Assembly (NCBI GenBank): GCA_965218585.1
Contig: CBDCLE010000009.1
Span: 1-64,000 of the forward strand
Direction: 5' to 3'
Length of the DNA: 64,000 nt
Origin: Terriglobia bacterium
GTDB taxonomy: Bacteria; Acidobacteriota; Terriglobia; 20CM-2-55-15
This document shows positions 1-64,000 of the stretch, piece after piece. Within the stretch, counting starts at the first letter, position 1. The number at the start of each line of letters is the position of its first letter. Position numbers and translations under genes: made by a program. The notes beneath the pieces are model-generated. The model was not told the DNA's origin. It saw only the letters and a list, made by a program, of their open reading frames with translations, and did no database searches.

Positions 1-663
1 GAACGTCTGGGCCCCATCGACGAGCGTCAGTATCCCGCGCTCCCGAGCGATACCGCAGAGCTCTTTGGCAGGGAACCGCGTACCGAAAGTACTCGTTACA
101 TGCGTAAACGCCAGAACCTTGGTCTGGGGCCCCATAGCGGCGACCATCTGTTCAACGATGGCATCGGCTGAGGGCGGCGGCGTCGGGATCGACACGGCTT
201 TGACCGTAAAGCCGAACCGTTCTGCCTTGTCCCTCCACGACTGATTGTTCGTCGGGTGGTTTTCGTCGAATATGACGACTTCGTCGCCCGACGACAACTC
301 CAGGCCGCTGCTGACGAAATTGTTCGCTTCGCTCGTGTTTCGGACGATGACGATCTCTTCCGGCGTGACGTTCAGAAACGCAGCGATCCTGGCGCGGACA
401 TCTTCCCGCCCCTGGCTGAACTTAGCTCGATTCTGGAAGGACGGGTTCGAGTCCATGTCCCGCGTATAGCGAAACAGAACGTCGTTGACGGACGCCGGAG
501 CAGGGCAAAGGTTCGCGGCGTTCATCACGATGAGGTTCTCTTGCAAGGTGAACTGGTTCTGAACATCCGTCCAGCCGTCGAAATCGGTCTGCCGCAATGT
601 GGTGGTCCCGACCGCCGCGACGGCAAACACTTTCCCGAATTCACGTCTCGAAAGGTTAGTCAT
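1..663 (-). CDS. Class V PLP-dependent aminotransferase (cysteine desulfurase/isopenicillin N epimerase-like) with Tat signal; runs off the window edge
   Basis: Manual translation from ATG 663: MTNLSRREFGKVFAVAAVG (Tat motif), MNAANLCP, HVTSTFG, LVDGAQTF class V motifs. Not in the ORF track because there is no stop within the window. Confidence 0.8.
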   Translation of the reverse strand, partial: MTNLSRREFGKVFAVAAVGTTTLRQTDFDGWTDVQNQFTLQENLIVMNAANLCPAPASVNDVLFRYTRDMDSNPSFQNRAKFSQGREDVRARIAAFLNVTPEEIVIVRNTSEANNFVSSGLELSSGDEVVIFDENHPTNNQSWRDKAERFGFTVKAVSIPTPPPSADAIVEQMVAAMGPQTKVLAFTHVTSTFGTRFPAKELCGIARERGILTLVDGAQTF

Positions 664-810
664 GCGATCCCCCTTGTTTCGGTTCGATCTCGGAGTCAGT
701 GAGCAATTCTATTCCCGATCTTGTGAGAATGACAAGGACAGGGTTCGGCCGCCGCGACTGTCCAGTTACCGTGAAGGCGGTGCCCAACTTGATCGTCCGC
801 GGGCCCCGAC

Positions 811-1206
811 CTACTCCACCGCTGTTGCCTCAATCTCAATCATCAACTCAGGGAACGCCAACCGCGCCACGCCCAACAGCGTGCCCGCCGGTCGACATCC
901 CGCCGCCCCCAGTCGTTGGCCGACGACATCGGCGACTTCCAGGAACTTATCCACGTCGGTCGTGTAATAGGTCAACCGCACAACGTTCTCAGGCGCGAGC
1001 CCGGCTTGCTTCAACACCGTTTCCAGATTGTCGATAGCCTCGTTAAGTTGCGCACGCATATCCCCGTCATGAACCGTATTACCTTCCGCATCGATCGAAG
1101 TCTGTCCGGCGATGAACAGCGTGCGTTTGATTCCACTCACGTCGTTGCACTGAACGAATCCGTGCTGGTCCTGCCATTTCCATGGGTTGATGATTTTTCG
1201 ATTCAT
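811..1206 (-). CDS. RidA/YjgF/YER057c/UK114 family protein
   Basis: LFIAGQTS, NLETVL, VVRLTYY, LAFPELMIEIEATA motifs; GGAGG RBS. Confidence 0.9.
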   Translation of the reverse strand: MNRKIINPWKWQDQHGFVQCNDVSGIKRTLFIAGQTSIDAEGNTVHDGDMRAQLNEAIDNLETVLKQAGLAPENVVRLTYYTTDVDKFLEVADVVGQRLGAAGCRPAGTLLGVARLAFPELMIEIEATAVE

Positions 1207-1616
1207 CTATCCTCCTTCTGTTGACGGGCATGTCCGGAAAGCTGTCTGCTTGTGGTCTCGAAGCGACCCTGCGGCGGATTTTACAACGAATAGAAATAAA
1301 ACGATGGCGGCCCGCTGACTGGTGGAAGTGATTTCAGCCAGCGGGCCTCACCACCGAACCCGGCGACCATAGGGCTGGGTGGCACGAGAGAATGTAACAG
1401 AGTTTAACGAAACTCACTCGAACAAAACGCTGGGTCAGACTGAAATAGATCTGCTGATTCCTGTAGTCTGGAGCTGCGGGGTTCTGGATTGACCTCAACT
1501 CCTTTGTGTAGTCTGATTCATCGGATGAGGAAGAATCGGACGCAAGAGTGATTCTTGTTACCACACCGGATCAGGATTCTGAACTGGGGTTGTGGCTTTC
1601 TCCATATCTAATGTTT

Positions 1617-2285
1617 ATGCGAAGAATCGTTGAACCAGAATTGATGGACGATCGGGAACAGGCCGAGGCGTATGCACGGGCTGATTTCGAAGAATCAAAC
1701 CGCGCGATAGTGGAGTCGTTTGACGTTCATTTTCCGGGTGTCAGACTGTCGGGAGATATCCTCGACCTGGGCTGTGGCCCGGGCGATATCACGTTTCAAT
1801 TTGCGGCCCGGTTTCCGAGCAGTTTCGTTCTGGGCGTGGACGGTTCCTCCGTCATGATCGAACTCGCTAACGACAGGAAGGCCCGTCAAGCCGGTTTGTT
1901 CGACCGAGTCACTTTCAAGGAAGGGTTCATCCCCGGGGTTCCCATTCCCAACCAAAAGTACGCAGCTATCGTGAGCAACAGTTTTCTGCACCATCTTCAC
2001 CGGCCCGAGGTCTTGTGGCAGACCGTTTCTCGACATGCCTCTGCTGGAACGAAGATTTTCATCACAGATCTGTGTCGTCCCGCGAGTCAGCAAGAAGCGT
2101 CCGAGGTCGTGAACGAGTATGCGGCAGGAGAACCCGAGATCCTGCGAAGAGACTTCTATAATTCTCTGCTCGCCGCTTTTGAGCCCAGCGAGATTGAAGC
2201 GCAAGTCGCTGAGGCGGGTTTCAACAAACTTCGAGTAGAGATGATCAGTGACCGCCATTTATCCATTTTCGGTGAAAAAGGCTGA
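1617..2285 (+). CDS. Class I SAM-dependent methyltransferase
   Basis: MRRIVEPELMD N-terminus, ILDLGCGPG motif I, GVDGS, SNSFLHH. Confidence 0.85.
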   Translation: MRRIVEPELMDDREQAEAYARADFEESNRAIVESFDVHFPGVRLSGDILDLGCGPGDITFQFAARFPSSFVLGVDGSSVMIELANDRKARQAGLFDRVTFKEGFIPGVPIPNQKYAAIVSNSFLHHLHRPEVLWQTVSRHASAGTKIFITDLCRPASQQEASEVVNEYAAGEPEILRRDFYNSLLAAFEPSEIEAQVAEAGFNKLRVEMISDRHLSIFGEKG

Positions 2286-2352
2286 GCTTGCGACTCGCAA
2301 TAGCTCCGCGTAGGCTAGTTGGTGACCACATCTAATCGAATCGGAGGTAGGG

Positions 2353-3795
2353 ATGAAAACCCGAATACGACACCATTGGATGCTCGCGGCAGGCGCTGCC
2401 CTGGGCTTGTCCCTCGCCGCTAGCGCGCAGAGCCCGGCTTCCGTCGTTCAGTCGGTCGAGAGTCGGCGATCTCACTACGCGGACATGGCGAAACAGATCT
2501 GAGACCTTGCTGAAGTCGGGTACCAGGAAGTGCAGAGTTCGGGAATCCTGCAGGCCGAATTGGAATCGGCCGGCTTCGATGTGGAAAGCGCCGTTGCCGG
2601 AATGCCCACGGCTTTTGTCGCCAGTTACGGGGTTGGCTCGCCGGTCATCGGAATCCTCGCTGAGTTCGACGCGTTGCCCGGGATCTCGCAACAGGTAGCT
2701 GGGGAACGTGCACCTATCCCTGGACTTGGCGCGGGACATGCATGCGGCCACCACCTGTTCGGAACTGGTTCGGTAGCGGCCGCCATCGCCGCGAAGGAAT
2801 GGTTGGAACAGTCCGGAACCCAGGGGACGATCCGTCTGTATGGGACGCCCGCTGAAGAGGGCGGTGCCGGTAAGGTCTACATGGTGCGGGCGGGATTATT
2901 CGACGGCGTCGATACAGTCCTTGCCTGGCATCCGGGCGACGCCAACAACGCAAGCCCGGCCACATCTCTGGCCAATATTTCCGCCAAGTTTCGTTTCAGC
3001 GGTGTTTCGGCTCACGCGGCTGGAGCTCCGGAGCAGGGGCGTTCGGCGCTCGACGGTGTGGAAGCCATGAACCACATGGTGAATCTGATGCGGGAGCATG
3101 TCGCCGAAGAGTCGCGCATCCACTACGTGATCACGAGTGGAGGATCAGCTCCGAACGTCGTTCCGGATTTTGCGGAAGTCTACTACTACGTCCGGCATCC
3201 CGACGTAGAAATCGCAAAGAGCAACTTCGACCGGGTCGTCCAGGCAGCCCAAGGCGCCGCCATGGGCACGGATACAGAGGTAGAGTACGAACTCATCCAC
3301 GGACTGTACAGCATGTTGCCGAATCACTACGTCGGCAGACTACTTGAGACCTCTCTGCGTGAGGTCGGCGGCTACAGTTACACGCCAGAAGAAGAATCCT
3401 TTGCCAAACAGATCATCTCTACGCTAGTCGAGCCCGGGACTATCGGATCACAGGAACAGGTGCGGGACTGGATGCCAACCTCCTCTGGTGGGTCGACAGA
3501 CGTAGCGGATGTCAGTTGGGTTGTTCCGACAGCCCAAATCCGAGCAGCGACGTGGGTCCCCGGAACACCGGCGCATAGTTGGCAAGCTGTCGCTGCCGGC
3601 GGAATGAGTATCGGGACAAACGGGATGATGATTGCCGCAAAGACACTGGCTCGAACGGCAGTCGAAATTTTCAGTAATCCAGATCATGTCGAAGAAGGGC
3701 TGGCAGAACTGGAGCGCCAGCGCGGTGACGGCTTCGAATACGAGTCCCTCGTCGGTGACCGGGAACCCCCTCTGGATTACCGCGTGAACCCGTAG
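2353..3795 (+). pseudogene. Secreted M20D amidohydrolase (AbgB-like) interrupted by an in-frame TGA at 2500-2502
   Basis: GGAGG + ATG 2353, signal peptide ASA|Q, then KQI*DLAEVGYQE in the same frame as ORF 2530-3795 (EFDALP, GHACGH, PAEEGG, GGSTD, PAHSW). Confidence 0.8.
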
Positions 3796-4025
3796 CCTTA
3801 GCGTGATCTGGCGAGGGGCCGACGAGTTTTGATCGCGCTTCGGTCCGACTGCGGGAGAGATCCACGAACTGTACTCGACGGTGCTCCCCGCCCTTGATGC
3901 CCAGGGTGTTGCGTCACATCTTTAAAGAAATTACAAAATGCGCGGCGTTCAGAAATGTGGTCTATACTGCCGCGAACTCGAAACCGGACATGTAGGTTCA
4001 GTGTCCAGTTTTCCGGAGAGAGCAA

Positions 4026-4826
4026 TTGGAACGCAGACGGATTCTCCGATTACTGACCTCGGCGGCAACGGGCCTATGGGCCACGACTACGCTTCCTTCG
4101 GCCTCTCTAGAAGCAGCGGTTCCAAATCGCGCGTCCCAGGATTCCCTTGTTGCCAACATCCCGCTTTTTCCTTTACCGCTGGTTCTGTTTCCCGAAACGA
4201 ATCTCCCACTGCACATCTTCGAACCGCGGTATAAAGAGATGATTCAGGATTGCCTCGAAAACGGCTGGGAGTTCGGAATCCTGCTGGACCAGGAAGGGTC
4301 GGTCAGAAACACCGGCTGCACTGCTTCTATCTCCGAGGTGCTGGACACGTTTCCGGATGGCCGTATGAACATTCTGGTTCGAGGCCAGCGGCGTTTCGAG
4401 GTTTCGATGTTCGACGAGGAACGATCCTATCTGCGGGGGAAGCCGCAGTTCCTTGGAGACCTTGCCGGCGAGTCCGTCGATTCCGAACTTCAGGAACGCG
4501 GCGTTCGGCTCAATGAGCGCCTGAGGGAATTGATACGGCTGGAAAACGAACCGTTTCACACGCCCCCTCCCGTTCGGACCGATACGCAACTGTCCTATCG
4601 GATAATGGCCGGCGTGCCGGCGGTGCTGGATTGGAAGCAGGATTTGCTGGAACTTCGATCGGAATCCGAACGTCTGGTCAGGGTCGTCAGTTATTTCGAA
4701 CAGTTGATAGAGCGTCTGGGCACTCGTCCCGATTCCGGGTCACAGATCGTCTGGGTCGAGCGCAGAAATCCGAAAACGAGTGCCGCCCGGGTCGATGACC
4801 CTAAAATCTCTTCCCGGCCTGACTAA
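4026..4826 (+). CDS. Lon protease N-terminal substrate-binding domain protein with a Tat-like leader
   Basis: IPLFPLPLVLFP-LPLHIFEPRYKEMI signature; N-terminal RRRILRLL plus hydrophobic stretch; no AAA or protease domain. Confidence 0.8.
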   Translation: MERRRILRLLTSAATGLWATTTLPSASLEAAVPNRASQDSLVANIPLFPLPLVLFPETNLPLHIFEPRYKEMIQDCLENGWEFGILLDQEGSVRNTGCTASISEVLDTFPDGRMNILVRGQRRFEVSMFDEERSYLRGKPQFLGDLAGESVDSELQERGVRLNERLRELIRLENEPFHTPPPVRTDTQLSYRIMAGVPAVLDWKQDLLELRSESERLVRVVSYFEQLIERLGTRPDSGSQIVWVERRNPKTSAARVDDPKISSRPD

Positions 4827-4897
4827 ATCATCTTGTTGGAAGTTCGGAAACAACCCGCCGGCAACCTTTAGGAACACACACCGACAAGGAGAGATAA

Positions 4898-5185
4898 TTG
4901 AAAAAGTTTATGTTTCTGCATTTCGGGTTTGAAAATTCCACCCCGGAAATCATGAAGGCCTGGATGGCCTGGTTTGAATCGATCTCCGACAAGCAGGTCG
5001 AACAGGGTGGGTTCAGCAATGGTCGGGAAATATCAAAAAGTGGGACCAGAGAGCTAGCTTGGGATATGGAATCCATTACTGGTTACAACCTCATCGAGGC
5101 GGAGAATCTTGATGCGGCGGAGAAACTTGCCCAAACCAATCCGTTTGTTTCGAGCATTCGAATCTACGAAGTGAGGTCGATGTAA
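4898..5185 (+). CDS. YciI/DGPF-like dimeric alpha-beta barrel protein
   Basis: MKKFMFL, AWMAWF, ITGYNLIEAENLDAA, IRIYEV; AAGGAG RBS. Confidence 0.75.
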   Translation: MKKFMFLHFGFENSTPEIMKAWMAWFESISDKQVEQGGFSNGREISKSGTRELAWDMESITGYNLIEAENLDAAEKLAQTNPFVSSIRIYEVRSM

Positions 5186-5238
5186 ACTCGTGTTTCCGAG
5201 AGATTTCCTCTCGTGGAGACGTCCCCGATCCACAGTGG

Positions 5239-5949
5239 GTGTTGACGCTGATGACGTCGAGCGTAGTGTGGGGCCTTGTCGTTCTTGCCGGGGCGTTGTT
5301 CGCAATTCTGTATTTCCCTCTCCTTACGAAACTGTCATCGGCCGTCGTCTCGCCATATCCCAAGCCCGACATCAGGAAACGGCTCTTCGCGGGAAACGTG
5401 GATGGTTTGCTGGTGATCACAGGCTGGGTCTACTACAGGTCTTCCGGCGTGATATGGATCGTATTGCTCGGAGTTGTGTATTTACTCGTCCGAGACGCAA
5501 TAGTAGGCCGCAGTGTTGGAAAGTTCCTGGCAGGTCTGGTGGTGATCGATCTTGAAACGGGAAAGCCGTCTTCTTTCCGAGGCTCCGCGCGGCGGAATCT
5601 CCTGTTCCTTTTACCCGGTGCAAACGTCGTTGCCGTCTTCCTTGAAACGGGCACCCTGATGAAGGATCCCCAAGGACAGCGATTGGGAGACAAGTTGGCG
5701 CAGACTCAGGTGGTTGAGGGCTTCGGACTCAAAGACCTGGCAGAGTCATTTGTGCGTTGGTGGGCCAACCTGGACGAAGTGATGACAAGCAGAAGACGGC
5801 CCTGGAGAACTCCGTCACGAGTGGCAGACAAGAATTTCTCGAGGTGTCGGCAACTCGCGCGGTTCAACTGGGTCGTCTACTATATGACCCACCGAGACTG
5901 GCCAGGCGATACGTTCCCCGTGCAACCGCCCTCGCATATCCTTCCTTGA
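5239..5949 (+). CDS. RDD family membrane protein
   Basis: [36 protein letters not shown]; 3' end overlaps the convergent gene. Confidence 0.8.
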
Positions 5950-6703
5950 CCAGAGTCTGATTCCCGATTCCAGCTTCGAGACGCGACAAGCCTGTGACGC
6001 GCGCCAGCTCACCGGGCAGGGTCAATCCCGCGCCGTCGAGATAGCATTGCGCTACTTCCCGTACAGCTGTCAGCTGGTTCGTTTTTGCAGCGAGTTCTTC
6101 GGGAAACCGCTCCGTGGCCAACTCCCACAGGTAGGTGAACTTTGGTGGGGGATAGATGGCCTCGCTGGGGACTACCAGCATGGTTTTCTGAAGTTCATCC
6201 ATGGCCCGGGTGAACGCTTTCCGATCCGTCACGCCAGATTCGGAACGTAGATCGGCGGTGGCCATTTCCCATTCCCGTCGCAACACCGCGAGAACGGCGA
6301 GGGCCTTTTCGCTCAAACGCATTTTCTCCTGTCGGCGTGGAACGCCCCAGAGGGCATTGAAATACGGAATCATCCGCGGGGCCAGAAACATGGCTCTGCC
6401 CGGCGAAAGCTTGGCGTAGTAGACATGGCCGCGCCTCATGAGTTCGTCCTTCAACCTCCACGTGTGCGAGCTCTCCTGGTCTTTCTGGACATTGCGAGGC
6501 ATGATCGCATCTCGCCTTCCACAGACTGCGATGTAAAGCGACGGACCTGGCCGACGCGAATCTGTCATGCAGGCAGCGAACCCGACTTGTTCAATGAAGC
6601 GCTCCGCCTGTTGTACCGTGTTGACAGGCGAGGTTTCCGACCGGAGCCAACGTGTGTCCCGGTAGTCTTCAATCTCACCGGGCAGCAGTAGTCCACGGGA
6701 CAT
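5864..6703 (-). CDS. AlkZ-related winged-helix protein (crosslink-repair glycosylase-like)
   Basis: [42 protein letters not shown] pattern. Confidence 0.55.
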
Positions 6704-6817
6704 GTCCGGAGTCTAAACCCAAAAGACGGTCACTCCCGGGTCATGAAACCTGAAAATGTTTATCCAGAACGTTCGGACACTGTTGAATCAGGAAAAGAGA
6801 GGGAATCCTGGACCCAG

Positions 6818-8452
6818 CTACTCGGGCAACGCCCAGGCCGTAAGCGTCGTGCCCGCCGGCACGAGCACATGCTGACGCCCATCCAGCATGTAGGTGATGG
6901 GGGACGTGCCGTGCAGCCTCGAGCCCATCTGATAGCGCCAGAGCAACTCTCCGCTGCGCGAGTCGAGAGCCAGCAGATTTCCGTCGCTGTCCCCGCTGAA
7001 GAGGAGGCCCGATGCCGTTGTCAGCAGTCCTGATGAGGAAGGTTCCGGCAAGCGGAACTCCCAGAGGCGCTCTCCCGTGGCTGGATCGAGCGCGCGGAGC
7101 GCGCCGTAGACCGGCATCTCCGGATCGTTTCGAATACGCTCACCCGCACCACCGGTAAATCGCTCACCAGGAATGTACTCCTGTTCCCACGCGTAATAGG
7201 TCATGCACGACTCGCGCGCGTTGACGAAGAAAACCTGCGTTGCCGGGTCGAAGCTCGGCGGCCAGAAGTTCGTACCCCCGCTGAGGTCGGGACAGGTGAC
7301 CTCGCCCTCTTCATCGGGTACGTGTCCCGGCAAGAGGACAGGACGGCCATCAGCTCCGATTTCAGTGGCCCAGGTGGTTCGGACGAACGGTTCGGCGAGG
7401 ATCAATTCGCCATTGGCCCGGTCCAGCGTGTAATAGAATCCGTTGCGGTTCGCAAACATCACGACCTGCCGCGTTCGCCCGTCGATCTCGATGTCGGCAA
7501 GAACGGGCACTTCGGTGGCGTCCCAGTCGTGTACGTCGTGAGGAGTGAACTGATAGTGCCAGCTCAGCTCACCTGTACCGGCGTCGAGTGCGACCAGTGA
7601 GGCACTGTAGAGGTTGTCGCCCTCACGGACCGCACCGTTGTAGTCCGGGCCCGGATTGCCGATACCGTAGTAGAGAAGGTTCAGTTCCGGATCGTACGCA
7701 CCGGTGACCCACACGCTGGCACCGCCGGTTTGCCACGAGTCGCCTGCCCATGTCTCATTGCCGGGTTCACCCGGGCCCGGGACCGTGTAGAACCGCCAAA
7801 CCAATTCTCCGCTTTCCGCATCATAGGCGTCGATAAATCCGCGGATGCCGAACTCGCCCCCGGCGACGCCGACGATGATCTTGCCGTCGACCGCCAGCGG
7901 TGCGATGGTCGACGCGTAGCCGATCTGGTAATCCTCCATCGTCGCGTCCCAGACTACGGCACCGGTGCTCATATCCAACGCCAGCAGGTGTGCATCGAGT
8001 GTCGCCAGGTAGAGCTTGTCGCCAAGCATGGCGAAGCCTTTGTTGACGAGTCCGCAGCAGGCCGTCAGTTCAAGGGGCAACTCACGCCGATACGACCAGA
8101 TCTCCCGCCCGCTCCGTGCATCGATCGCCCACGCCGTGTTCGACGGCCCGGTCACGTACAGAACGTTGTCCCGTACGAGGGTGGTTGTTTCGAAGGCGGC
8201 GAGCGTGTTGGTCTGGAAGGTCCACTGTGGGACAAGGTTGCCGACATTCTCCGGTGTGATCTCGGTGAGCGGACTGTGTCGCTGATTCGCGAAATCTCCG
8301 CCGAAAGTCAGCCACCGCGACCCGTCGGAAGGCAGGCCTACCAGGATCTCTTCGGCCGTCACCCTCCCGGGCACCGTCTGCCCGGCGTCAACGGTCGCTG
8401 TGGTGTCAAGGACCAGGAGCAGAACGAAGACAAGAGTCGTAGTCAAACGCAT
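6818..8452 (-). CDS. PQQ-dependent alcohol dehydrogenase (methanol/ethanol family)
   Basis: Signal peptide, RHSPLTEIT, vicinal CC (ACCGLVNKG), GGEFGIRG, GNPGP, GDNLYS, TPHDVHDWD, NRNGF, GGTNF and Trp-docking repeats. Confidence 0.92.
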   Translation of the reverse strand: MRLTTTLVFVLLLVLDTTATVDAGQTVPGRVTAEEILVGLPSDGSRWLTFGGDFANQRHSPLTEITPENVGNLVPQWTFQTNTLAAFETTTLVRDNVLYVTGPSNTAWAIDARSGREIWSYRRELPLELTACCGLVNKGFAMLGDKLYLATLDAHLLALDMSTGAVVWDATMEDYQIGYASTIAPLAVDGKIIVGVAGGEFGIRGFIDAYDAESGELVWRFYTVPGPGEPGNETWAGDSWQTGGASVWVTGAYDPELNLLYYGIGNPGPDYNGAVREGDNLYSASLVALDAGTGELSWHYQFTPHDVHDWDATEVPVLADIEIDGRTRQVVMFANRNGFYYTLDRANGELILAEPFVRTTWATEIGADGRPVLLPGHVPDEEGEVTCPDLSGGTNFWPPSFDPATQVFFVNARESCMTYYAWEQEYIPGERFTGGAGERIRNDPEMPVYGALRALDPATGERLWEFRLPEPSSSGLLTTASGLLFSGDSDGNLLALDSRSGELLWRYQMGSRLHGTSPITYMLDGRQHVLVPAGTTLTAWALPE

Positions 8453-8461
8453 GGTTTTTCC

Positions 8462-9271
8462 CTATGGAACCGCGGGATCGAATCCGCGGAGTGTCACCAG
8501 GTAGCTCACGAGATCGTTGAGTTCACCGTCACTCAGCCGATCCTCGCCGAACACCGGCATTAGCGATTCGGTAGGCTTTTCCAGTGCATCAAGGCTCTCC
8601 TTTTCGAAACCCTGGATCCGTCCTTCCACCGCCATGATCTGAATCGAAAAAAGGTCTTCGTTCTTCGTCACGCCTTGCATCGACTCACCGTCTTGGGTCG
8701 TCAGCGTCACAGGCTCAAAGCCGGAGTTTGATCGTGCCAGATAACCCTCGCGGATCCGCGATACAAGCGTCGCGCGCGATCGAGAGGATCCGATACGGGA
8801 GAGGTCCGGGCCCAACCGCCCGCCGACGGCGTTTACACGATGGCATCCGGAGCAGTTCTGTTGAAAAATTCGTTCACCGTTCAGGGCATCGCCGGTCGGG
8901 GCCTGGGTCAATACCGGTCTCGCCAGCGTCCGAAGGTAGGCCAGGATTTTCCATATCTCATCGTCACGGGGCCCACGGGGCCTTGGGCGCGGACGCATCT
9001 CCGTACCGCTAATCCCGTTCCGAATCGTTCTGAACAAACCCTCGTCGGTTCTTCCCGAGACCCAAACTTCCCTCAGATCGGGCCCCCGAACACCGCCTCC
9101 ATCCACACCATGGCAGTCGGCGCAGTTCAGGCGGTAGAGTCCCATCCCGGTCCGGACCGCAGCCGCATCACCTTCAAACGGGTTCGCCGCCGGCAGATCC
9201 TGGGCTGCGAGCAAACCGCTCCAGGCACCGGCGAGCCACACAACTGTCAGCAGCGAGCGTGTCGGAATCAC
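8462..9271 (-). CDS. Di-heme c-type cytochrome, probable PQQ dehydrogenase partner
   Basis: Two CxxCH (CADCH, CSGCH) with GPDL motifs; GGGAGG RBS before GTG 9271; 9 bp upstream of the PQQ gene. Confidence 0.88.
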   Translation of the reverse strand: MIPTRSLLTVVWLAGAWSGLLAAQDLPAANPFEGDAAAVRTGMGLYRLNCADCHGVDGGGVRGPDLREVWVSGRTDEGLFRTIRNGISGTEMRPRPRPRGPRDDEIWKILAYLRTLARPVLTQAPTGDALNGERIFQQNCSGCHRVNAVGGRLGPDLSRIGSSRSRATLVSRIREGYLARSNSGFEPVTLTTQDGESMQGVTKNEDLFSIQIMAVEGRIQGFEKESLDALEKPTESLMPVFGEDRLSDGELNDLVSYLVTLRGFDPAVP

Positions 9272-9859
9272 TACGTGAGTCCTCCCTGTTCTTCTTGGAA
9301 TGCCCCAGAATATAGCAGAACTTGTCACCGACGCCCACGGCTTTCAAGCGGAGTGCCTAGACCTGGGCGATGGAGATGTGCAATGGGAGAAGTGTGGCAT
9401 GCCGGTGACACGAAACTTGGCCGCGATCAAGACTCTTCCTGAAGACCCTGTGCAAGGACCGAGACCGTCTTGCTAGGTTTGAAAGGGCCAGATCATGTAG
9501 GACAGCTTAATTTAAGAGCGTTAGCAGACCAACTACCACGGAGTACAGGACAAGGAGACCACCCAGGGCCACAAGACCCCACGTAATACGCAGCTTGATC
9601 GTCCCAGGCATGAGAGAGAGCATACTACGGCGTTACCCGTTGGGCCCGCTTTTCCTGCCGAGCCTTTGACGATCCGATTTTCAAACTGAGGCATCCTGAG
9701 GAGAAGGGTTTATTATGGTGTCAATCGAGGAAACCGCTGCTGGCACTCAGCCGCAAACAACGTCGTCCTCAACTGGTTTGAAGAACTGTAAGGAACGGGT
9801 GCCGGTAGGCTGCCGGCGATATTGTTGAAGCGCTGACTCGCAACTTTAAAGGAGAAGTC

Positions 9860-11320
9860 ATGAAACGAATGATCACAGGTGCGTTGCTGTTGGTCCTTTT
9901 CGCGATGTTCCCTGTGTGGGCTCAAGACGGAAAACTGACCGACGACACACGTGTCCAGTCCGCACTGGGACTGCTCGAAACATGGATCGATGCCGAGCGT
10001 GCGTACAAACAGATCCCAGGCCTCTCGATAGGCGTTGTTCATGATCAGGATCTCGTTTGGAGCGACGGATTTGGCTATGCAAACCGTGAACAGCAGATTC
10101 CGGCCACCGCCGAGACTATCTACAGTATCTGTTCCATTTCTAAGCTCTTTACCAGCATCTGAGTCATGCAGCTGCGGGATCAGGGACACCTCAACCTTCG
10201 GGATTCAGTTGGCGAATATCTTCCATGGTTCGACATCACCCAAACCTATCCCGACAGGGCGCCGGTTACGATCCGGGGATTACTCACTCATTCTTCCGGG
10301 CTTCCACGCGAGCCCGATTTTCCGTCTTGGACTGGACCCGATTATGGGTTTCCGACACGAGAGCAGGTCATCGAACGAATCGGAGTACAGGAGACTCTGT
10401 ATCCCGGAGACACCTACTATCAGTACTCGAACCTGGGGATGACAGTTGCGGGTATGGTCGTGGCCGAAGTCTCGGGGCAGTCTTATGAGGACTACGTGAG
10501 GGCGAATATCCTCGACCCTCTGGGCCTTGAAGACACCCGGCCGGAAATGCCGGAGCATCTGTGGGGCAGCCGGCTCGCGCCCGGCTACACTCCCCTCAGC
10601 CGGGATGGCACTCGGGTGAAGGCCCCGTTCTTCCAGGCCAGAGGCATGGCCCCTGCGGCGGGATACTCCTCGACCGTCGAAGACCTGGCCGAATTTGCGT
10701 CGTGGCAGTTTCGGCTGCTCGAAGAGGGCGGAGACGATGTCTTGGACGCCAACACCCTGCGTGAGATGCATCAGGTGCAGTTTCTTGATACGGACTGGCA
10801 GACCGCTCGGGGTTTGGGATTTGGTGTTTCCAGAGTCGACGGCAAGACGTTCGTGGGGCACGGCGGCAGTTGCCCCGGGTATCAAACCAACCTTCGAATC
10901 CAGCCGGACAGCAAAATAGCGACGATCGTCATGGCGAACGCATCCGGCGCTCCGGTCGGCCTGTACACTCGGAGGGCGTCTGAGATCGTCGGACCGGCGA
11001 TAGAAGCTGCGATAGAGTCTCCGGGCGGCGGAGAGGAACTTGACCCCGCGCTCCTTAAATATACCGGCACGTACAGTGCCCAACCCTGGGGAGGGGGGGA
11101 GACTGTCGTGCTCCCGTGGAAGAAAGGGCTGGCGATGATTGCGCTGCCTACGGACGATCCCGTAGAGGCTCTCATTGAATTGGAGCACATCGAAGAGAAT
11201 GTGTTCCGCCGCATCCGCGACGACGGCGAACTGGCCGAGGAAATCGTCTTCGAAATGGACGAGAACAGCGAAGTCACGGACTTGAGGAGAAGAAGCAATT
11301 TCCGTCCCAAGGTGCAGTGA
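9860..11320 (+). pseudogene. Secreted serine hydrolase (class C beta-lactamase family) interrupted by an in-frame TGA at 10160-10162
   Basis: ORFs 9860-10162 and 10166-11320 share a frame: SISK-LFTSI*VMQL, LLTHSSG, YSN, GHGG motifs. Confidence 0.82.
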
Positions 11321-11413
11321 GTTGGAAGAAGTGATCGGCCCGTCTACATCGAGGAAGCCTACTTAAGAAGCGATTTCTGATGACTGTTCCTTGGTTTGCC
11401 CTGGGAGGTGAGA

Positions 11414-12274
11414 ATGCGAGTTAAAGCGATCACGATCGCGGTTGTCTTGTCTGTCCTGGCTGTGAGTGCCGAAACCTTGCGGGGGCAGAGGGTCGCGGCA
11501 GAGATCGAGGTGATCCGGGATCTCTCTTATGCGACGGGCCCTTCGCATGAAAACGGCAGAGGATTGCTCGATGTTTACCTTCCCGGGGAAAGGGAAGGCG
11601 CGCCGGTGCTCATTTTCATGCACGGGGGTGGATTGAATAATGGGGACAAACGACGAGTTCAGCATATCGGTCGCCGGTTTGCCTCTGAAGGTTTCGTGAC
11701 GATTCTCAACAATTACCGCCTCACACCACCAAACGCGCATCCCGACCATATCGAAGATGCTGCTGCGGCGTTCGCATGGGTGTACCGAAACATCAGTGAG
11801 TACGGAGGCGATCCGAACCGTATTTTTGTTGCTGGAGGATCGGCGGGCGGCTATCTGTCAGCCCTACTGGCCTATGACGACAGATATCTTGCCAGACATG
11901 AACTATTGACCCGACAGATTCTTGCAGTGATACCGATAAGCGGCCTGGTCGATGTGAGGCAGACCGGTCGACGCCGCCAACGGGAAATGTGGCACGGAGA
12001 CCCGGACGTCATACTCGATGCGTCCCCAATCCAGCACGTTCGCAAGGACGGACCTCCGACGCTCATTCTGTTTGCTGATGGAGACACTCCTGTTCGGAGA
12101 CAGATGAACATAGATTTTGCCGTGGCTCTTCAAAGCGCGGGCCATCCTGATGCCAACTATGTGGAAATTTCCGATCGTACCCACAATACGATCGGCCGGT
12201 TCATGGAAGATCCGGACGATCCCACCGCGAACGCCATGCTCACCTTCATGCGGAAGTTTCTTGTCCGACAGTAG
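11414..12274 (+). CDS. Secreted alpha/beta hydrolase (HSL-like carboxylesterase)
   Basis: LDVYLP, HGGG, NYRL, GGSAGG nucleophile elbow; signal peptide. Confidence 0.88.
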   Translation: MRVKAITIAVVLSVLAVSAETLRGQRVAAEIEVIRDLSYATGPSHENGRGLLDVYLPGEREGAPVLIFMHGGGLNNGDKRRVQHIGRRFASEGFVTILNNYRLTPPNAHPDHIEDAAAAFAWVYRNISEYGGDPNRIFVAGGSAGGYLSALLAYDDRYLARHELLTRQILAVIPISGLVDVRQTGRRRQREMWHGDPDVILDASPIQHVRKDGPPTLILFADGDTPVRRQMNIDFAVALQSAGHPDANYVEISDRTHNTIGRFMEDPDDPTANAMLTFMRKFLVRQ

Positions 12275-12435
12275 GCGCAGGCATTCAGAGTCAATGGACT
12301 CTTTCTGTTTCGATCGAGAATTTGATTGAATGGCGTCTCGGGAATATCTGCTGGGAATTCTCGTCGTTTTCGGACTGGTCTTGGCGACTCCGCTACACGC
12401 TCAGCAGGGCCCTTGATGTGGCGACTATCTTCCTG

Positions 12436-13656
12436 TCAATCGAACGTCCACAAGGCCAGTGTCGACACGTCCTTGACGAACACACGTTTCCCGGAAATCA
12501 CCGGCTGCGCCCAGGTGGCTCGGTCGGCGACATCGTAGCGCTGCACCTCTTCGAAACCGGTCCTGTCGGCCTGCCCCACAATAAGTTCCCCGTCATCCTG
12601 CAGTACGAACAGGATGTCTCCCGCCTTGACGATAGCCGCGTTCGAGGCCTGGCGTCCCACGCTCGTCCACAATGTCTCGCCCGTCGCTACGTCCAGAAGA
12701 AAGTACTGTCCGCTATTGCGCGCGGAAAGCCCGAACAACGCTCCGTCGACCAGGACACCGTTGGTCATGTAGAGCGATGTCTCCCTGTTCTCCCAGACGT
12801 CTTCGGTTGTCCACCCGTCTTGCTCCCTCGCGACCCTGAACGAGGAAACCGGCTCCTGGAAACCGGAAACGATCACCGTGTCGTCAACAAGGATCGGGTC
12901 GATAACGTTCTGCGCGAAGGCGGTGCTGAAGGGGCGCTGCCAGAGGAGTTCGCCGGTTGATGCCGACACTCCGATCACGCTCTCCTGGCTCAACGTGATG
13001 ACTTGCCGTGTCCCGTCCAGGTCCGCCGCAAGAGGAGACGCGTACGAAGGCCCGTCGCCATCCCAGGCCCACGTCACCTCTCCTGTGCTTGTGTTGAACG
13101 CCGTTAGCGCTCCCTGGCTGTGGCCGCCGACGTGGACGATCACCAGTCCCCTATCGACGAGCGGCGAAACGGCTGTGCCATAGAGTGGCACCACTGAAGG
13201 CTCAGGTACCTGCCAGAGTTGCCTGCCGGTCGATGCTTCGAAGGCGGTCACAACTCCCCCGAGGCCCAGCGTGTAGAGACTGCCATCGGCGTAGGTGGGC
13301 GTTGCCTTCGGGCCGGGACCATGCGGCTCGGCAGCCGCCTCGAAGGAAAACGGCGCCGGATAACTGGTTTGCCAGATCTCTCTGCCCGTTTCGGCGTCGA
13401 GGGCCCTGATTACTTCGTCCCCACCCTGGAGGGTAAACGTGTAGACACTCGTGCCAACGAGCACGGGCGTGGCGTAGCCTTCTCCAACCTCCACACTCCA
13501 TCTGAGCGTCAGGCGTTCGGGCCACCGAGCCGGCTCGGTGAAGGAGGTCAGGGTGCCATCCCTCGTGGGACCGCGCCACTGTGGCCAGTCCGGACCCGTG
13601 CCCTGGGCAAGGGCTCCGGTGGCCATCACGGCTGCGAGAACAATTATCTTCACCAT
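12436..13656 (-). CDS. PQQ-like/BamB-like beta-propeller protein
   Basis: Signal peptide, WPQWRGPTRDG, repeated A-D--TG---W blades, SYASP. Confidence 0.85.
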   Translation of the reverse strand: MVKIIVLAAVMATGALAQGTGPDWPQWRGPTRDGTLTSFTEPARWPERLTLRWSVEVGEGYATPVLVGTSVYTFTLQGGDEVIRALDAETGREIWQTSYPAPFSFEAAAEPHGPGPKATPTYADGSLYTLGLGGVVTAFEASTGRQLWQVPEPSVVPLYGTAVSPLVDRGLVIVHVGGHSQGALTAFNTSTGEVTWAWDGDGPSYASPLAADLDGTRQVITLSQESVIGVSASTGELLWQRPFSTAFAQNVIDPILVDDTVIVSGFQEPVSSFRVAREQDGWTTEDVWENRETSLYMTNGVLVDGALFGLSARNSGQYFLLDVATGETLWTSVGRQASNAAIVKAGDILFVLQDDGELIVGQADRTGFEEVQRYDVADRATWAQPVISGKRVFVKDVSTLALWTFD

Positions 13657-14024
13657 GGCGGTCCCCAGGTTCACGTGCACCTCGTAGAGTACAGCGACAT
13701 GAACGATGCGTGGCCAAGGCCGCATGTGGTCGAGATGTTCCGGCAACGCACAGAAGTATCAGAACGCCTTGTCATCGACTCCAAATGGACCACATGAAGA
13801 CCGGGCAGTCAAACGGAAAGATTATGCGCAGCCTTCCGGGCCGGGAGCATCTCTGCGCCCCTCGGGTCGGCATCGCCCTCGGTCGCGAAAGAATGCTCTT
13901 GTTTTAACGATTTTTCTGCCCCACACAATATAATCTTCCGGTCTTCTTACTGAAATGTGCTCTTGTCCCTGTTTCTTCCGGGGGGAGATCGCGCGATTAA
14001 CAGTCTTGAAATGGAGGTAATCTA

Positions 14025-14582
14025 ATGAAACGTATCGTTCTGGCCATCGTCGGTCTCGCCGCGCTGGGCTTTTCCTCAAGCTTGTACGCACAATCGGACG
14101 CGGAAATTATCGAACGGGCGCTGTCTGCGGCACCGCGCCGAGCTCGCGAAGGGGCGGCTGTCATCAAATGGAATGCAAACTTCACCTACGAAACGATTAA
14201 GGAAGGCACCAACTCGATGGTCTGCTATGACCGGTCCGGGGAGCCTGGACGGCAGCCGTTCGCGGTGCACTGCACCAACGACGGCAACCTGCCCAGGCTC
14301 GCACAGTCCCGGGAGATTGATGCAGGAGCCTCTAGCCCCGAGGAGGTGCGCGCGGCGCATCGCGCTGTCGAGGAGTCCGGAGACCGCATTGCGCCCGTGT
14401 TCGGCTCGGTCTGGATTCAAAGGAACGGCGCTGACGCAGCGAGTGCCGGAAGTCACACGACCGTCGCGGTACCTGGAGCAACTAGCGAATCCCTGGGTCT
14501 GCCCGAGAGTGGGGCCGAGGGTGGTGCCTGGATCATGAATGCGGGTTCGAGTTACGCCCATATCATGACGCCTGGGACCTAG
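14025..14582 (+). CDS. Secreted hypothetical protein
   Basis: GGAGG RBS, signal peptide LYA|Q, two Cys, C-terminal WIMNAG--YAHIM. Confidence 0.75.
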   Translation: MKRIVLAIVGLAALGFSSSLYAQSDAEIIERALSAAPRRAREGAAVIKWNANFTYETIKEGTNSMVCYDRSGEPGRQPFAVHCTNDGNLPRLAQSREIDAGASSPEEVRAAHRAVEESGDRIAPVFGSVWIQRNGADAASAGSHTTVAVPGATSESLGLPESGAEGGAWIMNAGSSYAHIMTPGT

Positions 14583-14587
14583 AGCCA

Positions 14588-14616
14588 GGTCGCGGGTTCG
14601 AATCCTGTTTCACGCT
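14588..14616 (+). other. Degenerate 3' fragment of a tRNA (Gly-GCC-like), possible att-site remnant
   Basis: GGTCGCGGGTTCGAATCCTGTTTCACGCT resembles the T-arm and 3' acceptor strand of tRNA-Gly; no 5' half present. Confidence 0.5.
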
Positions 14617-14633
14617 GTTCGACCTGAAGGTAT

Positions 14634-14665
14634 GAAAAGGCCCGGGTTGTATCCTGGGCCTTTTC
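14634..14665 (+). terminator. Rho-independent terminator (bidirectional form)
   Basis: GAAAAGGCCCGGG-TTGTAT-CCTGGGCCTTTTC. Confidence 0.7.
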
Positions 14666-14760
14666 TTCTGCGTATTCTCTTTGGTGAGCAAGACTACATA
14701 GGCGGCCGGGCCAGAAATGTCACAATGTTATGTTTGTTTAGGTATTCGAGGAGGTCACCG

Positions 14761-15774
14761 ATGATGTTTTCGCGTTTTACTCTGGCCATTGCTATGACGC
14801 TTCTGCTTCTGCCGATGGTTGCCGGAGCCCAGACTTTCGATCCGGGCGTAAAGGTCGGTGAAACAACACCGAGATTCCGACTTCCGGACCAGGACGGAGT
14901 CCTGCAGGATTTCGATTCGCTGAAAGGCGAAAACGGTCTGGCGATTCTGTTCTTCAGGTCTGCGGACTGGTGCCCGTTCTGTAAGACGGCCCTGGCGCAG
15001 TTGGAGGACGAGCGCGCGGGATACGAGCAGCGTGGATTGAAGGTCGTGGGTATCAGTTATGACAGTACCGATATTACGAAGGCTTTCGAGCAGCGTGTCG
15101 GTATCGGATACCCGATGTTGTCGGACGAGGGTTCGAGAACCATTCGGGATTACGGCATCCTTAATGCCGACGTTCCTTCCGGGAATCCGCAATACGGAAT
15201 TCCCCATCCCGGGATGTTCATCCTGGATGCGGATGGCAGGATTGTTTCCAAGTACTTCGAGCAGAGTTTTCGGGAACGGTTCACCCCTGCGACGGTTCTG
15301 ACTCGGGAGTTTGGCGATGCGGGGGGAACAGAGACCGAAATCTGGACCGAACACTTCACGGCAACCACGCGTTTGAGCCAGGACTCGGCGGCGATGGGGA
15401 ACCGCGTATCGATGCTCGTATCGATCGAATTGCCGGACCGGATGCATCTGTATGCACCCGGAGTTGAAGGGTACTTGCCCATCGCTCTCCAAATTGATGA
15501 CAATCCGGCGGTGACGCTTCGCCCCACGGATTTTCCAGAGTCGGAAATTCTTTACCTCGAAGCGATCGACGAGAGAGTGCCCGTGTATCACAACACGATC
15601 AGTCTGACGCGTGACTTTATCCTTGGGCAGACACAAGCCTCACAGATTGAGCTGACGGGATCGTTGGCATACCAGGCATGTAACGATGAGATCTGCTTCT
15701 TGCCGACTGAAATCCCCGTTAGCTTTACTTTGAACGTGGGTGGCCTGGACATGATTCGGACAACGGGGAACTAG
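14761..15774 (+). CDS. Secreted AhpC/TSA (peroxiredoxin-like) domain fused to a DsbD N-terminal domain
   Basis: FRLPDQDG, RSADWCPFC, PMLSD; C-terminal HLYAP...YQACNDEIC-P; GAGGAGG RBS. Confidence 0.82.
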   Translation: MMFSRFTLAIAMTLLLLPMVAGAQTFDPGVKVGETTPRFRLPDQDGVLQDFDSLKGENGLAILFFRSADWCPFCKTALAQLEDERAGYEQRGLKVVGISYDSTDITKAFEQRVGIGYPMLSDEGSRTIRDYGILNADVPSGNPQYGIPHPGMFILDADGRIVSKYFEQSFRERFTPATVLTREFGDAGGTETEIWTEHFTATTRLSQDSAAMGNRVSMLVSIELPDRMHLYAPGVEGYLPIALQIDDNPAVTLRPTDFPESEILYLEAIDERVPVYHNTISLTRDFILGQTQASQIELTGSLAYQACNDEICFLPTEIPVSFTLNVGGLDMIRTTGN

Positions 15775-15807
15775 CCGGTCATATTCAGGATTCAAGTAAA
15801 GTAGAAG

Positions 15808-15838
15808 AAAGCCCGGGGCGCGTTAGTCCCGGGTTTTT
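15808..15838 (+). terminator. Rho-independent terminator
   Basis: AAAGCCCGGGGC...GTCCCGGGTTTTT. Confidence 0.65.
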
Positions 15839-15862
15839 CGTTTGCATCGACAAAGCACACGC

Positions 15863-15914
15863 TTGACTTGATCTGTGGGGATGGCTACCGTACTTCAGGA
15901 TTACGAACGTTCGT
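15863..15914 (+). promoter_or_regulatory. Putative sigma70 promoter plus palindromic operator upstream of module 1
   Basis: TTGACT-17bp-TACCGT followed by the perfect palindrome ACGAACGTTCGT (15903-15914). Confidence 0.45.
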
Positions 15915-15977
15915 TTCAGAACAACTCTCAAATCGAGTCTGGCCGAGGTTCTGAGGGCAGAGGTTCGAGGAGCAACG

Positions 15978-16949
15978 ATGATGCGAAAAGTAAAGATGAT
16001 CGGATTGGCTGGCTTGTCGCTTCTGATGATGATGACGATCGCGGGATTTGGGGTCCCGGCGTCCGCTCAGGAAGTGGATTTTTCAGGAGAATGGCTGGAC
16101 GACTCTTACGAGGGAGATGATCGCGGAGGGCCCTCAACCGCGCTTCGATTCACCAGCCTCGGAAGGCCGAGAGAGGGCATTGGGGTCGATCCGATATCTG
16201 ATGCGATGCTGGGAAACTATCTGGGGATTCCCTACAACGATGCCGGGCGGCAGAAGGGCGCGACCGAGGACCTGGGTATCTATTCCCATCCCGCCGTAAT
16301 GATGCGCCCTCACCCGATTCAGTACTCCATGCGCGGCGTTATCGGCCAGTGGCGGATGTTGAAGGTCACAGATCCGCAGACCGGACTGCTTGTGGCGTAC
16401 AGAGTCACCGGGGGGTACAACCTGGACCGGATGATCTGGATGGACGGGAGGGAACATCCCCCAGATTACGCAGAACACACCTACCAGGGCTTCTCGACGG
16501 GCCGACTCGAGCGTGGGATGCTGGTCGTTACCACCACTCACATAAAGCTCGGATATCACAAGCGGAACGGCGCTCCAGCTAGTGACAAGTCAGTGCTGAC
16601 GGAATATTTTATCCGCCACGGCAACACTCTGACCCACGTTCAGTTCACGGACGATCCGGTGTACCTGGAAGAGCCCTATATCCGCACCACGGATCACGTT
16701 TTGGTGTCCAACCGCTTTGCCCGGACTGCACGTGCCTTCTGGGACAATTCCGAGGAAGTCGTGTGGGATGAGGGGTACCTGCCTCATTTCCCGCTCGGAA
16801 CCCAGCACACCGAAATGGCGGACCGCATCGGCATTCCTTTCGAAACGACACAAGGCGGTGCCGAAACGCTGTATCCCGAATACCGGACAAAGCTCCGTCA
16901 GTTGATCCGCCAGCCCAACGGGGATGACACTCAGGCTTCGGAAAGGTGA
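15978..16949 (+). CDS. Secreted hypothetical protein, family A copy 1
   Basis: Signal peptide ASA|Q; DFSGEW, GNYLGIPYNDAG, RPHP, IWMDGR-HPP, GFSTG, VVTTTH, RNG, DPVYLEEP, LYPEYR shared with 7 paralogues. Confidence 0.9.
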   Translation: MMRKVKMIGLAGLSLLMMMTIAGFGVPASAQEVDFSGEWLDDSYEGDDRGGPSTALRFTSLGRPREGIGVDPISDAMLGNYLGIPYNDAGRQKGATEDLGIYSHPAVMMRPHPIQYSMRGVIGQWRMLKVTDPQTGLLVAYRVTGGYNLDRMIWMDGREHPPDYAEHTYQGFSTGRLERGMLVVTTTHIKLGYHKRNGAPASDKSVLTEYFIRHGNTLTHVQFTDDPVYLEEPYIRTTDHVLVSNRFARTARAFWDNSEEVVWDEGYLPHFPLGTQHTEMADRIGIPFETTQGGAETLYPEYRTKLRQLIRQPNGDDTQASER

Positions 16950-16952
16950 GGC

Positions 16953-18002
16953 GTGTTTATGGGTTCAACAACGGGTAGACGTTCTTTTGATTGCTGGAAA
17001 CCTGGACATTTCCTTCTGAGGTTTGTTGTTCTGACCGGCCTCGTGGTCGCGTTGGCGTCACCTGCCCCCGCCGGGCAGGACCATCCCAGCCTGGATTACG
17101 ATGCCGACACACCGATTGACGTGATGCACGTGAAGGGCCAAGTGTACATGATCGTAGTGGGCGGTGCCCACGGTGTGAACATCGCGGCACAGGTCGGAGA
17201 TCAAGGCATTTTTCTGGTGGACTCGGGGCCTCCCGCTCTCAGTGACAAACTGCTCGAGACGCTTCGGGAAGAGTTTGACGACAAACCGGTGCGTTTCCTG
17301 TTCAACACCCACTCCCATGGAGACCACACGGGAGGCAACCTGCGTCTCGCCGAAACTTTCGGCACGGAAGGCAACAATCCGAATGCATTCGGTGGCGTGA
17401 AGATCGCTTCGCGCCTGAATACCCTCAACCGTTTGGCTGGCTACACGCGGGACGAGAGTGATGTGATTCCCGAGTTGGGGCTTCCCTACGGGGCGTTTTT
17501 CGGCGAGAGGATGGACTTCTATCTCAATGATAGGCCGGTCATGGTGCTGGCCGCGCCTTCTGCGCACACCGACGGCGATGCGATCGTGTGGTTTCCGGGC
17601 TCCGATGTGGTTGCGACCGGCGACACGTTCGTCCTGGATCAGTATCCCATCATTGATTCCGAAAGGGGCGGAAGCATTCAAGGGTTCCTAGATGTGGCAA
17701 AACGAATCGTCGACGACATCACGGTCGCAGACGTTTTCGCAAGTGGCGGGACCCGCGTCATCCCGGGTCACGGCCGGCTGGCCAACGAAGCCGAAGTCAT
17801 GGACTACCTTCTGATGCTGACCGTGATCTGGGAACGCGTCGAATCGATGGTGGATGAGGGGATGACGCTGGAGGAGGTGAGGGCTGCCCGTCCGACGCTT
17901 GAGTACGATGGCATGGCCGGTGGAGATAAGGAATACTGGACCGCTGAGATGTTTCTGGAAGCTGTCTATCAGGAAGCCGTTGCCAACCGAGCTGCGCGTT
18001 AA
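16953..18002 (+). CDS. Secreted MBL-fold metallo-hydrolase, copy 1
   Basis: LVDSG, THSHGDHTGGN, AHTDGD, TGD, IPGHG. Confidence 0.9.
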   Translation: MFMGSTTGRRSFDCWKPGHFLLRFVVLTGLVVALASPAPAGQDHPSLDYDADTPIDVMHVKGQVYMIVVGGAHGVNIAAQVGDQGIFLVDSGPPALSDKLLETLREEFDDKPVRFLFNTHSHGDHTGGNLRLAETFGTEGNNPNAFGGVKIASRLNTLNRLAGYTRDESDVIPELGLPYGAFFGERMDFYLNDRPVMVLAAPSAHTDGDAIVWFPGSDVVATGDTFVLDQYPIIDSERGGSIQGFLDVAKRIVDDITVADVFASGGTRVIPGHGRLANEAEVMDYLLMLTVIWERVESMVDEGMTLEEVRAARPTLEYDGMAGGDKEYWTAEMFLEAVYQEAVANRAAR

Positions 18003-18035
18003 GAGTGAATGTCGATTGATTGAGGAGGCGTAGGA

Positions 18036-18935
18036 ATGAATCCTGGAACGTTGTCCACCGACATTGTCGGTTCGCGATCCTATGCCGTCGTGCTGGGACT
18101 TCTGATCGCTGTAGTTTTTTCGGCGGTGACGGCCCTCGCACAACGCGGCGTGACGGGCCCTGTGTCTGCGACCCCCAGGGCGATCGCGCCGATTGACGTT
18201 ACGGGAAACTGGGTGGCTGTGATCACCGAGGATTGGCGGGTGCGTATGATCACGCCGCCGCGAGGGGATTTTCTGAGTATTCCGCTCAACGATGCAGGTA
18301 TTGAGACGGCGCTGGCCTGGGACCCGGAAGCGGATACCGCAAACGGCCTGGAATGCAAAGCGTTTGGTGCGGCTGCCATCATGCGCATGCCCACTCGGAT
18401 CCGGATTGATTGGACAGACGACGACACGCTGCGGTTCGATTTTGATTACGGACAACAGTCACGGCTGGCGCATTTTGACCCGACTACTCCGACGGGAGAA
18501 CGGTCGTGGCAGGGACAGGCCCTCGCCGAGTGGATCGATGTAGAGACCGCGCGCAATGCCGCTCCGGAGGTTCGGATCGGCGAGTTGGTTGACCCGGATG
18601 AAGATGGAAGCGCTGGACTGGGCACCCCTCGAGTGCGGTCCCCGCAACGCGGAGGCCTGCGGCTCGTCACCACGAACCTGCTACCTCAGTACCAGAGACA
18701 GAACGGTATCCCCGTCAGCGAGAACGCCGTTGTCACCAATACGATGGATATCGTTGCCGGTCCGGGCGGGGAGGATTGGCTGATCGTTACAACCCAGATC
18801 GAGGATCCCCAGTACATGACGGCCGTCCGAAAGACAAGCGTGCAGTTTAAGCGAGAGCCCGACGATTCCAACTGGAATCCGGTGCCCTGTGCGGTGGAGC
18901 TACCCCCGGTTCCCCGCATTCCCGTACAGCGATAG
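18036..18935 (+). CDS. Secreted hypothetical protein, family C copy 1
   Basis: PIDVTGNWVAVITEDWRVRM, PLNDAG, ECKAFGA, WQG, RQNG, EDPQY, W-P-PC. Confidence 0.88.
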   Translation: MNPGTLSTDIVGSRSYAVVLGLLIAVVFSAVTALAQRGVTGPVSATPRAIAPIDVTGNWVAVITEDWRVRMITPPRGDFLSIPLNDAGIETALAWDPEADTANGLECKAFGAAAIMRMPTRIRIDWTDDDTLRFDFDYGQQSRLAHFDPTTPTGERSWQGQALAEWIDVETARNAAPEVRIGELVDPDEDGSAGLGTPRVRSPQRGGLRLVTTNLLPQYQRQNGIPVSENAVVTNTMDIVAGPGGEDWLIVTTQIEDPQYMTAVRKTSVQFKREPDDSNWNPVPCAVELPPVPRIPVQR

Positions 18936-19062
18936 GTCGGTTGAGCACGGATCCGAAATTCGTTCGCCATACAATACGGGATACGCCCACGAGGGACTTG
19001 GGGCCCTCGGCTGAACGGTGTATTCTTTAAGGGATACTGCTAACCGGTAGGGAGTACAGACG

Positions 19063-20022
19063 ATGCGTATGAAGGAAACGATTCGGCGGATAGGTGTTCT
19101 GTCACTTCTGATAGTCCTGGCGCCTGCAGGATTTATGATGCCAGCCGTCGCGCAGCAAACCGACTTCTCAGGAGAGTGGTTGGACAACTCCTATGAGGAG
19201 GATGATCGGGGAGGGCCGCGAACGGCGTATACGACGACCACACTTGGGAGACCGCGGGAAGGCATCAACCTCGAACCGGTATCGGACGGGATGTTGGGCA
19301 ACTATCTGGGGATCCCATTCAACGACGCCGGCCGTCTGAAGGCCGCCACCGAGGACCTTTCCGTCCATTCTCATCCGGCAATCCAGATGCGCCCCCACCC
19401 GGCCCAGTACTACATGCGGGGCGTCATCGGGCAGTGGAGAATGGAGAAGGACGTCGATCCGCTGACCGGACTTCTCACTGCGTACCGAGTCGTGGGAGGT
19501 TTTGGCCTGGGTCGGACGATCTGGATGGACGGACGTCCCCATCCTCCCGACTACGCCGAACACACCTATCGCGGTTTCTCAACGGGCCGATTCGAGCGCG
19601 GCATGCTGGTCGTCACGACGACGCACATGAAGCTTGGATATCACAAGCGTAACGCGGCCCCTGCCAGCGATCAGGCCACGATGACCGAATATTTTATCCG
19701 CCACGACGACCGGCTGACCCACGTCCAGTTCACCGAGGACCCGGCGTACCTGGAAGAACCGTTGGTTCGAACTCTGGATCACGTCCTGGTACCCACTCGG
19801 TTCGCGACGAACCGTCGCACCTTCGCGGCTGCCGAAGAGGAGATCGTGTGGGATGACGGTTACCTCCCACATTACCCACTGGGAACACGGCACACCGAGT
19901 TTGCGGATCGGATTGGAATTCCGTTCGAGACGACCCAGGGCGGTAGCGAAACCATGTATCCGGAATACCGACGGAAGCTCAAAGAGATGATGACGAGTGA
20001 ATCAGACGGGACGGGCAATTAG
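19063..20022 (+). CDS. Secreted hypothetical protein, family A copy 2
   Basis: Same family A motifs; signal peptide AVA|Q. Confidence 0.9.
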   Translation: MRMKETIRRIGVLSLLIVLAPAGFMMPAVAQQTDFSGEWLDNSYEEDDRGGPRTAYTTTTLGRPREGINLEPVSDGMLGNYLGIPFNDAGRLKAATEDLSVHSHPAIQMRPHPAQYYMRGVIGQWRMEKDVDPLTGLLTAYRVVGGFGLGRTIWMDGRPHPPDYAEHTYRGFSTGRFERGMLVVTTTHMKLGYHKRNAAPASDQATMTEYFIRHDDRLTHVQFTEDPAYLEEPLVRTLDHVLVPTRFATNRRTFAAAEEEIVWDDGYLPHYPLGTRHTEFADRIGIPFETTQGGSETMYPEYRRKLKEMMTSESDGTGN

Positions 20023-20024
20023 AG

Positions 20025-21026
20025 GTGACTGGCTTTCTGTTGAATCGAGTCGTTCGGCGTTCACTCCTGGTGTCGATTCTCTTCTTCGGACTGGCCATCG
20101 GGGCCCAAGCGCGCCAGGACCATCCCAGCCAGAACTATGACGCGGACACCCCGATCGATGTGCTGCACGTGAGAGGGCAAGTGTACATGGTGGTCATCGG
20201 TGGTGCGGACGGAGTCAACGTCGTAGCGCAGGTGGGCGACGATGGCATATTCCTTGTGGACTCCGGGCCGGCCGCTCTCGCCGACAAGCTGATCGAAACG
20301 CTTCGGGAAGAGTTTGATAATAAACCGGTGCGGTTTCTCTTCAACACTCATTCCCACGCCGATCACGCAGGCGGTAATCAGGCGCTGGCCCAAACGTTTG
20401 CCGACAATGTATTTGGCGGTGTCAGGATAGCCGCGCATGTGAACACGCTCAATCGGCTGAATGGTTACACGCGGGACGAGCGGGATGTGATTCCCCCCGA
20501 AGGCCGTCCGTTTGGATCGTTCTATCTCGAACGGCTGGATTTTCACCTCAATGGTGAGCCCATTGTGGCGTTGTCCACACCCTCGGCGCACACCGATGGC
20601 GATGCGATCGTCTGGTTTCGGGGATCCGACGTCGTTGCCACCGGTGATGCGTTCGTGATGGGTCAGTTCCCGATCCCTGATTCCGAGCGCGGTGGGAGCC
20701 TTCAGGGTTTGACCGATGCGGCCAGGTTTCTGGTAGACGACATCGCAGTCTCAGAGGTGTGGGCCAGCGCGGGGACCCGTCTGATTCCGGGTCACGGGCG
20801 TTTTGTCAACGAGGCAGAGGTGATGGATAGCCTCCTGATGTTGACGATAGTTCAAAGTCGCATCCAGGAGATGGTCGACGAGGGAATGGACCTCGATGAG
20901 GTCAAGGTGGCTCGACCGACACTGGATTATGATGTGACCATGCACGGTGACAAGGAGTTCTGGACGACCGACATGTTTGTGGAAGCCGTCTACCGGGACA
21001 TCACTGGAAGCCCAGATGCGCCATAG
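20025..21026 (+). CDS. Secreted MBL-fold metallo-hydrolase, copy 2
   Basis: THSHADHAGGN, AHTDGD, TGD, IPGHG. Confidence 0.9.
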   Translation: MTGFLLNRVVRRSLLVSILFFGLAIGAQARQDHPSQNYDADTPIDVLHVRGQVYMVVIGGADGVNVVAQVGDDGIFLVDSGPAALADKLIETLREEFDNKPVRFLFNTHSHADHAGGNQALAQTFADNVFGGVRIAAHVNTLNRLNGYTRDERDVIPPEGRPFGSFYLERLDFHLNGEPIVALSTPSAHTDGDAIVWFRGSDVVATGDAFVMGQFPIPDSERGGSLQGLTDAARFLVDDIAVSEVWASAGTRLIPGHGRFVNEAEVMDSLLMLTIVQSRIQEMVDEGMDLDEVKVARPTLDYDVTMHGDKEFWTTDMFVEAVYRDITGSPDAP

Positions 21027-21062
21027 AGCTGTTTGTACAGAAATTTTTGGGAGGGAAGCAAG

Positions 21063-21470
21063 ATGAACCGCATTAGTGTTTTTTTGATCGCTGCAGTGAT
21101 GTTGGTCGGAGGAGTGAGTGCGTATTCCCACCATTCGGCTGTTGCGATCTACGACGTGGCCGATGAGGCCGAAATCCAGGGCGAGCTCGTCCAGATCTCG
21201 CTTCGAAACCCGCATTCCTATGTTTATGTGAATGCGCCGGACGCGGATGGCGAGATTCGGCGTTGGGGAATCGAGTGGGGCGGTGCGCGTCAGCTGACCG
21301 AGCAAGGAGCAGCAGCTGCGTTCAAGGTCGGAGACGAAGTCGTCGTTATAGGGAACCCCGGCCGGAACGCGCGTGATCGAAGGTTACTGATGGTTTCCAT
21401 CGTTCGTCCATCGGATGGATACAGTTGGGGTCTGGCCTCAGACGAAGTCATTCCAGGCGTCGGCCGATAG
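21063..21470 (+). CDS. DUF6152-like secreted protein (family D), copy 1
   Basis: Signal peptide AYS|HHS, YD, RNPHS, WGIEWG, GDEVVVIGNPGR. Confidence 0.8.
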   Translation: MNRISVFLIAAVMLVGGVSAYSHHSAVAIYDVADEAEIQGELVQISLRNPHSYVYVNAPDADGEIRRWGIEWGGARQLTEQGAAAAFKVGDEVVVIGNPGRNARDRRLLMVSIVRPSDGYSWGLASDEVIPGVGR

Positions 21471-21489
21471 AAGAGGCGTAGAAGAGGTA

Positions 21490-22332
21490 ATGATGAAGCT
21501 GAGAATCTCGGAGCGTCGCCGTAAGCTGCCCCTTGTCGGGGCTATGATGTGTCTTGTCTTCCTCGTGACGATGGCGAGCGACGGGTACGCCGCCCAACGG
21601 GGACTCGAGCCGGGCCAGCCTCCAACGCCTCGTGAAATGGCGCCGATGGACATTACCGGTTACTGGGTCGCGGTCATCACCGAAGATTGGCGTGTCCGTA
21701 TGATCACGCCGCCCAGAGGCGACTTTCTCAGTATTCCGCTCAACGATGCCGGCATTGAGATGGCCCTGGCCTGGGACCCCGAAGCGGATATTGCGAACGG
21801 TTTGGAATGCAAGGCGTTTGGTGCCGCCGCGATCATGCGGATGCCGACTCGCATCCACATTACCTGGGAAGACGAAGACACGCTGCAATTCGATTTTGAT
21901 TACGGGCAACAGACGCGCCTGGCGCATTTTGATGCGTCTACGCCGTTAGGCGAGCGATCGTGGCAGGGACAGGCCCTCGCCGAGTGGATCAACACCGAGC
22001 AACCGAGAGGCCGTGGCGCGGCTCCACCGGATCCGTCCCAACGGCCCGGGGGCTTGCAGCTGGTGACGACGAATCTGCTGCCCCAGTACCAGCGACAGAA
22101 CGGCATTCCCGTCAGCGAGAATGCCGTTGTTATGAATATCATGGATCTGGTTCCTGGCCCGGGCGGCCAAGACTGGTTGATCGTCAAGACCGAGATCGAT
22201 GACCCGGAGTATATGACGGCCGCCAGAACGACCAGTGTTCAGTTCAAGCGAGAGCCGGACGACTCCAACTGGTATCCGGAACCCTGCCAGGTAGAACTGC
22301 CTCCAACGCCGCGCATTCGCGTACCGCGCTAA
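21490..22332 (+). CDS. Secreted hypothetical protein, family C copy 2
   Basis: Family C motifs; very similar to copy 1; GAGG RBS. Confidence 0.88.
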   Translation: MMKLRISERRRKLPLVGAMMCLVFLVTMASDGYAAQRGLEPGQPPTPREMAPMDITGYWVAVITEDWRVRMITPPRGDFLSIPLNDAGIEMALAWDPEADIANGLECKAFGAAAIMRMPTRIHITWEDEDTLQFDFDYGQQTRLAHFDASTPLGERSWQGQALAEWINTEQPRGRGAAPPDPSQRPGGLQLVTTNLLPQYQRQNGIPVSENAVVMNIMDLVPGPGGQDWLIVKTEIDDPEYMTAARTTSVQFKREPDDSNWYPEPCQVELPPTPRIRVPR

Positions 22333-22452
22333 TCTCCAATCGGCGAGCCGTTCTCGAGTAGCTTCCGAAGGTTGAAACTGGGCCCGAGAAGTGATTCAAT
22401 CGTCCTGCATCGCGATGTGCGCCTATGCATACGCGATCGATGGAGGTTTTCG

Positions 22453-22890
22453 ATGAGTCTGAAGCTTGAGACGCGTGCAGTCGGGGATGTGACCGTGCTC
22501 GACGTCTCGGGAAGAATCACTGCCGGCGACGGGTCCGATATCTTTCGCCAGGCGATACGGGATCAGGTAGCTCAGGGCAGCAAGAACATCCTGCTCAATC
22601 TGGAAGAGGTGTCCTACATCGACAGCAGCGGTCTGGGAGAGTTGGTTCTGGGACACGGGACGGTGACACAGAACATATGTGACGCGTGCGGGGCGTCGGT
22701 CTTTCAGAACGATCAAGGTGAATGGGACCCCTGCCCACAGTGCCAATCCAAGGGCCGCACAGCCTGGGGACGTCTCAAGTTGACCAACCTCAACAGCCAG
22801 GTTCGTGAACTGCTGGAGTTTTCTCGCCTGAACAATGTGTTCGACATCCACGAATCCGAAGAACTCGCGATCCAGAGTTTCGGATCTTAA
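22453..22890 (+). CDS. STAS-domain anti-sigma factor antagonist with an inserted Cys4 ribbon
   Basis: VLDVSGRI, LLNLEEVSYIDSSGLGELV, LKLTNL, EELAIQSF; insert CDAC-x14-CPQC. Confidence 0.85.
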   Translation: MSLKLETRAVGDVTVLDVSGRITAGDGSDIFRQAIRDQVAQGSKNILLNLEEVSYIDSSGLGELVLGHGTVTQNICDACGASVFQNDQGEWDPCPQCQSKGRTAWGRLKLTNLNSQVRELLEFSRLNNVFDIHESEELAIQSFGS

Positions 22891-22954
22891 ATTTTTTCCA
22901 ACCCTCCCACGTTTCTTCAATCAACCTGGATTTCAGATAAGGAGAGAAGCGAAG

Positions 22955-23458
22955 GTGAGACCCACTCCCGGAAACGCTTCGACAGCGCCCGCTGAGTTCA
23001 TAGAAGCCTCACGAACTTTGCTGTCTGAGGATTATCTTCCCAAACTTCGGAGAATCGCCGGCATGATTTCAGAGGAAGACGTCTGGTGGCGTCCGAACGA
23101 GGCCAGCAACAGCGTGGGCAACCTGCTTCTGCATATGTCCGGAAATCTGGGGCAGTGGATTGTCAGCGGAGTTGGGGGTGCCCCCGATGACCGGGACCGG
23201 CCTTCCGAGTTCGCCGCCAGGGAGGAGCGAGGGTTAGAAGAGTTGATGGCCTTGGTTGAAGCGACGGTCAGTGATGTCGATCGAACGCTGGCCGATGTGA
23301 GGGAAGCGACGCTCGTGGAGAGGGTCACGGTTCAGGGGTTCTCTGTCACTCGATTGCATGCCGTTTATCATTCCATTGAACATTTCGGATACCACCTGGG
23401 CCAGATCGCCTACATCGCGAAACTCCCTACAGGTAAGGATTTCGGAATATTCCCGTAG
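22955..23458 (+). CDS. DinB/DUF1572 family protein
   Basis: WWRPNEASNSVGNLLLH, RDR-SEF, H--EHF-YHLGQI. Confidence 0.85.
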   Translation: MRPTPGNASTAPAEFIEASRTLLSEDYLPKLRRIAGMISEEDVWWRPNEASNSVGNLLLHMSGNLGQWIVSGVGGAPDDRDRPSEFAAREERGLEELMALVEATVSDVDRTLADVREATLVERVTVQGFSVTRLHAVYHSIEHFGYHLGQIAYIAKLPTGKDFGIFP

Positions 23459-23460
23459 AA

Positions 23461-23485
23461 CTGTAGGTGCGGTCTATGACCGCAC
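23461..23485 (+). repeat. GTAG-type REP
   Basis: CTGTAG-GTGCGGTC-TAT-GACCGCAC hairpin; recurs several times in the window. Confidence 0.8.
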
Positions 23486-23596
23486 GTCTTATATGTAGAA
23501 TCACCGATTCTTCAGCGACAGATGCCGCGTACAGGAGAAGGTGGTGCGTTTTACGCCTTCCGAGAGCGCAGGTATAATAACGTTCCAGGCAGATAC

Positions 23597-23668
23597 GGCG
23601 CCGTACCCAAGCGGTAAGGGAGAGGTCTGCAAAACCTTTATGCACCGGTTCGAATCCGGTCGGCGCCT
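23597..23668 (+). tRNA. tRNA-Cys (GCA); CCA not encoded
   Basis: GGCGCCG/CGGCGCC acceptor stem, anticodon arm AGGT-CTGCAAA-ACCT, T-loop GGTTCGAATCC. Confidence 0.95.
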
Positions 23669-23680
23669 TTCTTCCCCTCC

Positions 23681-24835
23681 TCACTCCTTCCGACAAACGA
23701 AATGGTCGACTTCGGATGTATCGGTGATAGTCCGAAAACCGGACACACGCAGCATCGCTTTTAGACAACTTTGCGTTGCGATCCACCAGTTACTTTCATC
23801 ACTGTTGAATGACTTTTCGAGGAAGTACAGCCTGGGGAATTTGGGGTCTTCAAGAAAAGTGTCGTCACTGTACTCGTAGTTGGCTTCCGGCTCAAAGTCT
23901 CCTGCAGGCCCGCGTGTGACGCTCTGAAAAATCAGGGTATCCTTGCAGACGTTAGCCACCTTTTCCAGCGCGTAGAGAGGATGCTTCAGGTGGTAGAGAA
24001 CACCGACAAACAGCACGTAATCGAAATTTACGCCAAGCGACTCAACGTCGTACACGTCCAGAAGGCGAGGTTCCAGCGGAAGATCAAACCAATAGGACGC
24101 AAATCGTGCCTGGCCGACCAGGTGTGCCATGAAATCAATCGAAATAACTCTTTCCGCGCCGCGCTTCTTCATCTCCAACGAGAGGTAGCCCGAGTTGCAG
24201 CCAATGTCGAGAACAGTCTTTCCTCGAAGATCTTTCGGAACGAACGGTTCGAGGATACGCCAGCGTCTGGCCGGATAATCCGGATCGTCGGGATTGGTAT
24301 CGATGCCCGAGAAGTTCAGGTTGTGGTACCAGGGTCCCAATTTTTCCATCATTTCTACGAGTTCTTCTCTGGCCTCGCTCGAACCCGATTCCACCCGGCG
24401 CCGTAGTTCCTGGACCAGGGTGCGGAATTGCTTCAACGCGCCTCCAGCCTCGACCTGCTCGGCCCAGAGCGGAGACTCGTCATTCAGTTCGGTCTCAGCC
24501 ATTTCCGCTTCCGTCGGCCAGCCCTGGGAGTGCCACGTATTCAGAGCGAGTTGGTATACGAGTTCCGCTTCATGAAACTCATGGATCAGGCGATAGAGCG
24601 AGGCACGGTTGCTTGAACTCTGAGCAACTCTCGGGTGGCCCGGCCCCAGCGTTCGTTCCCAGATCGCAATCGACTGCCTGTAGAGGTCATCGGCCTCACC
24701 AAACCGAGAGAGTGACTGATAAACGACTGCAAGGTTGTTCAGGCGCGACGCATGTTGAGGCGATTCCTTCATGTTCTCGGGCATCGACTCGACTAAGTTA
24801 CGTGCGGGATCCAGCATCTCGGTGGCGTTATTCAT
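23681..24835 (-). CDS. TPR-containing SAM-dependent methyltransferase (DUF1698/TIGR04290-like C-terminal domain)
   Basis: N-terminal LNNLA-VY...LGPGHP-VA TPRs; PWYHNL, LRGKTVLDIGCNSG, FDYVLFVGVLYHLKHP, NWW. Confidence 0.8.
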   Translation of the reverse strand: MNNATEMLDPARNLVESMPENMKESPQHASRLNNLAVVYQSLSRFGEADDLYRQSIAIWERTLGPGHPRVAQSSSNRASLYRLIHEFHEAELVYQLALNTWHSQGWPTEAEMAETELNDESPLWAEQVEAGGALKQFRTLVQELRRRVESGSSEAREELVEMMEKLGPWYHNLNFSGIDTNPDDPDYPARRWRILEPFVPKDLRGKTVLDIGCNSGYLSLEMKKRGAERVISIDFMAHLVGQARFASYWFDLPLEPRLLDVYDVESLGVNFDYVLFVGVLYHLKHPLYALEKVANVCKDTLIFQSVTRGPAGDFEPEANYEYSDDTFLEDPKFPRLYFLEKSFNSDESNWWIATQSCLKAMLRVSGFRTITDTSEVDHFVCRKE

Positions 24836-24942
24836 CGACCCTCCGGCTGGGAGTTTACCAACCGATCCCGACCATTTCCACAGCCGGACCCGAGTGTTTG
24901 GAGCCAGTTGTTGTCAGAAGCATGAAAATTACTTCGTAATTG

Positions 24943-24970
24943 AAAAAGCCCGGCCAGGAGCCGGGCTTTT
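24943..24970 (-). terminator. Rho-independent terminator after MBL copy 3
   Basis: AAAAAGCCCGGC-CAGGA-GCCGGGCTTTT. Confidence 0.7.
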
Positions 24971-24992
24971 CTAGTATGGGAATGAGTTCGTA

Positions 24993-25982
24993 CTACTCGC
25001 TTCGGCTGACGCCTCGATAGACAGCCTCGATAAACATATCCGTCGTCCAGGTCCCGGTGTCGGAACCGTATCGAGCGTCATAATCCAGGGTCGGTCGGGC
25101 GGCCTTCACTTCCTCCAGCGTCATGCCTTTTTCGGCCAGGTCCTGAATCCGGTCGCGGATCATAGTAACCATGTACCTGTAGTAGGCGACGTCGCCCTGG
25201 TCTAAAAGCCGGCCGCGGCCGGGGATGATCAGGGTGCCGTCTTCCTCGAGATACTGGACCACCGCGATTTCGGTAATCTTGTTCAGGGCTGCGACGACGC
25301 CGTTGATGCTGCCGCCGCTGGCCTCGTCGATAAAGGGGTAGCGCGTCGTGTCGATGACGTCGCCCGTACTGATGACGTCAGACCTTCGGAAAAACACCAC
25401 ACTGTCGCCATCGGTGTGGGCTTCGGGCTGGTGAAAGATTTCGACGGCTTCGCCGTTGAAGTAGAATTCGTGCCTGCCTATAAAATACGAATCCGTCGGC
25501 GTCGCCTCATACGGCAGAGACACGTCGGTGGCTCTGACGATCCTTAAGAAAGCGTTCTCATGCGTAAGGATCGCGGCCCCTTCCCGGCCCGAGAAGTTGC
25601 CGCCGAGTATCGCGTCACCCGTGAACCGGAGCGTCGGAACACCCCCGACGGCGTCTTCGTGGTTGTGAGTGAGAATGATCTGGCGAATGGGTGCATCGGA
25701 AAATTCACGGATGGCTGCGAGCGCCCCATCGCTCATCGATCCACTTCCCGAATCCACAAGCAACAGTCCGTCCCGACCCATTTGAACCGTGATGTTGCTG
25801 CCAGCACCGCTCACCATGTAAATATTGTCCCGGACCGGGATCACTCTGATCTCTTGCCCGCCGGCGGCGGAGCCTTGACCGGGGGCAGCATGGACATTCA
25901 TTCCCGTGAGGGCCCACACGAGCACCAAGGCCATCGTCGCTGAGAGTCTGAGTCGTGTTTTCGTCATAATTCTCTTCTGCAC
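24993..25982 (-). CDS. Secreted MBL-fold protein, copy 3, with a degenerate metal site
   Basis: GSNIT, LVDSG, AHTDGD, STGD, RPTLDYD; has THNHEDA and IPGRG instead of HxHxDH and PGHG. Confidence 0.88.
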   Translation of the reverse strand: MQKRIMTKTRLRLSATMALVLVWALTGMNVHAAPGQGSAAGGQEIRVIPVRDNIYMVSGAGSNITVQMGRDGLLLVDSGSGSMSDGALAAIREFSDAPIRQIILTHNHEDAVGGVPTLRFTGDAILGGNFSGREGAAILTHENAFLRIVRATDVSLPYEATPTDSYFIGRHEFYFNGEAVEIFHQPEAHTDGDSVVFFRRSDVISTGDVIDTTRYPFIDEASGGSINGVVAALNKITEIAVVQYLEEDGTLIIPGRGRLLDQGDVAYYRYMVTMIRDRIQDLAEKGMTLEEVKAARPTLDYDARYGSDTGTWTTDMFIEAVYRGVSRSE

Positions 25983-26004
25983 GCTGGCTTTTCCTGCTCG
26001 GGTT

Positions 26005-26847
26005 CTATTTCAGTTCTTCCCTGTACTCGGGAAGCAGCGTTCTCGCACCGCCCCTGGCGGCTTCTATCGGCACTCCGTGAAGTTCGGCCCAGTCAAAGAG
26101 ATCGGGATTCTGACCCGGCAGCCAATGCGGCATCAGGTCGATGGGGCGATCGACCTCTACGGCCGCCACGCAGGGATAGGGAGTCAGCTGCCGTTGGAGG
26201 TCCTGGACGTAGGTCCGGCTGTGAATCATGGGTTCTTCGAAATAGATGGGGTCGTTGATGACCGTGATCCAAGTCAGCCTGTCTCCATGGCGCATGATGT
26301 GCTCTGTCAGAACGGCCTGGTCGGAATGCTCGATGCCGCTTCGCGTGACGCGGTTTTCTTTGAGGTGTGTCGTCGTGATCGTCAGCTTATTCCCATCCCA
26401 TTCTCCGGTTGAGAAACCGGACCACGTGTGCCGCGCCTCTGCCGGGGGGTGGGGGCGTCCGTCGAGCCAGACGTCACGCATCACACGGTAGAAATGGAGA
26501 TCCAGATTCAGCGCGATGACCTCCTGGGTGACCTCGTCCACGACAGGCATCATCCGGACGGTTCCCGCGTTCTGCCAATAGGCGGCCCCGTGGGGGATGC
26601 ACTGAAATTCTGGAACGGTATTGCGAGACTCCATCCATGCATCGGCATGCATACGACCTGCGTCGTTAATGGGATGTCCGGTGTAATCGCCAACGGCGGG
26701 CCCCGAGATGCGGTACAGAGTGCCGTCTTCGTGGACCACGTTGTTCCAGGTTCCAGATAAGTCGGTCTGCGCAAACGCCGGGCCCCGGGCCCAAATCATT
26801 ACAAACAGCAGAAGACATATAATCCTTACACCCTTCGTCCAATCCAT
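26005..26847 (-). CDS. Secreted hypothetical protein, divergent family A copy 3 (Cys-containing)
   Basis: DLSGTW, GDYTGHPINDAG, CIPH, VWLDGRPHPP, GFSTG, ITTTHLK, RHGDRLT, DPIYFEEP, LLPEYR. Confidence 0.85.
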   Translation of the reverse strand: MDWTKGVRIICLLLFVMIWARGPAFAQTDLSGTWNNVVHEDGTLYRISGPAVGDYTGHPINDAGRMHADAWMESRNTVPEFQCIPHGAAYWQNAGTVRMMPVVDEVTQEVIALNLDLHFYRVMRDVWLDGRPHPPAEARHTWSGFSTGEWDGNKLTITTTHLKENRVTRSGIEHSDQAVLTEHIMRHGDRLTWITVINDPIYFEEPMIHSRTYVQDLQRQLTPYPCVAAVEVDRPIDLMPHWLPGQNPDLFDWAELHGVPIEAARGGARTLLPEYREELK

Positions 26848-26985
26848 CGTGTCCTCCTTCTAAAATTCCGGATGGGTCATCATGGAGACGGTCCCCAGCC
26901 GCCCAGGTCGTATAATCGACATCACGATACGCCACAAGACGATGGTAATCAATATTCATGACAGACGTGTCGCAAATGGAGTAAA

Positions 26986-27012
26986 TTGACCAGCGCTTAC
27001 CCGTGGGTAAGC
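26986..27012. promoter_or_regulatory. Inverted-repeat operator candidate in a divergent promoter
   Basis: GCTTACCC-GT-GGGTAAGC (26995-27012) just after TTGACC. Confidence 0.5.
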
Positions 27013-27063
27013 ACTTCGGCACACTTATTTCGAAAAATGCTTTCCTGTTCCTGGAGAAGAAGA

Positions 27064-27864
27064 ATGGACAAGAGAACCGTAGCAACGTCCGCCATGACCA
27101 TGGCGCTGTCCTTGTTTATGTTGGCCGAACCTGGCCATGCCCAACGGGGGAGAGGCGGAGGAGGACGGGGTGGGCCCCCACCGGTAGCCGAGCAGGCAGC
27201 GCCGATCGATCTGACCGGGTACTGGGTGTCCATCATCAATGAGGATTGGCGTTGGCGCATGATGACTCCACGACCGGGTGACTACATCAGCGTTCCGCTC
27301 AACGATGCCGGGACCGAAATGGCCGATAGTTGGGACCTCGACGCGGACGTTCGGAATGGGAACCAGTGCCGTCCATTCGGCGTGGGTGGCATCATGCGTG
27401 TGCCCGGCAGGCTGAATATTACCTGGCAGGATCCGGAAACTCTTCGGATCGAAATCGATGCCGGCACGCAGACCCGCCTCCTACACTTCGGGGACGTCGC
27501 CGCTGGGGAGGAAACCACCCTGCAGGGCCACTCGATGGCGACGTGGGAATTCACCGGGGGAGGAAGAGGCCGGCCACCCACCGGCGGCACTCTCAACATT
27601 GTGACCACGGGGATGGAAATGGGCTACTTGCGTTGGAACGGTGTTCCTTACAGCGAGGACGCGGTCGTTACGGAGTATTTTGATCGCCACGGTGCGTTCG
27701 GTCAGGAGTGGATAACCGTCACCACTATGGTCGAGGACCCGACGTATCTGACCCAGCCTTTCATCGTGACTTCGGACTTTCGGAAGGAAGCCGACGGTTC
27801 GAACTGGAACGCGACGCCGTGCGAAACTACGCCGCCGGCGCCGGAGTCTGGCCTTGCGCCCTAA
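27064..27864 (+). CDS. Secreted hypothetical protein, family C copy 3 (divergent)
   Basis: PIDLTGYWVSIINEDWRWRM, PLNDAG, CRPFG, RWNGVPYSE, EDPTY, PC. Confidence 0.88.
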   Translation: MDKRTVATSAMTMALSLFMLAEPGHAQRGRGGGGRGGPPPVAEQAAPIDLTGYWVSIINEDWRWRMMTPRPGDYISVPLNDAGTEMADSWDLDADVRNGNQCRPFGVGGIMRVPGRLNITWQDPETLRIEIDAGTQTRLLHFGDVAAGEETTLQGHSMATWEFTGGGRGRPPTGGTLNIVTTGMEMGYLRWNGVPYSEDAVVTEYFDRHGAFGQEWITVTTMVEDPTYLTQPFIVTSDFRKEADGSNWNATPCETTPPAPESGLAP

Positions 27865-27882
27865 GAAAAGTATCTCTTCGGG

Positions 27883-27910
27883 AAGCCCGGCATCCAGCCG
27901 GGCTTTTTTT
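27883..27910 (+). terminator. Rho-independent terminator
   Basis: AAGCCCGGC-ATCCA-GCCGGGCTTTTTTT. Confidence 0.8.
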
Positions 27911-27981
27911 AGTGTCCGTTTCGATTGTTACCCGTAGCGGTCAGTGATTCTTCCAGTGCCGCACGCTGGTTTCGGGAACGA

Positions 27982-28824
27982 ATGAACACCGGTTCCATAT
28001 TTGAGAATGACTACACGGTTCTGAAAGAGTGCCGGCACGGCTTTTTCCTCTTCAATAAGAACGACAACTTTATCGGCCGCTCTCTCGACATTTACGGAGA
28101 GTGGTGCGAAGGGGAACTGGCGACTCTGTTCCAGGTCCTCAAGCCCGGGCATTTCGTGATCGATGTGGGTGCAAACATTGGCACACACACCATTCCGTTT
28201 GCGAGAAAAGTCACAGAAACCGGCCTCGTCCTTGCTTTCGAACCTCAGCGCCAGGTCTTTAACTATCTGGGGGCGAACCTCCAGTTGAACAACCTGCTGC
28301 ACGTGGTGCCGTTCCAGAAGGCGGCCGGGAATGCTGCGGGCCAGGTGCACATTCCCCTGCGGGATCCGCGAATCGAATTCAACTTCGGAGGCGTTGACGT
28401 CGAGTCGGATCAGGAAGGAGAACCGGTAGACGTTATTGAACTGGACAGTCTGGGTCTCGAGCGCTGCGACATGATCAAAATCGATGTCGAAGGTATGGAA
28501 AGAAAAGTGATCGAAGGTGCGCAGGGGACGATCCGTAAGACGCGCCCGATTTTGTTTGTTGAAACCACGACGGTCAATCATCGTGAGGTCATAGAGATAT
28601 TGCGAGACTTCCGTTATGAGAATTGGTGGCACATAGCGACCTACTACAATCCGGAAAACTTCTTTGAGAATTCCGAGAACGTTTTTGCCGACATACACCC
28701 GGAAAGCAACCTGCTGTGTTTTCCGAGAGAGGCTTCCGTAAGCATCGATGGCCTGGAGAAAGTGCAGGGCGTGGACGATACATGGCGGTTGGCACTCGAA
28801 CGCATCCGGTCACGACTTGCATGA
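27982..28824 (+). CDS. FkbM family methyltransferase
   Basis: IGRSL-YGEW, IDVGANIG, AFEP, IKIDVEGME, RPILFVE. Confidence 0.88.
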   Translation: MNTGSIFENDYTVLKECRHGFFLFNKNDNFIGRSLDIYGEWCEGELATLFQVLKPGHFVIDVGANIGTHTIPFARKVTETGLVLAFEPQRQVFNYLGANLQLNNLLHVVPFQKAAGNAAGQVHIPLRDPRIEFNFGGVDVESDQEGEPVDVIELDSLGLERCDMIKIDVEGMERKVIEGAQGTIRKTRPILFVETTTVNHREVIEILRDFRYENWWHIATYYNPENFFENSENVFADIHPESNLLCFPREASVSIDGLEKVQGVDDTWRLALERIRSRLA

Positions 28825-29137
28825 CACGATCTTTAACCACTTGGCGAGAGCGCCCGACAGGGGACCGGAGTGCTCCAAACTCGCTCAAGTCGTTGGGACC
28901 TAAGGTTTTGCTTGCAGTACAGGGCTTTCCCAATAATAATGATTGGAAAATCGCGGTCGCTTGATTTGCCGCTTGATTTAAAGGATGAGTGGATCGATGG
29001 GAGTTACGACTCCCAAGTATCGTAGAATGTATTGTTTGGTGTGACGGATTTTCTGTTGCTAGTTCCATAGAAGTAAAGGCTTTCCGATACCCTTGCCCGG
29101 TATGGAGTCGGACTGCTGTTGGAGAACTTGGAGAACG

Positions 29138-30109
29138 ATGATGAGTATGGCGAAGGTGATCGGACTGATAAGTCTGTCCGTTCTCGTTGTGATGGCCATG
29201 GGGTTTGCTACCCAGTTGTCTGCTCAGAGGGGCGGCGGAGGTGCTGCCGGCGTAATCGATTTTTCTGGCGAGTGGGTCGACAACTCGTTTGAAGAGGACG
29301 ATCGCGGCGGGCCCCTCACTGCGGGTCCGAGTCGAGCGAACGGGCTCCAGCCCGATGCGTGGCTCGGCAACTACCTGGGCATACCGTACAACGATGCCGC
29401 AAGGCAGAAGGGCAATACCTTTGATCTTGGCATCTACTCCCATTCCGCATGGATATTCAGGCCGCACCCTGTTCAGTATTCGATGCGCGGCGTGATCAAC
29501 AACTGGAGGATGATGAAAGAAATACATCCGGTGACCGGCCAGTTAGTTGCGTATCGAATTACAGGTGGTTACAACCTCGACCGCGTCATCTGGATGGATG
29601 GACGTCCACGCCCGCCCGACTATTCTGAATACACCTACAACGGATTTTCGACCGGACGGTTCGAGCGCGGAATGCTAGTCGTGACGACCACGCACATGAA
29701 GCACGGCTACCATAAACGTAACGGCGCTCCGGCGAGCGATCAGGCGACGATGACCGAACACTTCATCCGCCACGGAGACCGGCTGACGATCGTGCAGTTC
29801 ACCGATGATCCAGTGTATCTCGAAGAGGCCTACGTTCGCACGGGGGATCACGTTCTGGTGCGCAATCGGCAGGCGGCAAGTCCGACCGGCCGAAGAAACG
29901 TCTGGAACGCGGCTGAAGAGGTCATATGGGACGAGGGCTATCTTCCGCATCACCCGTTGGGTACCCGGCACTCGCAGCTTTCCGATTGGCTCGGGATTCC
30001 CTTTGAGGCCACTCAAGGGGGGAGCGAAACGCTCTATCCTGAATACAGGCAAACATTGAAGCAGTTGATGAGCGAATCCGGGACAAGCGGATCCGACGGG
30101 GGGAGGTAG
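29138..30109 (+). CDS. Secreted hypothetical protein, family A copy 4
   Basis: Family A motifs; GGAG RBS; LSA|QRGGGG. Confidence 0.9.
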   Translation: MMSMAKVIGLISLSVLVVMAMGFATQLSAQRGGGGAAGVIDFSGEWVDNSFEEDDRGGPLTAGPSRANGLQPDAWLGNYLGIPYNDAARQKGNTFDLGIYSHSAWIFRPHPVQYSMRGVINNWRMMKEIHPVTGQLVAYRITGGYNLDRVIWMDGRPRPPDYSEYTYNGFSTGRFERGMLVVTTTHMKHGYHKRNGAPASDQATMTEHFIRHGDRLTIVQFTDDPVYLEEAYVRTGDHVLVRNRQAASPTGRRNVWNAAEEVIWDEGYLPHHPLGTRHSQLSDWLGIPFEATQGGSETLYPEYRQTLKQLMSESGTSGSDGGR

Positions 30110-30117
30110 GAGAGTCG

Positions 30118-31136
30118 ATGAAACGCGCCATGAAAGTGAAGATGAAGTGCGGGGCGGCCCGGTTGTTGTCCCTGGTGGTGACCCTTTGGGTCATCCTTGT
30201 GTTACCTGCTGATGCACAGCGGGCTCATCCCAGCGAGTCGCTGGGTGGAAATACTTCGATCGATGTCGTCCACGTACAGGGACAGGTCTACATGCTCATC
30301 ATCGGCGGCGTGGACGGAGTGAACGTCACGGCGCAGGTCGGCGAACAGGGGATTTTCCTCGTGGATTCGGGTCCGGCCGCGCTGGGCGATCAGTTGCTGG
30401 AAACCATCAGCGAGGAGTTCGACGGCAGGCCCGTCCGCTACCTGATCAATACCCACTCCCACGCCGATCACACCGGAGGCAATCTCGCGCTTGCAGAAGA
30501 GTTCGGGACCGAACTCAATAATCCAAACGCGTACGGTGGTGTCCGGATCGTGTCGCATCTGAACACGATCAATCGAGTGAGCGGATTCAGCCGGAACGAA
30601 AGGGACATCATTCCCGAGGTGGCGCGTCCCTATGCGGGATTTTTTCACCGAGAGAATGGATTTTTTACCTGAACGGCGAAGCGGTCGTGGCTCTCTCGAC
30701 GCCGCCTGCACACACCGATGGCGACGTGATGGTCTGGTTCAGAGGTTCCGACGTTCTCGCTTCGGGTGATGCTTTCGTAATGGGGCATTATCCGGTGATC
30801 GATGCCGACCGGGGTGGCAGTCTTTACGGCCTGATCGACGCCGCCACACAGATCGTGGACGACGTTGCCGTTTCAGAGATCTTTGCGAGTGGTGGGACGC
30901 GTATCGTCCCGGGCCACGGGCGCTTGACCAATGAGGCCGAAGTTCTGGACTACCTGCTGATGCTGTCCGTTGTCCGGGACCGCGTTCAGGAGATGGTCGA
31001 CGACGGGATGACGCTCGAGGAAGTCAAGACGGCACAGCCGACATTGGACTACGATGGTGTCTTCAAAGGAGACAGGGATTTCTGGACGGCGGAGATGTTT
31101 CTCGAGGCCGTCTACCAGGAAATTGCAGCGAACTGA
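30118..31136 (+). pseudogene. MBL-fold metallo-hydrolase, copy 4, split by two +1 T-homopolymer frameshifts
   Basis: T6 runs at 30640-30645 and 30661-30666; removing one T from each restores GFFTERMDFYLNGE, matching the paralogues; all metal motifs intact. Confidence 0.8.
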
Positions 31137-31190
31137 GTCGGGAAGTTTGAATTCGTAATTTTGAGTATTGTTCTTTAAGGAGGGAAAGAA

Positions 31191-31598
31191 ATGAACCGTT
31201 ATTGGGCTGTTTTTGGGATCGCAGTCGTGGCATTCCTCGCCAGCGGGATGGTGGCCTACTCGCACCATGCTGCCGCGGCTGTGTATGACATTGCGGATGA
31301 GGCCGAGATCGAAGGCGAACTCGTCCAGATTGCTCTCAGGAATCCTCATTCCTGGATCTGGGTGGATGTCGCCGATGCGAGTGGTGAAACCACACGCTGG
31401 GGCGTCGAATGGGGTGGTGCTCGCCAACTGCTGCAGCAGGGAGTCGATTCGTTCCGGGTTGGCGATGAAGTGGTCGTCCTGGGCAACCCTGGTCGAAACC
31501 CCAGGGACCGCCGGATGCTGATGCTTCAGATTGTTCGTCCGGCGGACGGGTATAGCTGGGGCACAGGTGAGGGCGAACAAATTCAAGGCGCTCGGTAA
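31191..31598 (+). CDS. DUF6152-like secreted protein (family D), copy 2
   Basis: AYS|HHA, RNPHS, WGVEWG, GNPGR. Confidence 0.8.
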   Translation: MNRYWAVFGIAVVAFLASGMVAYSHHAAAAVYDIADEAEIEGELVQIALRNPHSWIWVDVADASGETTRWGVEWGGARQLLQQGVDSFRVGDEVVVLGNPGRNPRDRRMLMLQIVRPADGYSWGTGEGEQIQGAR

Positions 31599-31623
31599 AA
31601 ACAGACTGAGGGGAGATCGAGGG

Positions 31624-32493
31624 ATGAATCGGTATAAGCGAAGTGTGTCGGCTTTGACCTTTCCGATGGTCGGCGTCCTTGTTCTGGTTGCTGCCGCCAT
31701 GACGACTGATGCCTGGGGGCAGCGTGGCGCGGGTGGTCCGGTTGGAGGTACGGCCCAGGTGCGGGCGCCGTTCGATGTGACCGGTTACTGGGTGACGGCG
31801 ATAACTGAAGACTGGCGCGTGAGGATGATCACACCTCAACGCGGAGATTTTCTTGGACTGCCTCTGAATGAGGCGGGTATCGAGCTGGCGAACGCGTGGG
31901 ACCCGGAAGCCGATATGGCGAACGGTGACGAGTGCCGGGCTTTCGGTGCCGCGGCTATCATGAGAAGCCCCACGCGAATACACGTCACCTGGGAGGACGA
32001 GAACACGCTCCGGTTTGAGTTCGACCATGGAGATCAGACCCGCATGGTCTATTTCGATCAGTCGATGTTACCGGGCGAGCGTTCCTACCAGGGCCACGCC
32101 ACCGCCGAGTGGATCGATACGCGCGTGCCAGCCCGTGGGGGATTCGCCGGCCGCGGCGGTGGATTTCCGGATGTCGAGCCGGGTTCAGGTCCCCCGAGAC
32201 CGGGCGGCTTGGAGGTCGTCACGACGAACCTGCTACACCAGTATCACCGGCAGAATGGAACACCGGTCAGCGAGAATGCCGTTGTGACCGATCAGATCGA
32301 TCTTGTTGCCGGACCGGCCAATCAGGACTGGCTGATCGTCAAGACCATCATCGAGGATCCTCAATACATGTTTTCTCCGATGGTCACCAGCGCGCAGTTC
32401 AAACGGGAGTCCGACGATTCCAACTGGAACCCGCAACCCTGTCAGGTCGAACTGCCGTTCGAATCAAGGCTTCCGAACCTGAGGCTCAACTAG
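31624..32493 (+). CDS. Secreted hypothetical protein, family C copy 4
   Basis: Family C motifs. Confidence 0.88.
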   Translation: MNRYKRSVSALTFPMVGVLVLVAAAMTTDAWGQRGAGGPVGGTAQVRAPFDVTGYWVTAITEDWRVRMITPQRGDFLGLPLNEAGIELANAWDPEADMANGDECRAFGAAAIMRSPTRIHVTWEDENTLRFEFDHGDQTRMVYFDQSMLPGERSYQGHATAEWIDTRVPARGGFAGRGGGFPDVEPGSGPPRPGGLEVVTTNLLHQYHRQNGTPVSENAVVTDQIDLVAGPANQDWLIVKTIIEDPQYMFSPMVTSAQFKRESDDSNWNPQPCQVELPFESRLPNLRLN

Positions 32494-32510
32494 CAGAACC
32501 GTCACTTCCT

Positions 32511-32575
32511 CTGTAGGTGCGGTCTATGGCCGCACAAAAAAAAGAGATGGGCGTTCATAGAGCGCCCCCCCAGTT
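32511..32575. repeat. REP doublet (REPIN-like), degenerate
   Basis: CTGTAGGTGCGGTCTATGGCCGCAC plus inverted partner GGGCGTTCATAGAGCGCCCC..CAG. Confidence 0.7.
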
Positions 32576-32604
32576 CATGCTGACTGTCCGTTAGGAGAAT
32601 AACG

Positions 32605-33528
32605 ATGCGTATGGCGAGGCTGATCGGACTCGTTGGGCTGTCCGTTCTGGTCCTGGCTGGAATGGGGTCCCCGAGTGAGGCTTCGGCTCAGGCCGTCATC
32701 GATTTTTCGGGCGAGTGGCTGGACAACTCGTTTGAATCGGACGATCGGGGAGGTCCGCCCCGGCTGGGCTTGATTGCGAATGGCTACGACTCGCTGCCGG
32801 GCAACCTCCTGGGGTTACCCTATAACGACGCCGGACGACAGAAGGCCGCCACCTCGGACATGGCCATCTACTCCCATCCGGCCTGGATATTCCGGCCCCA
32901 CCCGATCCAGTATTCCATGCGTGGTTTTGGCCTCGGCAGCTGGAGGATGATCAAGGAAATCGATCCCGAAACGGGGCGTCTCTTAGCGTATCGTGTGACC
33001 GGAGGATACAACCTGGACCGCCTTATCTGGATGGACGGCCGTGAGCGCCCGCCCGACTATGCCGAGCATACGTACACCGGCTTTTCCACCGGCCGGTTCG
33101 AGCGCGACATGCTGGTCGTGACGACCACGCACATCAAACATGGGTACCACAGGCGAAACGGGTCTCCGGCCAGCGACCAGACGAGGATGACGGAATACTT
33201 CATTCGTCACGGCGATCGGATGACGCATGTTCAGTTCACTGAGGATCCGATTTATCTCGAGGAGCCGCTCGTCCGCACGACGGATCACATTTTTGCGCCA
33301 ACGCGTCAAGCCGGTACATTTCGTGCCCGCAGCCTCTGGAACACCGGCGAAGAAGTCATGTGGGACGAGGGCTACCTTCCGCACTATACCCTGGGCACTC
33401 CTCACACGCAGATCTCAGATTGGCTCGGGATCCCCTATGAAACAACGTGGGGAGGCAGCGAAACGCTTTATCCCGAATACCGGGAAAAGCTGAGGCAGCT
33501 GATGAGCGAGTCCGGAGGGGCAAGGTAG
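32605..33528 (+). CDS. Secreted hypothetical protein, family A copy 5
   Basis: Family A motifs; AGGAG RBS. Confidence 0.9.
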   Translation: MRMARLIGLVGLSVLVLAGMGSPSEASAQAVIDFSGEWLDNSFESDDRGGPPRLGLIANGYDSLPGNLLGLPYNDAGRQKAATSDMAIYSHPAWIFRPHPIQYSMRGFGLGSWRMIKEIDPETGRLLAYRVTGGYNLDRLIWMDGRERPPDYAEHTYTGFSTGRFERDMLVVTTTHIKHGYHRRNGSPASDQTRMTEYFIRHGDRMTHVQFTEDPIYLEEPLVRTTDHIFAPTRQAGTFRARSLWNTGEEVMWDEGYLPHYTLGTPHTQISDWLGIPYETTWGGSETLYPEYREKLRQLMSESGGAR

Positions 33529-33536
33529 CGGGCTTG

Positions 33537-33565
33537 TGTAGGTGCGGTCTATGACCGCACCTACA
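33537..33565. repeat. Collapsed palindromic REP
   Basis: TGTAGGTGCGGTC-TAT-GACCGCACCTACA. Confidence 0.8.
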
Positions 33566-33597
33566 GTTGTGTTGACTCGTCCGGGAGGAGAACAGCG

Positions 33598-34515
33598 ATG
33601 CATATCGTGAAGGTGATTGGACTCTTCGGGCTGTCCCTTGTTGTCATGATTGGAATGGGGCCAGGCACTGAGGCCTCGGCTCAGGGGATCATCGATTTTT
33701 CGGGAGAATGGCTGGACTATTCGTTTGAGGAAGACGATCGGGGAGGACCGCCGAGATTGGGTCGAACCGCGGGTGGAGTTGACTCGCTGCCCGGCAACTA
33801 CCTGGGGTTGCCTTACAATGATGCCGGACGCCGGAAGGGCAACGCCATGGACATTTCCATTTATTCCCATCCGGCCTGGATGTTCCGACCGCACCCGATC
33901 CAGTATTCCATGCGCGGTTTCGGCCCCGGTGCGAGTTGGAGGATGATCAAGGAAATCGATCCGGAAACGGGGCGTCTCTTAGCGTATCGTGTGACCGGGG
34001 GATACAACCTGGACCGCCTGATCTGGATGGACGGCCGCCCGCATCCCCCGGACTATACCGAGCACACGTACAGCGGCTTTTCCACGGGACGGTTCGAGCG
34101 GGACATGCTGGTCGTGAGGACAACGCACATCAAACATGGATACCACAAACGGAATGGAGCCCCGGCCAGCGACCAGGTGACTCTGACGGAGTATTTCATC
34201 CGCCACGGCGACCGGATGACGCACGTTCAGTTTACCGAGGACCCGATCTACTTCGAGGAGCCTCTGATCCGCACGACCGATCACATCTTGGCGCCGACGC
34301 GTCAGGCTGGAACTGTGCGTTCCCGCAGAAACCTCTGGAACGCACCCGAAGAAGTCCTCTGGGAAGACGGCTACCTTCCGCATTATCCATTGGGTACGAG
34401 CCACACGCAGATCTCGGACTTTCTCGGGCTTCCCGTTGAAACGACGGGAGGAGGAAGCAAAACACTCTATCCCGAATACCGGGAACAGCTAAGGCAGGTG
34501 ATGAGTGAACCTTAA
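33598..34515 (+). CDS. Secreted hypothetical protein, family A copy 6
   Basis: Family A motifs; GGAGGAG RBS. Confidence 0.9.
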   Translation: MHIVKVIGLFGLSLVVMIGMGPGTEASAQGIIDFSGEWLDYSFEEDDRGGPPRLGRTAGGVDSLPGNYLGLPYNDAGRRKGNAMDISIYSHPAWMFRPHPIQYSMRGFGPGASWRMIKEIDPETGRLLAYRVTGGYNLDRLIWMDGRPHPPDYTEHTYSGFSTGRFERDMLVVRTTHIKHGYHKRNGAPASDQVTLTEYFIRHGDRMTHVQFTEDPIYFEEPLIRTTDHILAPTRQAGTVRSRRNLWNAPEEVLWEDGYLPHYPLGTSHTQISDFLGLPVETTGGGSKTLYPEYREQLRQVMSEP

Positions 34516-34544
34516 GGTGCCAGGTAGTCGATCCGGAAATGAAT

Positions 34545-34574
34545 AGGGCCGCAGGAGGCTTCCTGCGGCCTTTT
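34545..34574 (+). terminator. Rho-independent terminator
   Basis: GGCCGCAGGA-GGCT-TCCTGCGGCCTTTT. Confidence 0.75.
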
Positions 34575-34581
34575 CTCTTGT

Positions 34582-34640
34582 CTGTAGGTGCGGTCTATGA
34601 CCGCACGAATAGATCGGACGCTTATAGAGCGCCCCTACAG
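34582..34640. repeat. REP doublet (REPIN-like)
   Basis: CTGTAGGTGCGGTCTATGACCGCAC...GGACGCTTATAGAGCGCCCCTACAG. Confidence 0.8.
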
Positions 34641-34669
34641 TTGTTGATTTGTCTGGGAGGAGAAACACG

Positions 34670-35626
34670 ATGCATGTCGTGAAGGTGATTGGACTGGTTG
34701 GGCTATCCGTTCTTGTCCTGACCGGAATGGGGACAGCCAGTGAGGCTTCAGCTCAGGGGATCATCGATTTTTCGGGTGAGTGGCTCGACAATTCGTTCGA
34801 ATCGGACGATCGCGGAGGACCCCCGCGGCTCGGCTCGTTTGGATCGCGGGACGTCACCCGAGGTGGGGACGGGGTCGATGCGCTGCCGGGCAACTATCTG
34901 GGGATACCTTACAACGATGCCGGACGGCGAAAGGCCGCTGCCATGGACATGTCCATCTACTCCCATCCAGCCTGGATGTTCCGGCCGCACCCGATTCAAT
35001 ACTCCATGCGCGCTTTTGGCCCCGGTGCGAGTTGGAGGATGATCAAGGACGTCGATCCGGAAACAGGCGGTCTCGTTGCGTATCGCGTCACCGGGGGATA
35101 CAACCTGGACCGTATTATCTGGATGGACGGCCGTGGGCATCCTCCTGCTTACGCCGAGCATACGTACGACGGCTTCTCCACCGGCCGGTTCGAGCGGGAC
35201 ATGCTGGTCGTGACCACGACACATATAAAACATGGGTATCACAGGCGAAACGGGTCTCCCGCGAGTGACCAGGTTACGCTGACTGAATACTTCATTCGTC
35301 ACGGCGACCAGATGACGCACGTTCAGTTCACTGAGGACCCGGTTTATTTCGAGGAACCGTTCGTTCGTACGACCGATCACATATTGATGCCAACCCGGCA
35401 TGCCGGGGTGTTTCGTGCGCGCAACCTGTGGAACGTCGCCGAAGAGGTCTTGTGGGAAGAGGGCTACCTTCCGCACTATCCTCTGGGAACCCGTCACACG
35501 CAGACTTCGGATTTTCTCGGGATTCCCGTTGAAACGACAGGGGGAGGCAGCGAGACGCTCTATCCCGAATACCGGGAAAAGCTGAGAGAGTTGATGAGTG
35601 AGCCTGATACTGTGGACCTGAGATAG
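34670..35626 (+). CDS. Secreted hypothetical protein, family A copy 7
   Basis: Family A motifs; GGAGGAG RBS. Confidence 0.9.
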   Translation: MHVVKVIGLVGLSVLVLTGMGTASEASAQGIIDFSGEWLDNSFESDDRGGPPRLGSFGSRDVTRGGDGVDALPGNYLGIPYNDAGRRKAAAMDMSIYSHPAWMFRPHPIQYSMRAFGPGASWRMIKDVDPETGGLVAYRVTGGYNLDRIIWMDGRGHPPAYAEHTYDGFSTGRFERDMLVVTTTHIKHGYHRRNGSPASDQVTLTEYFIRHGDQMTHVQFTEDPVYFEEPFVRTTDHILMPTRHAGVFRARNLWNVAEEVLWEEGYLPHYPLGTRHTQTSDFLGIPVETTGGGSETLYPEYREKLRELMSEPDTVDLR

Positions 35627-35646
35627 AAGAACGATCACACCGCAAG

Positions 35647-35685
35647 AAAAAGGGCTGCGGGTTAGTTCTCTGCGGTCCTTTTTTT
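35647..35685 (+). terminator. Rho-independent terminator
   Basis: AAAAAGGGCTGCGG...CTGCGGTCCTTTTTTT. Confidence 0.7.
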
Positions 35686-35937
35686 GCTTTCTGTTGGGAA
35701 GCAGTTGCCAAAACAACGGTCAATTCGCTTGACGTACGGTACGTACGGCGGTACACGTACTCCAGGTATCTGAAGAAAGCCGGATTGCTTAAAGAAATTC
35801 CATGTAAGAAGCAAGACTCTGCCGCTCAACGATCTTGTGAGTGTGAGTGGGTTGCTCTCTGCTGGCCTTATTGAACATGACCAGACACGCTCATGTTGCG
35901 TATTGTGTGGCGTATCCTTTCACTGCCTGACGGAGTA

Positions 35938-36861
35938 ATGATCATGCGTATTGGAACTGTAATGGGCCTTGTAGCGTTCTCTTTTCTCATTGTCATGACG
36001 ATGGGTTCGAACACGCCGGTGTTTGGCCAGGTGGTCGATTTTTCTGGAGAGTGGCTGGACAACTCGTTTGAAGAAGACGATCGCGGAGGACCCGCTACGG
36101 CTGCCTCGAGAGCTTCGTCGAGAGTGCTTTCCGACGGGATGATCGGCAATTACCTGGGGATCCCGTACAACGATGCCGGGCGTCAGAAGGGCGCCAGTTA
36201 TTCCCTGTCCATGTTCAGCCATCCTGCGGTCAAGTTTCGGCCCCACACGATGCAGTATTCCATGCGAGGCGTGATCGGCAATTGGAGGATGTCGAAGGTT
36301 GTGGACCCGGTAACAAAGGTGCTGGTTGCCTACAGGATAGAAGGGGGCTACAACCTGGATCGCACGATCTGGATGGACGGCCGGGGGCACCCACCCGACT
36401 ACGCCGAGCACAGCTATGTCGGTTTCTCGACTGGTCGGTATGAGCGCGGCATGCTGGTGGTGACAACCACACACATGAAGTTCGGGACACACAAGCGCAA
36501 CGGCGCCCCGGCCAGTTCCGAGGCGACGCTGACGGAATACTTTATCCGCCACGGCGACCGGCTAACGCATGTCCAGCTCACCGACGATCCGTCCTACCTG
36601 GAAGAACCCTACATCCGGACGACGGATCACATACTGGCTGTCGGTAGGCACGCTCGGGGAAACCAAAGGAACCTCTGGAACACGAGCGAAGAAGTTGCAT
36701 GGGAGGATGAGTATCTGCCTCACTTCCCCCTCGGGACCCGCCATACTGATCTGGCAGATATGCTCGGGATTCCGTTCGAAACGACGCAAGGCGGGAGTGA
36801 GACGCTTTATCCCGAATACCGGACCAAGCTCCGGGAGATGGTCAACGAGAGGGTGCGTTAA
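35938..36861 (+). CDS. Secreted hypothetical protein, family A copy 8
   Basis: Family A motifs; GGAG RBS before ATG 35938. Confidence 0.9.
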   Translation: MIMRIGTVMGLVAFSFLIVMTMGSNTPVFGQVVDFSGEWLDNSFEEDDRGGPATAASRASSRVLSDGMIGNYLGIPYNDAGRQKGASYSLSMFSHPAVKFRPHTMQYSMRGVIGNWRMSKVVDPVTKVLVAYRIEGGYNLDRTIWMDGRGHPPDYAEHSYVGFSTGRYERGMLVVTTTHMKFGTHKRNGAPASSEATLTEYFIRHGDRLTHVQLTDDPSYLEEPYIRTTDHILAVGRHARGNQRNLWNTSEEVAWEDEYLPHFPLGTRHTDLADMLGIPFETTQGGSETLYPEYRTKLREMVNERVR

Positions 36862-36867
36862 AGCCTG

Positions 36868-37910
36868 ATGGAGCGAGGAATGGGTCGAAACTCGGTAGCG
36901 AAATCGGGACCTGGCATCGTAGCGCTGACCTTCGCCCTGTCCTTCATGCTCAGCCTGCCTGCGCCATCCGACGCGCGGCAAAACCACCCCAGTCTGGCGT
37001 ACGACGCTGCTACTCCGATTCACGTCATGCATGTGAGGGCAACGTGTACATGTTGGTTGTCGGCGGTGCCGATGGAGTTAACATCGCAGCGCAAGTTGGG
37101 GATCAAGGCATTTTTCTGGTGGATTCGGGCCCAGCGGTGCTCGCAGACAAACTGCTTCAGACCCTTCGGGAAGAGTTCGGTGACAAGCCGGTCCGTTTTC
37201 TGATCAACACTCATTCCCATGCCGACCACGCGGGGGGGAATCTGGCCCTTGCGGAAACCTTCGGTACAGAGCTCAACAACATTCCCGGTAATCCATTGCC
37301 GGGTGTCGGTATCGATTCCCATGAAAACACGCTCAACAGGTTGAGCGGTTACACGGACGACCAGCGGGACGTGATTCCGATCGACGCTGCACCCGGTGTG
37401 TCTTTTTATACGGAAAGGATGGATTTCTTTCTCAACGGTGAGCCCATCGTCGCCTTCTCAGCTCCTTCGGCCCACACCGACGGAGACGTGATGGTGTGGT
37501 TTCGAAGTTCTGATGTTCTGGCTGCGGGTGACGTATTTGTGATGGGAAACTACCCCGTCCTCGATGCTTCACGCGGCGGAAGCCTGGGTGGTCTGATCAG
37601 TGCCGCTGACCACATTGTCGACGACATTGCGGTCGCTGAGGTCTATGCCAGTTTCGGAACCCGGATCATTCCAGGACACGGTCGCTTGACGAACGAAAGC
37701 GAAGTTCTGGATTACCAACTCATGCTGACTGTGATTCGAGACCGCGTCCAGGACATGGTTGATCAGGAGATGAGTCTGGACGAGATCAAGGCCGCGCGGC
37801 CGACTTTGGATTACGATGCAGTCTACGGCAGGAACAAGCCGTTCTGGACACCGGAAATGTTTCTCGAAGCCGTCTATGAAGATGCGGTTAGGAACCGCCA
37901 AGCAGATTAA
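36868..37910 (+). pseudogene. MBL-fold metallo-hydrolase, copy 5, split by a -1 G-homopolymer frameshift
   Basis: GTGAGGGCAACGTG near 37037; adding one G gives HVRGNVYM as in the paralogues; THSHADH, AHTDGD, PGHG intact. Confidence 0.8.
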
Positions 37911-37958
37911 AGATCATCAAGTTTGAACCTTTTTCTTTCGTAAAGGAGGAAAACGAGA

Positions 37959-38360
37959 ATGAATCGTATCGTTGTTCTGATCGCTGTTGCGGTCGTGCTG
38001 GTTTGGACGGCGAGTGCATACTCCCACCATTCGGCGTCCGCCGTCTATGACGTTTTGGACGAGATGGAGATCCAGGGCGAAATCGTCCAGGTCTCGCTTC
38101 GGAATCCTCATTCCGCAGTCTTTGTGGAGGCGCCGGACGAGAACGGAGAAATGACGCGTTGGGGTGTTTCCTGGGGCGCGGCTACACGGTTGAGGGCTCA
38201 GGGAGGCGACAACTTCCGAGTGGGAGACCAGGTGGTGGTTACCGGTAACCCGGGACGCAATGCCGCGGATCACAGATTGCTCATGATTTCCATCGTCCGT
38301 CCGTCGGACGGATTGAGCTGGGGCCTCGAAGCGGGACAGGAAATCCAAGGCGCCCGGTAG
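37959..38360 (+). CDS. DUF6152-like secreted protein (family D), copy 3
   Basis: AYS|HHS, RNPHS, WGVSWG, GNPGR; AAGGAGG RBS. Confidence 0.8.
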   Translation: MNRIVVLIAVAVVLVWTASAYSHHSASAVYDVLDEMEIQGEIVQVSLRNPHSAVFVEAPDENGEMTRWGVSWGAATRLRAQGGDNFRVGDQVVVTGNPGRNAADHRLLMISIVRPSDGLSWGLEAGQEIQGAR

Positions 38361-38373
38361 GGGAAGACGCAGC

Positions 38374-39246
38374 ATGAATGGGCGAATACAGTCGAAACGT
38401 AAAGGTGAGTTGTCTCGAGTGGCCATCGCAACAGGACTTTTCCTTGCGCTTGGCATGTGGTCGACAACTGTAGATGTTCTGGCACAGCGTAGGGTTCCCC
38501 TAACGCCTCAGGCAATGGCCCCGGTTGATGTAACCGGTTACTGGGTTACAGCGATAACCGAGGACTGGCGGGTGCGCATGATGACTCCCCAACGGGGAGA
38601 TTTTCTAGGGCTTCCGCTCAATCAGGCAGGCATCGACCTTGCGAACGGCTGGGATCCGGACGCGGACATAGCGAATGGGAACGAATGCAGAGCGTTCGGA
38701 GCCGCCGGCATCATGCGAAGTCCCACTCGGATCCACATCATCTGGGAGGCCGAGAACACGCTTCGAATGGAATTCGATCATGGCCAACAGACGCGCCTGG
38801 TTTACTTCGATCAATCGACGCCTGCGGGTGAACGTTCGTGGCAAGGCCACGCTCTGGGCGAATGGGTCGACATGACACCGCCCGGAGGCGCCGGCCGTGG
38901 CAGAGGCGGTCGCGGTGGAGGTGGCGACGGTGCCGGCATTGGTTTCGGAAGACCTGGAGCTTTGCAGGTCGTTACGACTAACCTGCTGCATCAGTATCAC
39001 CGTCAGAATGGGACCCCCGTCAGCGAGAACGCGATCGTCACCGACATAATCGATCTTATTCCGGGTCTGGGCGGGGGAGAATGGCTGATCGTGAAAACGA
39101 TGATCGACGATCCCGAGTATATGTTCTCTCAGATGGTGACCAGTTCGCAGTTCAAGCGGGAGCCGGACGATTCCAAATGGGATCCGCAACCCTGTGCGGT
39201 TGAACTGCTTTTCGAGTCGCGCCTTCCGAATCTGAGACTTGACTAG
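38374..39246 (+). CDS. Secreted hypothetical protein, family C copy 5
   Basis: Family C motifs; closest to copy 4. Confidence 0.88.
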   Translation: MNGRIQSKRKGELSRVAIATGLFLALGMWSTTVDVLAQRRVPLTPQAMAPVDVTGYWVTAITEDWRVRMMTPQRGDFLGLPLNQAGIDLANGWDPDADIANGNECRAFGAAGIMRSPTRIHIIWEAENTLRMEFDHGQQTRLVYFDQSTPAGERSWQGHALGEWVDMTPPGGAGRGRGGRGGGGDGAGIGFGRPGALQVVTTNLLHQYHRQNGTPVSENAIVTDIIDLIPGLGGGEWLIVKTMIDDPEYMFSQMVTSSQFKREPDDSKWDPQPCAVELLFESRLPNLRLD

Positions 39247-39269
39247 AGAACATCCGGAGAAGGTAGCAG

Positions 39270-39322
39270 GGGCCGCGGGTGACTCTCCCGCGGCCCTTTC
39301 CATTCCTGTAGGTGCGGTCTAT
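39270..39322 (+). terminator. Terminator hairpin followed by a truncated REP
   Basis: GGGCCGCGGG-TGACTCT-CCCGCGGCCCTTT, then CTGTAGGTGCGGTCTAT at 39306. Confidence 0.65.
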
Positions 39323-39431
39323 TAGCGTTCATATGGCCAGGCGCGGACACAGAGCAGAGGAAAAATTATTGATTGTCGAGGGCCTCTTATAACATCCTCG
39401 ATGGGCGATTATTTCGTTTGAGGTTGTCTGA

Positions 39432-40091
39432 ATGAACGGTATCCATGATGTTGGCGGCATGACCTGCTTCGGGCCGGTCCTCCACGAAGAGAACGAGCCC
39501 GTGTTTCATGCCCCCTGGGAACGGAGTGTCTTCGCCCTGAACATTGCGGCGGTTGCCTTCTACGGTCCGGTGGACCGGGCCCGGCATGCAATCGAACGCA
39601 TGGATCCGGTGCGCTATCTTTCCCTGAGCTACTACGAGAAGTGGATGGGACAGATCGAGACGCTCGCAGCAGAGTTCGGCGTTCTGACACCGGAGGAGAT
39701 CGAAACCGGGGTTTCGTCTTCACCCGGCCCCGAATTCTCGGCACCTGACGCCGAACACATCGAGCACGTGGTTCACCAGGGGATACCGGGAACCCGCGAC
39801 GACGGCCGGCAGGTTCCCGTCTTTCAGGTCGGGGACACGGTTCGTGCGAAGAACATCCAGCCCGAAGGCCATACCCGCCTACCCCGCTACATCCGTGGTC
39901 ATGCCGGTATTGTCGACAGGATTCACGGCACGTTCGGGTTTGCGGACACCTTGGCCCACGATAGGGGAGACAATCCGCAGCCCCTCTACAGCGTTCGGTT
40001 TGCCGCCACCGAATTGTGGGGCGAAGGTTATCCACCGAAAGACCATGTCTACATCGACCTTTTTGAAGATTATCTGGAACAGCCGGACTGA
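39432..40091 (+). CDS. nthB: Nitrile hydratase beta subunit
   Basis: MNGIHDVGGM, EPVFHAPWE, RHAIERM, SYYEKW, GHTRLPRYIRG, YSVRF-A-ELWG. Confidence 0.96.
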   Translation: MNGIHDVGGMTCFGPVLHEENEPVFHAPWERSVFALNIAAVAFYGPVDRARHAIERMDPVRYLSLSYYEKWMGQIETLAAEFGVLTPEEIETGVSSSPGPEFSAPDAEHIEHVVHQGIPGTRDDGRQVPVFQVGDTVRAKNIQPEGHTRLPRYIRGHAGIVDRIHGTFGFADTLAHDRGDNPQPLYSVRFAATELWGEGYPPKDHVYIDLFEDYLEQPD

Positions 40092-40099
40092 AACAAATC

Positions 40100-40744
40100 A
40101 TGAGCGACCACAAACATCCGCACGATGCCCCGCCCAATCCCTATTTCCAAAGCCATCGGAGCGAACAGGACGACGAAGCGCTGACCGCCCGCGTTCGGAA
40201 GATCGAACAGGTCCTGATCGAGAAGGGCGTCGTCAAGAAAGACACACTGCGAAAGCTTGCCGATATCTATGAGAACGATCTGGGTCCCATGAACGGGGCT
40301 CGGGTCGTGGCGCGCGCGTGGGTCGATCCCGATTTCAAGAAAAGGTTGCTCGAAGATGGAACAGCCGGGATCCGGGAGCTCGGATATGGAGGCCTGGATG
40401 GCGAACATATGGTCGTCGTCGAAAACACGCCAGAGGTGCATAACGTAGTGGTCTGCACCTTGTGCTCCTGCTATCCCTGGCCTGTGCTCGGGCTGCCACC
40501 GACCTGGTATAAGAGCGCAGCCTACCGTTCCAAGGTGGTCATCGATCCCAGGAGCGTGTTGAACGACTTCGGGACGACACTCGACGAAGGCGTCGAAGTG
40601 CGCGTGTGGGATAGCAGCGCCGACGTGCGATATATCGTGTTGCCGGAACGGCCAGCGGATACCGATGGAATGACCGAAGAACAGCTCGTCGATATTGTGA
40701 ACCGCGACAGCATGATCGGCGTGACGAAGGTGCAGATCCAGTGA
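40100..40744 (+). CDS. nthA: Nitrile hydratase alpha subunit, cobalt type
   Basis: GARVVARAWVDP, VVCTLCSCYPWPVLG (Thr/Tyr indicate Co type), VRVWDS, VLPERP. Confidence 0.97.
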   Translation: MSDHKHPHDAPPNPYFQSHRSEQDDEALTARVRKIEQVLIEKGVVKKDTLRKLADIYENDLGPMNGARVVARAWVDPDFKKRLLEDGTAGIRELGYGGLDGEHMVVVENTPEVHNVVVCTLCSCYPWPVLGLPPTWYKSAAYRSKVVIDPRSVLNDFGTTLDEGVEVRVWDSSADVRYIVLPERPADTDGMTEEQLVDIVNRDSMIGVTKVQIQ

Positions 40745-41043
40745 AAGAGCGCGACACTAACGAAGAAATCGCCGACATGGGAGAGGGCACTCCGCTTCCC
40801 AGAAAGAATGGAGAGATCGTTTTTCAGAATGAATGGGAACGGCGCGCGTTTGCGATCGCCGTGAGCCTTGCTGAAAGCGGTCATTACAAGTGGCGCGAAT
40901 TTCAGCAACAGCTGATCGCGGCCATCGGTGACGCCGAGAAACACGATCCCCTGAATCCGAGTCGTGGTTACTTTGAAAGCTGGCTCGTATCCCTCGAAAA
41001 TATCCTCGACGAGAAAGAACTCCTCAAGAACGATCAGAAGTAG
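40741..41043 (+). CDS. Nitrile hydratase accessory/activator protein
   Basis: PRKNGEIVF--WE-RAFA, W-EFQQQLI, YFESWL-SLE; GTGA overlap with nthA. Confidence 0.88.
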   Translation: MKERDTNEEIADMGEGTPLPRKNGEIVFQNEWERRAFAIAVSLAESGHYKWREFQQQLIAAIGDAEKHDPLNPSRGYFESWLVSLENILDEKELLKNDQK

Positions 41044-41171
41044 CGCCGACTGCGTCCGGAAGGTCGTTGAACCCCCCCGTTGCCTGATTTGGCCTGTTAC
41101 AAGCCAGGTCAATAAGGTAAATTATTTAGATCGTAGTGCTTATCCATAGATTCGCGAGGAAACCCACACTG

Positions 41172-43421
41172 ATGTTCAGATTCGTTTTTATCTTTGTCTT
41201 ATTGATTGGTTCGTTTGGACTTGAAGGCGCAGCTCAAGAGGGAATCTCCAATTTCGAAGACCGCCGGACGATGACGGCTGCGAGAATCCCGGACGGCGTG
41301 TCCATCGATCTTGACGGCCGACTCGACGAGGCGGCCTGGGAATTGGCTTCGCCGGCGACAGACTTTATTCAGATCGAGCCTGATAACGGTTCGCCCGCCA
41401 CCGAACGGACCGAGGTTTTCATTATCTACACCGACAGTACGCTCTATATGGGCGTTATCGCTTACGACTCGGAGCCAACCGAATTGAAAGGGAACACGAT
41501 GGCCCGCGATGCGTTTCTCTCCGCGGACGATCGGTTCATGTGGATCTTTGATACCTATCTGGATGAACGGACCGGCTACTTCTTCGAGATCAATCCATCG
41601 GGCGCTATGGGCGACAGCCTCGTTGGAGGTGGCGGTGGGAATGGTGGTGGCGGCGGAGGTTTCGGAGGCAATTCCGCTCGCGCGTGGGACGGCATCTGGA
41701 CTGCACGTGTACGTCAGAGCGAGATCGGATGGGTCGCCGAAATCGAGATGCCGGTCCGAACCCTGAACTTCGATCCGAACAGCCAGGCGTGGGGCATCAA
41801 CTTTCAACGGACCGTGCGCCGGAAGAACGAAGAAATGATCTGGAATGGCTTTGCCCGCAACGCAACGCTCCAACAGATGTCCAACGCAGGACTGGTGACA
41901 GGTCTGGAGGGGCTCAATCAGGGTGTAGGTCTGGACATCAGCCCGTATGCCGTGGGTTCTGCGCTTTATGATTCGCGTGTCACAGATCCTAACAATCGAA
42001 CCTCCTACGCCGGCGATGCGGGTGTGGACTTTGTCTACAGCGTGACGCCAAGCCTTCGCGCGAACTTCACGATCAACACGGATTTTGCCGAAACCGAAGT
42101 CGACACCAGGCAGGTCAACCTGACGCGTTTTCCGCTTCGATTCCCTGAAAAGCGTGAGTTCTTTCTCGAGGGCAACAACTTCTTTACGCTGGCTGATTTC
42201 GGAGACGCGTTCTTCAGCCGTCGTATCGGTCTTAACGAAGGCTTACCCCAAAGGATTGAGTATGGAGCCAAGTTGACGGGTCAGGTGGGCGCGCAGGACA
42301 TCGGGGCCTTGCAGGTTCGGACTGCCGACGAGAATGGCCTCCTCGGCGAGGACTTCACTGTCTTGCGAGGGAAGCGGCGGTTCTGGAGTGAATCTTTCGT
42401 CGGGATGCTCTACACGCGCCGCGCAGCGAGAGAAAGTGACATCATCAGCCCGGCGGCACCGACGACGCCCGACCTCCACACCGTCGGATTTGACTTCAAC
42501 GCGAACACGAGGACCTTCCTGGGAGACAAGAACCTCAGCTTTCAGTCGAGTTATATCCACACGACGAATCCGGCCGACACCGGGAAAAGTGCCCGTTACG
42601 GCATCAAACTCGACTACAACAACGATCTGATCAACTCGGGTTTTCATTTCAGCGAGACGCAGGCCAATTTCGATCCCTCCCTTGGGTTCGTCACGCGGCG
42701 AGGCGTCAAGGAGATCCGGTCGGGTTTTATGGTGTCCCCCCGTCCAGCGAATCATCCGTTGATCCGGCAGTACACGTTCATGATCATGTTGATCCAGGCC
42801 ACGGACAGTAAGAATCAGCTGCTCTCGCGCGATCTCAATCTAAACCTGTTCCAGCTGAACTTTCATTCAGGGGACAATTTTTCGATCCAGATTGTGCCTT
42901 CGTATGAGCGCCTGGAACGGAATTTCAGGCAGGCCGATCGGAAGACCGTTTTGCAGGCGGGAGAAGAGTATCGATTTACCCGATATAACTTCAACTGGGG
43001 GACGAGCGGTCAGCGACCCCTCGCTCTGGGCGGCCGTATTTCCTTGGGGAGTTACTTCAACGGTACTCGACGGGATATCAGTCCCAGCCTGTCGCTGCGC
43101 CCGCAGAACGGACTGATCATCAACTTGAGTGCCCAGTTCAGCCGGATCGATCTCGAAGAAGGCAACTTTTCGACCAGTCTCTTGCAAGCCGACTTCAACA
43201 AGCAGTTCAGCCCGTGGATCCAGGCCTCGAGCAACATCCAGTACGATACGGTCAGCCGGATTCTCGGATGGCAGGCACGGTTCCGCTGGATCCTCAGACC
43301 CGGCAACGACATCTTCTTTGTTTACACGCAGAACTGGCTCTCAGATCCAAACGGAGTGAACGGGCTGGAGACTATCGACCGGAAAGCAGCGTCCAAGCTC
43401 GTTTACACCCACCGTTTTTAG
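41172..43421 (+). CDS. CBM9-like domain plus DUF5916 outer-membrane beta-barrel protein
   Basis: LDGRLDEAAW, TERTEV, FEINP, W-AEI, WGINFQR, NTDFAETEVD--QVNLTRF-L-FPEKREFFLE, FFSRRIG; C-terminal aromatic residue. Confidence 0.85.
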   Translation: MFRFVFIFVLLIGSFGLEGAAQEGISNFEDRRTMTAARIPDGVSIDLDGRLDEAAWELASPATDFIQIEPDNGSPATERTEVFIIYTDSTLYMGVIAYDSEPTELKGNTMARDAFLSADDRFMWIFDTYLDERTGYFFEINPSGAMGDSLVGGGGGNGGGGGGFGGNSARAWDGIWTARVRQSEIGWVAEIEMPVRTLNFDPNSQAWGINFQRTVRRKNEEMIWNGFARNATLQQMSNAGLVTGLEGLNQGVGLDISPYAVGSALYDSRVTDPNNRTSYAGDAGVDFVYSVTPSLRANFTINTDFAETEVDTRQVNLTRFPLRFPEKREFFLEGNNFFTLADFGDAFFSRRIGLNEGLPQRIEYGAKLTGQVGAQDIGALQVRTADENGLLGEDFTVLRGKRRFWSESFVGMLYTRRAARESDIISPAAPTTPDLHTVGFDFNANTRTFLGDKNLSFQSSYIHTTNPADTGKSARYGIKLDYNNDLINSGFHFSETQANFDPSLGFVTRRGVKEIRSGFMVSPRPANHPLIRQYTFMIMLIQATDSKNQLLSRDLNLNLFQLNFHSGDNFSIQIVPSYERLERNFRQADRKTVLQAGEEYRFTRYNFNWGTSGQRPLALGGRISLGSYFNGTRRDISPSLSLRPQNGLIINLSAQFSRIDLEEGNFSTSLLQADFNKQFSPWIQASSNIQYDTVSRILGWQARFRWILRPGNDIFFVYTQNWLSDPNGVNGLETIDRKAASKLVYTHRF

Positions 43422-43571
43422 GGTTTTGTAAAAAAACTGGGCAGGATTCCTTAAACCGAATATTATCCGGTGAAGTCCAAACGCACGAGATATTCGTTTT
43501 ACGGGGAGGCTTAGCCTCGTAGTAGCGCTTCGCATTTTAAAAAAGCTCGATCGGTCGAGGAGGTTCCTCTG

Positions 43572-46433
43572 GTGGACGCTGTTTGGCAAGACATCAAGTA
43601 CGGATTACGGATGCTGTTCAAGGATCCGGCGTTTACGGCAGTTGCAGTCCTGACGCTGGCCCTGGGCATAGGGGCGACCGCGGCCATATTCAGCGTCGTC
43701 AATGCGGTGATGTTGCGGCCGCCTCCGTTCCGTGATCCGGACCGGGTCGTTCAGGTGTTGATCGACAGGGCTCCGGGAGCCCCAACAGGAGGTTTTGACA
43801 CCTTACCACTTCCCCGAGATGATGTCCTTCCCGTCCGAGAGCAGTCGGAAACGACCCTCGGTCTCGGACTGGTTGAAAACCAGGACTATACGCTGACCGG
43901 CTTTCAGACTCCTGTGCGACTGAACGCAGCCCGAGTTTCCCCCGCCCTGCTACGGACGCTTGGGATTGTGCCTATCCTTGGGCGCGTCTTTGAAGACGAT
44001 GAAGAAACGCCGGGCAACGATCGTGTCGCGCTTCTGGGTGAGACGCTCTGGCAGCGACAATTCGAATCTGACCCCGACATTCTTGGTCGGGTAATCACGC
44101 TGGATGACGATCCTTACACTGTTGTCGGTGTGTTCGGAAGCGATCTCAACTTTCCCCAGCCAGAGACGGAACTATGGGTCCCGGTCGCTCTCTCGCCTGC
44201 GTCAGAACGGGTGCAGGGTCGCGTCGCCGTGACCGGCCCGGCCATCGCACGCCTGGGGGACGGCGTCAGCATCGAACAGGCTACGGCTGAAATAAACACG
44301 ATCTTCAGACGGCTATACCCGACAGTTTCCGCTACCGACGTCGGTCCTCAAGGTCCCCAAGGTCCTGGAAGGGGTACGGGAGTCGCCCCCAACGCCACTG
44401 GCGGGCGAGGTCAACGAGGGGGTGGTCCGGGTGGCCCCGGTGGTACAGCAGTTGCGCGAGGTGGGCCGGGCGGCCCGGGCGGTGGTCCGGGTGGTGTTGA
44501 GGTTGAGCAAGGCGGTCCCGGTGGTACAGCGGTTGCGCGAGGTGGTCCGGGTGGCCCCGGTGGTACAGCAGTTGCGCGAGGTGGGCTGGGCGGCCCGGGC
44601 GGTGGTCCGGGTGGTGTTGAGGTTGAGCAAGGCGGTCCCGGTGGTACAGCGGTTGCGCGAGGTGGGCCAGGTGGCCCGGGTGGTACAGCCGTCGCTCGAG
44701 GCGGCCCAGGCGGCCCGGGAGGCCCAGGTGGTCCGGGCGGCCGGGGGCGTGGACAGGGTCCCGGGGGAAGAGGCGGTGGACCAGGGGGCAACCCGATGGC
44801 GGATGCCACTGTCCGCCTGGTCCCTTTCCAGGAGCAGCTGATCAATGACGTTCGACCCGCGCTCCTCGTTCTCATGGGAGCGGTCTCGCTGGTCTTGCTG
44901 ATAGCGTGTGCCAATGTTGCCAACCTTCTGTTGACACGTGCCAGCGGTCGATCCATGGAGATGGGCGTTCGTGTAGCGCTCGGAGCGGGGCGGGTCCGTA
45001 TTCTAAGACAAGTATTCACCGAAAGCATTGTCCTGGCGATCACGGGTGGTGTTTGTGGCGTGGTGTTTGCCTATGGAGGTGTCCGCGCCCTGAACGTTAT
45101 TCAACCCGGGACGATACCGAGGATCGAGAGCGTCAACATCGACTCCACAGTTCTCTTATTCACACTGGGAATCTCGCTTCTGACCGGTCTCGTTTTCGGA
45201 CTTGTCCCCGCGTTTCGGCTCTCAAACTACGAACGTTCCGAGGCGCTGAAGGAAGGGCGGACTCTGGCCTCTGCCGGAAAGACGCGCGGAGTCCTGGTGA
45301 TGACTGAGGTTGCCCTGGCCGTCGTTCTTTTGATCGGCGGGGGTCTGCTGATCGGAAGCTTCACGAATCTTGCCAGCGTAGATCCGGGCTACGACCCCGA
45401 AAACGTCCTGACGTTCAGCATGGATCTGCCCGAAACACGGTATGCCGAGCACCCGCAACGCAAAGCCTTCTACGATCGACTGCTCGGGCGGATTCGGGAA
45501 ATGAACGGCGTGGAGACTGCCGGGGCAACGTCTGCCGTTCCGTTGGTGGACGAGATCATTCGTCTGGGATTCCGTCTTCCCGGGGAAACCGAGCCGCTTT
45601 TTACCGATCTTCGAATCGTGACGCCGGGCTACTTAGAGACGATGGGGATCGAGTTGATCGAAGGCCGCTCACAGACCGACCAGGATCGGAACGGACTGAT
45701 TGTCGTCAACCAGGAGTTTGCCAGCCGTTACTTTCCTGAGGGTGCGCTCGGACAGCAGTTTCAACTGGGACCGCTTGGTAACCTTGAAATTATCGGCGTG
45801 GCTGGGGACATACTCAATCAGGGCCTGGAGGGCACACCACAACCGGGAGTCTACATAAACTACGCCGAGGTGGGTGCAACAGGCATAGCCGGTATCGGGT
45901 TGATGATTGCTGTCAAGACTACGGGCGAGCCTTCGAATCTTATTAGTAGCGTTCGGACCGCGGTCCTCGACATCGATCCTTCCATCCCTCTGGACGACGT
46001 TCGAACGATGGAAGAACGTCTCTACTCCTCGGTGGCCCAGCCCCGGTTTTACGCGATATTGCTGGGGATCTTCGCAGGCTTGGCACTCGTCCTGGCGTCG
46101 GTTGGGATCTATGGCGTCCTGGCCTATTCGGTCGCACAAAGAACCCGGGAAATCGGGATCCGGATGGCTCTGGGTGCCCAGAAATCCAAGATTCTCGGTA
46201 TGATCGTTTCCCAGGGAATGTTTTTGACGCTGATCGGGATCGTCGCCGGACTCTTCGGTGCTTTCGCGCTGACGCGTTACCTGGAAAGCCTGCTCTTCGG
46301 TCTGACCTCGTTGGATCCGGTGACGTTCTCGGGCATGACGCTTATCCTGATCCTGACGGCGATGGTCGCGTGTTACCTGCCGGCGCGGCGAGCCACGCGT
46401 GTGGATCCAATCGACGCCCTACGCCACGAATAG
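43572..46433 (+). CDS. ADOP-type duplicated ABC permease (MacB/FtsX) with a Gly/Pro-rich insert
   Basis: [75 protein letters not shown]. Confidence 0.93.
44421..44740 (+). repeat. In-frame 120-bp tandem repeat (2 near-perfect copies plus a degenerate third)
   Basis: 44421-44540 vs 44541-44660 differ at one base; encodes [13 protein letters not shown] / GGVEVEQ units. Confidence 0.92.
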
Positions 46434-46452
46434 TCCAGAAACGTCGTAGAAT

Positions 46453-46513
46453 CTGTAGGTGCGGGCATCCCTTAGCATGGGGCCCACCGTCCTTCGGCCG
46501 GTTCCCCCGTGCC
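46453..46513 (+). repeat. REP start followed by a 41-bp hairpin element
   Basis: CTGTAGGTGCGG, then TAGCATGGGGCCCACCGTCCTTCGGCCGGTTCCCCCGTGCC; second copy at 51769-51809. Confidence 0.7.
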
Positions 46514-46543
46514 GAGGGGCGCGACAAAAGGCCTGCAGAGCAC

Positions 46544-47497
46544 ATGACGGATACCGATCTCACCCAGCTCTACGTAGACGTACGCGATGCCCATCTCCAG
46601 CCGCTATGGGTCGATACGAGTTCGTATATTCCGGCCCAACCTGGTCCCGAGGTCGTCCCGGCGCACTGGCCGGCCGAAGAGGTGTTCCCACTGCTTCGTG
46701 AGGCGGGGCGGAAGGTTCCTCCCGAGCTCGCCGATCGGCGGGTCCTGGTTTGTAACAACCCGGCGTCGCCCTCGTTTTCGGGAACCACGCAGACTCTCTA
46801 CGCCTGTGTCCAGCTACTCCTGCCGGGTGAGGGGACGTCCGAGCACCGGCACTCACAAAGTGCTTTCCGGTTCGTTTTGAGCGGTGAAGGGGCCGCGACG
46901 ATCCTGAACGGCCGTGAAGTTCCGATGGCCAGGGGCGACCTCATCGTCACGCCTCCCTGGACATGGCACGGCCACGTCAACGATTCTTCGAATGAAATGA
47001 TCTGGCTCGACGGGGTCGACAACGCCATCGTTAAACTGTTCGATGCGACGTTTCTGGAAAGCCGTCCCGAGAAACGGTCCGGTTTAGATGACATGCCTTA
47101 TTGGCATTATGAGTGGACGACGATGAAACGTCGATTGGATGAGCACGCGCAGTCCGGAACCGCCGATCCGTCGCATGGCTACCGCATCCGGTATCTCGAT
47201 CCAAAGACCAAGAGTGACCCGTTGCCGACGATGGCGGCCTATCTCGGCCATCTTCCCGGAGGCTTTAAAGGGAAGCCGTACCGATCCTCCGACAGTGTTG
47301 TGTGCGTTGTGGTCAGCGGTCGCGGGCGGACGATGTTGGAGGGGACCACGATCGAGTGGTCCGAAAACGACATTTTCACCATCCCCACGTGGGCAACCTA
47401 CCAGCACGAGGTCAGCGAGGATGCCGTTCTGTTTTCTTTCTCGGATAGAACGGCTCAGGAGAGACTGGAATGCTGGAGAGAACAGCCTGGTGGCTGA
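46544..47497 (+). CDS. Gentisate 1,2-dioxygenase-like bicupin
   Basis: LQPLW, RRVLV-NP, QLLLPGE--EHRHSQSAFRFV, GDLIVTPPWTWHGH, WLDG-D, LFSFSD. Confidence 0.85.
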   Translation: MTDTDLTQLYVDVRDAHLQPLWVDTSSYIPAQPGPEVVPAHWPAEEVFPLLREAGRKVPPELADRRVLVCNNPASPSFSGTTQTLYACVQLLLPGEGTSEHRHSQSAFRFVLSGEGAATILNGREVPMARGDLIVTPPWTWHGHVNDSSNEMIWLDGVDNAIVKLFDATFLESRPEKRSGLDDMPYWHYEWTTMKRRLDEHAQSGTADPSHGYRIRYLDPKTKSDPLPTMAAYLGHLPGGFKGKPYRSSDSVVCVVVSGRGRTMLEGTTIEWSENDIFTIPTWATYQHEVSEDAVLFSFSDRTAQERLECWREQPGG

Positions 47498-48320
47498 GAT
47501 CGTCTCCAGACTCCTTCCGACGAAGCCTCGAATTTCCATCGCAAGCGCGGGCCGTGGAGACTTCATCGTGTTTCTCCATGGTCTGGGAAGCACGAAGGAG
47601 AACTGGCACCCCCAGCTTGACCATTTCAGCCGGACACACCACGCCGTCGCCTGGGATGCACGCGGATACGGAGAAAGCGATGATTACGAAGGCGAGCTCG
47701 TGTTCGGGCGGGATTTTGTCAGCGATCTTCTGTCGGTGATGGACTTGCTCGAGGCCGGGACCGCACATCTTGTCGGCCTTTCAATGGGCGGCATCATCGC
47801 TCAGTGCTTCTATTTTGCCCATCCCGATCGCGTCCGAAGCCTTGTCCTTGCAGACAGTTTTCCAAGCTTTCAGGTAATCGGCGCTGCCGCCGTTAAGGGC
47901 TTCCTTGCTGCGCGGGTTGATCCGCTGTTGGAAGGTGCCACGCCGGCCGATCTGGCTTCGGAAGCAGCGAGGGCTATGCTGGCTCCCGGCGCGCCCGAGA
48001 GTGCGCGCGAGCTTCTGTTGGCAAGTTTGTCCAATCTACGAACAGACTCTTATGTGAAAGCCGCCCGTGCTCTGGCCGCACAGGAAGCTGTCGGGAAGTT
48101 GGAGGACATAGCGGTTCCCACGCTGGTGCTGACTGGAGAATTAGACCTTCTGGCGCCTGTCTCCCTTGCCCGCGAAATGTCGGAGCGGATTCCCGGTTCG
48201 GAGTTGGCCATTATCCCGGAAGCCGGTCACATTTCAAATCTCGAACGCCCCGAAGAGTTCAACAGGGTGGTGTCTCGATTTGTCCAGGGTCATTCAGTTG
48301 TGGCCACGGAGCTCGCTTGA
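47490..48320 (+). CDS. Alpha/beta hydrolase (3-oxoadipate enol-lactonase-like)
   Basis: FLHGLG, WDARGYG, GLSMGG, GELD, AGHISNLERP. Confidence 0.85.
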   Translation: MAEIVSRLLPTKPRISIASAGRGDFIVFLHGLGSTKENWHPQLDHFSRTHHAVAWDARGYGESDDYEGELVFGRDFVSDLLSVMDLLEAGTAHLVGLSMGGIIAQCFYFAHPDRVRSLVLADSFPSFQVIGAAAVKGFLAARVDPLLEGATPADLASEAARAMLAPGAPESARELLLASLSNLRTDSYVKAARALAAQEAVGKLEDIAVPTLVLTGELDLLAPVSLAREMSERIPGSELAIIPEAGHISNLERPEEFNRVVSRFVQGHSVVATELA

Positions 48321-48760
48321 AAACTTTCCCGTTTCGATCGTGGTTTGTCTGGGTCTTGCTGTCGAGCTTCGTCGCCTCGGGCTGCGGCCCCGCAAATCCA
48401 GGTCTGGAGAGATTCGAAGAAACCGAATGGATCGAGCTGGGATCCGTCGATGTGGAATCGATGGTCGGAGATAGACGGGGTTCCGATGTGGATGCCACCG
48501 GCGTCTTCACCCTGGGTGGGGACCGGATGATGCTTTCGATGGAATTCGTTCTGGGTCCACCAGCACGCTTCGTCGAAGGCCGGCATAACTCAAGGATCGG
48601 ACAGACGTCTTTTGAAGGATCGTTGTCGGCTGAATCCGTGACGTTCCTTGGTGGACAAAACGCTCGGCCATCCATCGGAGGAGTCTTCCTCTTCGAGAAT
48701 CTTACCGATGGCGTGCGCTATCGGCTTCGCTTCCCACCAACCCCGATTCTCCCGTCCTGA
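48317..48760 (+). CDS. Hypothetical lipoprotein
   Basis: TTGA overlap with the upstream stop; hydrophobic leader ending ASG|C. Confidence 0.6.
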   Translation: MKTFPFRSWFVWVLLSSFVASGCGPANPGLERFEETEWIELGSVDVESMVGDRRGSDVDATGVFTLGGDRMMLSMEFVLGPPARFVEGRHNSRIGQTSFEGSLSAESVTFLGGQNARPSIGGVFLFENLTDGVRYRLRFPPTPILPS

Positions 48761-48763
48761 TTC

Positions 48764-50950
48764 TTATTCAAACCCCGGACGGTAACGCCGGATCGTCGCG
48801 CGCTCTACGTCTTCGAGTGTGTAGGCGACGCTTTTCATCTCCCCTTGGGCAAAGAGCGCGGCCTGGTCCCAGTGATGGGGCGAATCTTCCTTCGCGCTCT
48901 GGCCGTACCCTAGGATTGAGTAGGCGCGAGGAGGATCTGTGAACTCCACCGCGATGACCCATCCATCCCCGCCATCGACCCGTCGTCTGCCATCGTTGTC
49001 GTCGTCGAAGTTAAGAACTCGGAAGCAACCCATCGCGCTACGGCATCCACTCACCGGTGCATCCACTGAACCCCGGCGAACACGGTGGGCCTCTCCCCAG
49101 GCGACGTCGACAGATCCGAAGCGGCTCGTGGTTTCCTCTATGGCGTCCTCGAAGAGCTGAGCCGCGAGATCCGGGTCCGCAAGTCCACGTGGCGTATCCA
49201 TAGGTGCATCAGGCGCCCATTCGTCGGCGAACGGGATGGCGTCCTGCTCGTCGCCACCTCCGAGTGTCCGGGTGTAGATCCGCCACCACTCGTTAAAAAG
49301 CACAGCTCCCCGGCTTTCCGCGCTTGCCGTGTTGTCCCAGCGCTCGAGCAGGGCGAGGGCGGCGTCTTGTCGCGGATCAGCCGGCGCCTCTCGATGGGTC
49401 CGGACAGCCTGGATGAGTTCGTTCTTGACTCGATCGGCCAAGAGCATGCGGTAGCTGTGCTTGAGTTCGACGACATCTTCGAGTGAGAAGCGCTCGTCGT
49501 TGTCTATCAAGAGAACAGAGTGTTGGCTTCTGAGTCCGAATTCGTTTTCCTCGAAGTAATCAGGGTAGTCTGCCGGATCCAGCGGTTGTCGCATGTTCGT
49601 GAACCACGGCCCGTCGTTTTCATCGCGGATGTAACCGCCCGTCGGATTCAGCAATTGAGGCAGGGAATCCAGATCGTGAAGCTCGGTCCAGATTTCTTCG
49701 GTACGTGAGGCGGGGACGGGAAGATCCTCGCCGGCCGGATGAGGTCTTACTGGAATGGCCGCATTCCATATGTAGAAGATGTTGCCCTCGGCATCGGCGT
49801 ACGTGAAGTTCGAGCTCGGGTGAGCCCTCAACTGCATGGCGTCTCTCCATTCTTCGAGGTTGGTTGCCTGAATCAGTTTCAGGAATTGCTCTCCTGCGCG
49901 GAACTCGCCGTCTTCGGCTGTCCGCATCACGTAAATCTGGCCATCCTGCTGATGAATGACTGGGCCGATGTGTGTTGAAACTCTCTGGCGGGTCTCCGTT
50001 CTCAATACCTCGCCGTCCAGGTAGGGAATCATCAGCTCGTCCTTGATCAGTGGCATCGATGTGCCGTTGAACAGGTAGTAGTCCTCACGGTTCGGGTCTG
50101 CTTCCAGTCGGTAAACCTCTGTCCGGTTGGCCGAGTTGTTCGTCGTTGCGAATCCAAGCTGGCGATTGAACCCACCAATGATTCCCAGGGGGCCTCCGAT
50201 GCGAAAGTCGCCGTAGAAGTCCAGTCGACCCGGCATGACCGCGTGAACCTCCCAGTAGCCGGCGTCCCACCCGAGATGGGGATTGCGCATCAGGATGGCA
50301 GCGTTCGATGTCGTGCGGCTCGGGGCCAGAGCCCATGCGCTGGAGCCTTCTTCTATAGCACTGTCGGCGTCGGGGTTCTCGTCTGGATCGATCGACACGG
50401 CGGTGTCGGTGCCTTGAATGCGCTGGATCCATCGGCGTATCTGTCGCGGATTCGTTCGATAGACATACAGCGCGGCTACGTCGTAACCGGTGAAGTTGGG
50501 TTCCATCCACGGCAGAAATTCGTCCGCGTGACGCTCGACATAGCGGTTGACGCCGGCGGCGAAGCCCTCGTATACGTCGCGCGTGTCCTGCTCGAGCTGG
50601 GAATAGACCTCAATCGCGAGAAGGTAATACGGTCGGCTCTCGAAATCGGAGTTGAGCGCCCGACGACCCTCGTAGCGGGCCAGCTCGCCACGGGCACGAA
50701 TCATTCCGATTGGCACGCGGTCGCCATAATCCTCGAGTTGGAGATATCCCAACGCGTAGCCCAGAGCCTGGAAGTTGTCCGCATATATGTGAGGGACGCC
50801 GTAATCGGTACGAATCACTTCCACCTGTTCTGCCAGCGCCGCAGGTTCAGGCCGTGACAGAAGTCCGGGCGTTGGGGCCGGTCGCCGAACTGCAGGCGCG
50901 CAGCCCGCCAGAACGAGCACCAAGATTGCAATAGGATGGGTCCGTCTCAT
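48764..50950 (-). CDS. Penicillin acylase family (S45 Ntn hydrolase) lipoprotein
   Basis: LAG|C lipobox, YGVPHI, EG|SSAWA beta-chain start, NPHL, NFTYADAEGNI, YGQS---SPH--DQA. Confidence 0.9.
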   Translation of the reverse strand: MRRTHPIAILVLVLAGCAPAVRRPAPTPGLLSRPEPAALAEQVEVIRTDYGVPHIYADNFQALGYALGYLQLEDYGDRVPIGMIRARGELARYEGRRALNSDFESRPYYLLAIEVYSQLEQDTRDVYEGFAAGVNRYVERHADEFLPWMEPNFTGYDVAALYVYRTNPRQIRRWIQRIQGTDTAVSIDPDENPDADSAIEEGSSAWALAPSRTTSNAAILMRNPHLGWDAGYWEVHAVMPGRLDFYGDFRIGGPLGIIGGFNRQLGFATTNNSANRTEVYRLEADPNREDYYLFNGTSMPLIKDELMIPYLDGEVLRTETRQRVSTHIGPVIHQQDGQIYVMRTAEDGEFRAGEQFLKLIQATNLEEWRDAMQLRAHPSSNFTYADAEGNIFYIWNAAIPVRPHPAGEDLPVPASRTEEIWTELHDLDSLPQLLNPTGGYIRDENDGPWFTNMRQPLDPADYPDYFEENEFGLRSQHSVLLIDNDERFSLEDVVELKHSYRMLLADRVKNELIQAVRTHREAPADPRQDAALALLERWDNTASAESRGAVLFNEWWRIYTRTLGGGDEQDAIPFADEWAPDAPMDTPRGLADPDLAAQLFEDAIEETTSRFGSVDVAWGEAHRVRRGSVDAPVSGCRSAMGCFRVLNFDDDNDGRRRVDGGDGWVIAVEFTDPPRAYSILGYGQSAKEDSPHHWDQAALFAQGEMKSVAYTLEDVERATIRRYRPGFE

Positions 50951-51133
50951 AAGGACACTAACGAAAGAACACCAGGTATCCGATTGCGGCCAGAATAGCC
51001 ATGTAGAGAAGCAAAGAGACAGGAAAGATCCAGACCGATCGCAATTCGCCTTCGGGCTTGTCGCTCATCGTTCAATCATCACTGAAGCGAAAGGTCAGGA
51101 AGCAGGCTCCTCGGTCGGCCTGCCTCCTAAACC

Positions 51134-51624
51134 TTAGTCCTCTTCTCCCGCAGCGACTATGGCGGGGACGTGTTGTTCCAGGGCGCCGTGGACCATGTGG
51201 ATCATCCAGCTCCCGCCGGTCTGTTGGAGGACAACGCTGGCTGTCCCGGGAAGTGTTACCGGGTTCCCCTCGAATAGCGACACGAATTCATAGTTGAACG
51301 AAACCCAGCCGGTGTTCTCCCAGACCTCGCCGCGCATGCCCGAGATCTCGATACTCTCACCCTCGCCGGTGACCCTGCCGACTCATGCGGGAGCCGGCAG
51401 TGCATGCCCGTCTTCATCCAGGAAAAGGCGCCCTCCGCCAGCATGGCCATCAGAGCGTCTTCGTCGTGACTGTTGATGGCTTCGACGATGCCGTTGGCGA
51501 CATCCTGCATCGCCTGTGGGGGCGCGGCGCCTCGGCCTCGACCTCTGCCTCTTTGCGCCGAAGCCGGCACGCTGGCGAGGAATACGAGCGTCACGAGAAT
51601 TGTTACGAATTTGAGTCTGTTCAT
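51134..51624 (-). pseudogene. Secreted NTF2/SnoaL-like protein with one frameshift and one in-frame TGA
   Basis: MNRLKF...ASA|QRGRGRG...AINSHD--AL; -1 in the run at 51423-51426; then LDEDGHALPAPA*VGRV (TGA 51385-51383) continuing in frame into WVSFNY...GSWMIHMVH. Confidence 0.65.
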
Positions 51625-51746
51625 GGGGCTCCTTGTACTCGATCGTTCCTGAAAGTGTTGTTTTCGAGATCCCGTTCGGCGGGGCGGACCTCCATCCTGT
51701 TCGCTACAGTATGGATAGCAGAGGTGAAATTGACAAGAACGCTCTT

Positions 51747-51856
51747 CTGTAGGTTCCGGACTGTTTCCTAGCATGGGGCCCACCGTCCTCCGGACGGTTC
51801 CCCCATGCCCTGACCGCGCGTTCTTATTGACGTGCGGTCATAGACCGCACCTACAG
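51747..51856. repeat. Composite REP doublet containing the 41-bp hairpin
   Basis: CTGTAGGT..., TAGCATGGGG...CCCCATGCC (51769-51809), inverted perfect REP at 51832-51856. Confidence 0.78.
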
Positions 51857-52275
51857 TTAGCGCTGCTAAGGAGTCGTGGTGTTTTCGAGTTTTGAAGCCC
51901 GATGGCAGGGACTTCCTTGGACTCGGAAGGGAAGCTCCAGATATAGCCAAGAACGGCGGTCATCATTCCAACGAGCCCTATACGGACCCATAACGGGAGT
52001 GGGCCGAAGAACACCGGGTAACTCATCGTGAGAGCGACCAGGCTTGTTGCGATGCACTTCACGTGGAACCGGATCACGTGATTCCTCTGCCAGTCCTCCA
52101 GAACCGGACCGAAGAGGGGTTGGGAGAGCAACCATCTGTGCAGGGTTTTAGACCCCTTCGAAAAACAGAACGTGGACAGGATGACGAGGGGAGTCGTGGG
52201 CAACAATGGCAGGAAGATGCTAACGAAGGCGAGTCCCAGACAACCGAGGCCACAGCTTGTGTATACGAGTTTCAT
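51838..52275 (-). CDS. YbaN/DUF454 family membrane protein
   Basis: LPLLPTTPLVIL--CFSKGS--LHRWLL-P-FGP-L-DW; the stop lies inside the REP. Confidence 0.85.
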   Translation of the reverse strand: MKLVYTSCGLGCLGLAFVSIFLPLLPTTPLVILSTFCFSKGSKTLHRWLLSQPLFGPVLEDWQRNHVIRFHVKCIATSLVALTMSYPVFFGPLPLWVRIGLVGMMTAVLGYIWSFPSESKEVPAIGLQNSKTPRLLSSANCRCGL

Positions 52276-52446
52276 TCTTTCCTCTTCTGCTTGGTGCTCA
52301 GATATGCATACGCATTGCCAAAGTGATAGGAGAGGATGCCTGGGTTTAAGTGATTGGTACGTGTCGGGTTAGGTGTCGTCCGTGTCGAGGGAGGATTCCC
52401 GGCTGTGACGTGGGAGATCGGGCCAAGGCAGAAATTTGACAGGTCA

Positions 52447-52776
52447 CTAGGTCAAAAGCAACGCCACGACGCCCGCGAGCAGGAGCAGGACCGATCCGGC
52501 TAGAACAAGATTCCATACCCGCTGGCGCTTTTGAATCTTGAGGAGCACTTCGTCCTGTGCGTTGAGCATCTGAACCAGCACTTCGATATTGCGGTCCACC
52601 ACAGAAATGCGTTCGTCCACTGCTTGTCGCCATTGATCGATGTGTTCGGCATCTTTGGGTGGAGTGTGTCTTTTCTTGTTAGTCGCGCCAGACCGGAGAT
52701 CACTGATGATCTCCTGACCCACATCTGTAGTGGCAGCTTCGCGAATCAGGCCCAGGGCCAATCTAACCCAGCTCAT
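52447..52776 (-). CDS. Hypothetical protein with a coiled coil and C-terminal membrane anchor
   Basis: Overlaps the end of the upstream gene in operon fashion; hydrophobic C-terminus. Confidence 0.6.
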   Translation of the reverse strand: MSWVRLALGLIREAATTDVGQEIISDLRSGATNKKRHTPPKDAEHIDQWRQAVDERISVVDRNIEVLVQMLNAQDEVLLKIQKRQRVWNLVLAGSVLLLLAGVVALLLT

Positions 52777-53455
52777 CGTCGTAAAATTCCAGGGGATCGA
52801 CACGGTACTGGGCCCATTCCCAGGGTTCGGTCGAGTCCTCAAAATATCCGTTCACGTCTTCTTCGGTCAGATCCAGCGCTGTCGGAATCAGGCTCAGCGT
52901 GTTTCCGACAAGCTGCTTGTCCTCAGGTCTTCGAAAATGCGCGACAAGTCCGAGAAGATGGGCGTGCAACTGTCCGGCGAGACCGGAACTCTGAAGTTGT
53001 TTGCGCAATGCATCGAGGACGGTTTCCATCGAGTCGGGATGCAACACTCCAATCCCTTCCAACCCCGAAGCGGCCATGGATCGAATCGTGGGGTGAAGTC
53101 CCTCATCTTCTAACACGGACCGGAGAGGCTCGATCGCATCGCTTCCAATGCGGGAAAAGACCACAGGCAACTCTTCCAGGACGTCTTCGTTGTTCGTGCT
53201 GTAGGCCAGAAAAATAGCGTCGACCAGTTTAGGGAGCGAAGAGGCGGCTTTCATGATTCCCAACAGCTTCACTGCGTGGAAAACAGCTACCCGCCCTGCC
53301 TCATCGGTGTGCCAGAGCCGGACATTTCCCAGCAGTGTCTCCAGGCTGGGCGTGAAATTCTCTCCACGACCGAGTATTTCGGCGACGGTCTGGGAACTCA
53401 GTCGCACTTCGCCTTCCAGCAATCGGGTCAGCAGGTCCCTATCAGAGGTATTCAT
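52763..53455 (-). CDS. HEAT-like helical protein (DUF1186-like)
   Basis: HAVKLLG, EELPVVFSRIG--AIEPL, IRS-AA-GL; ATGA overlap with the upstream gene. Confidence 0.6.
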   Translation of the reverse strand: MNTSDRDLLTRLLEGEVRLSSQTVAEILGRGENFTPSLETLLGNVRLWHTDEAGRVAVFHAVKLLGIMKAASSLPKLVDAIFLAYSTNNEDVLEELPVVFSRIGSDAIEPLRSVLEDEGLHPTIRSMAASGLEGIGVLHPDSMETVLDALRKQLQSSGLAGQLHAHLLGLVAHFRRPEDKQLVGNTLSLIPTALDLTEEDVNGYFEDSTEPWEWAQYRVDPLEFYDDELG

Positions 53456-54219
53456 AGGTTTCCGGACTGGTCTTCTGAATTGATGGAAGCGTTCCTCTCT
53501 GCCAACCACACTTCGGTGGTGTAATCCAAATCGATCGCTCCTGGCTGGCTGCTCATTATGCGCTCAAGATCGCGTCCAAAGTCACTGAACTTCTCGTCCC
53601 CTATGATTCGAATATAGGATGTGCTTCGAGCCAGACCTTTCCAGGACTCGACCGACATGGCCTCAGTGTGATCGTAACCCTTACGCTCGATCATGCGGAA
53701 CAAATTGGTCTGCTCTACGACGCCCGACCAATCCTTATCCCGGTAAAGGTGACGGTGTTCTGGGTTGTAAGTCATGATAAGACGTTCGTATGCAACTGTA
53801 TGCGGATTGCTGGCCTGACGGGTATTCCAGTAGAGTGCGAGGTGCCCTGTGGGCTTGAGTATCCTTCGAAACTCCCTCAAAGCGGCTCGCGACTGGAACC
53901 AGTGGAACGACTGTCCACAGACGACGAGATCTGCGACAGATTCGGCAAGGGCGGTCTCCCGGGCCTGGGCGCACACTCTTTCCGCATCCCTTAAGATTGA
54001 TCCTGCACCGAGCATCTTCTCACCGGGATCCACGGCGATGACTCGAAAGTCGCGTTCCAGAAAGCCTGCCGAACCCTTGCCGGTTCCTGCTCCGACGTCC
54101 ACAATGACCGAATCGGGATTCAGCCTGCACCGGTCGATGAGAAAATCGAACAGTTCCCGAGGGTACGGGGGACGATAGGCGTCGTAGTCGGCCGAGCAAC
54201 TTTCGAATAGCAGTTTCAT
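53452..54219 (-). CDS. Class I SAM-dependent methyltransferase
   Basis: Y--YRPPYP, VDVGAGTG, GQSFHWF, RILKP-G-LALYWN. Confidence 0.88.
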   Translation of the reverse strand: MKLLFESCSADYDAYRPPYPRELFDFLIDRCRLNPDSVIVDVGAGTGKGSAGFLERDFRVIAVDPGEKMLGAGSILRDAERVCAQARETALAESVADLVVCGQSFHWFQSRAALREFRRILKPTGHLALYWNTRQASNPHTVAYERLIMTYNPEHRHLYRDKDWSGVVEQTNLFRMIERKGYDHTEAMSVESWKGLARSTSYIRIIGDEKFSDFGRDLERIMSSQPGAIDLDYTTEVWLAERNASINSEDQSGNL

Positions 54220-54241
54220 CACGTCATGAATTGATGTTGTT

Positions 54242-54889
54242 GTGAAAGATCGAGACATCCAACATGTTGTCCGGATTCTCCGAAAAGAGGTCCGGCGCTG
54301 GCCCGTTCCTGCGATTGGCCACTACACCCGGACTCCGTTTACAACACTTGTGTCCTGCATTCTCAGCCTGAGAACTCAGGACAGGACCACCAGTCAGGCC
54401 AGTGAACGTCTTTTTAACGTTGCCGAAACGCCGGGTGCGATCCGCAAACTCTCTCGGAAGAAAATTGAACGCCTCATTTATCCGGTTTCTTTCTACCGGG
54501 TGAAAGCTGGCACAATTCGCGAGATTTCATCGATCTTGCTGAAACGTTACGAAGGTGCTGTGCCCGACAGGCTGGACGAACTGCTTACGCTGCCAGGCGT
54601 AGGGCGAAAGACCGCCAACATCGTCGTGACGCTGGCGTTCAATAAGCCCGGCATAGCCGTCGACATCCATGTCCATCGAATCTCAAACCGCCTCGGATAC
54701 GTCTCTACAAAGACTCCGGACGAGACGGAGACGAGGTTGCGGGCGAAACTGCCCCGTAGATACTGGATCGTCATCAACGACCTGCTCGTCGCCTTTGGTC
54801 AGAACCTGTGCAAGCCCGTCAGCCCACACTGTTCAATCTGCCCCGTCGAGCGTTACTGCGAACGCGTTGGAGTGAATCGGAGTCGCTAG
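54242..54889 (+). CDS. nth: Endonuclease III (HhH-GPD, 4Fe-4S)
   Basis: LSLRTQD, LPGVGRKTAN, AVDIHVHRISNRLG, C-x6-C-x2-C-x5-C. Confidence 0.93.
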   Translation: MKDRDIQHVVRILRKEVRRWPVPAIGHYTRTPFTTLVSCILSLRTQDRTTSQASERLFNVAETPGAIRKLSRKKIERLIYPVSFYRVKAGTIREISSILLKRYEGAVPDRLDELLTLPGVGRKTANIVVTLAFNKPGIAVDIHVHRISNRLGYVSTKTPDETETRLRAKLPRRYWIVINDLLVAFGQNLCKPVSPHCSICPVERYCERVGVNRSR

Positions 54890-54904
54890 CTAGGGCGGTA
54901 TTGC

Positions 54905-55273
54905 TTACTCGCCCCGGAGGACCCGGGCCAGGCGCTGGAGTAAGGATTCGGGAAGTTGTGTGTGTCTGGACAATGCCGCCAACTCTTCGTCCTTGTTCTC
55001 TTCGATCGGCGCGTCCAGGATGTGACGGCACGAGTTGCATCCATCACTCCCGTAAACGACACGGGCCTTTTTCGAGTATGCGATCAGTCGAATGGATTCG
55101 CTGTCTCTGAGCGGATGTCCGCTTGCCTGATAGCCGTCGGGAGCCGCCAGCCAGACTTCCGGTTCCTCTCCGCGTTCAGCTGCAACGACCTGACGGATTG
55201 AATCCACATCAAAATCGATCAGTTTCCTGGCTTCTTCGGATAACTCTTTGTTGTTGTCGTAGTAGATCTTCAT
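54905..55273 (-). CDS. Hypothetical protein with a DGCNSC motif
   Basis: Plausible 122-aa ORF with a CxxC motif; start position uncertain. Confidence 0.55.
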   Translation of the reverse strand: MKIYYDNNKELSEEARKLIDFDVDSIRQVVAAERGEEPEVWLAAPDGYQASGHPLRDSESIRLIAYSKKARVVYGSDGCNSCRHILDAPIEENKDEELAALSRHTQLPESLLQRLARVLRGE

Positions 55274-55353
55274 AGCAATACACGAATGGCCTGCGACGAT
55301 ATTCTTCATGTTATCACAATGAAATTGAAGCCTTTCGGCTGTCGGAGAGGGGT

Positions 55354-55405
55354 TTAATTCGGGGACAGTGAGCAATTAATTAATTGCTCACTGTCCCCGA
55401 ATTAA
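55354..55405. repeat. Perfect 52-bp palindrome
   Basis: TTAATTCGGGGACAGTGAGCAATTAA|TTAATTGCTCACTGTCCCCGAATTAA. Confidence 0.95.
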
Positions 55406-56353
55406 CGGCCGCTTTCTGGGCGTCTTTTTCCAGAGTTCTTCACGTATTCGCCGGACGTGTTCGGGCCCGGTTCCACAACACCCTCCGGCCACGTTGAGCC
55501 AGCCCCTGTCAGCGAATTGGGCCAGTGACAGGGCGATCCGATCGGGTGTGTCCGGATACTGTCCGCTGGGTCCGGGAAGTCCCGCGTTCGGATGACACGT
55601 CACAAACGACGTGGCGACTTCAGAGAGTTGCTCCAGATGAGATTCCATCACGCTCGGGCCCAGCGAACAGTTGATGCCGACAGCAAAGACGCCGTGCTCT
55701 GCGACTGACTGCCAGAAGTCCCCGATCGTTTCGCCCGAAGGCAGGACCCCGGCCCCGTTGATCGTAGCGGAAATCACAACAGGAATCCGATGCCCCCGGG
55801 TGCTGAAGCATTGGTCAAAGGCATCCAGTGCGGCAATCGCGTTGCGGGTGTCAAAAACCGTTTCCAACAGCAGGACATCGACACCGCCATCCAGCAGGCC
55901 GAGAACCTGTTGGGCGTACGCTTCGGCTGGGGCATCGGGAGCAGAGACGGCCCCTGCAACGAAACGCGGCCTGTTGGGCACGGCTTTCTCCACTCGGTCC
56001 CGAACGCTGGAGGCCAGCTCGGCTGCGGCCAGATTGACGGCGTAGACATTCTCCGCCAACCCGTAGCCTCCCATCGAAAGGAGGTTCGCTCTGAACGTGT
56101 TCGTCGTGATGATGTCCGCGCCGGCCTCGAGATATTCCAGATGGATCGATCGAATCAGATCGAGCTGTGTGATCGAAAGCATCTCGTAGTTGCCCATCAC
56201 AGGTGCATCGTGGTTTCGGAATTCTGCGCCCCGATAGTGCGCCTCGCTTAGAGCGTATGCCTGGATTCGGGTTGCCATGGCGCCATCGAGGATCGCGATC
56301 CGCTCCTCAAGGAGGTCTTGGAGCATTACCCTCCGGTCTGGACTTAGAGTCAT
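55388..56353 (-). CDS. Stand-alone homocysteine S-methyltransferase domain (MetH N-terminal-like)
   Basis: ILDGAMAT, YLEAGADII-TNTF, LLETVFD, GINCSLGP, PNAGLP, GGCCGT. Confidence 0.88.
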   Translation of the reverse strand: MTLSPDRRVMLQDLLEERIAILDGAMATRIQAYALSEAHYRGAEFRNHDAPVMGNYEMLSITQLDLIRSIHLEYLEAGADIITTNTFRANLLSMGGYGLAENVYAVNLAAAELASSVRDRVEKAVPNRPRFVAGAVSAPDAPAEAYAQQVLGLLDGGVDVLLLETVFDTRNAIAALDAFDQCFSTRGHRIPVVISATINGAGVLPSGETIGDFWQSVAEHGVFAVGINCSLGPSVMESHLEQLSEVATSFVTCHPNAGLPGPSGQYPDTPDRIALSLAQFADRGWLNVAGGCCGTGPEHVRRIREELWKKTPRKRPLIRGQ

Positions 56354-56405
56354 CTGTACTATTGTAGTGTCGGGATACACCCGGGAAGTGAAAAGCGGAG
56401 GCCAT

Positions 56406-57365
56406 ATGACGGATGTTTCTCTCAAGCAGACGGCCCGGACGCTTCTGATGATCCGGCCCGCCAGCTTTGGCTTCAATGAAGAGACCGCAGGAACGAACCT
56501 GTTTCAGTCACGGCCCGGCGAAACAGATGCCGACTCTGTTTCCGATCTCGCAGTCCAGGAGTTCGATGACCTGGTCGATACGATCCGCAAGGCCGGTTCG
56601 GAAGTCATCGTCGTTCGAGACCGGCCCGAACCTTTGACAACAGACGCCGTCTTCCCAAACAACTGGATATCTTTTCATTCCGACGGAACCGTTGTGTTGT
56701 ATCCGATGCACGCTCCGAGCCGACGACTGGAACGGCGCGACGACATTGTCCCGATGCTCGAAGGAAGCCACGGGTTCGATGTCACGCGCATCGTCGACCT
56801 CGGCCATCATGAAAAGGAAGGCCGGTATCTGGAGGGTACCGGCAGCATTGTCTTCGACCACATGAACCGTTCAGCCTACGCCTGCCTCTCGGCGAGAACC
56901 GATCCCGCACTTGTTGACGAGCTTGCCAAAGTATTGGGATATGAGCCTGTTGTGTTTCATGCGTCGGACAGGGAAGGGAACGATGTCTATCACACGAATG
57001 TCGTCATGAGTATCGGAATTGACTTTGCCGTTGTGGCGACCGATGCCATTGCCGATTCCCAAGAGCGTCGAAGGGTCGTCGAGGGTCTGGAGGCCACGGG
57101 CCGCCACCTGGTCCGGATTGATCTTGACCAGATGACACGGTTCGGGGCCAACATATTGGAAATCGAAGGCCGGGAGGGCGATCGAGCCCTCGTGATGTCC
57201 ACCTCAGCCCGCGATGCCTTCAAGCCGGAGCAGGTTGCGATCCTGGAAGACTCCGCAAGGATCGTCGCGCCACCACTTCCGACGATCGAAGCCGTGGGTG
57301 GGGGAAGTGCCCGATGCATGCTGGCCGAGGTGTTTCTGCCCGGGAAAGTGGGAGATGCTCTATAG
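56406..57365 (+). CDS. Amidinotransferase-superfamily hydrolase (CtlX-like)
   Basis: MIRPASFGFN-ETA-TN-FQ, DAVFPNNWISFH, LEGTGS, YHTNV, GGGSARCM. Confidence 0.88.
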   Translation: MTDVSLKQTARTLLMIRPASFGFNEETAGTNLFQSRPGETDADSVSDLAVQEFDDLVDTIRKAGSEVIVVRDRPEPLTTDAVFPNNWISFHSDGTVVLYPMHAPSRRLERRDDIVPMLEGSHGFDVTRIVDLGHHEKEGRYLEGTGSIVFDHMNRSAYACLSARTDPALVDELAKVLGYEPVVFHASDREGNDVYHTNVVMSIGIDFAVVATDAIADSQERRRVVEGLEATGRHLVRIDLDQMTRFGANILEIEGREGDRALVMSTSARDAFKPEQVAILEDSARIVAPPLPTIEAVGGGSARCMLAEVFLPGKVGDAL

Positions 57366-58094
57366 GCCGGCGAGATACCGAGTGCCGCCCAGGGCCCTGA
57401 CAGCTTCCATAATCTGGTTTGTCCGTCCGAGGACATACTCTGAAGGGTCCGCCGCCGACATCCGCTTGGGATTGGGCAGAACCGCAACAAGTGTGGCAGC
57501 CTCCTCGGGCGTCAGCTCCCGGGAGGGCTTTCCAAAGATGTGTTGGCCCGCCGCGCCTGCTCCGAAGATCCCGGGCCCGAATTCAGCAACGTTCAGGTAG
57601 ACCTCGAGAATCCGTTGCTTGGGCCAGAGCAGTTCAATCCAAAGAGTCAGGTAGGCTTCCGCACCTTTCCGAACGAAATTCTGTCCGGGTGAGAGGAACA
57701 GGTTCTTGGCCACCTGCTGAGATATCGTGCTGGCACCACGAAGCCGCCCTCCATCCCGGTTCGATTCGAGCGCGTCCGCAATTGCGTCCAGATCGAAGCC
57801 ATGATGCGTTGGGAATTTTTGGTCTTCTGTTGCCACGGCAGCTATCGCCAACTCCGGTGAGATTTCAGACCATGGGATCCACTGGTAGTGGACGGGGTCG
57901 TCCGTGGCGGCGCGTTCCCGAAGAATAAAAGCTGTCGTCGGGGGAGCGATCCAACGCCACGGAAGAGTGAGAGCGATACTGGCGAGGAGAATGACGAGAA
58001 CCGACCCGGCTGCGATACGAGCCACACGTCCAAACGAGCGTTTCTTCCTGGGGGCCTCGGGCGACGAGTGACGAAACAGCTGTCGGTCGACCAC
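57360..58094 (-). CDS. mtgA: Monofunctional peptidoglycan transglycosylase
   Basis: EDQKF--HHGFD, RGASTISQQVAKNLFL, RKGAE, RILEVYLN, LPNP. Confidence 0.95.
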   Translation of the reverse strand: MVDRQLFRHSSPEAPRKKRSFGRVARIAAGSVLVILLASIALTLPWRWIAPPTTAFILRERAATDDPVHYQWIPWSEISPELAIAAVATEDQKFPTHHGFDLDAIADALESNRDGGRLRGASTISQQVAKNLFLSPGQNFVRKGAEAYLTLWIELLWPKQRILEVYLNVAEFGPGIFGAGAAGQHIFGKPSRELTPEEAATLVAVLPNPKRMSAADPSEYVLGRTNQIMEAVRALGGTRYLAGL

Positions 58095-58316
58095 TGGATA
58101 ACTCCTGCTCCGGAATTCGTTCCATCCATTCTAATCGAACTCACCTAGAAGGCCTTTTATCCTGAATCTTTATCTTTCACTTAAATAGAATTCAGATACG
58201 GATGCAGTCGACTCGCTGCTCAGTTCGAACGACATTCCGTTTGCTGAAAAATAGTCGCCGAGATCTATAATGCTCTCGGAGATCAAACGAAAAGAATACC
58301 GGCAAGGAGAGGGTCC

Positions 58317-60224
58317 ATGGACAATTCTAAGAAGGGTGCTCTTGATCGTCGCAAGTTCTTGAAAGGCGCGGCCGTGGGCGCGGCAGCTCTGGTTACCGAG
58401 GCCCCGGCGGCAAAGGCACAACAGGCCGAACTGGCGCGTCCCACCGCGACGGTTCCATCTGCGAGCCAACTGGCCGCTGAGACCGAAGCCGTTCCTATTT
58501 CAGCAGACGTGTTAACCTCGGGACGCCCGACGTCCGACTACATGGTGGATGTCCTCAAGTCCCTGGATTTCGAGTACATCTGTTCGAATCCGGGATCGAG
58601 TTTCTGCGGGCTTCACGAATCGTTCATAAACTACGGTGGAAACAGGAGCCCGGAATGGATCACCTGTCTTCACGAGGAACAATCGGTTGCCATCGCTGAC
58701 GGTTACGCACAGATCGAGGGTAAGCCTCTCCTGGTGATGGCTCACGGAACGGTTGGCATCCAGCATGCATCGATGGCGATTTACAACTCTTTCGCCTCGC
58801 GAATTCCTGTATACATCATTGCCGGTAACAGTCTTGACGCGACCGAACGCAGGCCCGGTGTGGAGTGGGTGCACAGTGTTCAGAATGCAGCCGCCATGGT
58901 CCGCGACTACATTAAATGGGACGACACGCCGCTTTCTCTCCCACACTTCGCCGAGTCGGCTGTCCGTGCATACAGAATCGCGATGTCCAGCCCGATGGCT
59001 CCTGTAGTGTTGGTGGGCGACAGCGGACTGCAGGAAACTCCGGTTCCGGACGGGAACGATTTTCGAATTCCGAAATTGACCGTGCCCTCGCCGCCACAGG
59101 GCGAATCGGGAGCTGTGGCAGAAGTGGCACAGCTTCTCGTGGATGCGGAAAACCCGGTGATCGTTGCCGGGGACGTCATCCGCTCCCAGGAGGGCATGGA
59201 TCAGCTGGTCGAACTGGCTGAGTTGCTCCAGTCCCGTGTCCAGGGTGGACGGAATATGCCCACTCTCCATCCCTTCAACCAGGGTGGTGGCATCGGCAAC
59301 GCCGACGTAATAGTCGGTTTTGAAGTCTGGGATCTGTGGGGAACGCTCAATTTGATGCGGGATCAGTTGCATCGAACCGTGACGCCAAGAATCCAGGCAG
59401 ACGCCAAAGTCGTCAGTATTTCGACGAAGGACCTGTACCTGAAGAGCAACTACCAGGGCTTCCAGCGTTATCCTGAGGTCGACATCGCGATTGCTGCGGA
59501 TGCGGAAGCCACATTGCCTTCCTTGATCGAAGCGTGCCGCCGTCTGATCACGCCGGACCGTAGACGGACCCTCGATGAGCGAGGGAGAGCGTTGAGGGCC
59601 AGCAAGGAACGAGCCTTGGAGCGGGCGAGACGGGATGCCGCATACGGATGGAATTCCAGTCCCATCAGCACTGCCCGTGTGTCGGCTGAGTTGTGGGACC
59701 TGATCAAGGACAAGGACTGGGCCAGTGCGGGAGCGGAGAGCCCCCTGTGGGATTCGACGAGACATTACCAGAGGCTCGGCGGAGGGCGAGCAGCCGGCGT
59801 AGGCTACCACGCGCCTGCTGCCCTCGGTGCTGCACTCGCTCACAAAAAGCATGGCCGGCTCCTCGTCAGTCGCCAGAACGATGGTGACCTGATGTATGTT
59901 CCGGGAACGTTGTGGACAGCTGCACACCACCGTATTCCCATGTTGAGCGTCATGCGCAACAATCGGGCATATCATCAAGAAGTCATGCACCTGCAGCGTA
60001 TGGCCAACCGCTATCAGAGGGGGGCAACTGCGGCAAGCATCGACATCGGCACCAAGATCGAAGATCCCAACATCGACTTCGGGATGATGGCACGCAGCAT
60101 GGGCGTGTACGGTGAAGGACCGATCACCAATCCAAACGATCTTAGGCCAGCCCTCAGGCGGGCAATTGAAGCGGTGGAAGGTGGCGAAGTCGCTCTCGTC
60201 GACGTCGTGACGCAGCCTCGATAA
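58317..60224 (+). CDS. Thiamine diphosphate-binding enzyme (acetolactate synthase/benzoylformate decarboxylase superfamily) with Tat signal
   Basis: DRRKFLKG leader, NPGSSF-GLHES, CLHEE, NDGD-x-NN cofactor motif, IDF--MARSMG. Confidence 0.88.
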   Translation: MDNSKKGALDRRKFLKGAAVGAAALVTEAPAAKAQQAELARPTATVPSASQLAAETEAVPISADVLTSGRPTSDYMVDVLKSLDFEYICSNPGSSFCGLHESFINYGGNRSPEWITCLHEEQSVAIADGYAQIEGKPLLVMAHGTVGIQHASMAIYNSFASRIPVYIIAGNSLDATERRPGVEWVHSVQNAAAMVRDYIKWDDTPLSLPHFAESAVRAYRIAMSSPMAPVVLVGDSGLQETPVPDGNDFRIPKLTVPSPPQGESGAVAEVAQLLVDAENPVIVAGDVIRSQEGMDQLVELAELLQSRVQGGRNMPTLHPFNQGGGIGNADVIVGFEVWDLWGTLNLMRDQLHRTVTPRIQADAKVVSISTKDLYLKSNYQGFQRYPEVDIAIAADAEATLPSLIEACRRLITPDRRRTLDERGRALRASKERALERARRDAAYGWNSSPISTARVSAELWDLIKDKDWASAGAESPLWDSTRHYQRLGGGRAAGVGYHAPAALGAALAHKKHGRLLVSRQNDGDLMYVPGTLWTAAHHRIPMLSVMRNNRAYHQEVMHLQRMANRYQRGATAASIDIGTKIEDPNIDFGMMARSMGVYGEGPITNPNDLRPALRRAIEAVEGGEVALVDVVTQPR

Positions 60225-60252
60225 GGAGGCTCGGTTCCGGGAGGCTTACCGA

Positions 60253-60609
60253 ATGCGCTCATTGATTCTTTTGCAGCTTGTGCTCGGATTTTTGCTCGGC
60301 TCTCCGGCCCAGGATGAAGGAAGCGTGCCCGGGGGAAATACCGACCAAGGGCAGTTCATCTTCAACGACCGTGGATGCTATGCCTGTCACGGCTATGAAG
60401 GTCATGGTGGAGTCGCTGGAGCACGACTGGCTCCGGACCCCATCCCATTCCAGGTGTTCTCGCGATACGTTCGCGAACCGACAGGTCAGATGCCCCCCTA
60501 CACTCGCACGGTGCTTTCGGACACGGAACTGGCAGACGTTTATGTCTTTTTGTCGTCGATACCAGCTGCCCCTCCTGTGGAGAGCATTCCGATACTGGAC
60601 GACGACTAG
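60253..60609 (+). CDS. Mono-heme cytochrome c
   Basis: Signal peptide, CYACH, MPPY axial Met. Confidence 0.9.
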   Translation: MRSLILLQLVLGFLLGSPAQDEGSVPGGNTDQGQFIFNDRGCYACHGYEGHGGVAGARLAPDPIPFQVFSRYVREPTGQMPPYTRTVLSDTELADVYVFLSSIPAAPPVESIPILDDD

Positions 60610-61571
60610 AGCTTGAACAACCCACGGGCATTGGTACGACCGATCTTAATGCGGTCTGTTTCCGACATGGAGGCCTCATCGAACCAGTTCGCGGCCTCGA
60701 TGGCTTCCTCGAACGGATAGTCGACTGAGAACAGAATTCGATCGGATCCGACCTCCAGCATCGCATCGATCAGCGACTGCGTCCGGAAATTGCCGCTCGT
60801 CGTGTGAAAGAAGTTCTCGCGAAGATAGTCCGCCATCTTCTTCTTGGCCCGGATCCCGCGAGGCGTCCTGCTGATCCGATGATCAACCCGCCAGATCATG
60901 TAGGGCAGACCCTCGCCGAGATGGCCGAGAATGACGTTTATTTTTGGATATCGGTCAAACAGGCCGCTGCCCATGAGACGCAGCGCGTGAAGCGCTGTTT
61001 CGGCTCCGAACGCCCATGCCGAACCTCGAAACCAGGGATGTCCTTCGTAGATAGCTTCGCGGCTCACCGGGTCACGGGGGTGGAGGTAGAAGGGGACATC
61101 CAGCTTCTCGACTTCTGCCCAGAACGGCAGATACCGCTCGTCGTCCAGATAGACGACCGCACCGGCTGTGCCGATCTCGGAAAAACCGTTTACGTTTGCC
61201 CCTTTGAAGCCCAGTTCCTTGACGCAGCGGGTCAGTTCGACGATCGCGGCGTCGGGATCCTGCATCGGCAGTGCAGCGAAGCCTCCCAATCGATCACTCC
61301 TTTTCGCCACTGCTTCAGCCAATACATCGTTGGCTTTCTTAGCCAATTCGATAGCCTGGTCGGCCTCTGGTACGCCCTGCACCGCCGGATTGTGCAGCGA
61401 CAGGATGGAATATTCGATCCCGTGCTTGTCCATCTCTACCAGACGCAGGTCGTTCAGGTCGAGCAGGCGTCGCCGCATGTCATCCCACGCCGCGAACCAA
61501 ACCTTGTACAACTCGTCCTGGAGCGTTTCTTCCAGCGCGAAATGCTCTTCCAGGGCAATCTTGCCTTCCAT
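60606..61571 (-). CDS. Amidohydrolase-2 family non-oxidative decarboxylase (dihydroxybenzoate/gamma-resorcylate decarboxylase-like)
   Basis: KIALEEHF, FAALPMQDP, YLHP, GHLGEGLP, TTSGNF, FSVDYPFE. Confidence 0.88.
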   Translation of the reverse strand: MEGKIALEEHFALEETLQDELYKVWFAAWDDMRRRLLDLNDLRLVEMDKHGIEYSILSLHNPAVQGVPEADQAIELAKKANDVLAEAVAKRSDRLGGFAALPMQDPDAAIVELTRCVKELGFKGANVNGFSEIGTAGAVVYLDDERYLPFWAEVEKLDVPFYLHPRDPVSREAIYEGHPWFRGSAWAFGAETALHALRLMGSGLFDRYPKINVILGHLGEGLPYMIWRVDHRISRTPRGIRAKKKMADYLRENFFHTTSGNFRTQSLIDAMLEVGSDRILFSVDYPFEEAIEAANWFDEASMSETDRIKIGRTNARGLFKL

Positions 61572-61815
61572 TCTTTCAGGTCTCCAATCTTTATTTAGAT
61601 TTAGACGCCGTGTTCGTAGTCGCGTGCAGCCCTCGAGTGTGATCGAACGTCACACGCCTGTCCAAACTGAACGGCGAGTGTAACAGCGCCTAATAATAGG
61701 TCGTCGAGTCAGCCGAGCCAAGGGAGAGCTTCCTTGAAATATGGAGAGATATATCTATGCCTAAGCCGGCCGGAGTCCGACCTTGGGTCCGACTACCAAT
61801 GGCGCAGCCCTACTC

Positions 61816-63180
61816 GAGGTCGTTCCAATCGGTGTGTAAAAAGAGAAGGCGGTGTACGCTTTCAGTGAATTCGAAACCGTAAGCAATCCCGGCAGCAATC
61901 GGGAGAAAGGTACACCACCCATGAAGAAGAAGAACATACCGGCATCAGTGGCGTCAACGAACGCGTATGAAGGTTTGGAGGACTGGGCGCGATCCCGGGT
62001 CCAAGTCTGGCTACAGGAGCTGCTCGAGGACGAAGTCACTCAATTTCTGGGTCGGGAAAAGTCGGAGCGGAGTCCGAATCGACGAGGATACCGGAACGGT
62101 CACGGGAAGCCGCGACGCTTCGCAATGATGAACGGTACGATGGAGGTTCGACGACCTCGGGTTCGAAACACCGCCGAGCGGTTCGAGAGTCAGATCCTGC
62201 CGTATTTTCGACGGAAATCGAAACAGCTGGGCGAGCTACTTCCCGATCTCTACCTCCACGGTCTGGCCACAGGGGACTTCGAGCAGGCCATGCGCGGACT
62301 GCTTGGCGCTGGCGCTCCGTTGTCGCGAGCATCGATCCAACGACTGAAATCGACCTGGCAGTTGGAGTATGACGAGTGGGTCCAGCAGGACCTGTCCGGC
62401 CTCGAGGTCGTGTACCAGTGGGCAGACGGCTTGTACGTGAAAGCGGGGATCGCGAAAGAGCGAGCGGCATTGCTGGTGATCATCGGAGCCTTGTCAGACA
62501 GGCGCAAAGTGCTGTTGGCCTGTGAGAGCGGGCAGCGGGAAAGCAAGGAGTCCTGGAGCCGCATTCTGCGCAATCTCCAGAGACGGGGCCTGAAGCTGGG
62601 ACGGCTGACTGTCGCGGACGGTCACCTGGGCATCTGGTCCGCGCTGGCCGAGCAACAGCCCCAGGGCCAGGAACAACGCTGCTGGAACCACAAGTCGATC
62701 AACGTGGTCGATCATCTGCCGAAGACCGAGCAGCCCGCGGCCAGACAGCTGCTTCATGGGATGGCCTTCGCGAACTCCCGCGCGGCCTGCGAACGAAAGC
62801 GGGATCAGTTCGTCCGCCGATATGAGAAGAACTATCCCAAAGCGGGTGAGACGCTGTTGCGGGACTGGGACCGGATGATTACTTTCTATGAGTTCCCGAA
62901 ACAACACTGGGTGCATCTGAGAACGACCAACATCGTCGAATCGCCCTTCGACATGGTTCGTCTCCGCACCAACGCCGCTCGCCGATTCAAGCGTGTCGAG
63001 AATGCAACGGCAATGATCTGGAAGCTACTACGTGTCGCTGAGAAGGCTTGGCGACACTTAAAAGGATCCGAACTCTTACAAGAGGTCTATGATGGTCAGC
63101 AATTCGCTGACGGCATCAGAGTCGTGATGAAATCGAAGGCCGCCGCCTGATGACTTTTACACACCTTTTGTAATGACCTC
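61816..63180 (+). mobile_element. Complete IS256-family element (1365 bp)
   Basis: IRL GAGGTCGTTCCAATCGGTGTGTAAAA vs IRR (revcomp) GAGGTCATTACAAAAGGTGTGTAAAA; 8-bp TSD CCCTACTC at 61808-61815 and 63181-63188. Confidence 0.93.
61921..63150 (+). CDS. IS256 (Mutator) DDE transposase
   Basis: YRNG, LYLHGL-TGDF, WADG, E--ESW, VADG, QRCWNHK, LRTTN-VES. Confidence 0.95.
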   Translation: MKKKNIPASVASTNAYEGLEDWARSRVQVWLQELLEDEVTQFLGREKSERSPNRRGYRNGHGKPRRFAMMNGTMEVRRPRVRNTAERFESQILPYFRRKSKQLGELLPDLYLHGLATGDFEQAMRGLLGAGAPLSRASIQRLKSTWQLEYDEWVQQDLSGLEVVYQWADGLYVKAGIAKERAALLVIIGALSDRRKVLLACESGQRESKESWSRILRNLQRRGLKLGRLTVADGHLGIWSALAEQQPQGQEQRCWNHKSINVVDHLPKTEQPAARQLLHGMAFANSRAACERKRDQFVRRYEKNYPKAGETLLRDWDRMITFYEFPKQHWVHLRTTNIVESPFDMVRLRTNAARRFKRVENATAMIWKLLRVAEKAWRHLKGSELLQEVYDGQQFADGIRVVMKSKAAA

Positions 63181-63275
63181 CCCTACTCCAGGCGTTTTGA
63201 CTATCTGCAGAAGCATCCTTGCTGTAAAGTAAGGCGATTTTTCAGCGAAACTCGTTTCTGTATGGAGGTCCAGAC

Positions 63276-64000
63276 ATGCGTCGAGTCTTGATCGCGCTAC
63301 TTTTATTGGTTCCCTTGTCGCTCACCATCGACGCTTCGGCTCAGGGCGACGCTGAAGCTGGCGGGATTCTCTGGCAGAACCGTGGCCTGAACCGTTGCGT
63401 GGATTGCCATGGCACGAACGGGGAAGGGGCTTTCGGGCCGGATCTGGCGGGACGTGGGTTGACGCTGGGCCAGTTCATACGGGCAGTGAGGGAGCCATGG
63501 GGCATCATGCCCGCCTACCCCCCGATCCTGTACAGCGACCAGGATCTCGCAAACCTTCATGCCTATCTGACGAGTCTGCCCCGAGTTGAAGAACCCGGGT
63601 CCTGGCGCATCCCGCTCCCACCCAACGCACCCCGCGCGCAGGAGCTACTGATCGGAGGCGTGGGCTGTGCACAGTGTCATGGGGATGGACTGGGGGGGCC
63701 CCGCGCCGACGCAGGTTCCCTCGACGCCGACTTCAAGTGGTGGAAGGACCTGGTCTACGACCACGCGACCACCATGCCGGGAGTTCGGGCGGACCTCGGG
63801 GAGAATCCCGGTCCCGTTCGGATGGGCAACTATTCGCGCGCGCGGTTGCCCGAGAGTGTTCTCGAAGAGATCTTCGTCTATCTTCATGACGTACTCGGGT
63901 ACCGGGTGGCTATTTCTTCGAGGGTAACGCGAGGGGATGCCCCCGGCTCCTACAACCTTGTGATCGAGAATGAGGGGAGGGAAGGACTCGGACTAACGGC
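63276..64000 (+). CDS. Di-heme (or larger) cytochrome c; runs off the window edge
   Basis: Manual translation after GGAGG: signal peptide ASA|Q, CVDCH-GPDL-MPAY, CAQCH; no stop before the window end. Confidence 0.85.
   Translation, partial: MRRVLIALLLLVPLSLTIDASAQGDAEAGGILWQNRGLNRCVDCHGTNGEGAFGPDLAGRGLTLGQFIRAVREPWGIMPAYPPILYSDQDLANLHAYLTSLPRVEEPGSWRIPLPPNAPRAQELLIGGVGCAQCHGDGLGGPRADAGSLDADFKWWKDLVYDHATTMPGVRADLGENPGPVRMGNYSRARLPESVLEEIFVYLHDVLGYRVAISSRVTRGDAPGSYNLVIENEGREGLGLT

Follow-up and report, generated by a model that had tools for sequence, protein, structure and literature searches.

A candidate array of recently amplified, conserved and unnamed periplasmic cassettes built of putative calycin-like barrels, an MBL-fold protein and, optionally, DUF6152

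Between positions 15978 and 39246 of the window (the whole analysed stretch of 64,000 nucleotides), genes of four types, here denoted A, MBL, DUF6152 (D) and C, recur in modules, which raises the question of whether they constitute a single system and what such a system might do. All 21 genes of the original prediction (8 A, 5 MBL, 3 DUF6152 and 5 C), as well as the modules, are present at or near the predicted positions, as judged by open reading frames and family matches (Table 1). The Pfam domain PF00753 is found in all five MBLs and PF19649 in all three D genes; a Pfam scan of the 13 A and C proteins of the window yielded no family. The genes in co-directional modules are spaced by 2 to 40 nt, and the direct-repeat families in the array are the paralogous cassette genes themselves, with nucleotide identity of 60-87%. 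By-eye inspection of the translations finds N-termini that resemble Sec signal peptides, and every part of the cassette appears to be exported. Five module copies adjoin one another in this soil-type bacterium, and chance is ruled out by far as the source of the array. The region is best read as the product of recent amplification of a conserved periplasmic cassette that has no name and runs in the order A, MBL, optional DUF6152 and C.

Table 1. Genes of the array, with positions in the window
Gene	Description	Position	Strand	Evidence or remark
A1	Putative exported calycin-like barrel with C-terminal tail	15978..16949	+	ORF, translation; no Pfam/NCBIfam family
M1	Putative exported MBL-fold protein, 7/7 canonical ligands	16953..18002	+	PF00753 E 4.4e-16
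C1	Putative exported barrel, A paralogue, conserved Cys pair	18036..18935	+	No Pfam family
A2		19063..20022	+	72% identity to A1
M2	MBL, canonical ligands	20025..21026	+	PF00753 E 1e-22
D2	DUF6152, predicted mature N-terminus His-His at 21129	21033..21470	+	PF19649 E 2.7e-18
C2		21415 (probable start 21490)..22332	+	
M3	Divergent MBL, 2 ligand columns altered (A, R)	24993..25982	-	PF00753 E 8.2e-12
A3	Divergent A, old module type	26005..26847	-	
C3	Module 3 C, divergently transcribed	26986..27864	+	
A4		29138..30109	+	
M4	MBL, reading frame broken in this assembly	30118..31136	+	PF00753
D4	DUF6152	31191..31598	+	PF19649 E 2.6e-19
C4		31531 (probable start 31621)..32493	+	
A5	Extra tandem A	32605..33528	+	85-87% nucleotide identity to A6, A7 over 300 nt
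A6	Extra tandem A	33598..34515	+	
A7	Extra tandem A	34649..35626	+	
A8		35938..36861	+	
M5	MBL, reading frame broken in this assembly	36868..37910	+	PF00753
D5	DUF6152	37959..38360	+	PF19649 E 3.6e-16
C5		38374..39246	+	

The predicted gene linkage extends beyond this genome. Among 80 loci of other genomes retrieved by the A profile, which contain 94 A units, the MBL is fused to A or lies within 3 kb in 83, directly following A in 51 and sharing a single frame with it (A::MBL) in 25; C is found within 3 kb of 49 A units. The best 120 long relatives of A comprise 115 A-MBL fusions, 4 C-A and 1 A-C, and a further domain, weakly similar to Lipocalin_4 (E 0.006, under the cut-off), follows at the C-terminus in 25 of the A-MBL forms. 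The A-MBL association is kept across phyla, often as a fusion. DUF6152 is an optional part of the cassette, present in 3 of the 5 modules of the window and within 3 kb of 13 of the 94 foreign A units. As anticipated, the families are also congruent: across 15 modules of this genome, the distance matrices of A and M, M and C, and A and C correlate (Mantel r 0.91, 0.77 and 0.79, respectively, each reached by 0 of 5000 permutations), so the modules duplicate as units. Even the divergent layout of module 3 is shared with the module that contains the nearest paralogue of A3 (contig C24:297589-300630). A and MBL, adjacent or fused, form a single evolutionary unit.

The four families that were originally distinguished persist as four gene types but reduce to three superfamilies because A and C are paralogous (hhalign probability 99.9%, E 9.8e-35, 186 columns). 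Both are also similar to e, the barrel partner of DUF6152 (E 1.6e-25 for A and 3.5e-20 for C), and the profiles place A, C and e in a common barrel superfamily, putatively calycin-like. C is a large family, with 2215 cluster representatives at E<=1e-3. Neither A nor C matches, by sequence, any Pfam or NCBIfam family or any solved structure in the PDB. The A1 model, of moderate confidence (pLDDT 69.3), contains a barrel at residues 31-245 with a top fold match of the FABP/nitrobindin type (Z 7.5, rmsd 3.0, 116 aligned); nanoKAZ (Z 7.5), CRBP-IV (Z 7.4) and nitrobindin (Z 6.5) all fall under Z 8, in a range that the tool grades as common, and the best Foldseek E is 0.02. The first strand carries a G-x-W motif. 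A is thus modelled as a calycin-like beta-barrel with a tail of about 80 residues, of the barrel type found in the calycin superfamily (FABP/CRBP, nitrobindin, lipocalins, NanoLuc). A and C nevertheless differ from calycins in being twice the size of FABP, with large insertions, in showing no sequence relationship to Pfam, NCBIfam or PDB entries, and in the conserved tail of A and the conserved Cys pair of C.

The top-scoring named model for the cassette MBLs is TIGR04559 in all 29 proteins tested, with every score under the cut-off (69 bits against 280 for M1). The window MBLs score 56-69 bits with the SoxH-like models TIGR04558 and TIGR04559, for which the cut-offs are 280-300, and hence are not members of these families. 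In a PDB profile search, the closest solved relative is 8d2z_A (E 2.4e-22), followed by B2 enzymes of the Sfh-I/CphA type, BJP-1 and BcII, the B2, B1 and B3 lactamases appearing at E 3e-12 and weaker. These scores place the cassette MBL, apparently, nearest to a SoxH-like and class-B-lactamase-like branch. Like the cassette MBLs, the SoxH-like proteins (PP_2678 of the Pseudomonas putida ped cluster) are exported and MBL-fold, and genes of both kinds tend to neighbour PQQ dehydrogenases and c-type cytochromes. However, the SoxH-like genes accompany SoxYZ-like and rhodanese genes, as described in the available text of PMC12997753, whereas the cassette MBLs accompany barrels; in the same text, the zinc metallohydrolases of this quinoprotein relay system are themselves uncharacterised in function.

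The cassette MBLs resemble class B metallo-beta-lactamases and the 8d2z MBL in fold, in the ligand set HxHxDH...H...D...H and in being exported. This similarity, along with the match to the class B core model, could be taken to mean that these proteins simply hydrolyse antibiotics or signals, as class B beta-lactamases and acyl-homoserine-lactone lactonases do, with A, C and D as unrelated neighbours co-amplified by chance. We consider this very improbable given that all class B NCBIfam scores are far under the cut-offs (for example, bla_subclass_B1, 31 bits against 200; bla_subclass_B3, 32 against 240), that the link to A is conserved across phyla, and that A, M and C co-diverge. The cassette MBLs differ from these lactamases also in an additional stretch of about 80 helical residues at the C-terminus, in the ligands that are mostly altered in the family, and in their barrel partners.

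Our best guess, still a tentative one to which we assign a probability of roughly 0.4, is that the cassette works in the periplasm as a hydrolase unit formed by barrels and MBL, with an accessory that binds metal. The barrels of A and C would accommodate a small organic ligand, probably a hydrophobic one, and hand it to, or receive it from, the two-metal centre of the MBL, where hydrolysis would take place; the tail of A might dock onto the MBL. DUF6152 would bind a metal ion through its free amino-terminal His-His and act as a metal donor or buffer, or as a redox partner, for the barrel-MBL unit, and the many diverged copies might widen the range of ligands. The nearest precedent for this mode comes from MBL-type alkylsulfatases (SdsA1, Pisa1, YjcS), which weakly match the MBL profile (2cfu, E 5.7e-9; 4pdx; 2yhe) and pair the MBL core with a separate domain for the hydrophobic part of the substrate. 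This second domain, SCP2-like, lies at the C-terminus, whereas the putative ligand holder of the cassette is a calycin-like barrel that is N-terminal or encoded by a separate gene.

DUF6152, for which the literature searched contains no mention under this name or PF19649, is predicted to adopt an OB fold (D2 model, pLDDT 90.7; OB-fold matches at Z 9.4-10.2) with a processed N-terminus starting with His-His. The motif HH[S/A/G/N/T] is present in 63 of the 66 copies in this genome, nearly always directly after a signal-like stretch, and the only invariant residues across 47 sequences with a mean identity of 25% are H1, H2, P28 and H29. At the genus level, A and DUF6152 have the same distribution in this taxonomic family. 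Of 40 e barrels, 27 adjoin a D and another 10 are fused to one (D::e), with D N-terminal in every case, so that the amino terminus stays free. CusF is a small periplasmic OB-type copper chaperone that carries the metal to a partner; it is not among the fold matches listed for DUF6152, and its site consists of Met, His and Trp within the barrel, in contrast to an N-terminal His-His, but a likeness is possible. A second parallel is with exported N-terminal-histidine metal binders (CopC, YcnI, the histidine brace of LPMOs, DUF4198, DUF6702 and anglerases), in which, as predicted for DUF6152, removal of the signal peptide exposes His1 and another conserved His follows, a principle set out in the available text of PMC12537917 and PMC10952591. 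These binders are beta-sandwiches, in contrast to the OB fold with a His-His doublet and N-P-H in DUF6152, which the main text of PMC12537917 does not mention.

The predicted His-His terminus and the third invariant His could also suggest an oxidative copper enzyme formed by DUF6152 and a barrel (C or e), with a histidine-brace-like His1 site acting on a barrel-held small molecule and A-MBL acting on the product. This scenario strikes us as rather improbable: the OB barrel is unlike the fold of any known histidine-brace protein, and no copper handling genes are seen in the window. The prediction of the D2-C2 complex is weakly favourable to it (median 0.34 from runs of 0.01, 0.36 and 0.34; best control 0.00; partner pLDDT at least 78), but scores of 0.60 or below, obtained for 18 of 157 solved complexes and for both passing mismatches (2 of 2, among 215), lie in the range that the tool grades as more often wrong than right. 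The original prediction of one complex of all four proteins is supported for A and MBL by fusion and weakly for D and C by this score.

The hydrolytic part of the barrel-plus-MBL reading depends on the metal ligands, which vary. The pattern HxHxDH, H, D, H is kept in four of the five window MBLs, the exception being M3, with the ligand string HHDA-H-D-R, where A and R occupy two of the seven metal-ligand columns. All seven canonical ligands are kept in 33 of the 82 complete MBLs from the loci of other genomes and in 9 of 18 from this genome, which calls for caution with 'metalloenzyme' as a family-wide label; at least one is lost in 49 of the 82, many of these having S/N-x-D-x-D-H variants or worse. 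Ligand type bears no relation to the presence of D or C nearby. Many MBLs of this family may not be zinc hydrolases.

With about 60% of the family MBLs short of the full canonical ligand set, a non-catalytic binding or metal-handling role becomes a serious rival, which we regard as unlikely on balance but a real possibility. Under this alternative, the barrels and MBL-like proteins would bind or carry a metal, a chelate or a redox-active small molecule, with DUF6152 as a metal partner, and the module would serve metal acquisition, buffering or electron relay rather than catabolic hydrolysis. Apart from ligand loss, consistent with it are the restriction of the invariant residues of DUF6152 to three His and one Pro, the affinity of the MBLs, under the cut-off in 29 of 29, to the uncharacterised quinoprotein relay models, and the presence of PQQ dehydrogenases and c-type cytochromes nearby (6818-9328 in the window, 7 of the 80 loci and four D/e neighbourhoods in this genome). 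Furthermore, exported N-terminal-His proteins such as DUF4198, DUF6702 and 'anglerases' bind or sequester metal without enzyme activity, according to the available text of PMC12537917. Against this stand the full two-metal site in 4 of the 5 window MBLs and in 40% of the family, which would be costly to keep without catalysis, the tens of diverged copies per genome, unusual in metal homeostasis, and the lack of a conserved membrane permease. Indeed, the 80 loci show no conserved neighbour of the cassette among permeases, transporters, regulators or pathway enzymes; the commonest neighbour family occurs in only 7 of the 80, so that nothing there points to the substrate of the putative hydrolase unit. 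Periplasmic oxidoreductases and outer-membrane barrels, as recurrent but weak neighbours, are a point in favour of that unit.

The cassette is found again in many environmental bacteria.

Two MBL genes of the array are disrupted as assembled: in M4, two T6 runs (30640-30645 and 30661-30666) are each one T too long, and in M5 the frame is broken by an indel within a stretch of G close to 37036. A contig from run X2 (3626 nt, from a different study) differs from the window over 30000-32997 by three other letters and is shorter by a single letter at both 30640 and 30661, which, in our reading, restores the M4 frame; the M5 site is spanned by none of the contigs listed. The earlier observation that several modules end in terminators survives in part: terminator-like hairpins number 23 between 15500 and 35400, compared to 16.0 +/- 3.4 in shuffles, but a REP-like palindrome with about 66 approximate matches genome-wide accounts for several of them (copies at 23460, 32510, 33535, 34581 and 39305).

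The array is genuine and conserved, and it represents an apparently undescribed system of exported proteins that is locally amplified in the source species. ORF listing and translation confirm its 21 genes, namely, 8 A, 5 MBL (M), 3 D (DUF6152) and 5 C, as well as the module plan, which consists of A1-M1-C1 (module 1), A2-M2-D2-C2 (module 2), the divergent M3<-A3<- ->C3 (module 3), A4-M4-D4-C4 (module 4), the extra copies A5-A7, and A8-M5-D5-C5 (module 5). All 21 products carry a Sec-type signal peptide at the N-terminus, as judged by eye, and the gaps within the co-directional modules are 2-40 nt long. The array is interrupted by 4 unrelated genes identified with Pfam, those for STAS, DinB-like, TPR-methyltransferase and FkbM-methyltransferase proteins. 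The features of the window are collected in the table below.

The frames of two MBL genes are broken. In M4, the assembly has one T too many in each of two T6 runs. A 3.6-kb contig from an independent sequencing run, X2, has exactly one letter fewer at each of these sites, with 3 other differences over 30000-32997, and because this contig lacks both extra letters, a near-identical strain has M4 intact. In the window's assembly, the breaks are probably either errors or very recent. M5 is broken by one indel that is bridged by none of the contigs listed; those of another run, X1, end at 30644/30662 and 36988.

The terminators that had been thought to end several modules hold up in part, some of them being copies of a REP-like palindrome (about 29 nt, stem GTGCGGTC...GACCGCAC) in the gaps 3' of several cassette genes. 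The 27-nt core of this element has about 66 approximate matches genome-wide, and contigs of metagenomes accumulate and break off at its sites (depth 21-58 vs about 3-5 elsewhere). Module 3 is flanked by two near-identical GC hairpins with T runs (AAGCCCGGC...GCCGGGCTTTT), which look like bidirectional terminators.

Features of the window and their positions (nt)
Feature	Position	Remark
PQQ dehydrogenase and adjoining di-haem c-type cytochrome; second PQQ-like propeller	6818-9328; 12436-13746	upstream of the array
ORF overlapping the next	10035-10442	
Serine beta-lactamase-like ORF	10166-11320	Pfam match only from profile position 65 onward
Cassette array	15978-39246	
REP-like palindrome copies	23460-23488; 32510-32538; 33535-33563; 34581-34609; 39305-39333	
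Hairpins flanking module 3	24943-24970; 27883-27908	
T6 runs in M4	30640-30645; 30661-30666	
G run with indel in M5	near 37036	
Nitrile hydratase beta and alpha subunit genes	39432-40744	directly 3' of the array; Pfam E 4.7e-34, 7.6e-89
DUF5916 protein	41136-43421	761 residues
Cupin ORF	46370-47497	
Alpha/beta-hydrolase ORF	47139-48320	
IS256/Mutator-family transposase	61852-63150	

HMMs built from the window copies and run on all stop-to-stop ORFs of the 4.55-Mb source genome detect about 175 ORFs: 29 A, 1 A::M, 20 cassette-type M, 19 C, 56 D, 10 D::e and 40 e, where e is a barrel partner of DUF6152 found elsewhere in the genome and the double colon denotes a single-frame fusion. At least 14 other places in this genome carry A-M-C modules, D being optional. 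The sole A::MBL fusion among its ORFs (contig C2, 21410-23320; 637 residues) carries N-x-N-x-D-H instead of HxHxDH and is preceded by a C gene and followed by a D gene.

The per-family distances of A, M and C are congruent. The identity-distance matrices for 15 modules of the source genome, the broken module C3:10366-13368 being excluded, yield Mantel-type r of 0.91 for A-M, 0.77 for M-C and 0.79 for A-C, each reached in 0/5000 permutations, with the signal coming largely from one young clade that comprises window modules 1, 2, 4 and 5 and the module at C26:140807 (55-78% identity). The modules therefore duplicate as units. Further pairs of modules agree on contigs C7/C17, at 72-78%, and on C1/C11, in A and M only. 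Module 3 pairs with the module on contig C24, with which it shares the divergent layout: the A and C matches are reciprocal, whereas those of M are not, the nearest relative of the C24 copy being module 3 and that of module 3 being the copy C26b.

The cassette is also found far beyond the source genome. The A profile detects at least 604 relatives among at least 612 candidate stretches of species-representative genomes. Of the best 80 loci, 66 carry labels of Acidobacteria lineages (Vicinamibacterales, Bryobacterales, Terriglobia and others); the rest comprise seven proteobacterial loci, one from Acidimicrobiia and six with labels that look like mis-binned MAGs. The adjacency of A and MBL is retained in these foreign loci, where 83 of the 94 A units have an MBL that is fused or located within 3 kb; this includes 25 single-frame A::MBL fusions and 51 units in which an MBL directly follows A. 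C, D and e lie within 3 kb of 49, 13 and 12 of these units, respectively. There is no fifth conserved gene: among 410 clustered neighbour ORFs, no family is present in more than 7 of the best 80 loci. The commonest neighbours are PQQ dehydrogenases with a cytochrome c domain (7), TonB-type outer-membrane barrels (6), molybdenum hydroxylases (6) and MacB-type permeases (4), and the neighbourhood of the cassette indicates no substrate.

Proteins of 567-2000 residues include 1856 relatives of A, of which the best 120 consist of 115 A-MBL, 4 C-A and 1 A-C proteins. In 25 of these 120, an A-MBL protein of 746-795 residues includes a third domain of about 130 residues that starts with DPF(D/E)G.WVLN (e.g., P0335, P0338, P0354 and P0390, from metagenomes) and has a weak match to Lipocalin_4, under the cut-off. 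Altogether, the metagenome relatives number in the thousands.

Within the same taxonomic family, A is present in 24 of 34 other genomes. DUF6152 is represented in 17 of 31 related genomes, with at least 112 matches in each of the four same-genus genomes and 45 to more than 112 across sister genomes. Of the 12 genomes that belong to other families of the class, only one has a match. In the respective searches, A and DUF6152 are detected in the same seven genera, and the four genera that lack A (g4, g5, g10 and g11) have 0 to 3 DUF6152 matches, a co-occurrence that is not an independent statistical test because the genomes are kin. The source genome contains 33 A matches vs 4-9 in its four congeners, so the window array represents a species-level amplification. 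Across the phylum, sampled evenly, A is detected at E<=1e-20 in 3 of 201 genomes, source included, a rough figure given that 11 candidates were scored per genome.

The original prediction envisaged four families, but A and C are not separate: they are paralogues by hhalign (probability 99.9%, E 9.8e-35, 186 columns), with A set apart by its conserved C-terminal tail, about 80 residues long. The e proteins, barrels of about 280 residues that are weakly similar to A, match A at E 1.6e-25 and C at E 3.5e-20, with one A fragment taken out of the e set. A, C and e thus form one superfamily. None of the 13 A and C proteins matches a Pfam family (E<=0.01), and the A and C representatives match no NCBIfam family (E<=0.1), save for a weak MelC1 match on A3 that was dismissed at 20 bits vs a cut-off of 120; one e protein examined has no Pfam match at E<=1. 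Sequence searches of the PDB with A1 alone and with the A, C and D profiles give no match better than E 0.3, and the ESM Atlas returns only DUF6152 clusters and unnamed clusters. In an AlphaFold model of A built from 30 sequences (pLDDT 69.3), residues 31-245 resemble FABP/CRBP/nitrobindin/NanoLuc-type barrels, with Z up to 7.5 (rmsd 3.0, 116 aligned) and 20 chains at Z>=5; the best Foldseek match has E 0.02. A calycin-type (FABP/lipocalin) barrel fold for A is plausible, not firm.

The D proteins of the array score well above the PF19649 cut-off of 27 bits (D2 66.3, D4 69.5, D5 59.5), and 70 places in the source genome exceed it. The motif HH[S/A/G/N/T] is present in 63 of the 66 D copies of this genome, and in all but about 2 of the 63, HH directly follows a signal-like stretch ending small-x-small, with cleavage predicted by eye. 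In an alignment of 47 mature D sequences (mean identity 25%), His1, His2, Pro28 and His29 are the only invariant residues, the first two partly by construction because the paralogues were chosen for the HH motif. In histidine-brace copper proteins, the mature chain starts with a histidine and a second histidine completes a T-shaped Cu site; the predicted His1 of D and its His29 could be counterparts of these two. The D model is confident (pLDDT 90.7; three strands, helices, two strands) and has an OB fold, with PriB (4apv, Z 10.2, rmsd 2.6, 81 aligned) and SSB (4dam_A, Z 9.4, rmsd 3.3, 87 aligned) as the best matches; the OB core excludes its first ten residues. CusF and other periplasmic metal-binding OB proteins are absent among the fold matches listed. 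No paper on DUF6152 or PF19649 was found in the literature searched; the main text of a study of 'signal-strapping' in N-terminal-His metalloproteins does not include DUF6152, which its supplementary tables might list (PMC12537917).

The MBL assignment is clear from PF00753 (cut-off 22.7 bits), with 59.8 bits for M1, 81.5 for M2, 45.9 for M3, 52.7 for the first piece of M4 and 68.7 for the second piece of M5. Among solved relatives, the unnamed 8d2z_A (PDB, E 2.4e-22), on which the literature search found nothing relevant, ranks first, followed by subclass B2 lactamases, BJP-1, the chlorothalonil dehalogenase Chd and alkylsulfatases. M1, M2 and M3 score far below the cut-offs of the class B subclasses, the best NCBIfam B1/B2/B3 models giving 24-37 bits vs cut-offs of 200-240, and likewise below those of TIGR04559 (63-69 bits vs 280) and TIGR04558 (46-56 vs 300). 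SoxH-like 'quinoprotein relay' models are the best match for all 29 MBLs tested, always far under the cut-off; SoxH-like proteins are themselves uncharacterised (PMC12997753).

The seven metal ligands (HxHxDH, H, D, H) are complete in M1, M2 and M5, and in M4 when both pieces are joined; M3 has lost two of the seven, with A and R there instead. All seven are kept in 33 of 82 complete foreign MBLs and in 9 of 18 from the source genome, and a recurrent variant has S/N-x-D-x-D-H with the remaining ligands intact. The ligand type shows no pattern with respect to D or C nearby. Because most MBLs of the family have lost ligands, a non-catalytic role of the cassette, in binding or in metal or redox handling, is a strong rival to an enzymatic one.

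The proposal that the four proteins act as one complex is borne out in part. The fusions support an A-MBL unit and, likewise, a D-barrel pairing: 27 of the 40 e genes adjoin a D, and a further ten form fusions in which D is N-terminal. The prediction for the D2-C2 complex (C2 residues 36-280 with mature D2) gives weak support (median 0.34, best control 0.00).

The MBL-type alkylsulfatases, which have a lipid-binding domain of their own, are the nearest working precedent for the cassette. In the enzymatic reading, the barrels would hold a small organic ligand, which an MBL with an intact site would hydrolyse, and D would bind a metal through the His-His at its free N-terminus, acting as donor or partner. 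Taken jointly, the data could describe a new modular periplasmic metalloenzyme in which interchangeable calycin barrels (A, C and the extra tandem A) catch different small organics and dock onto a common MBL catalytic core, while the His-His-tipped OB protein loads or tunes the metal; with the approximately 50 DUF6152-barrel pairs of the same genome, this would amount to a large enzyme system, as yet unrecognised, with which soil Acidobacteriota process diverse small molecules outside the cytoplasm. We give this tentative reading about one chance in four. A and C have no database name, yet the system accounts for so many ORFs in one genome and for such numerous metagenome relatives that any function found would annotate a sizeable part of the proteins that abundant soil bacteria export, and would give the MBL fold and N-terminal-histidine metal sites a new context.

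Nitrile hydratase subunit genes directly follow the array. The N-terminal part of the beta-lactamase-like ORF may lie in another frame, which would be another frameshift, and the cupin and alpha/beta-hydrolase ORFs share about 360 nt in different frames, reflecting either start calls that are too long or a frameshift. PQQ dehydrogenases, encoded upstream of the array, are again found near the cassette in 7 of the best 80 foreign loci and near D/e pairs of the source genome. In the neighbour clustering, the DUF5916 family (8 ORFs) ranks among the most frequent neighbours of D/e pairs elsewhere in the genome. The transposase has eight relatives near such pairs, indicating that the paralogue islands are transposon-rich.
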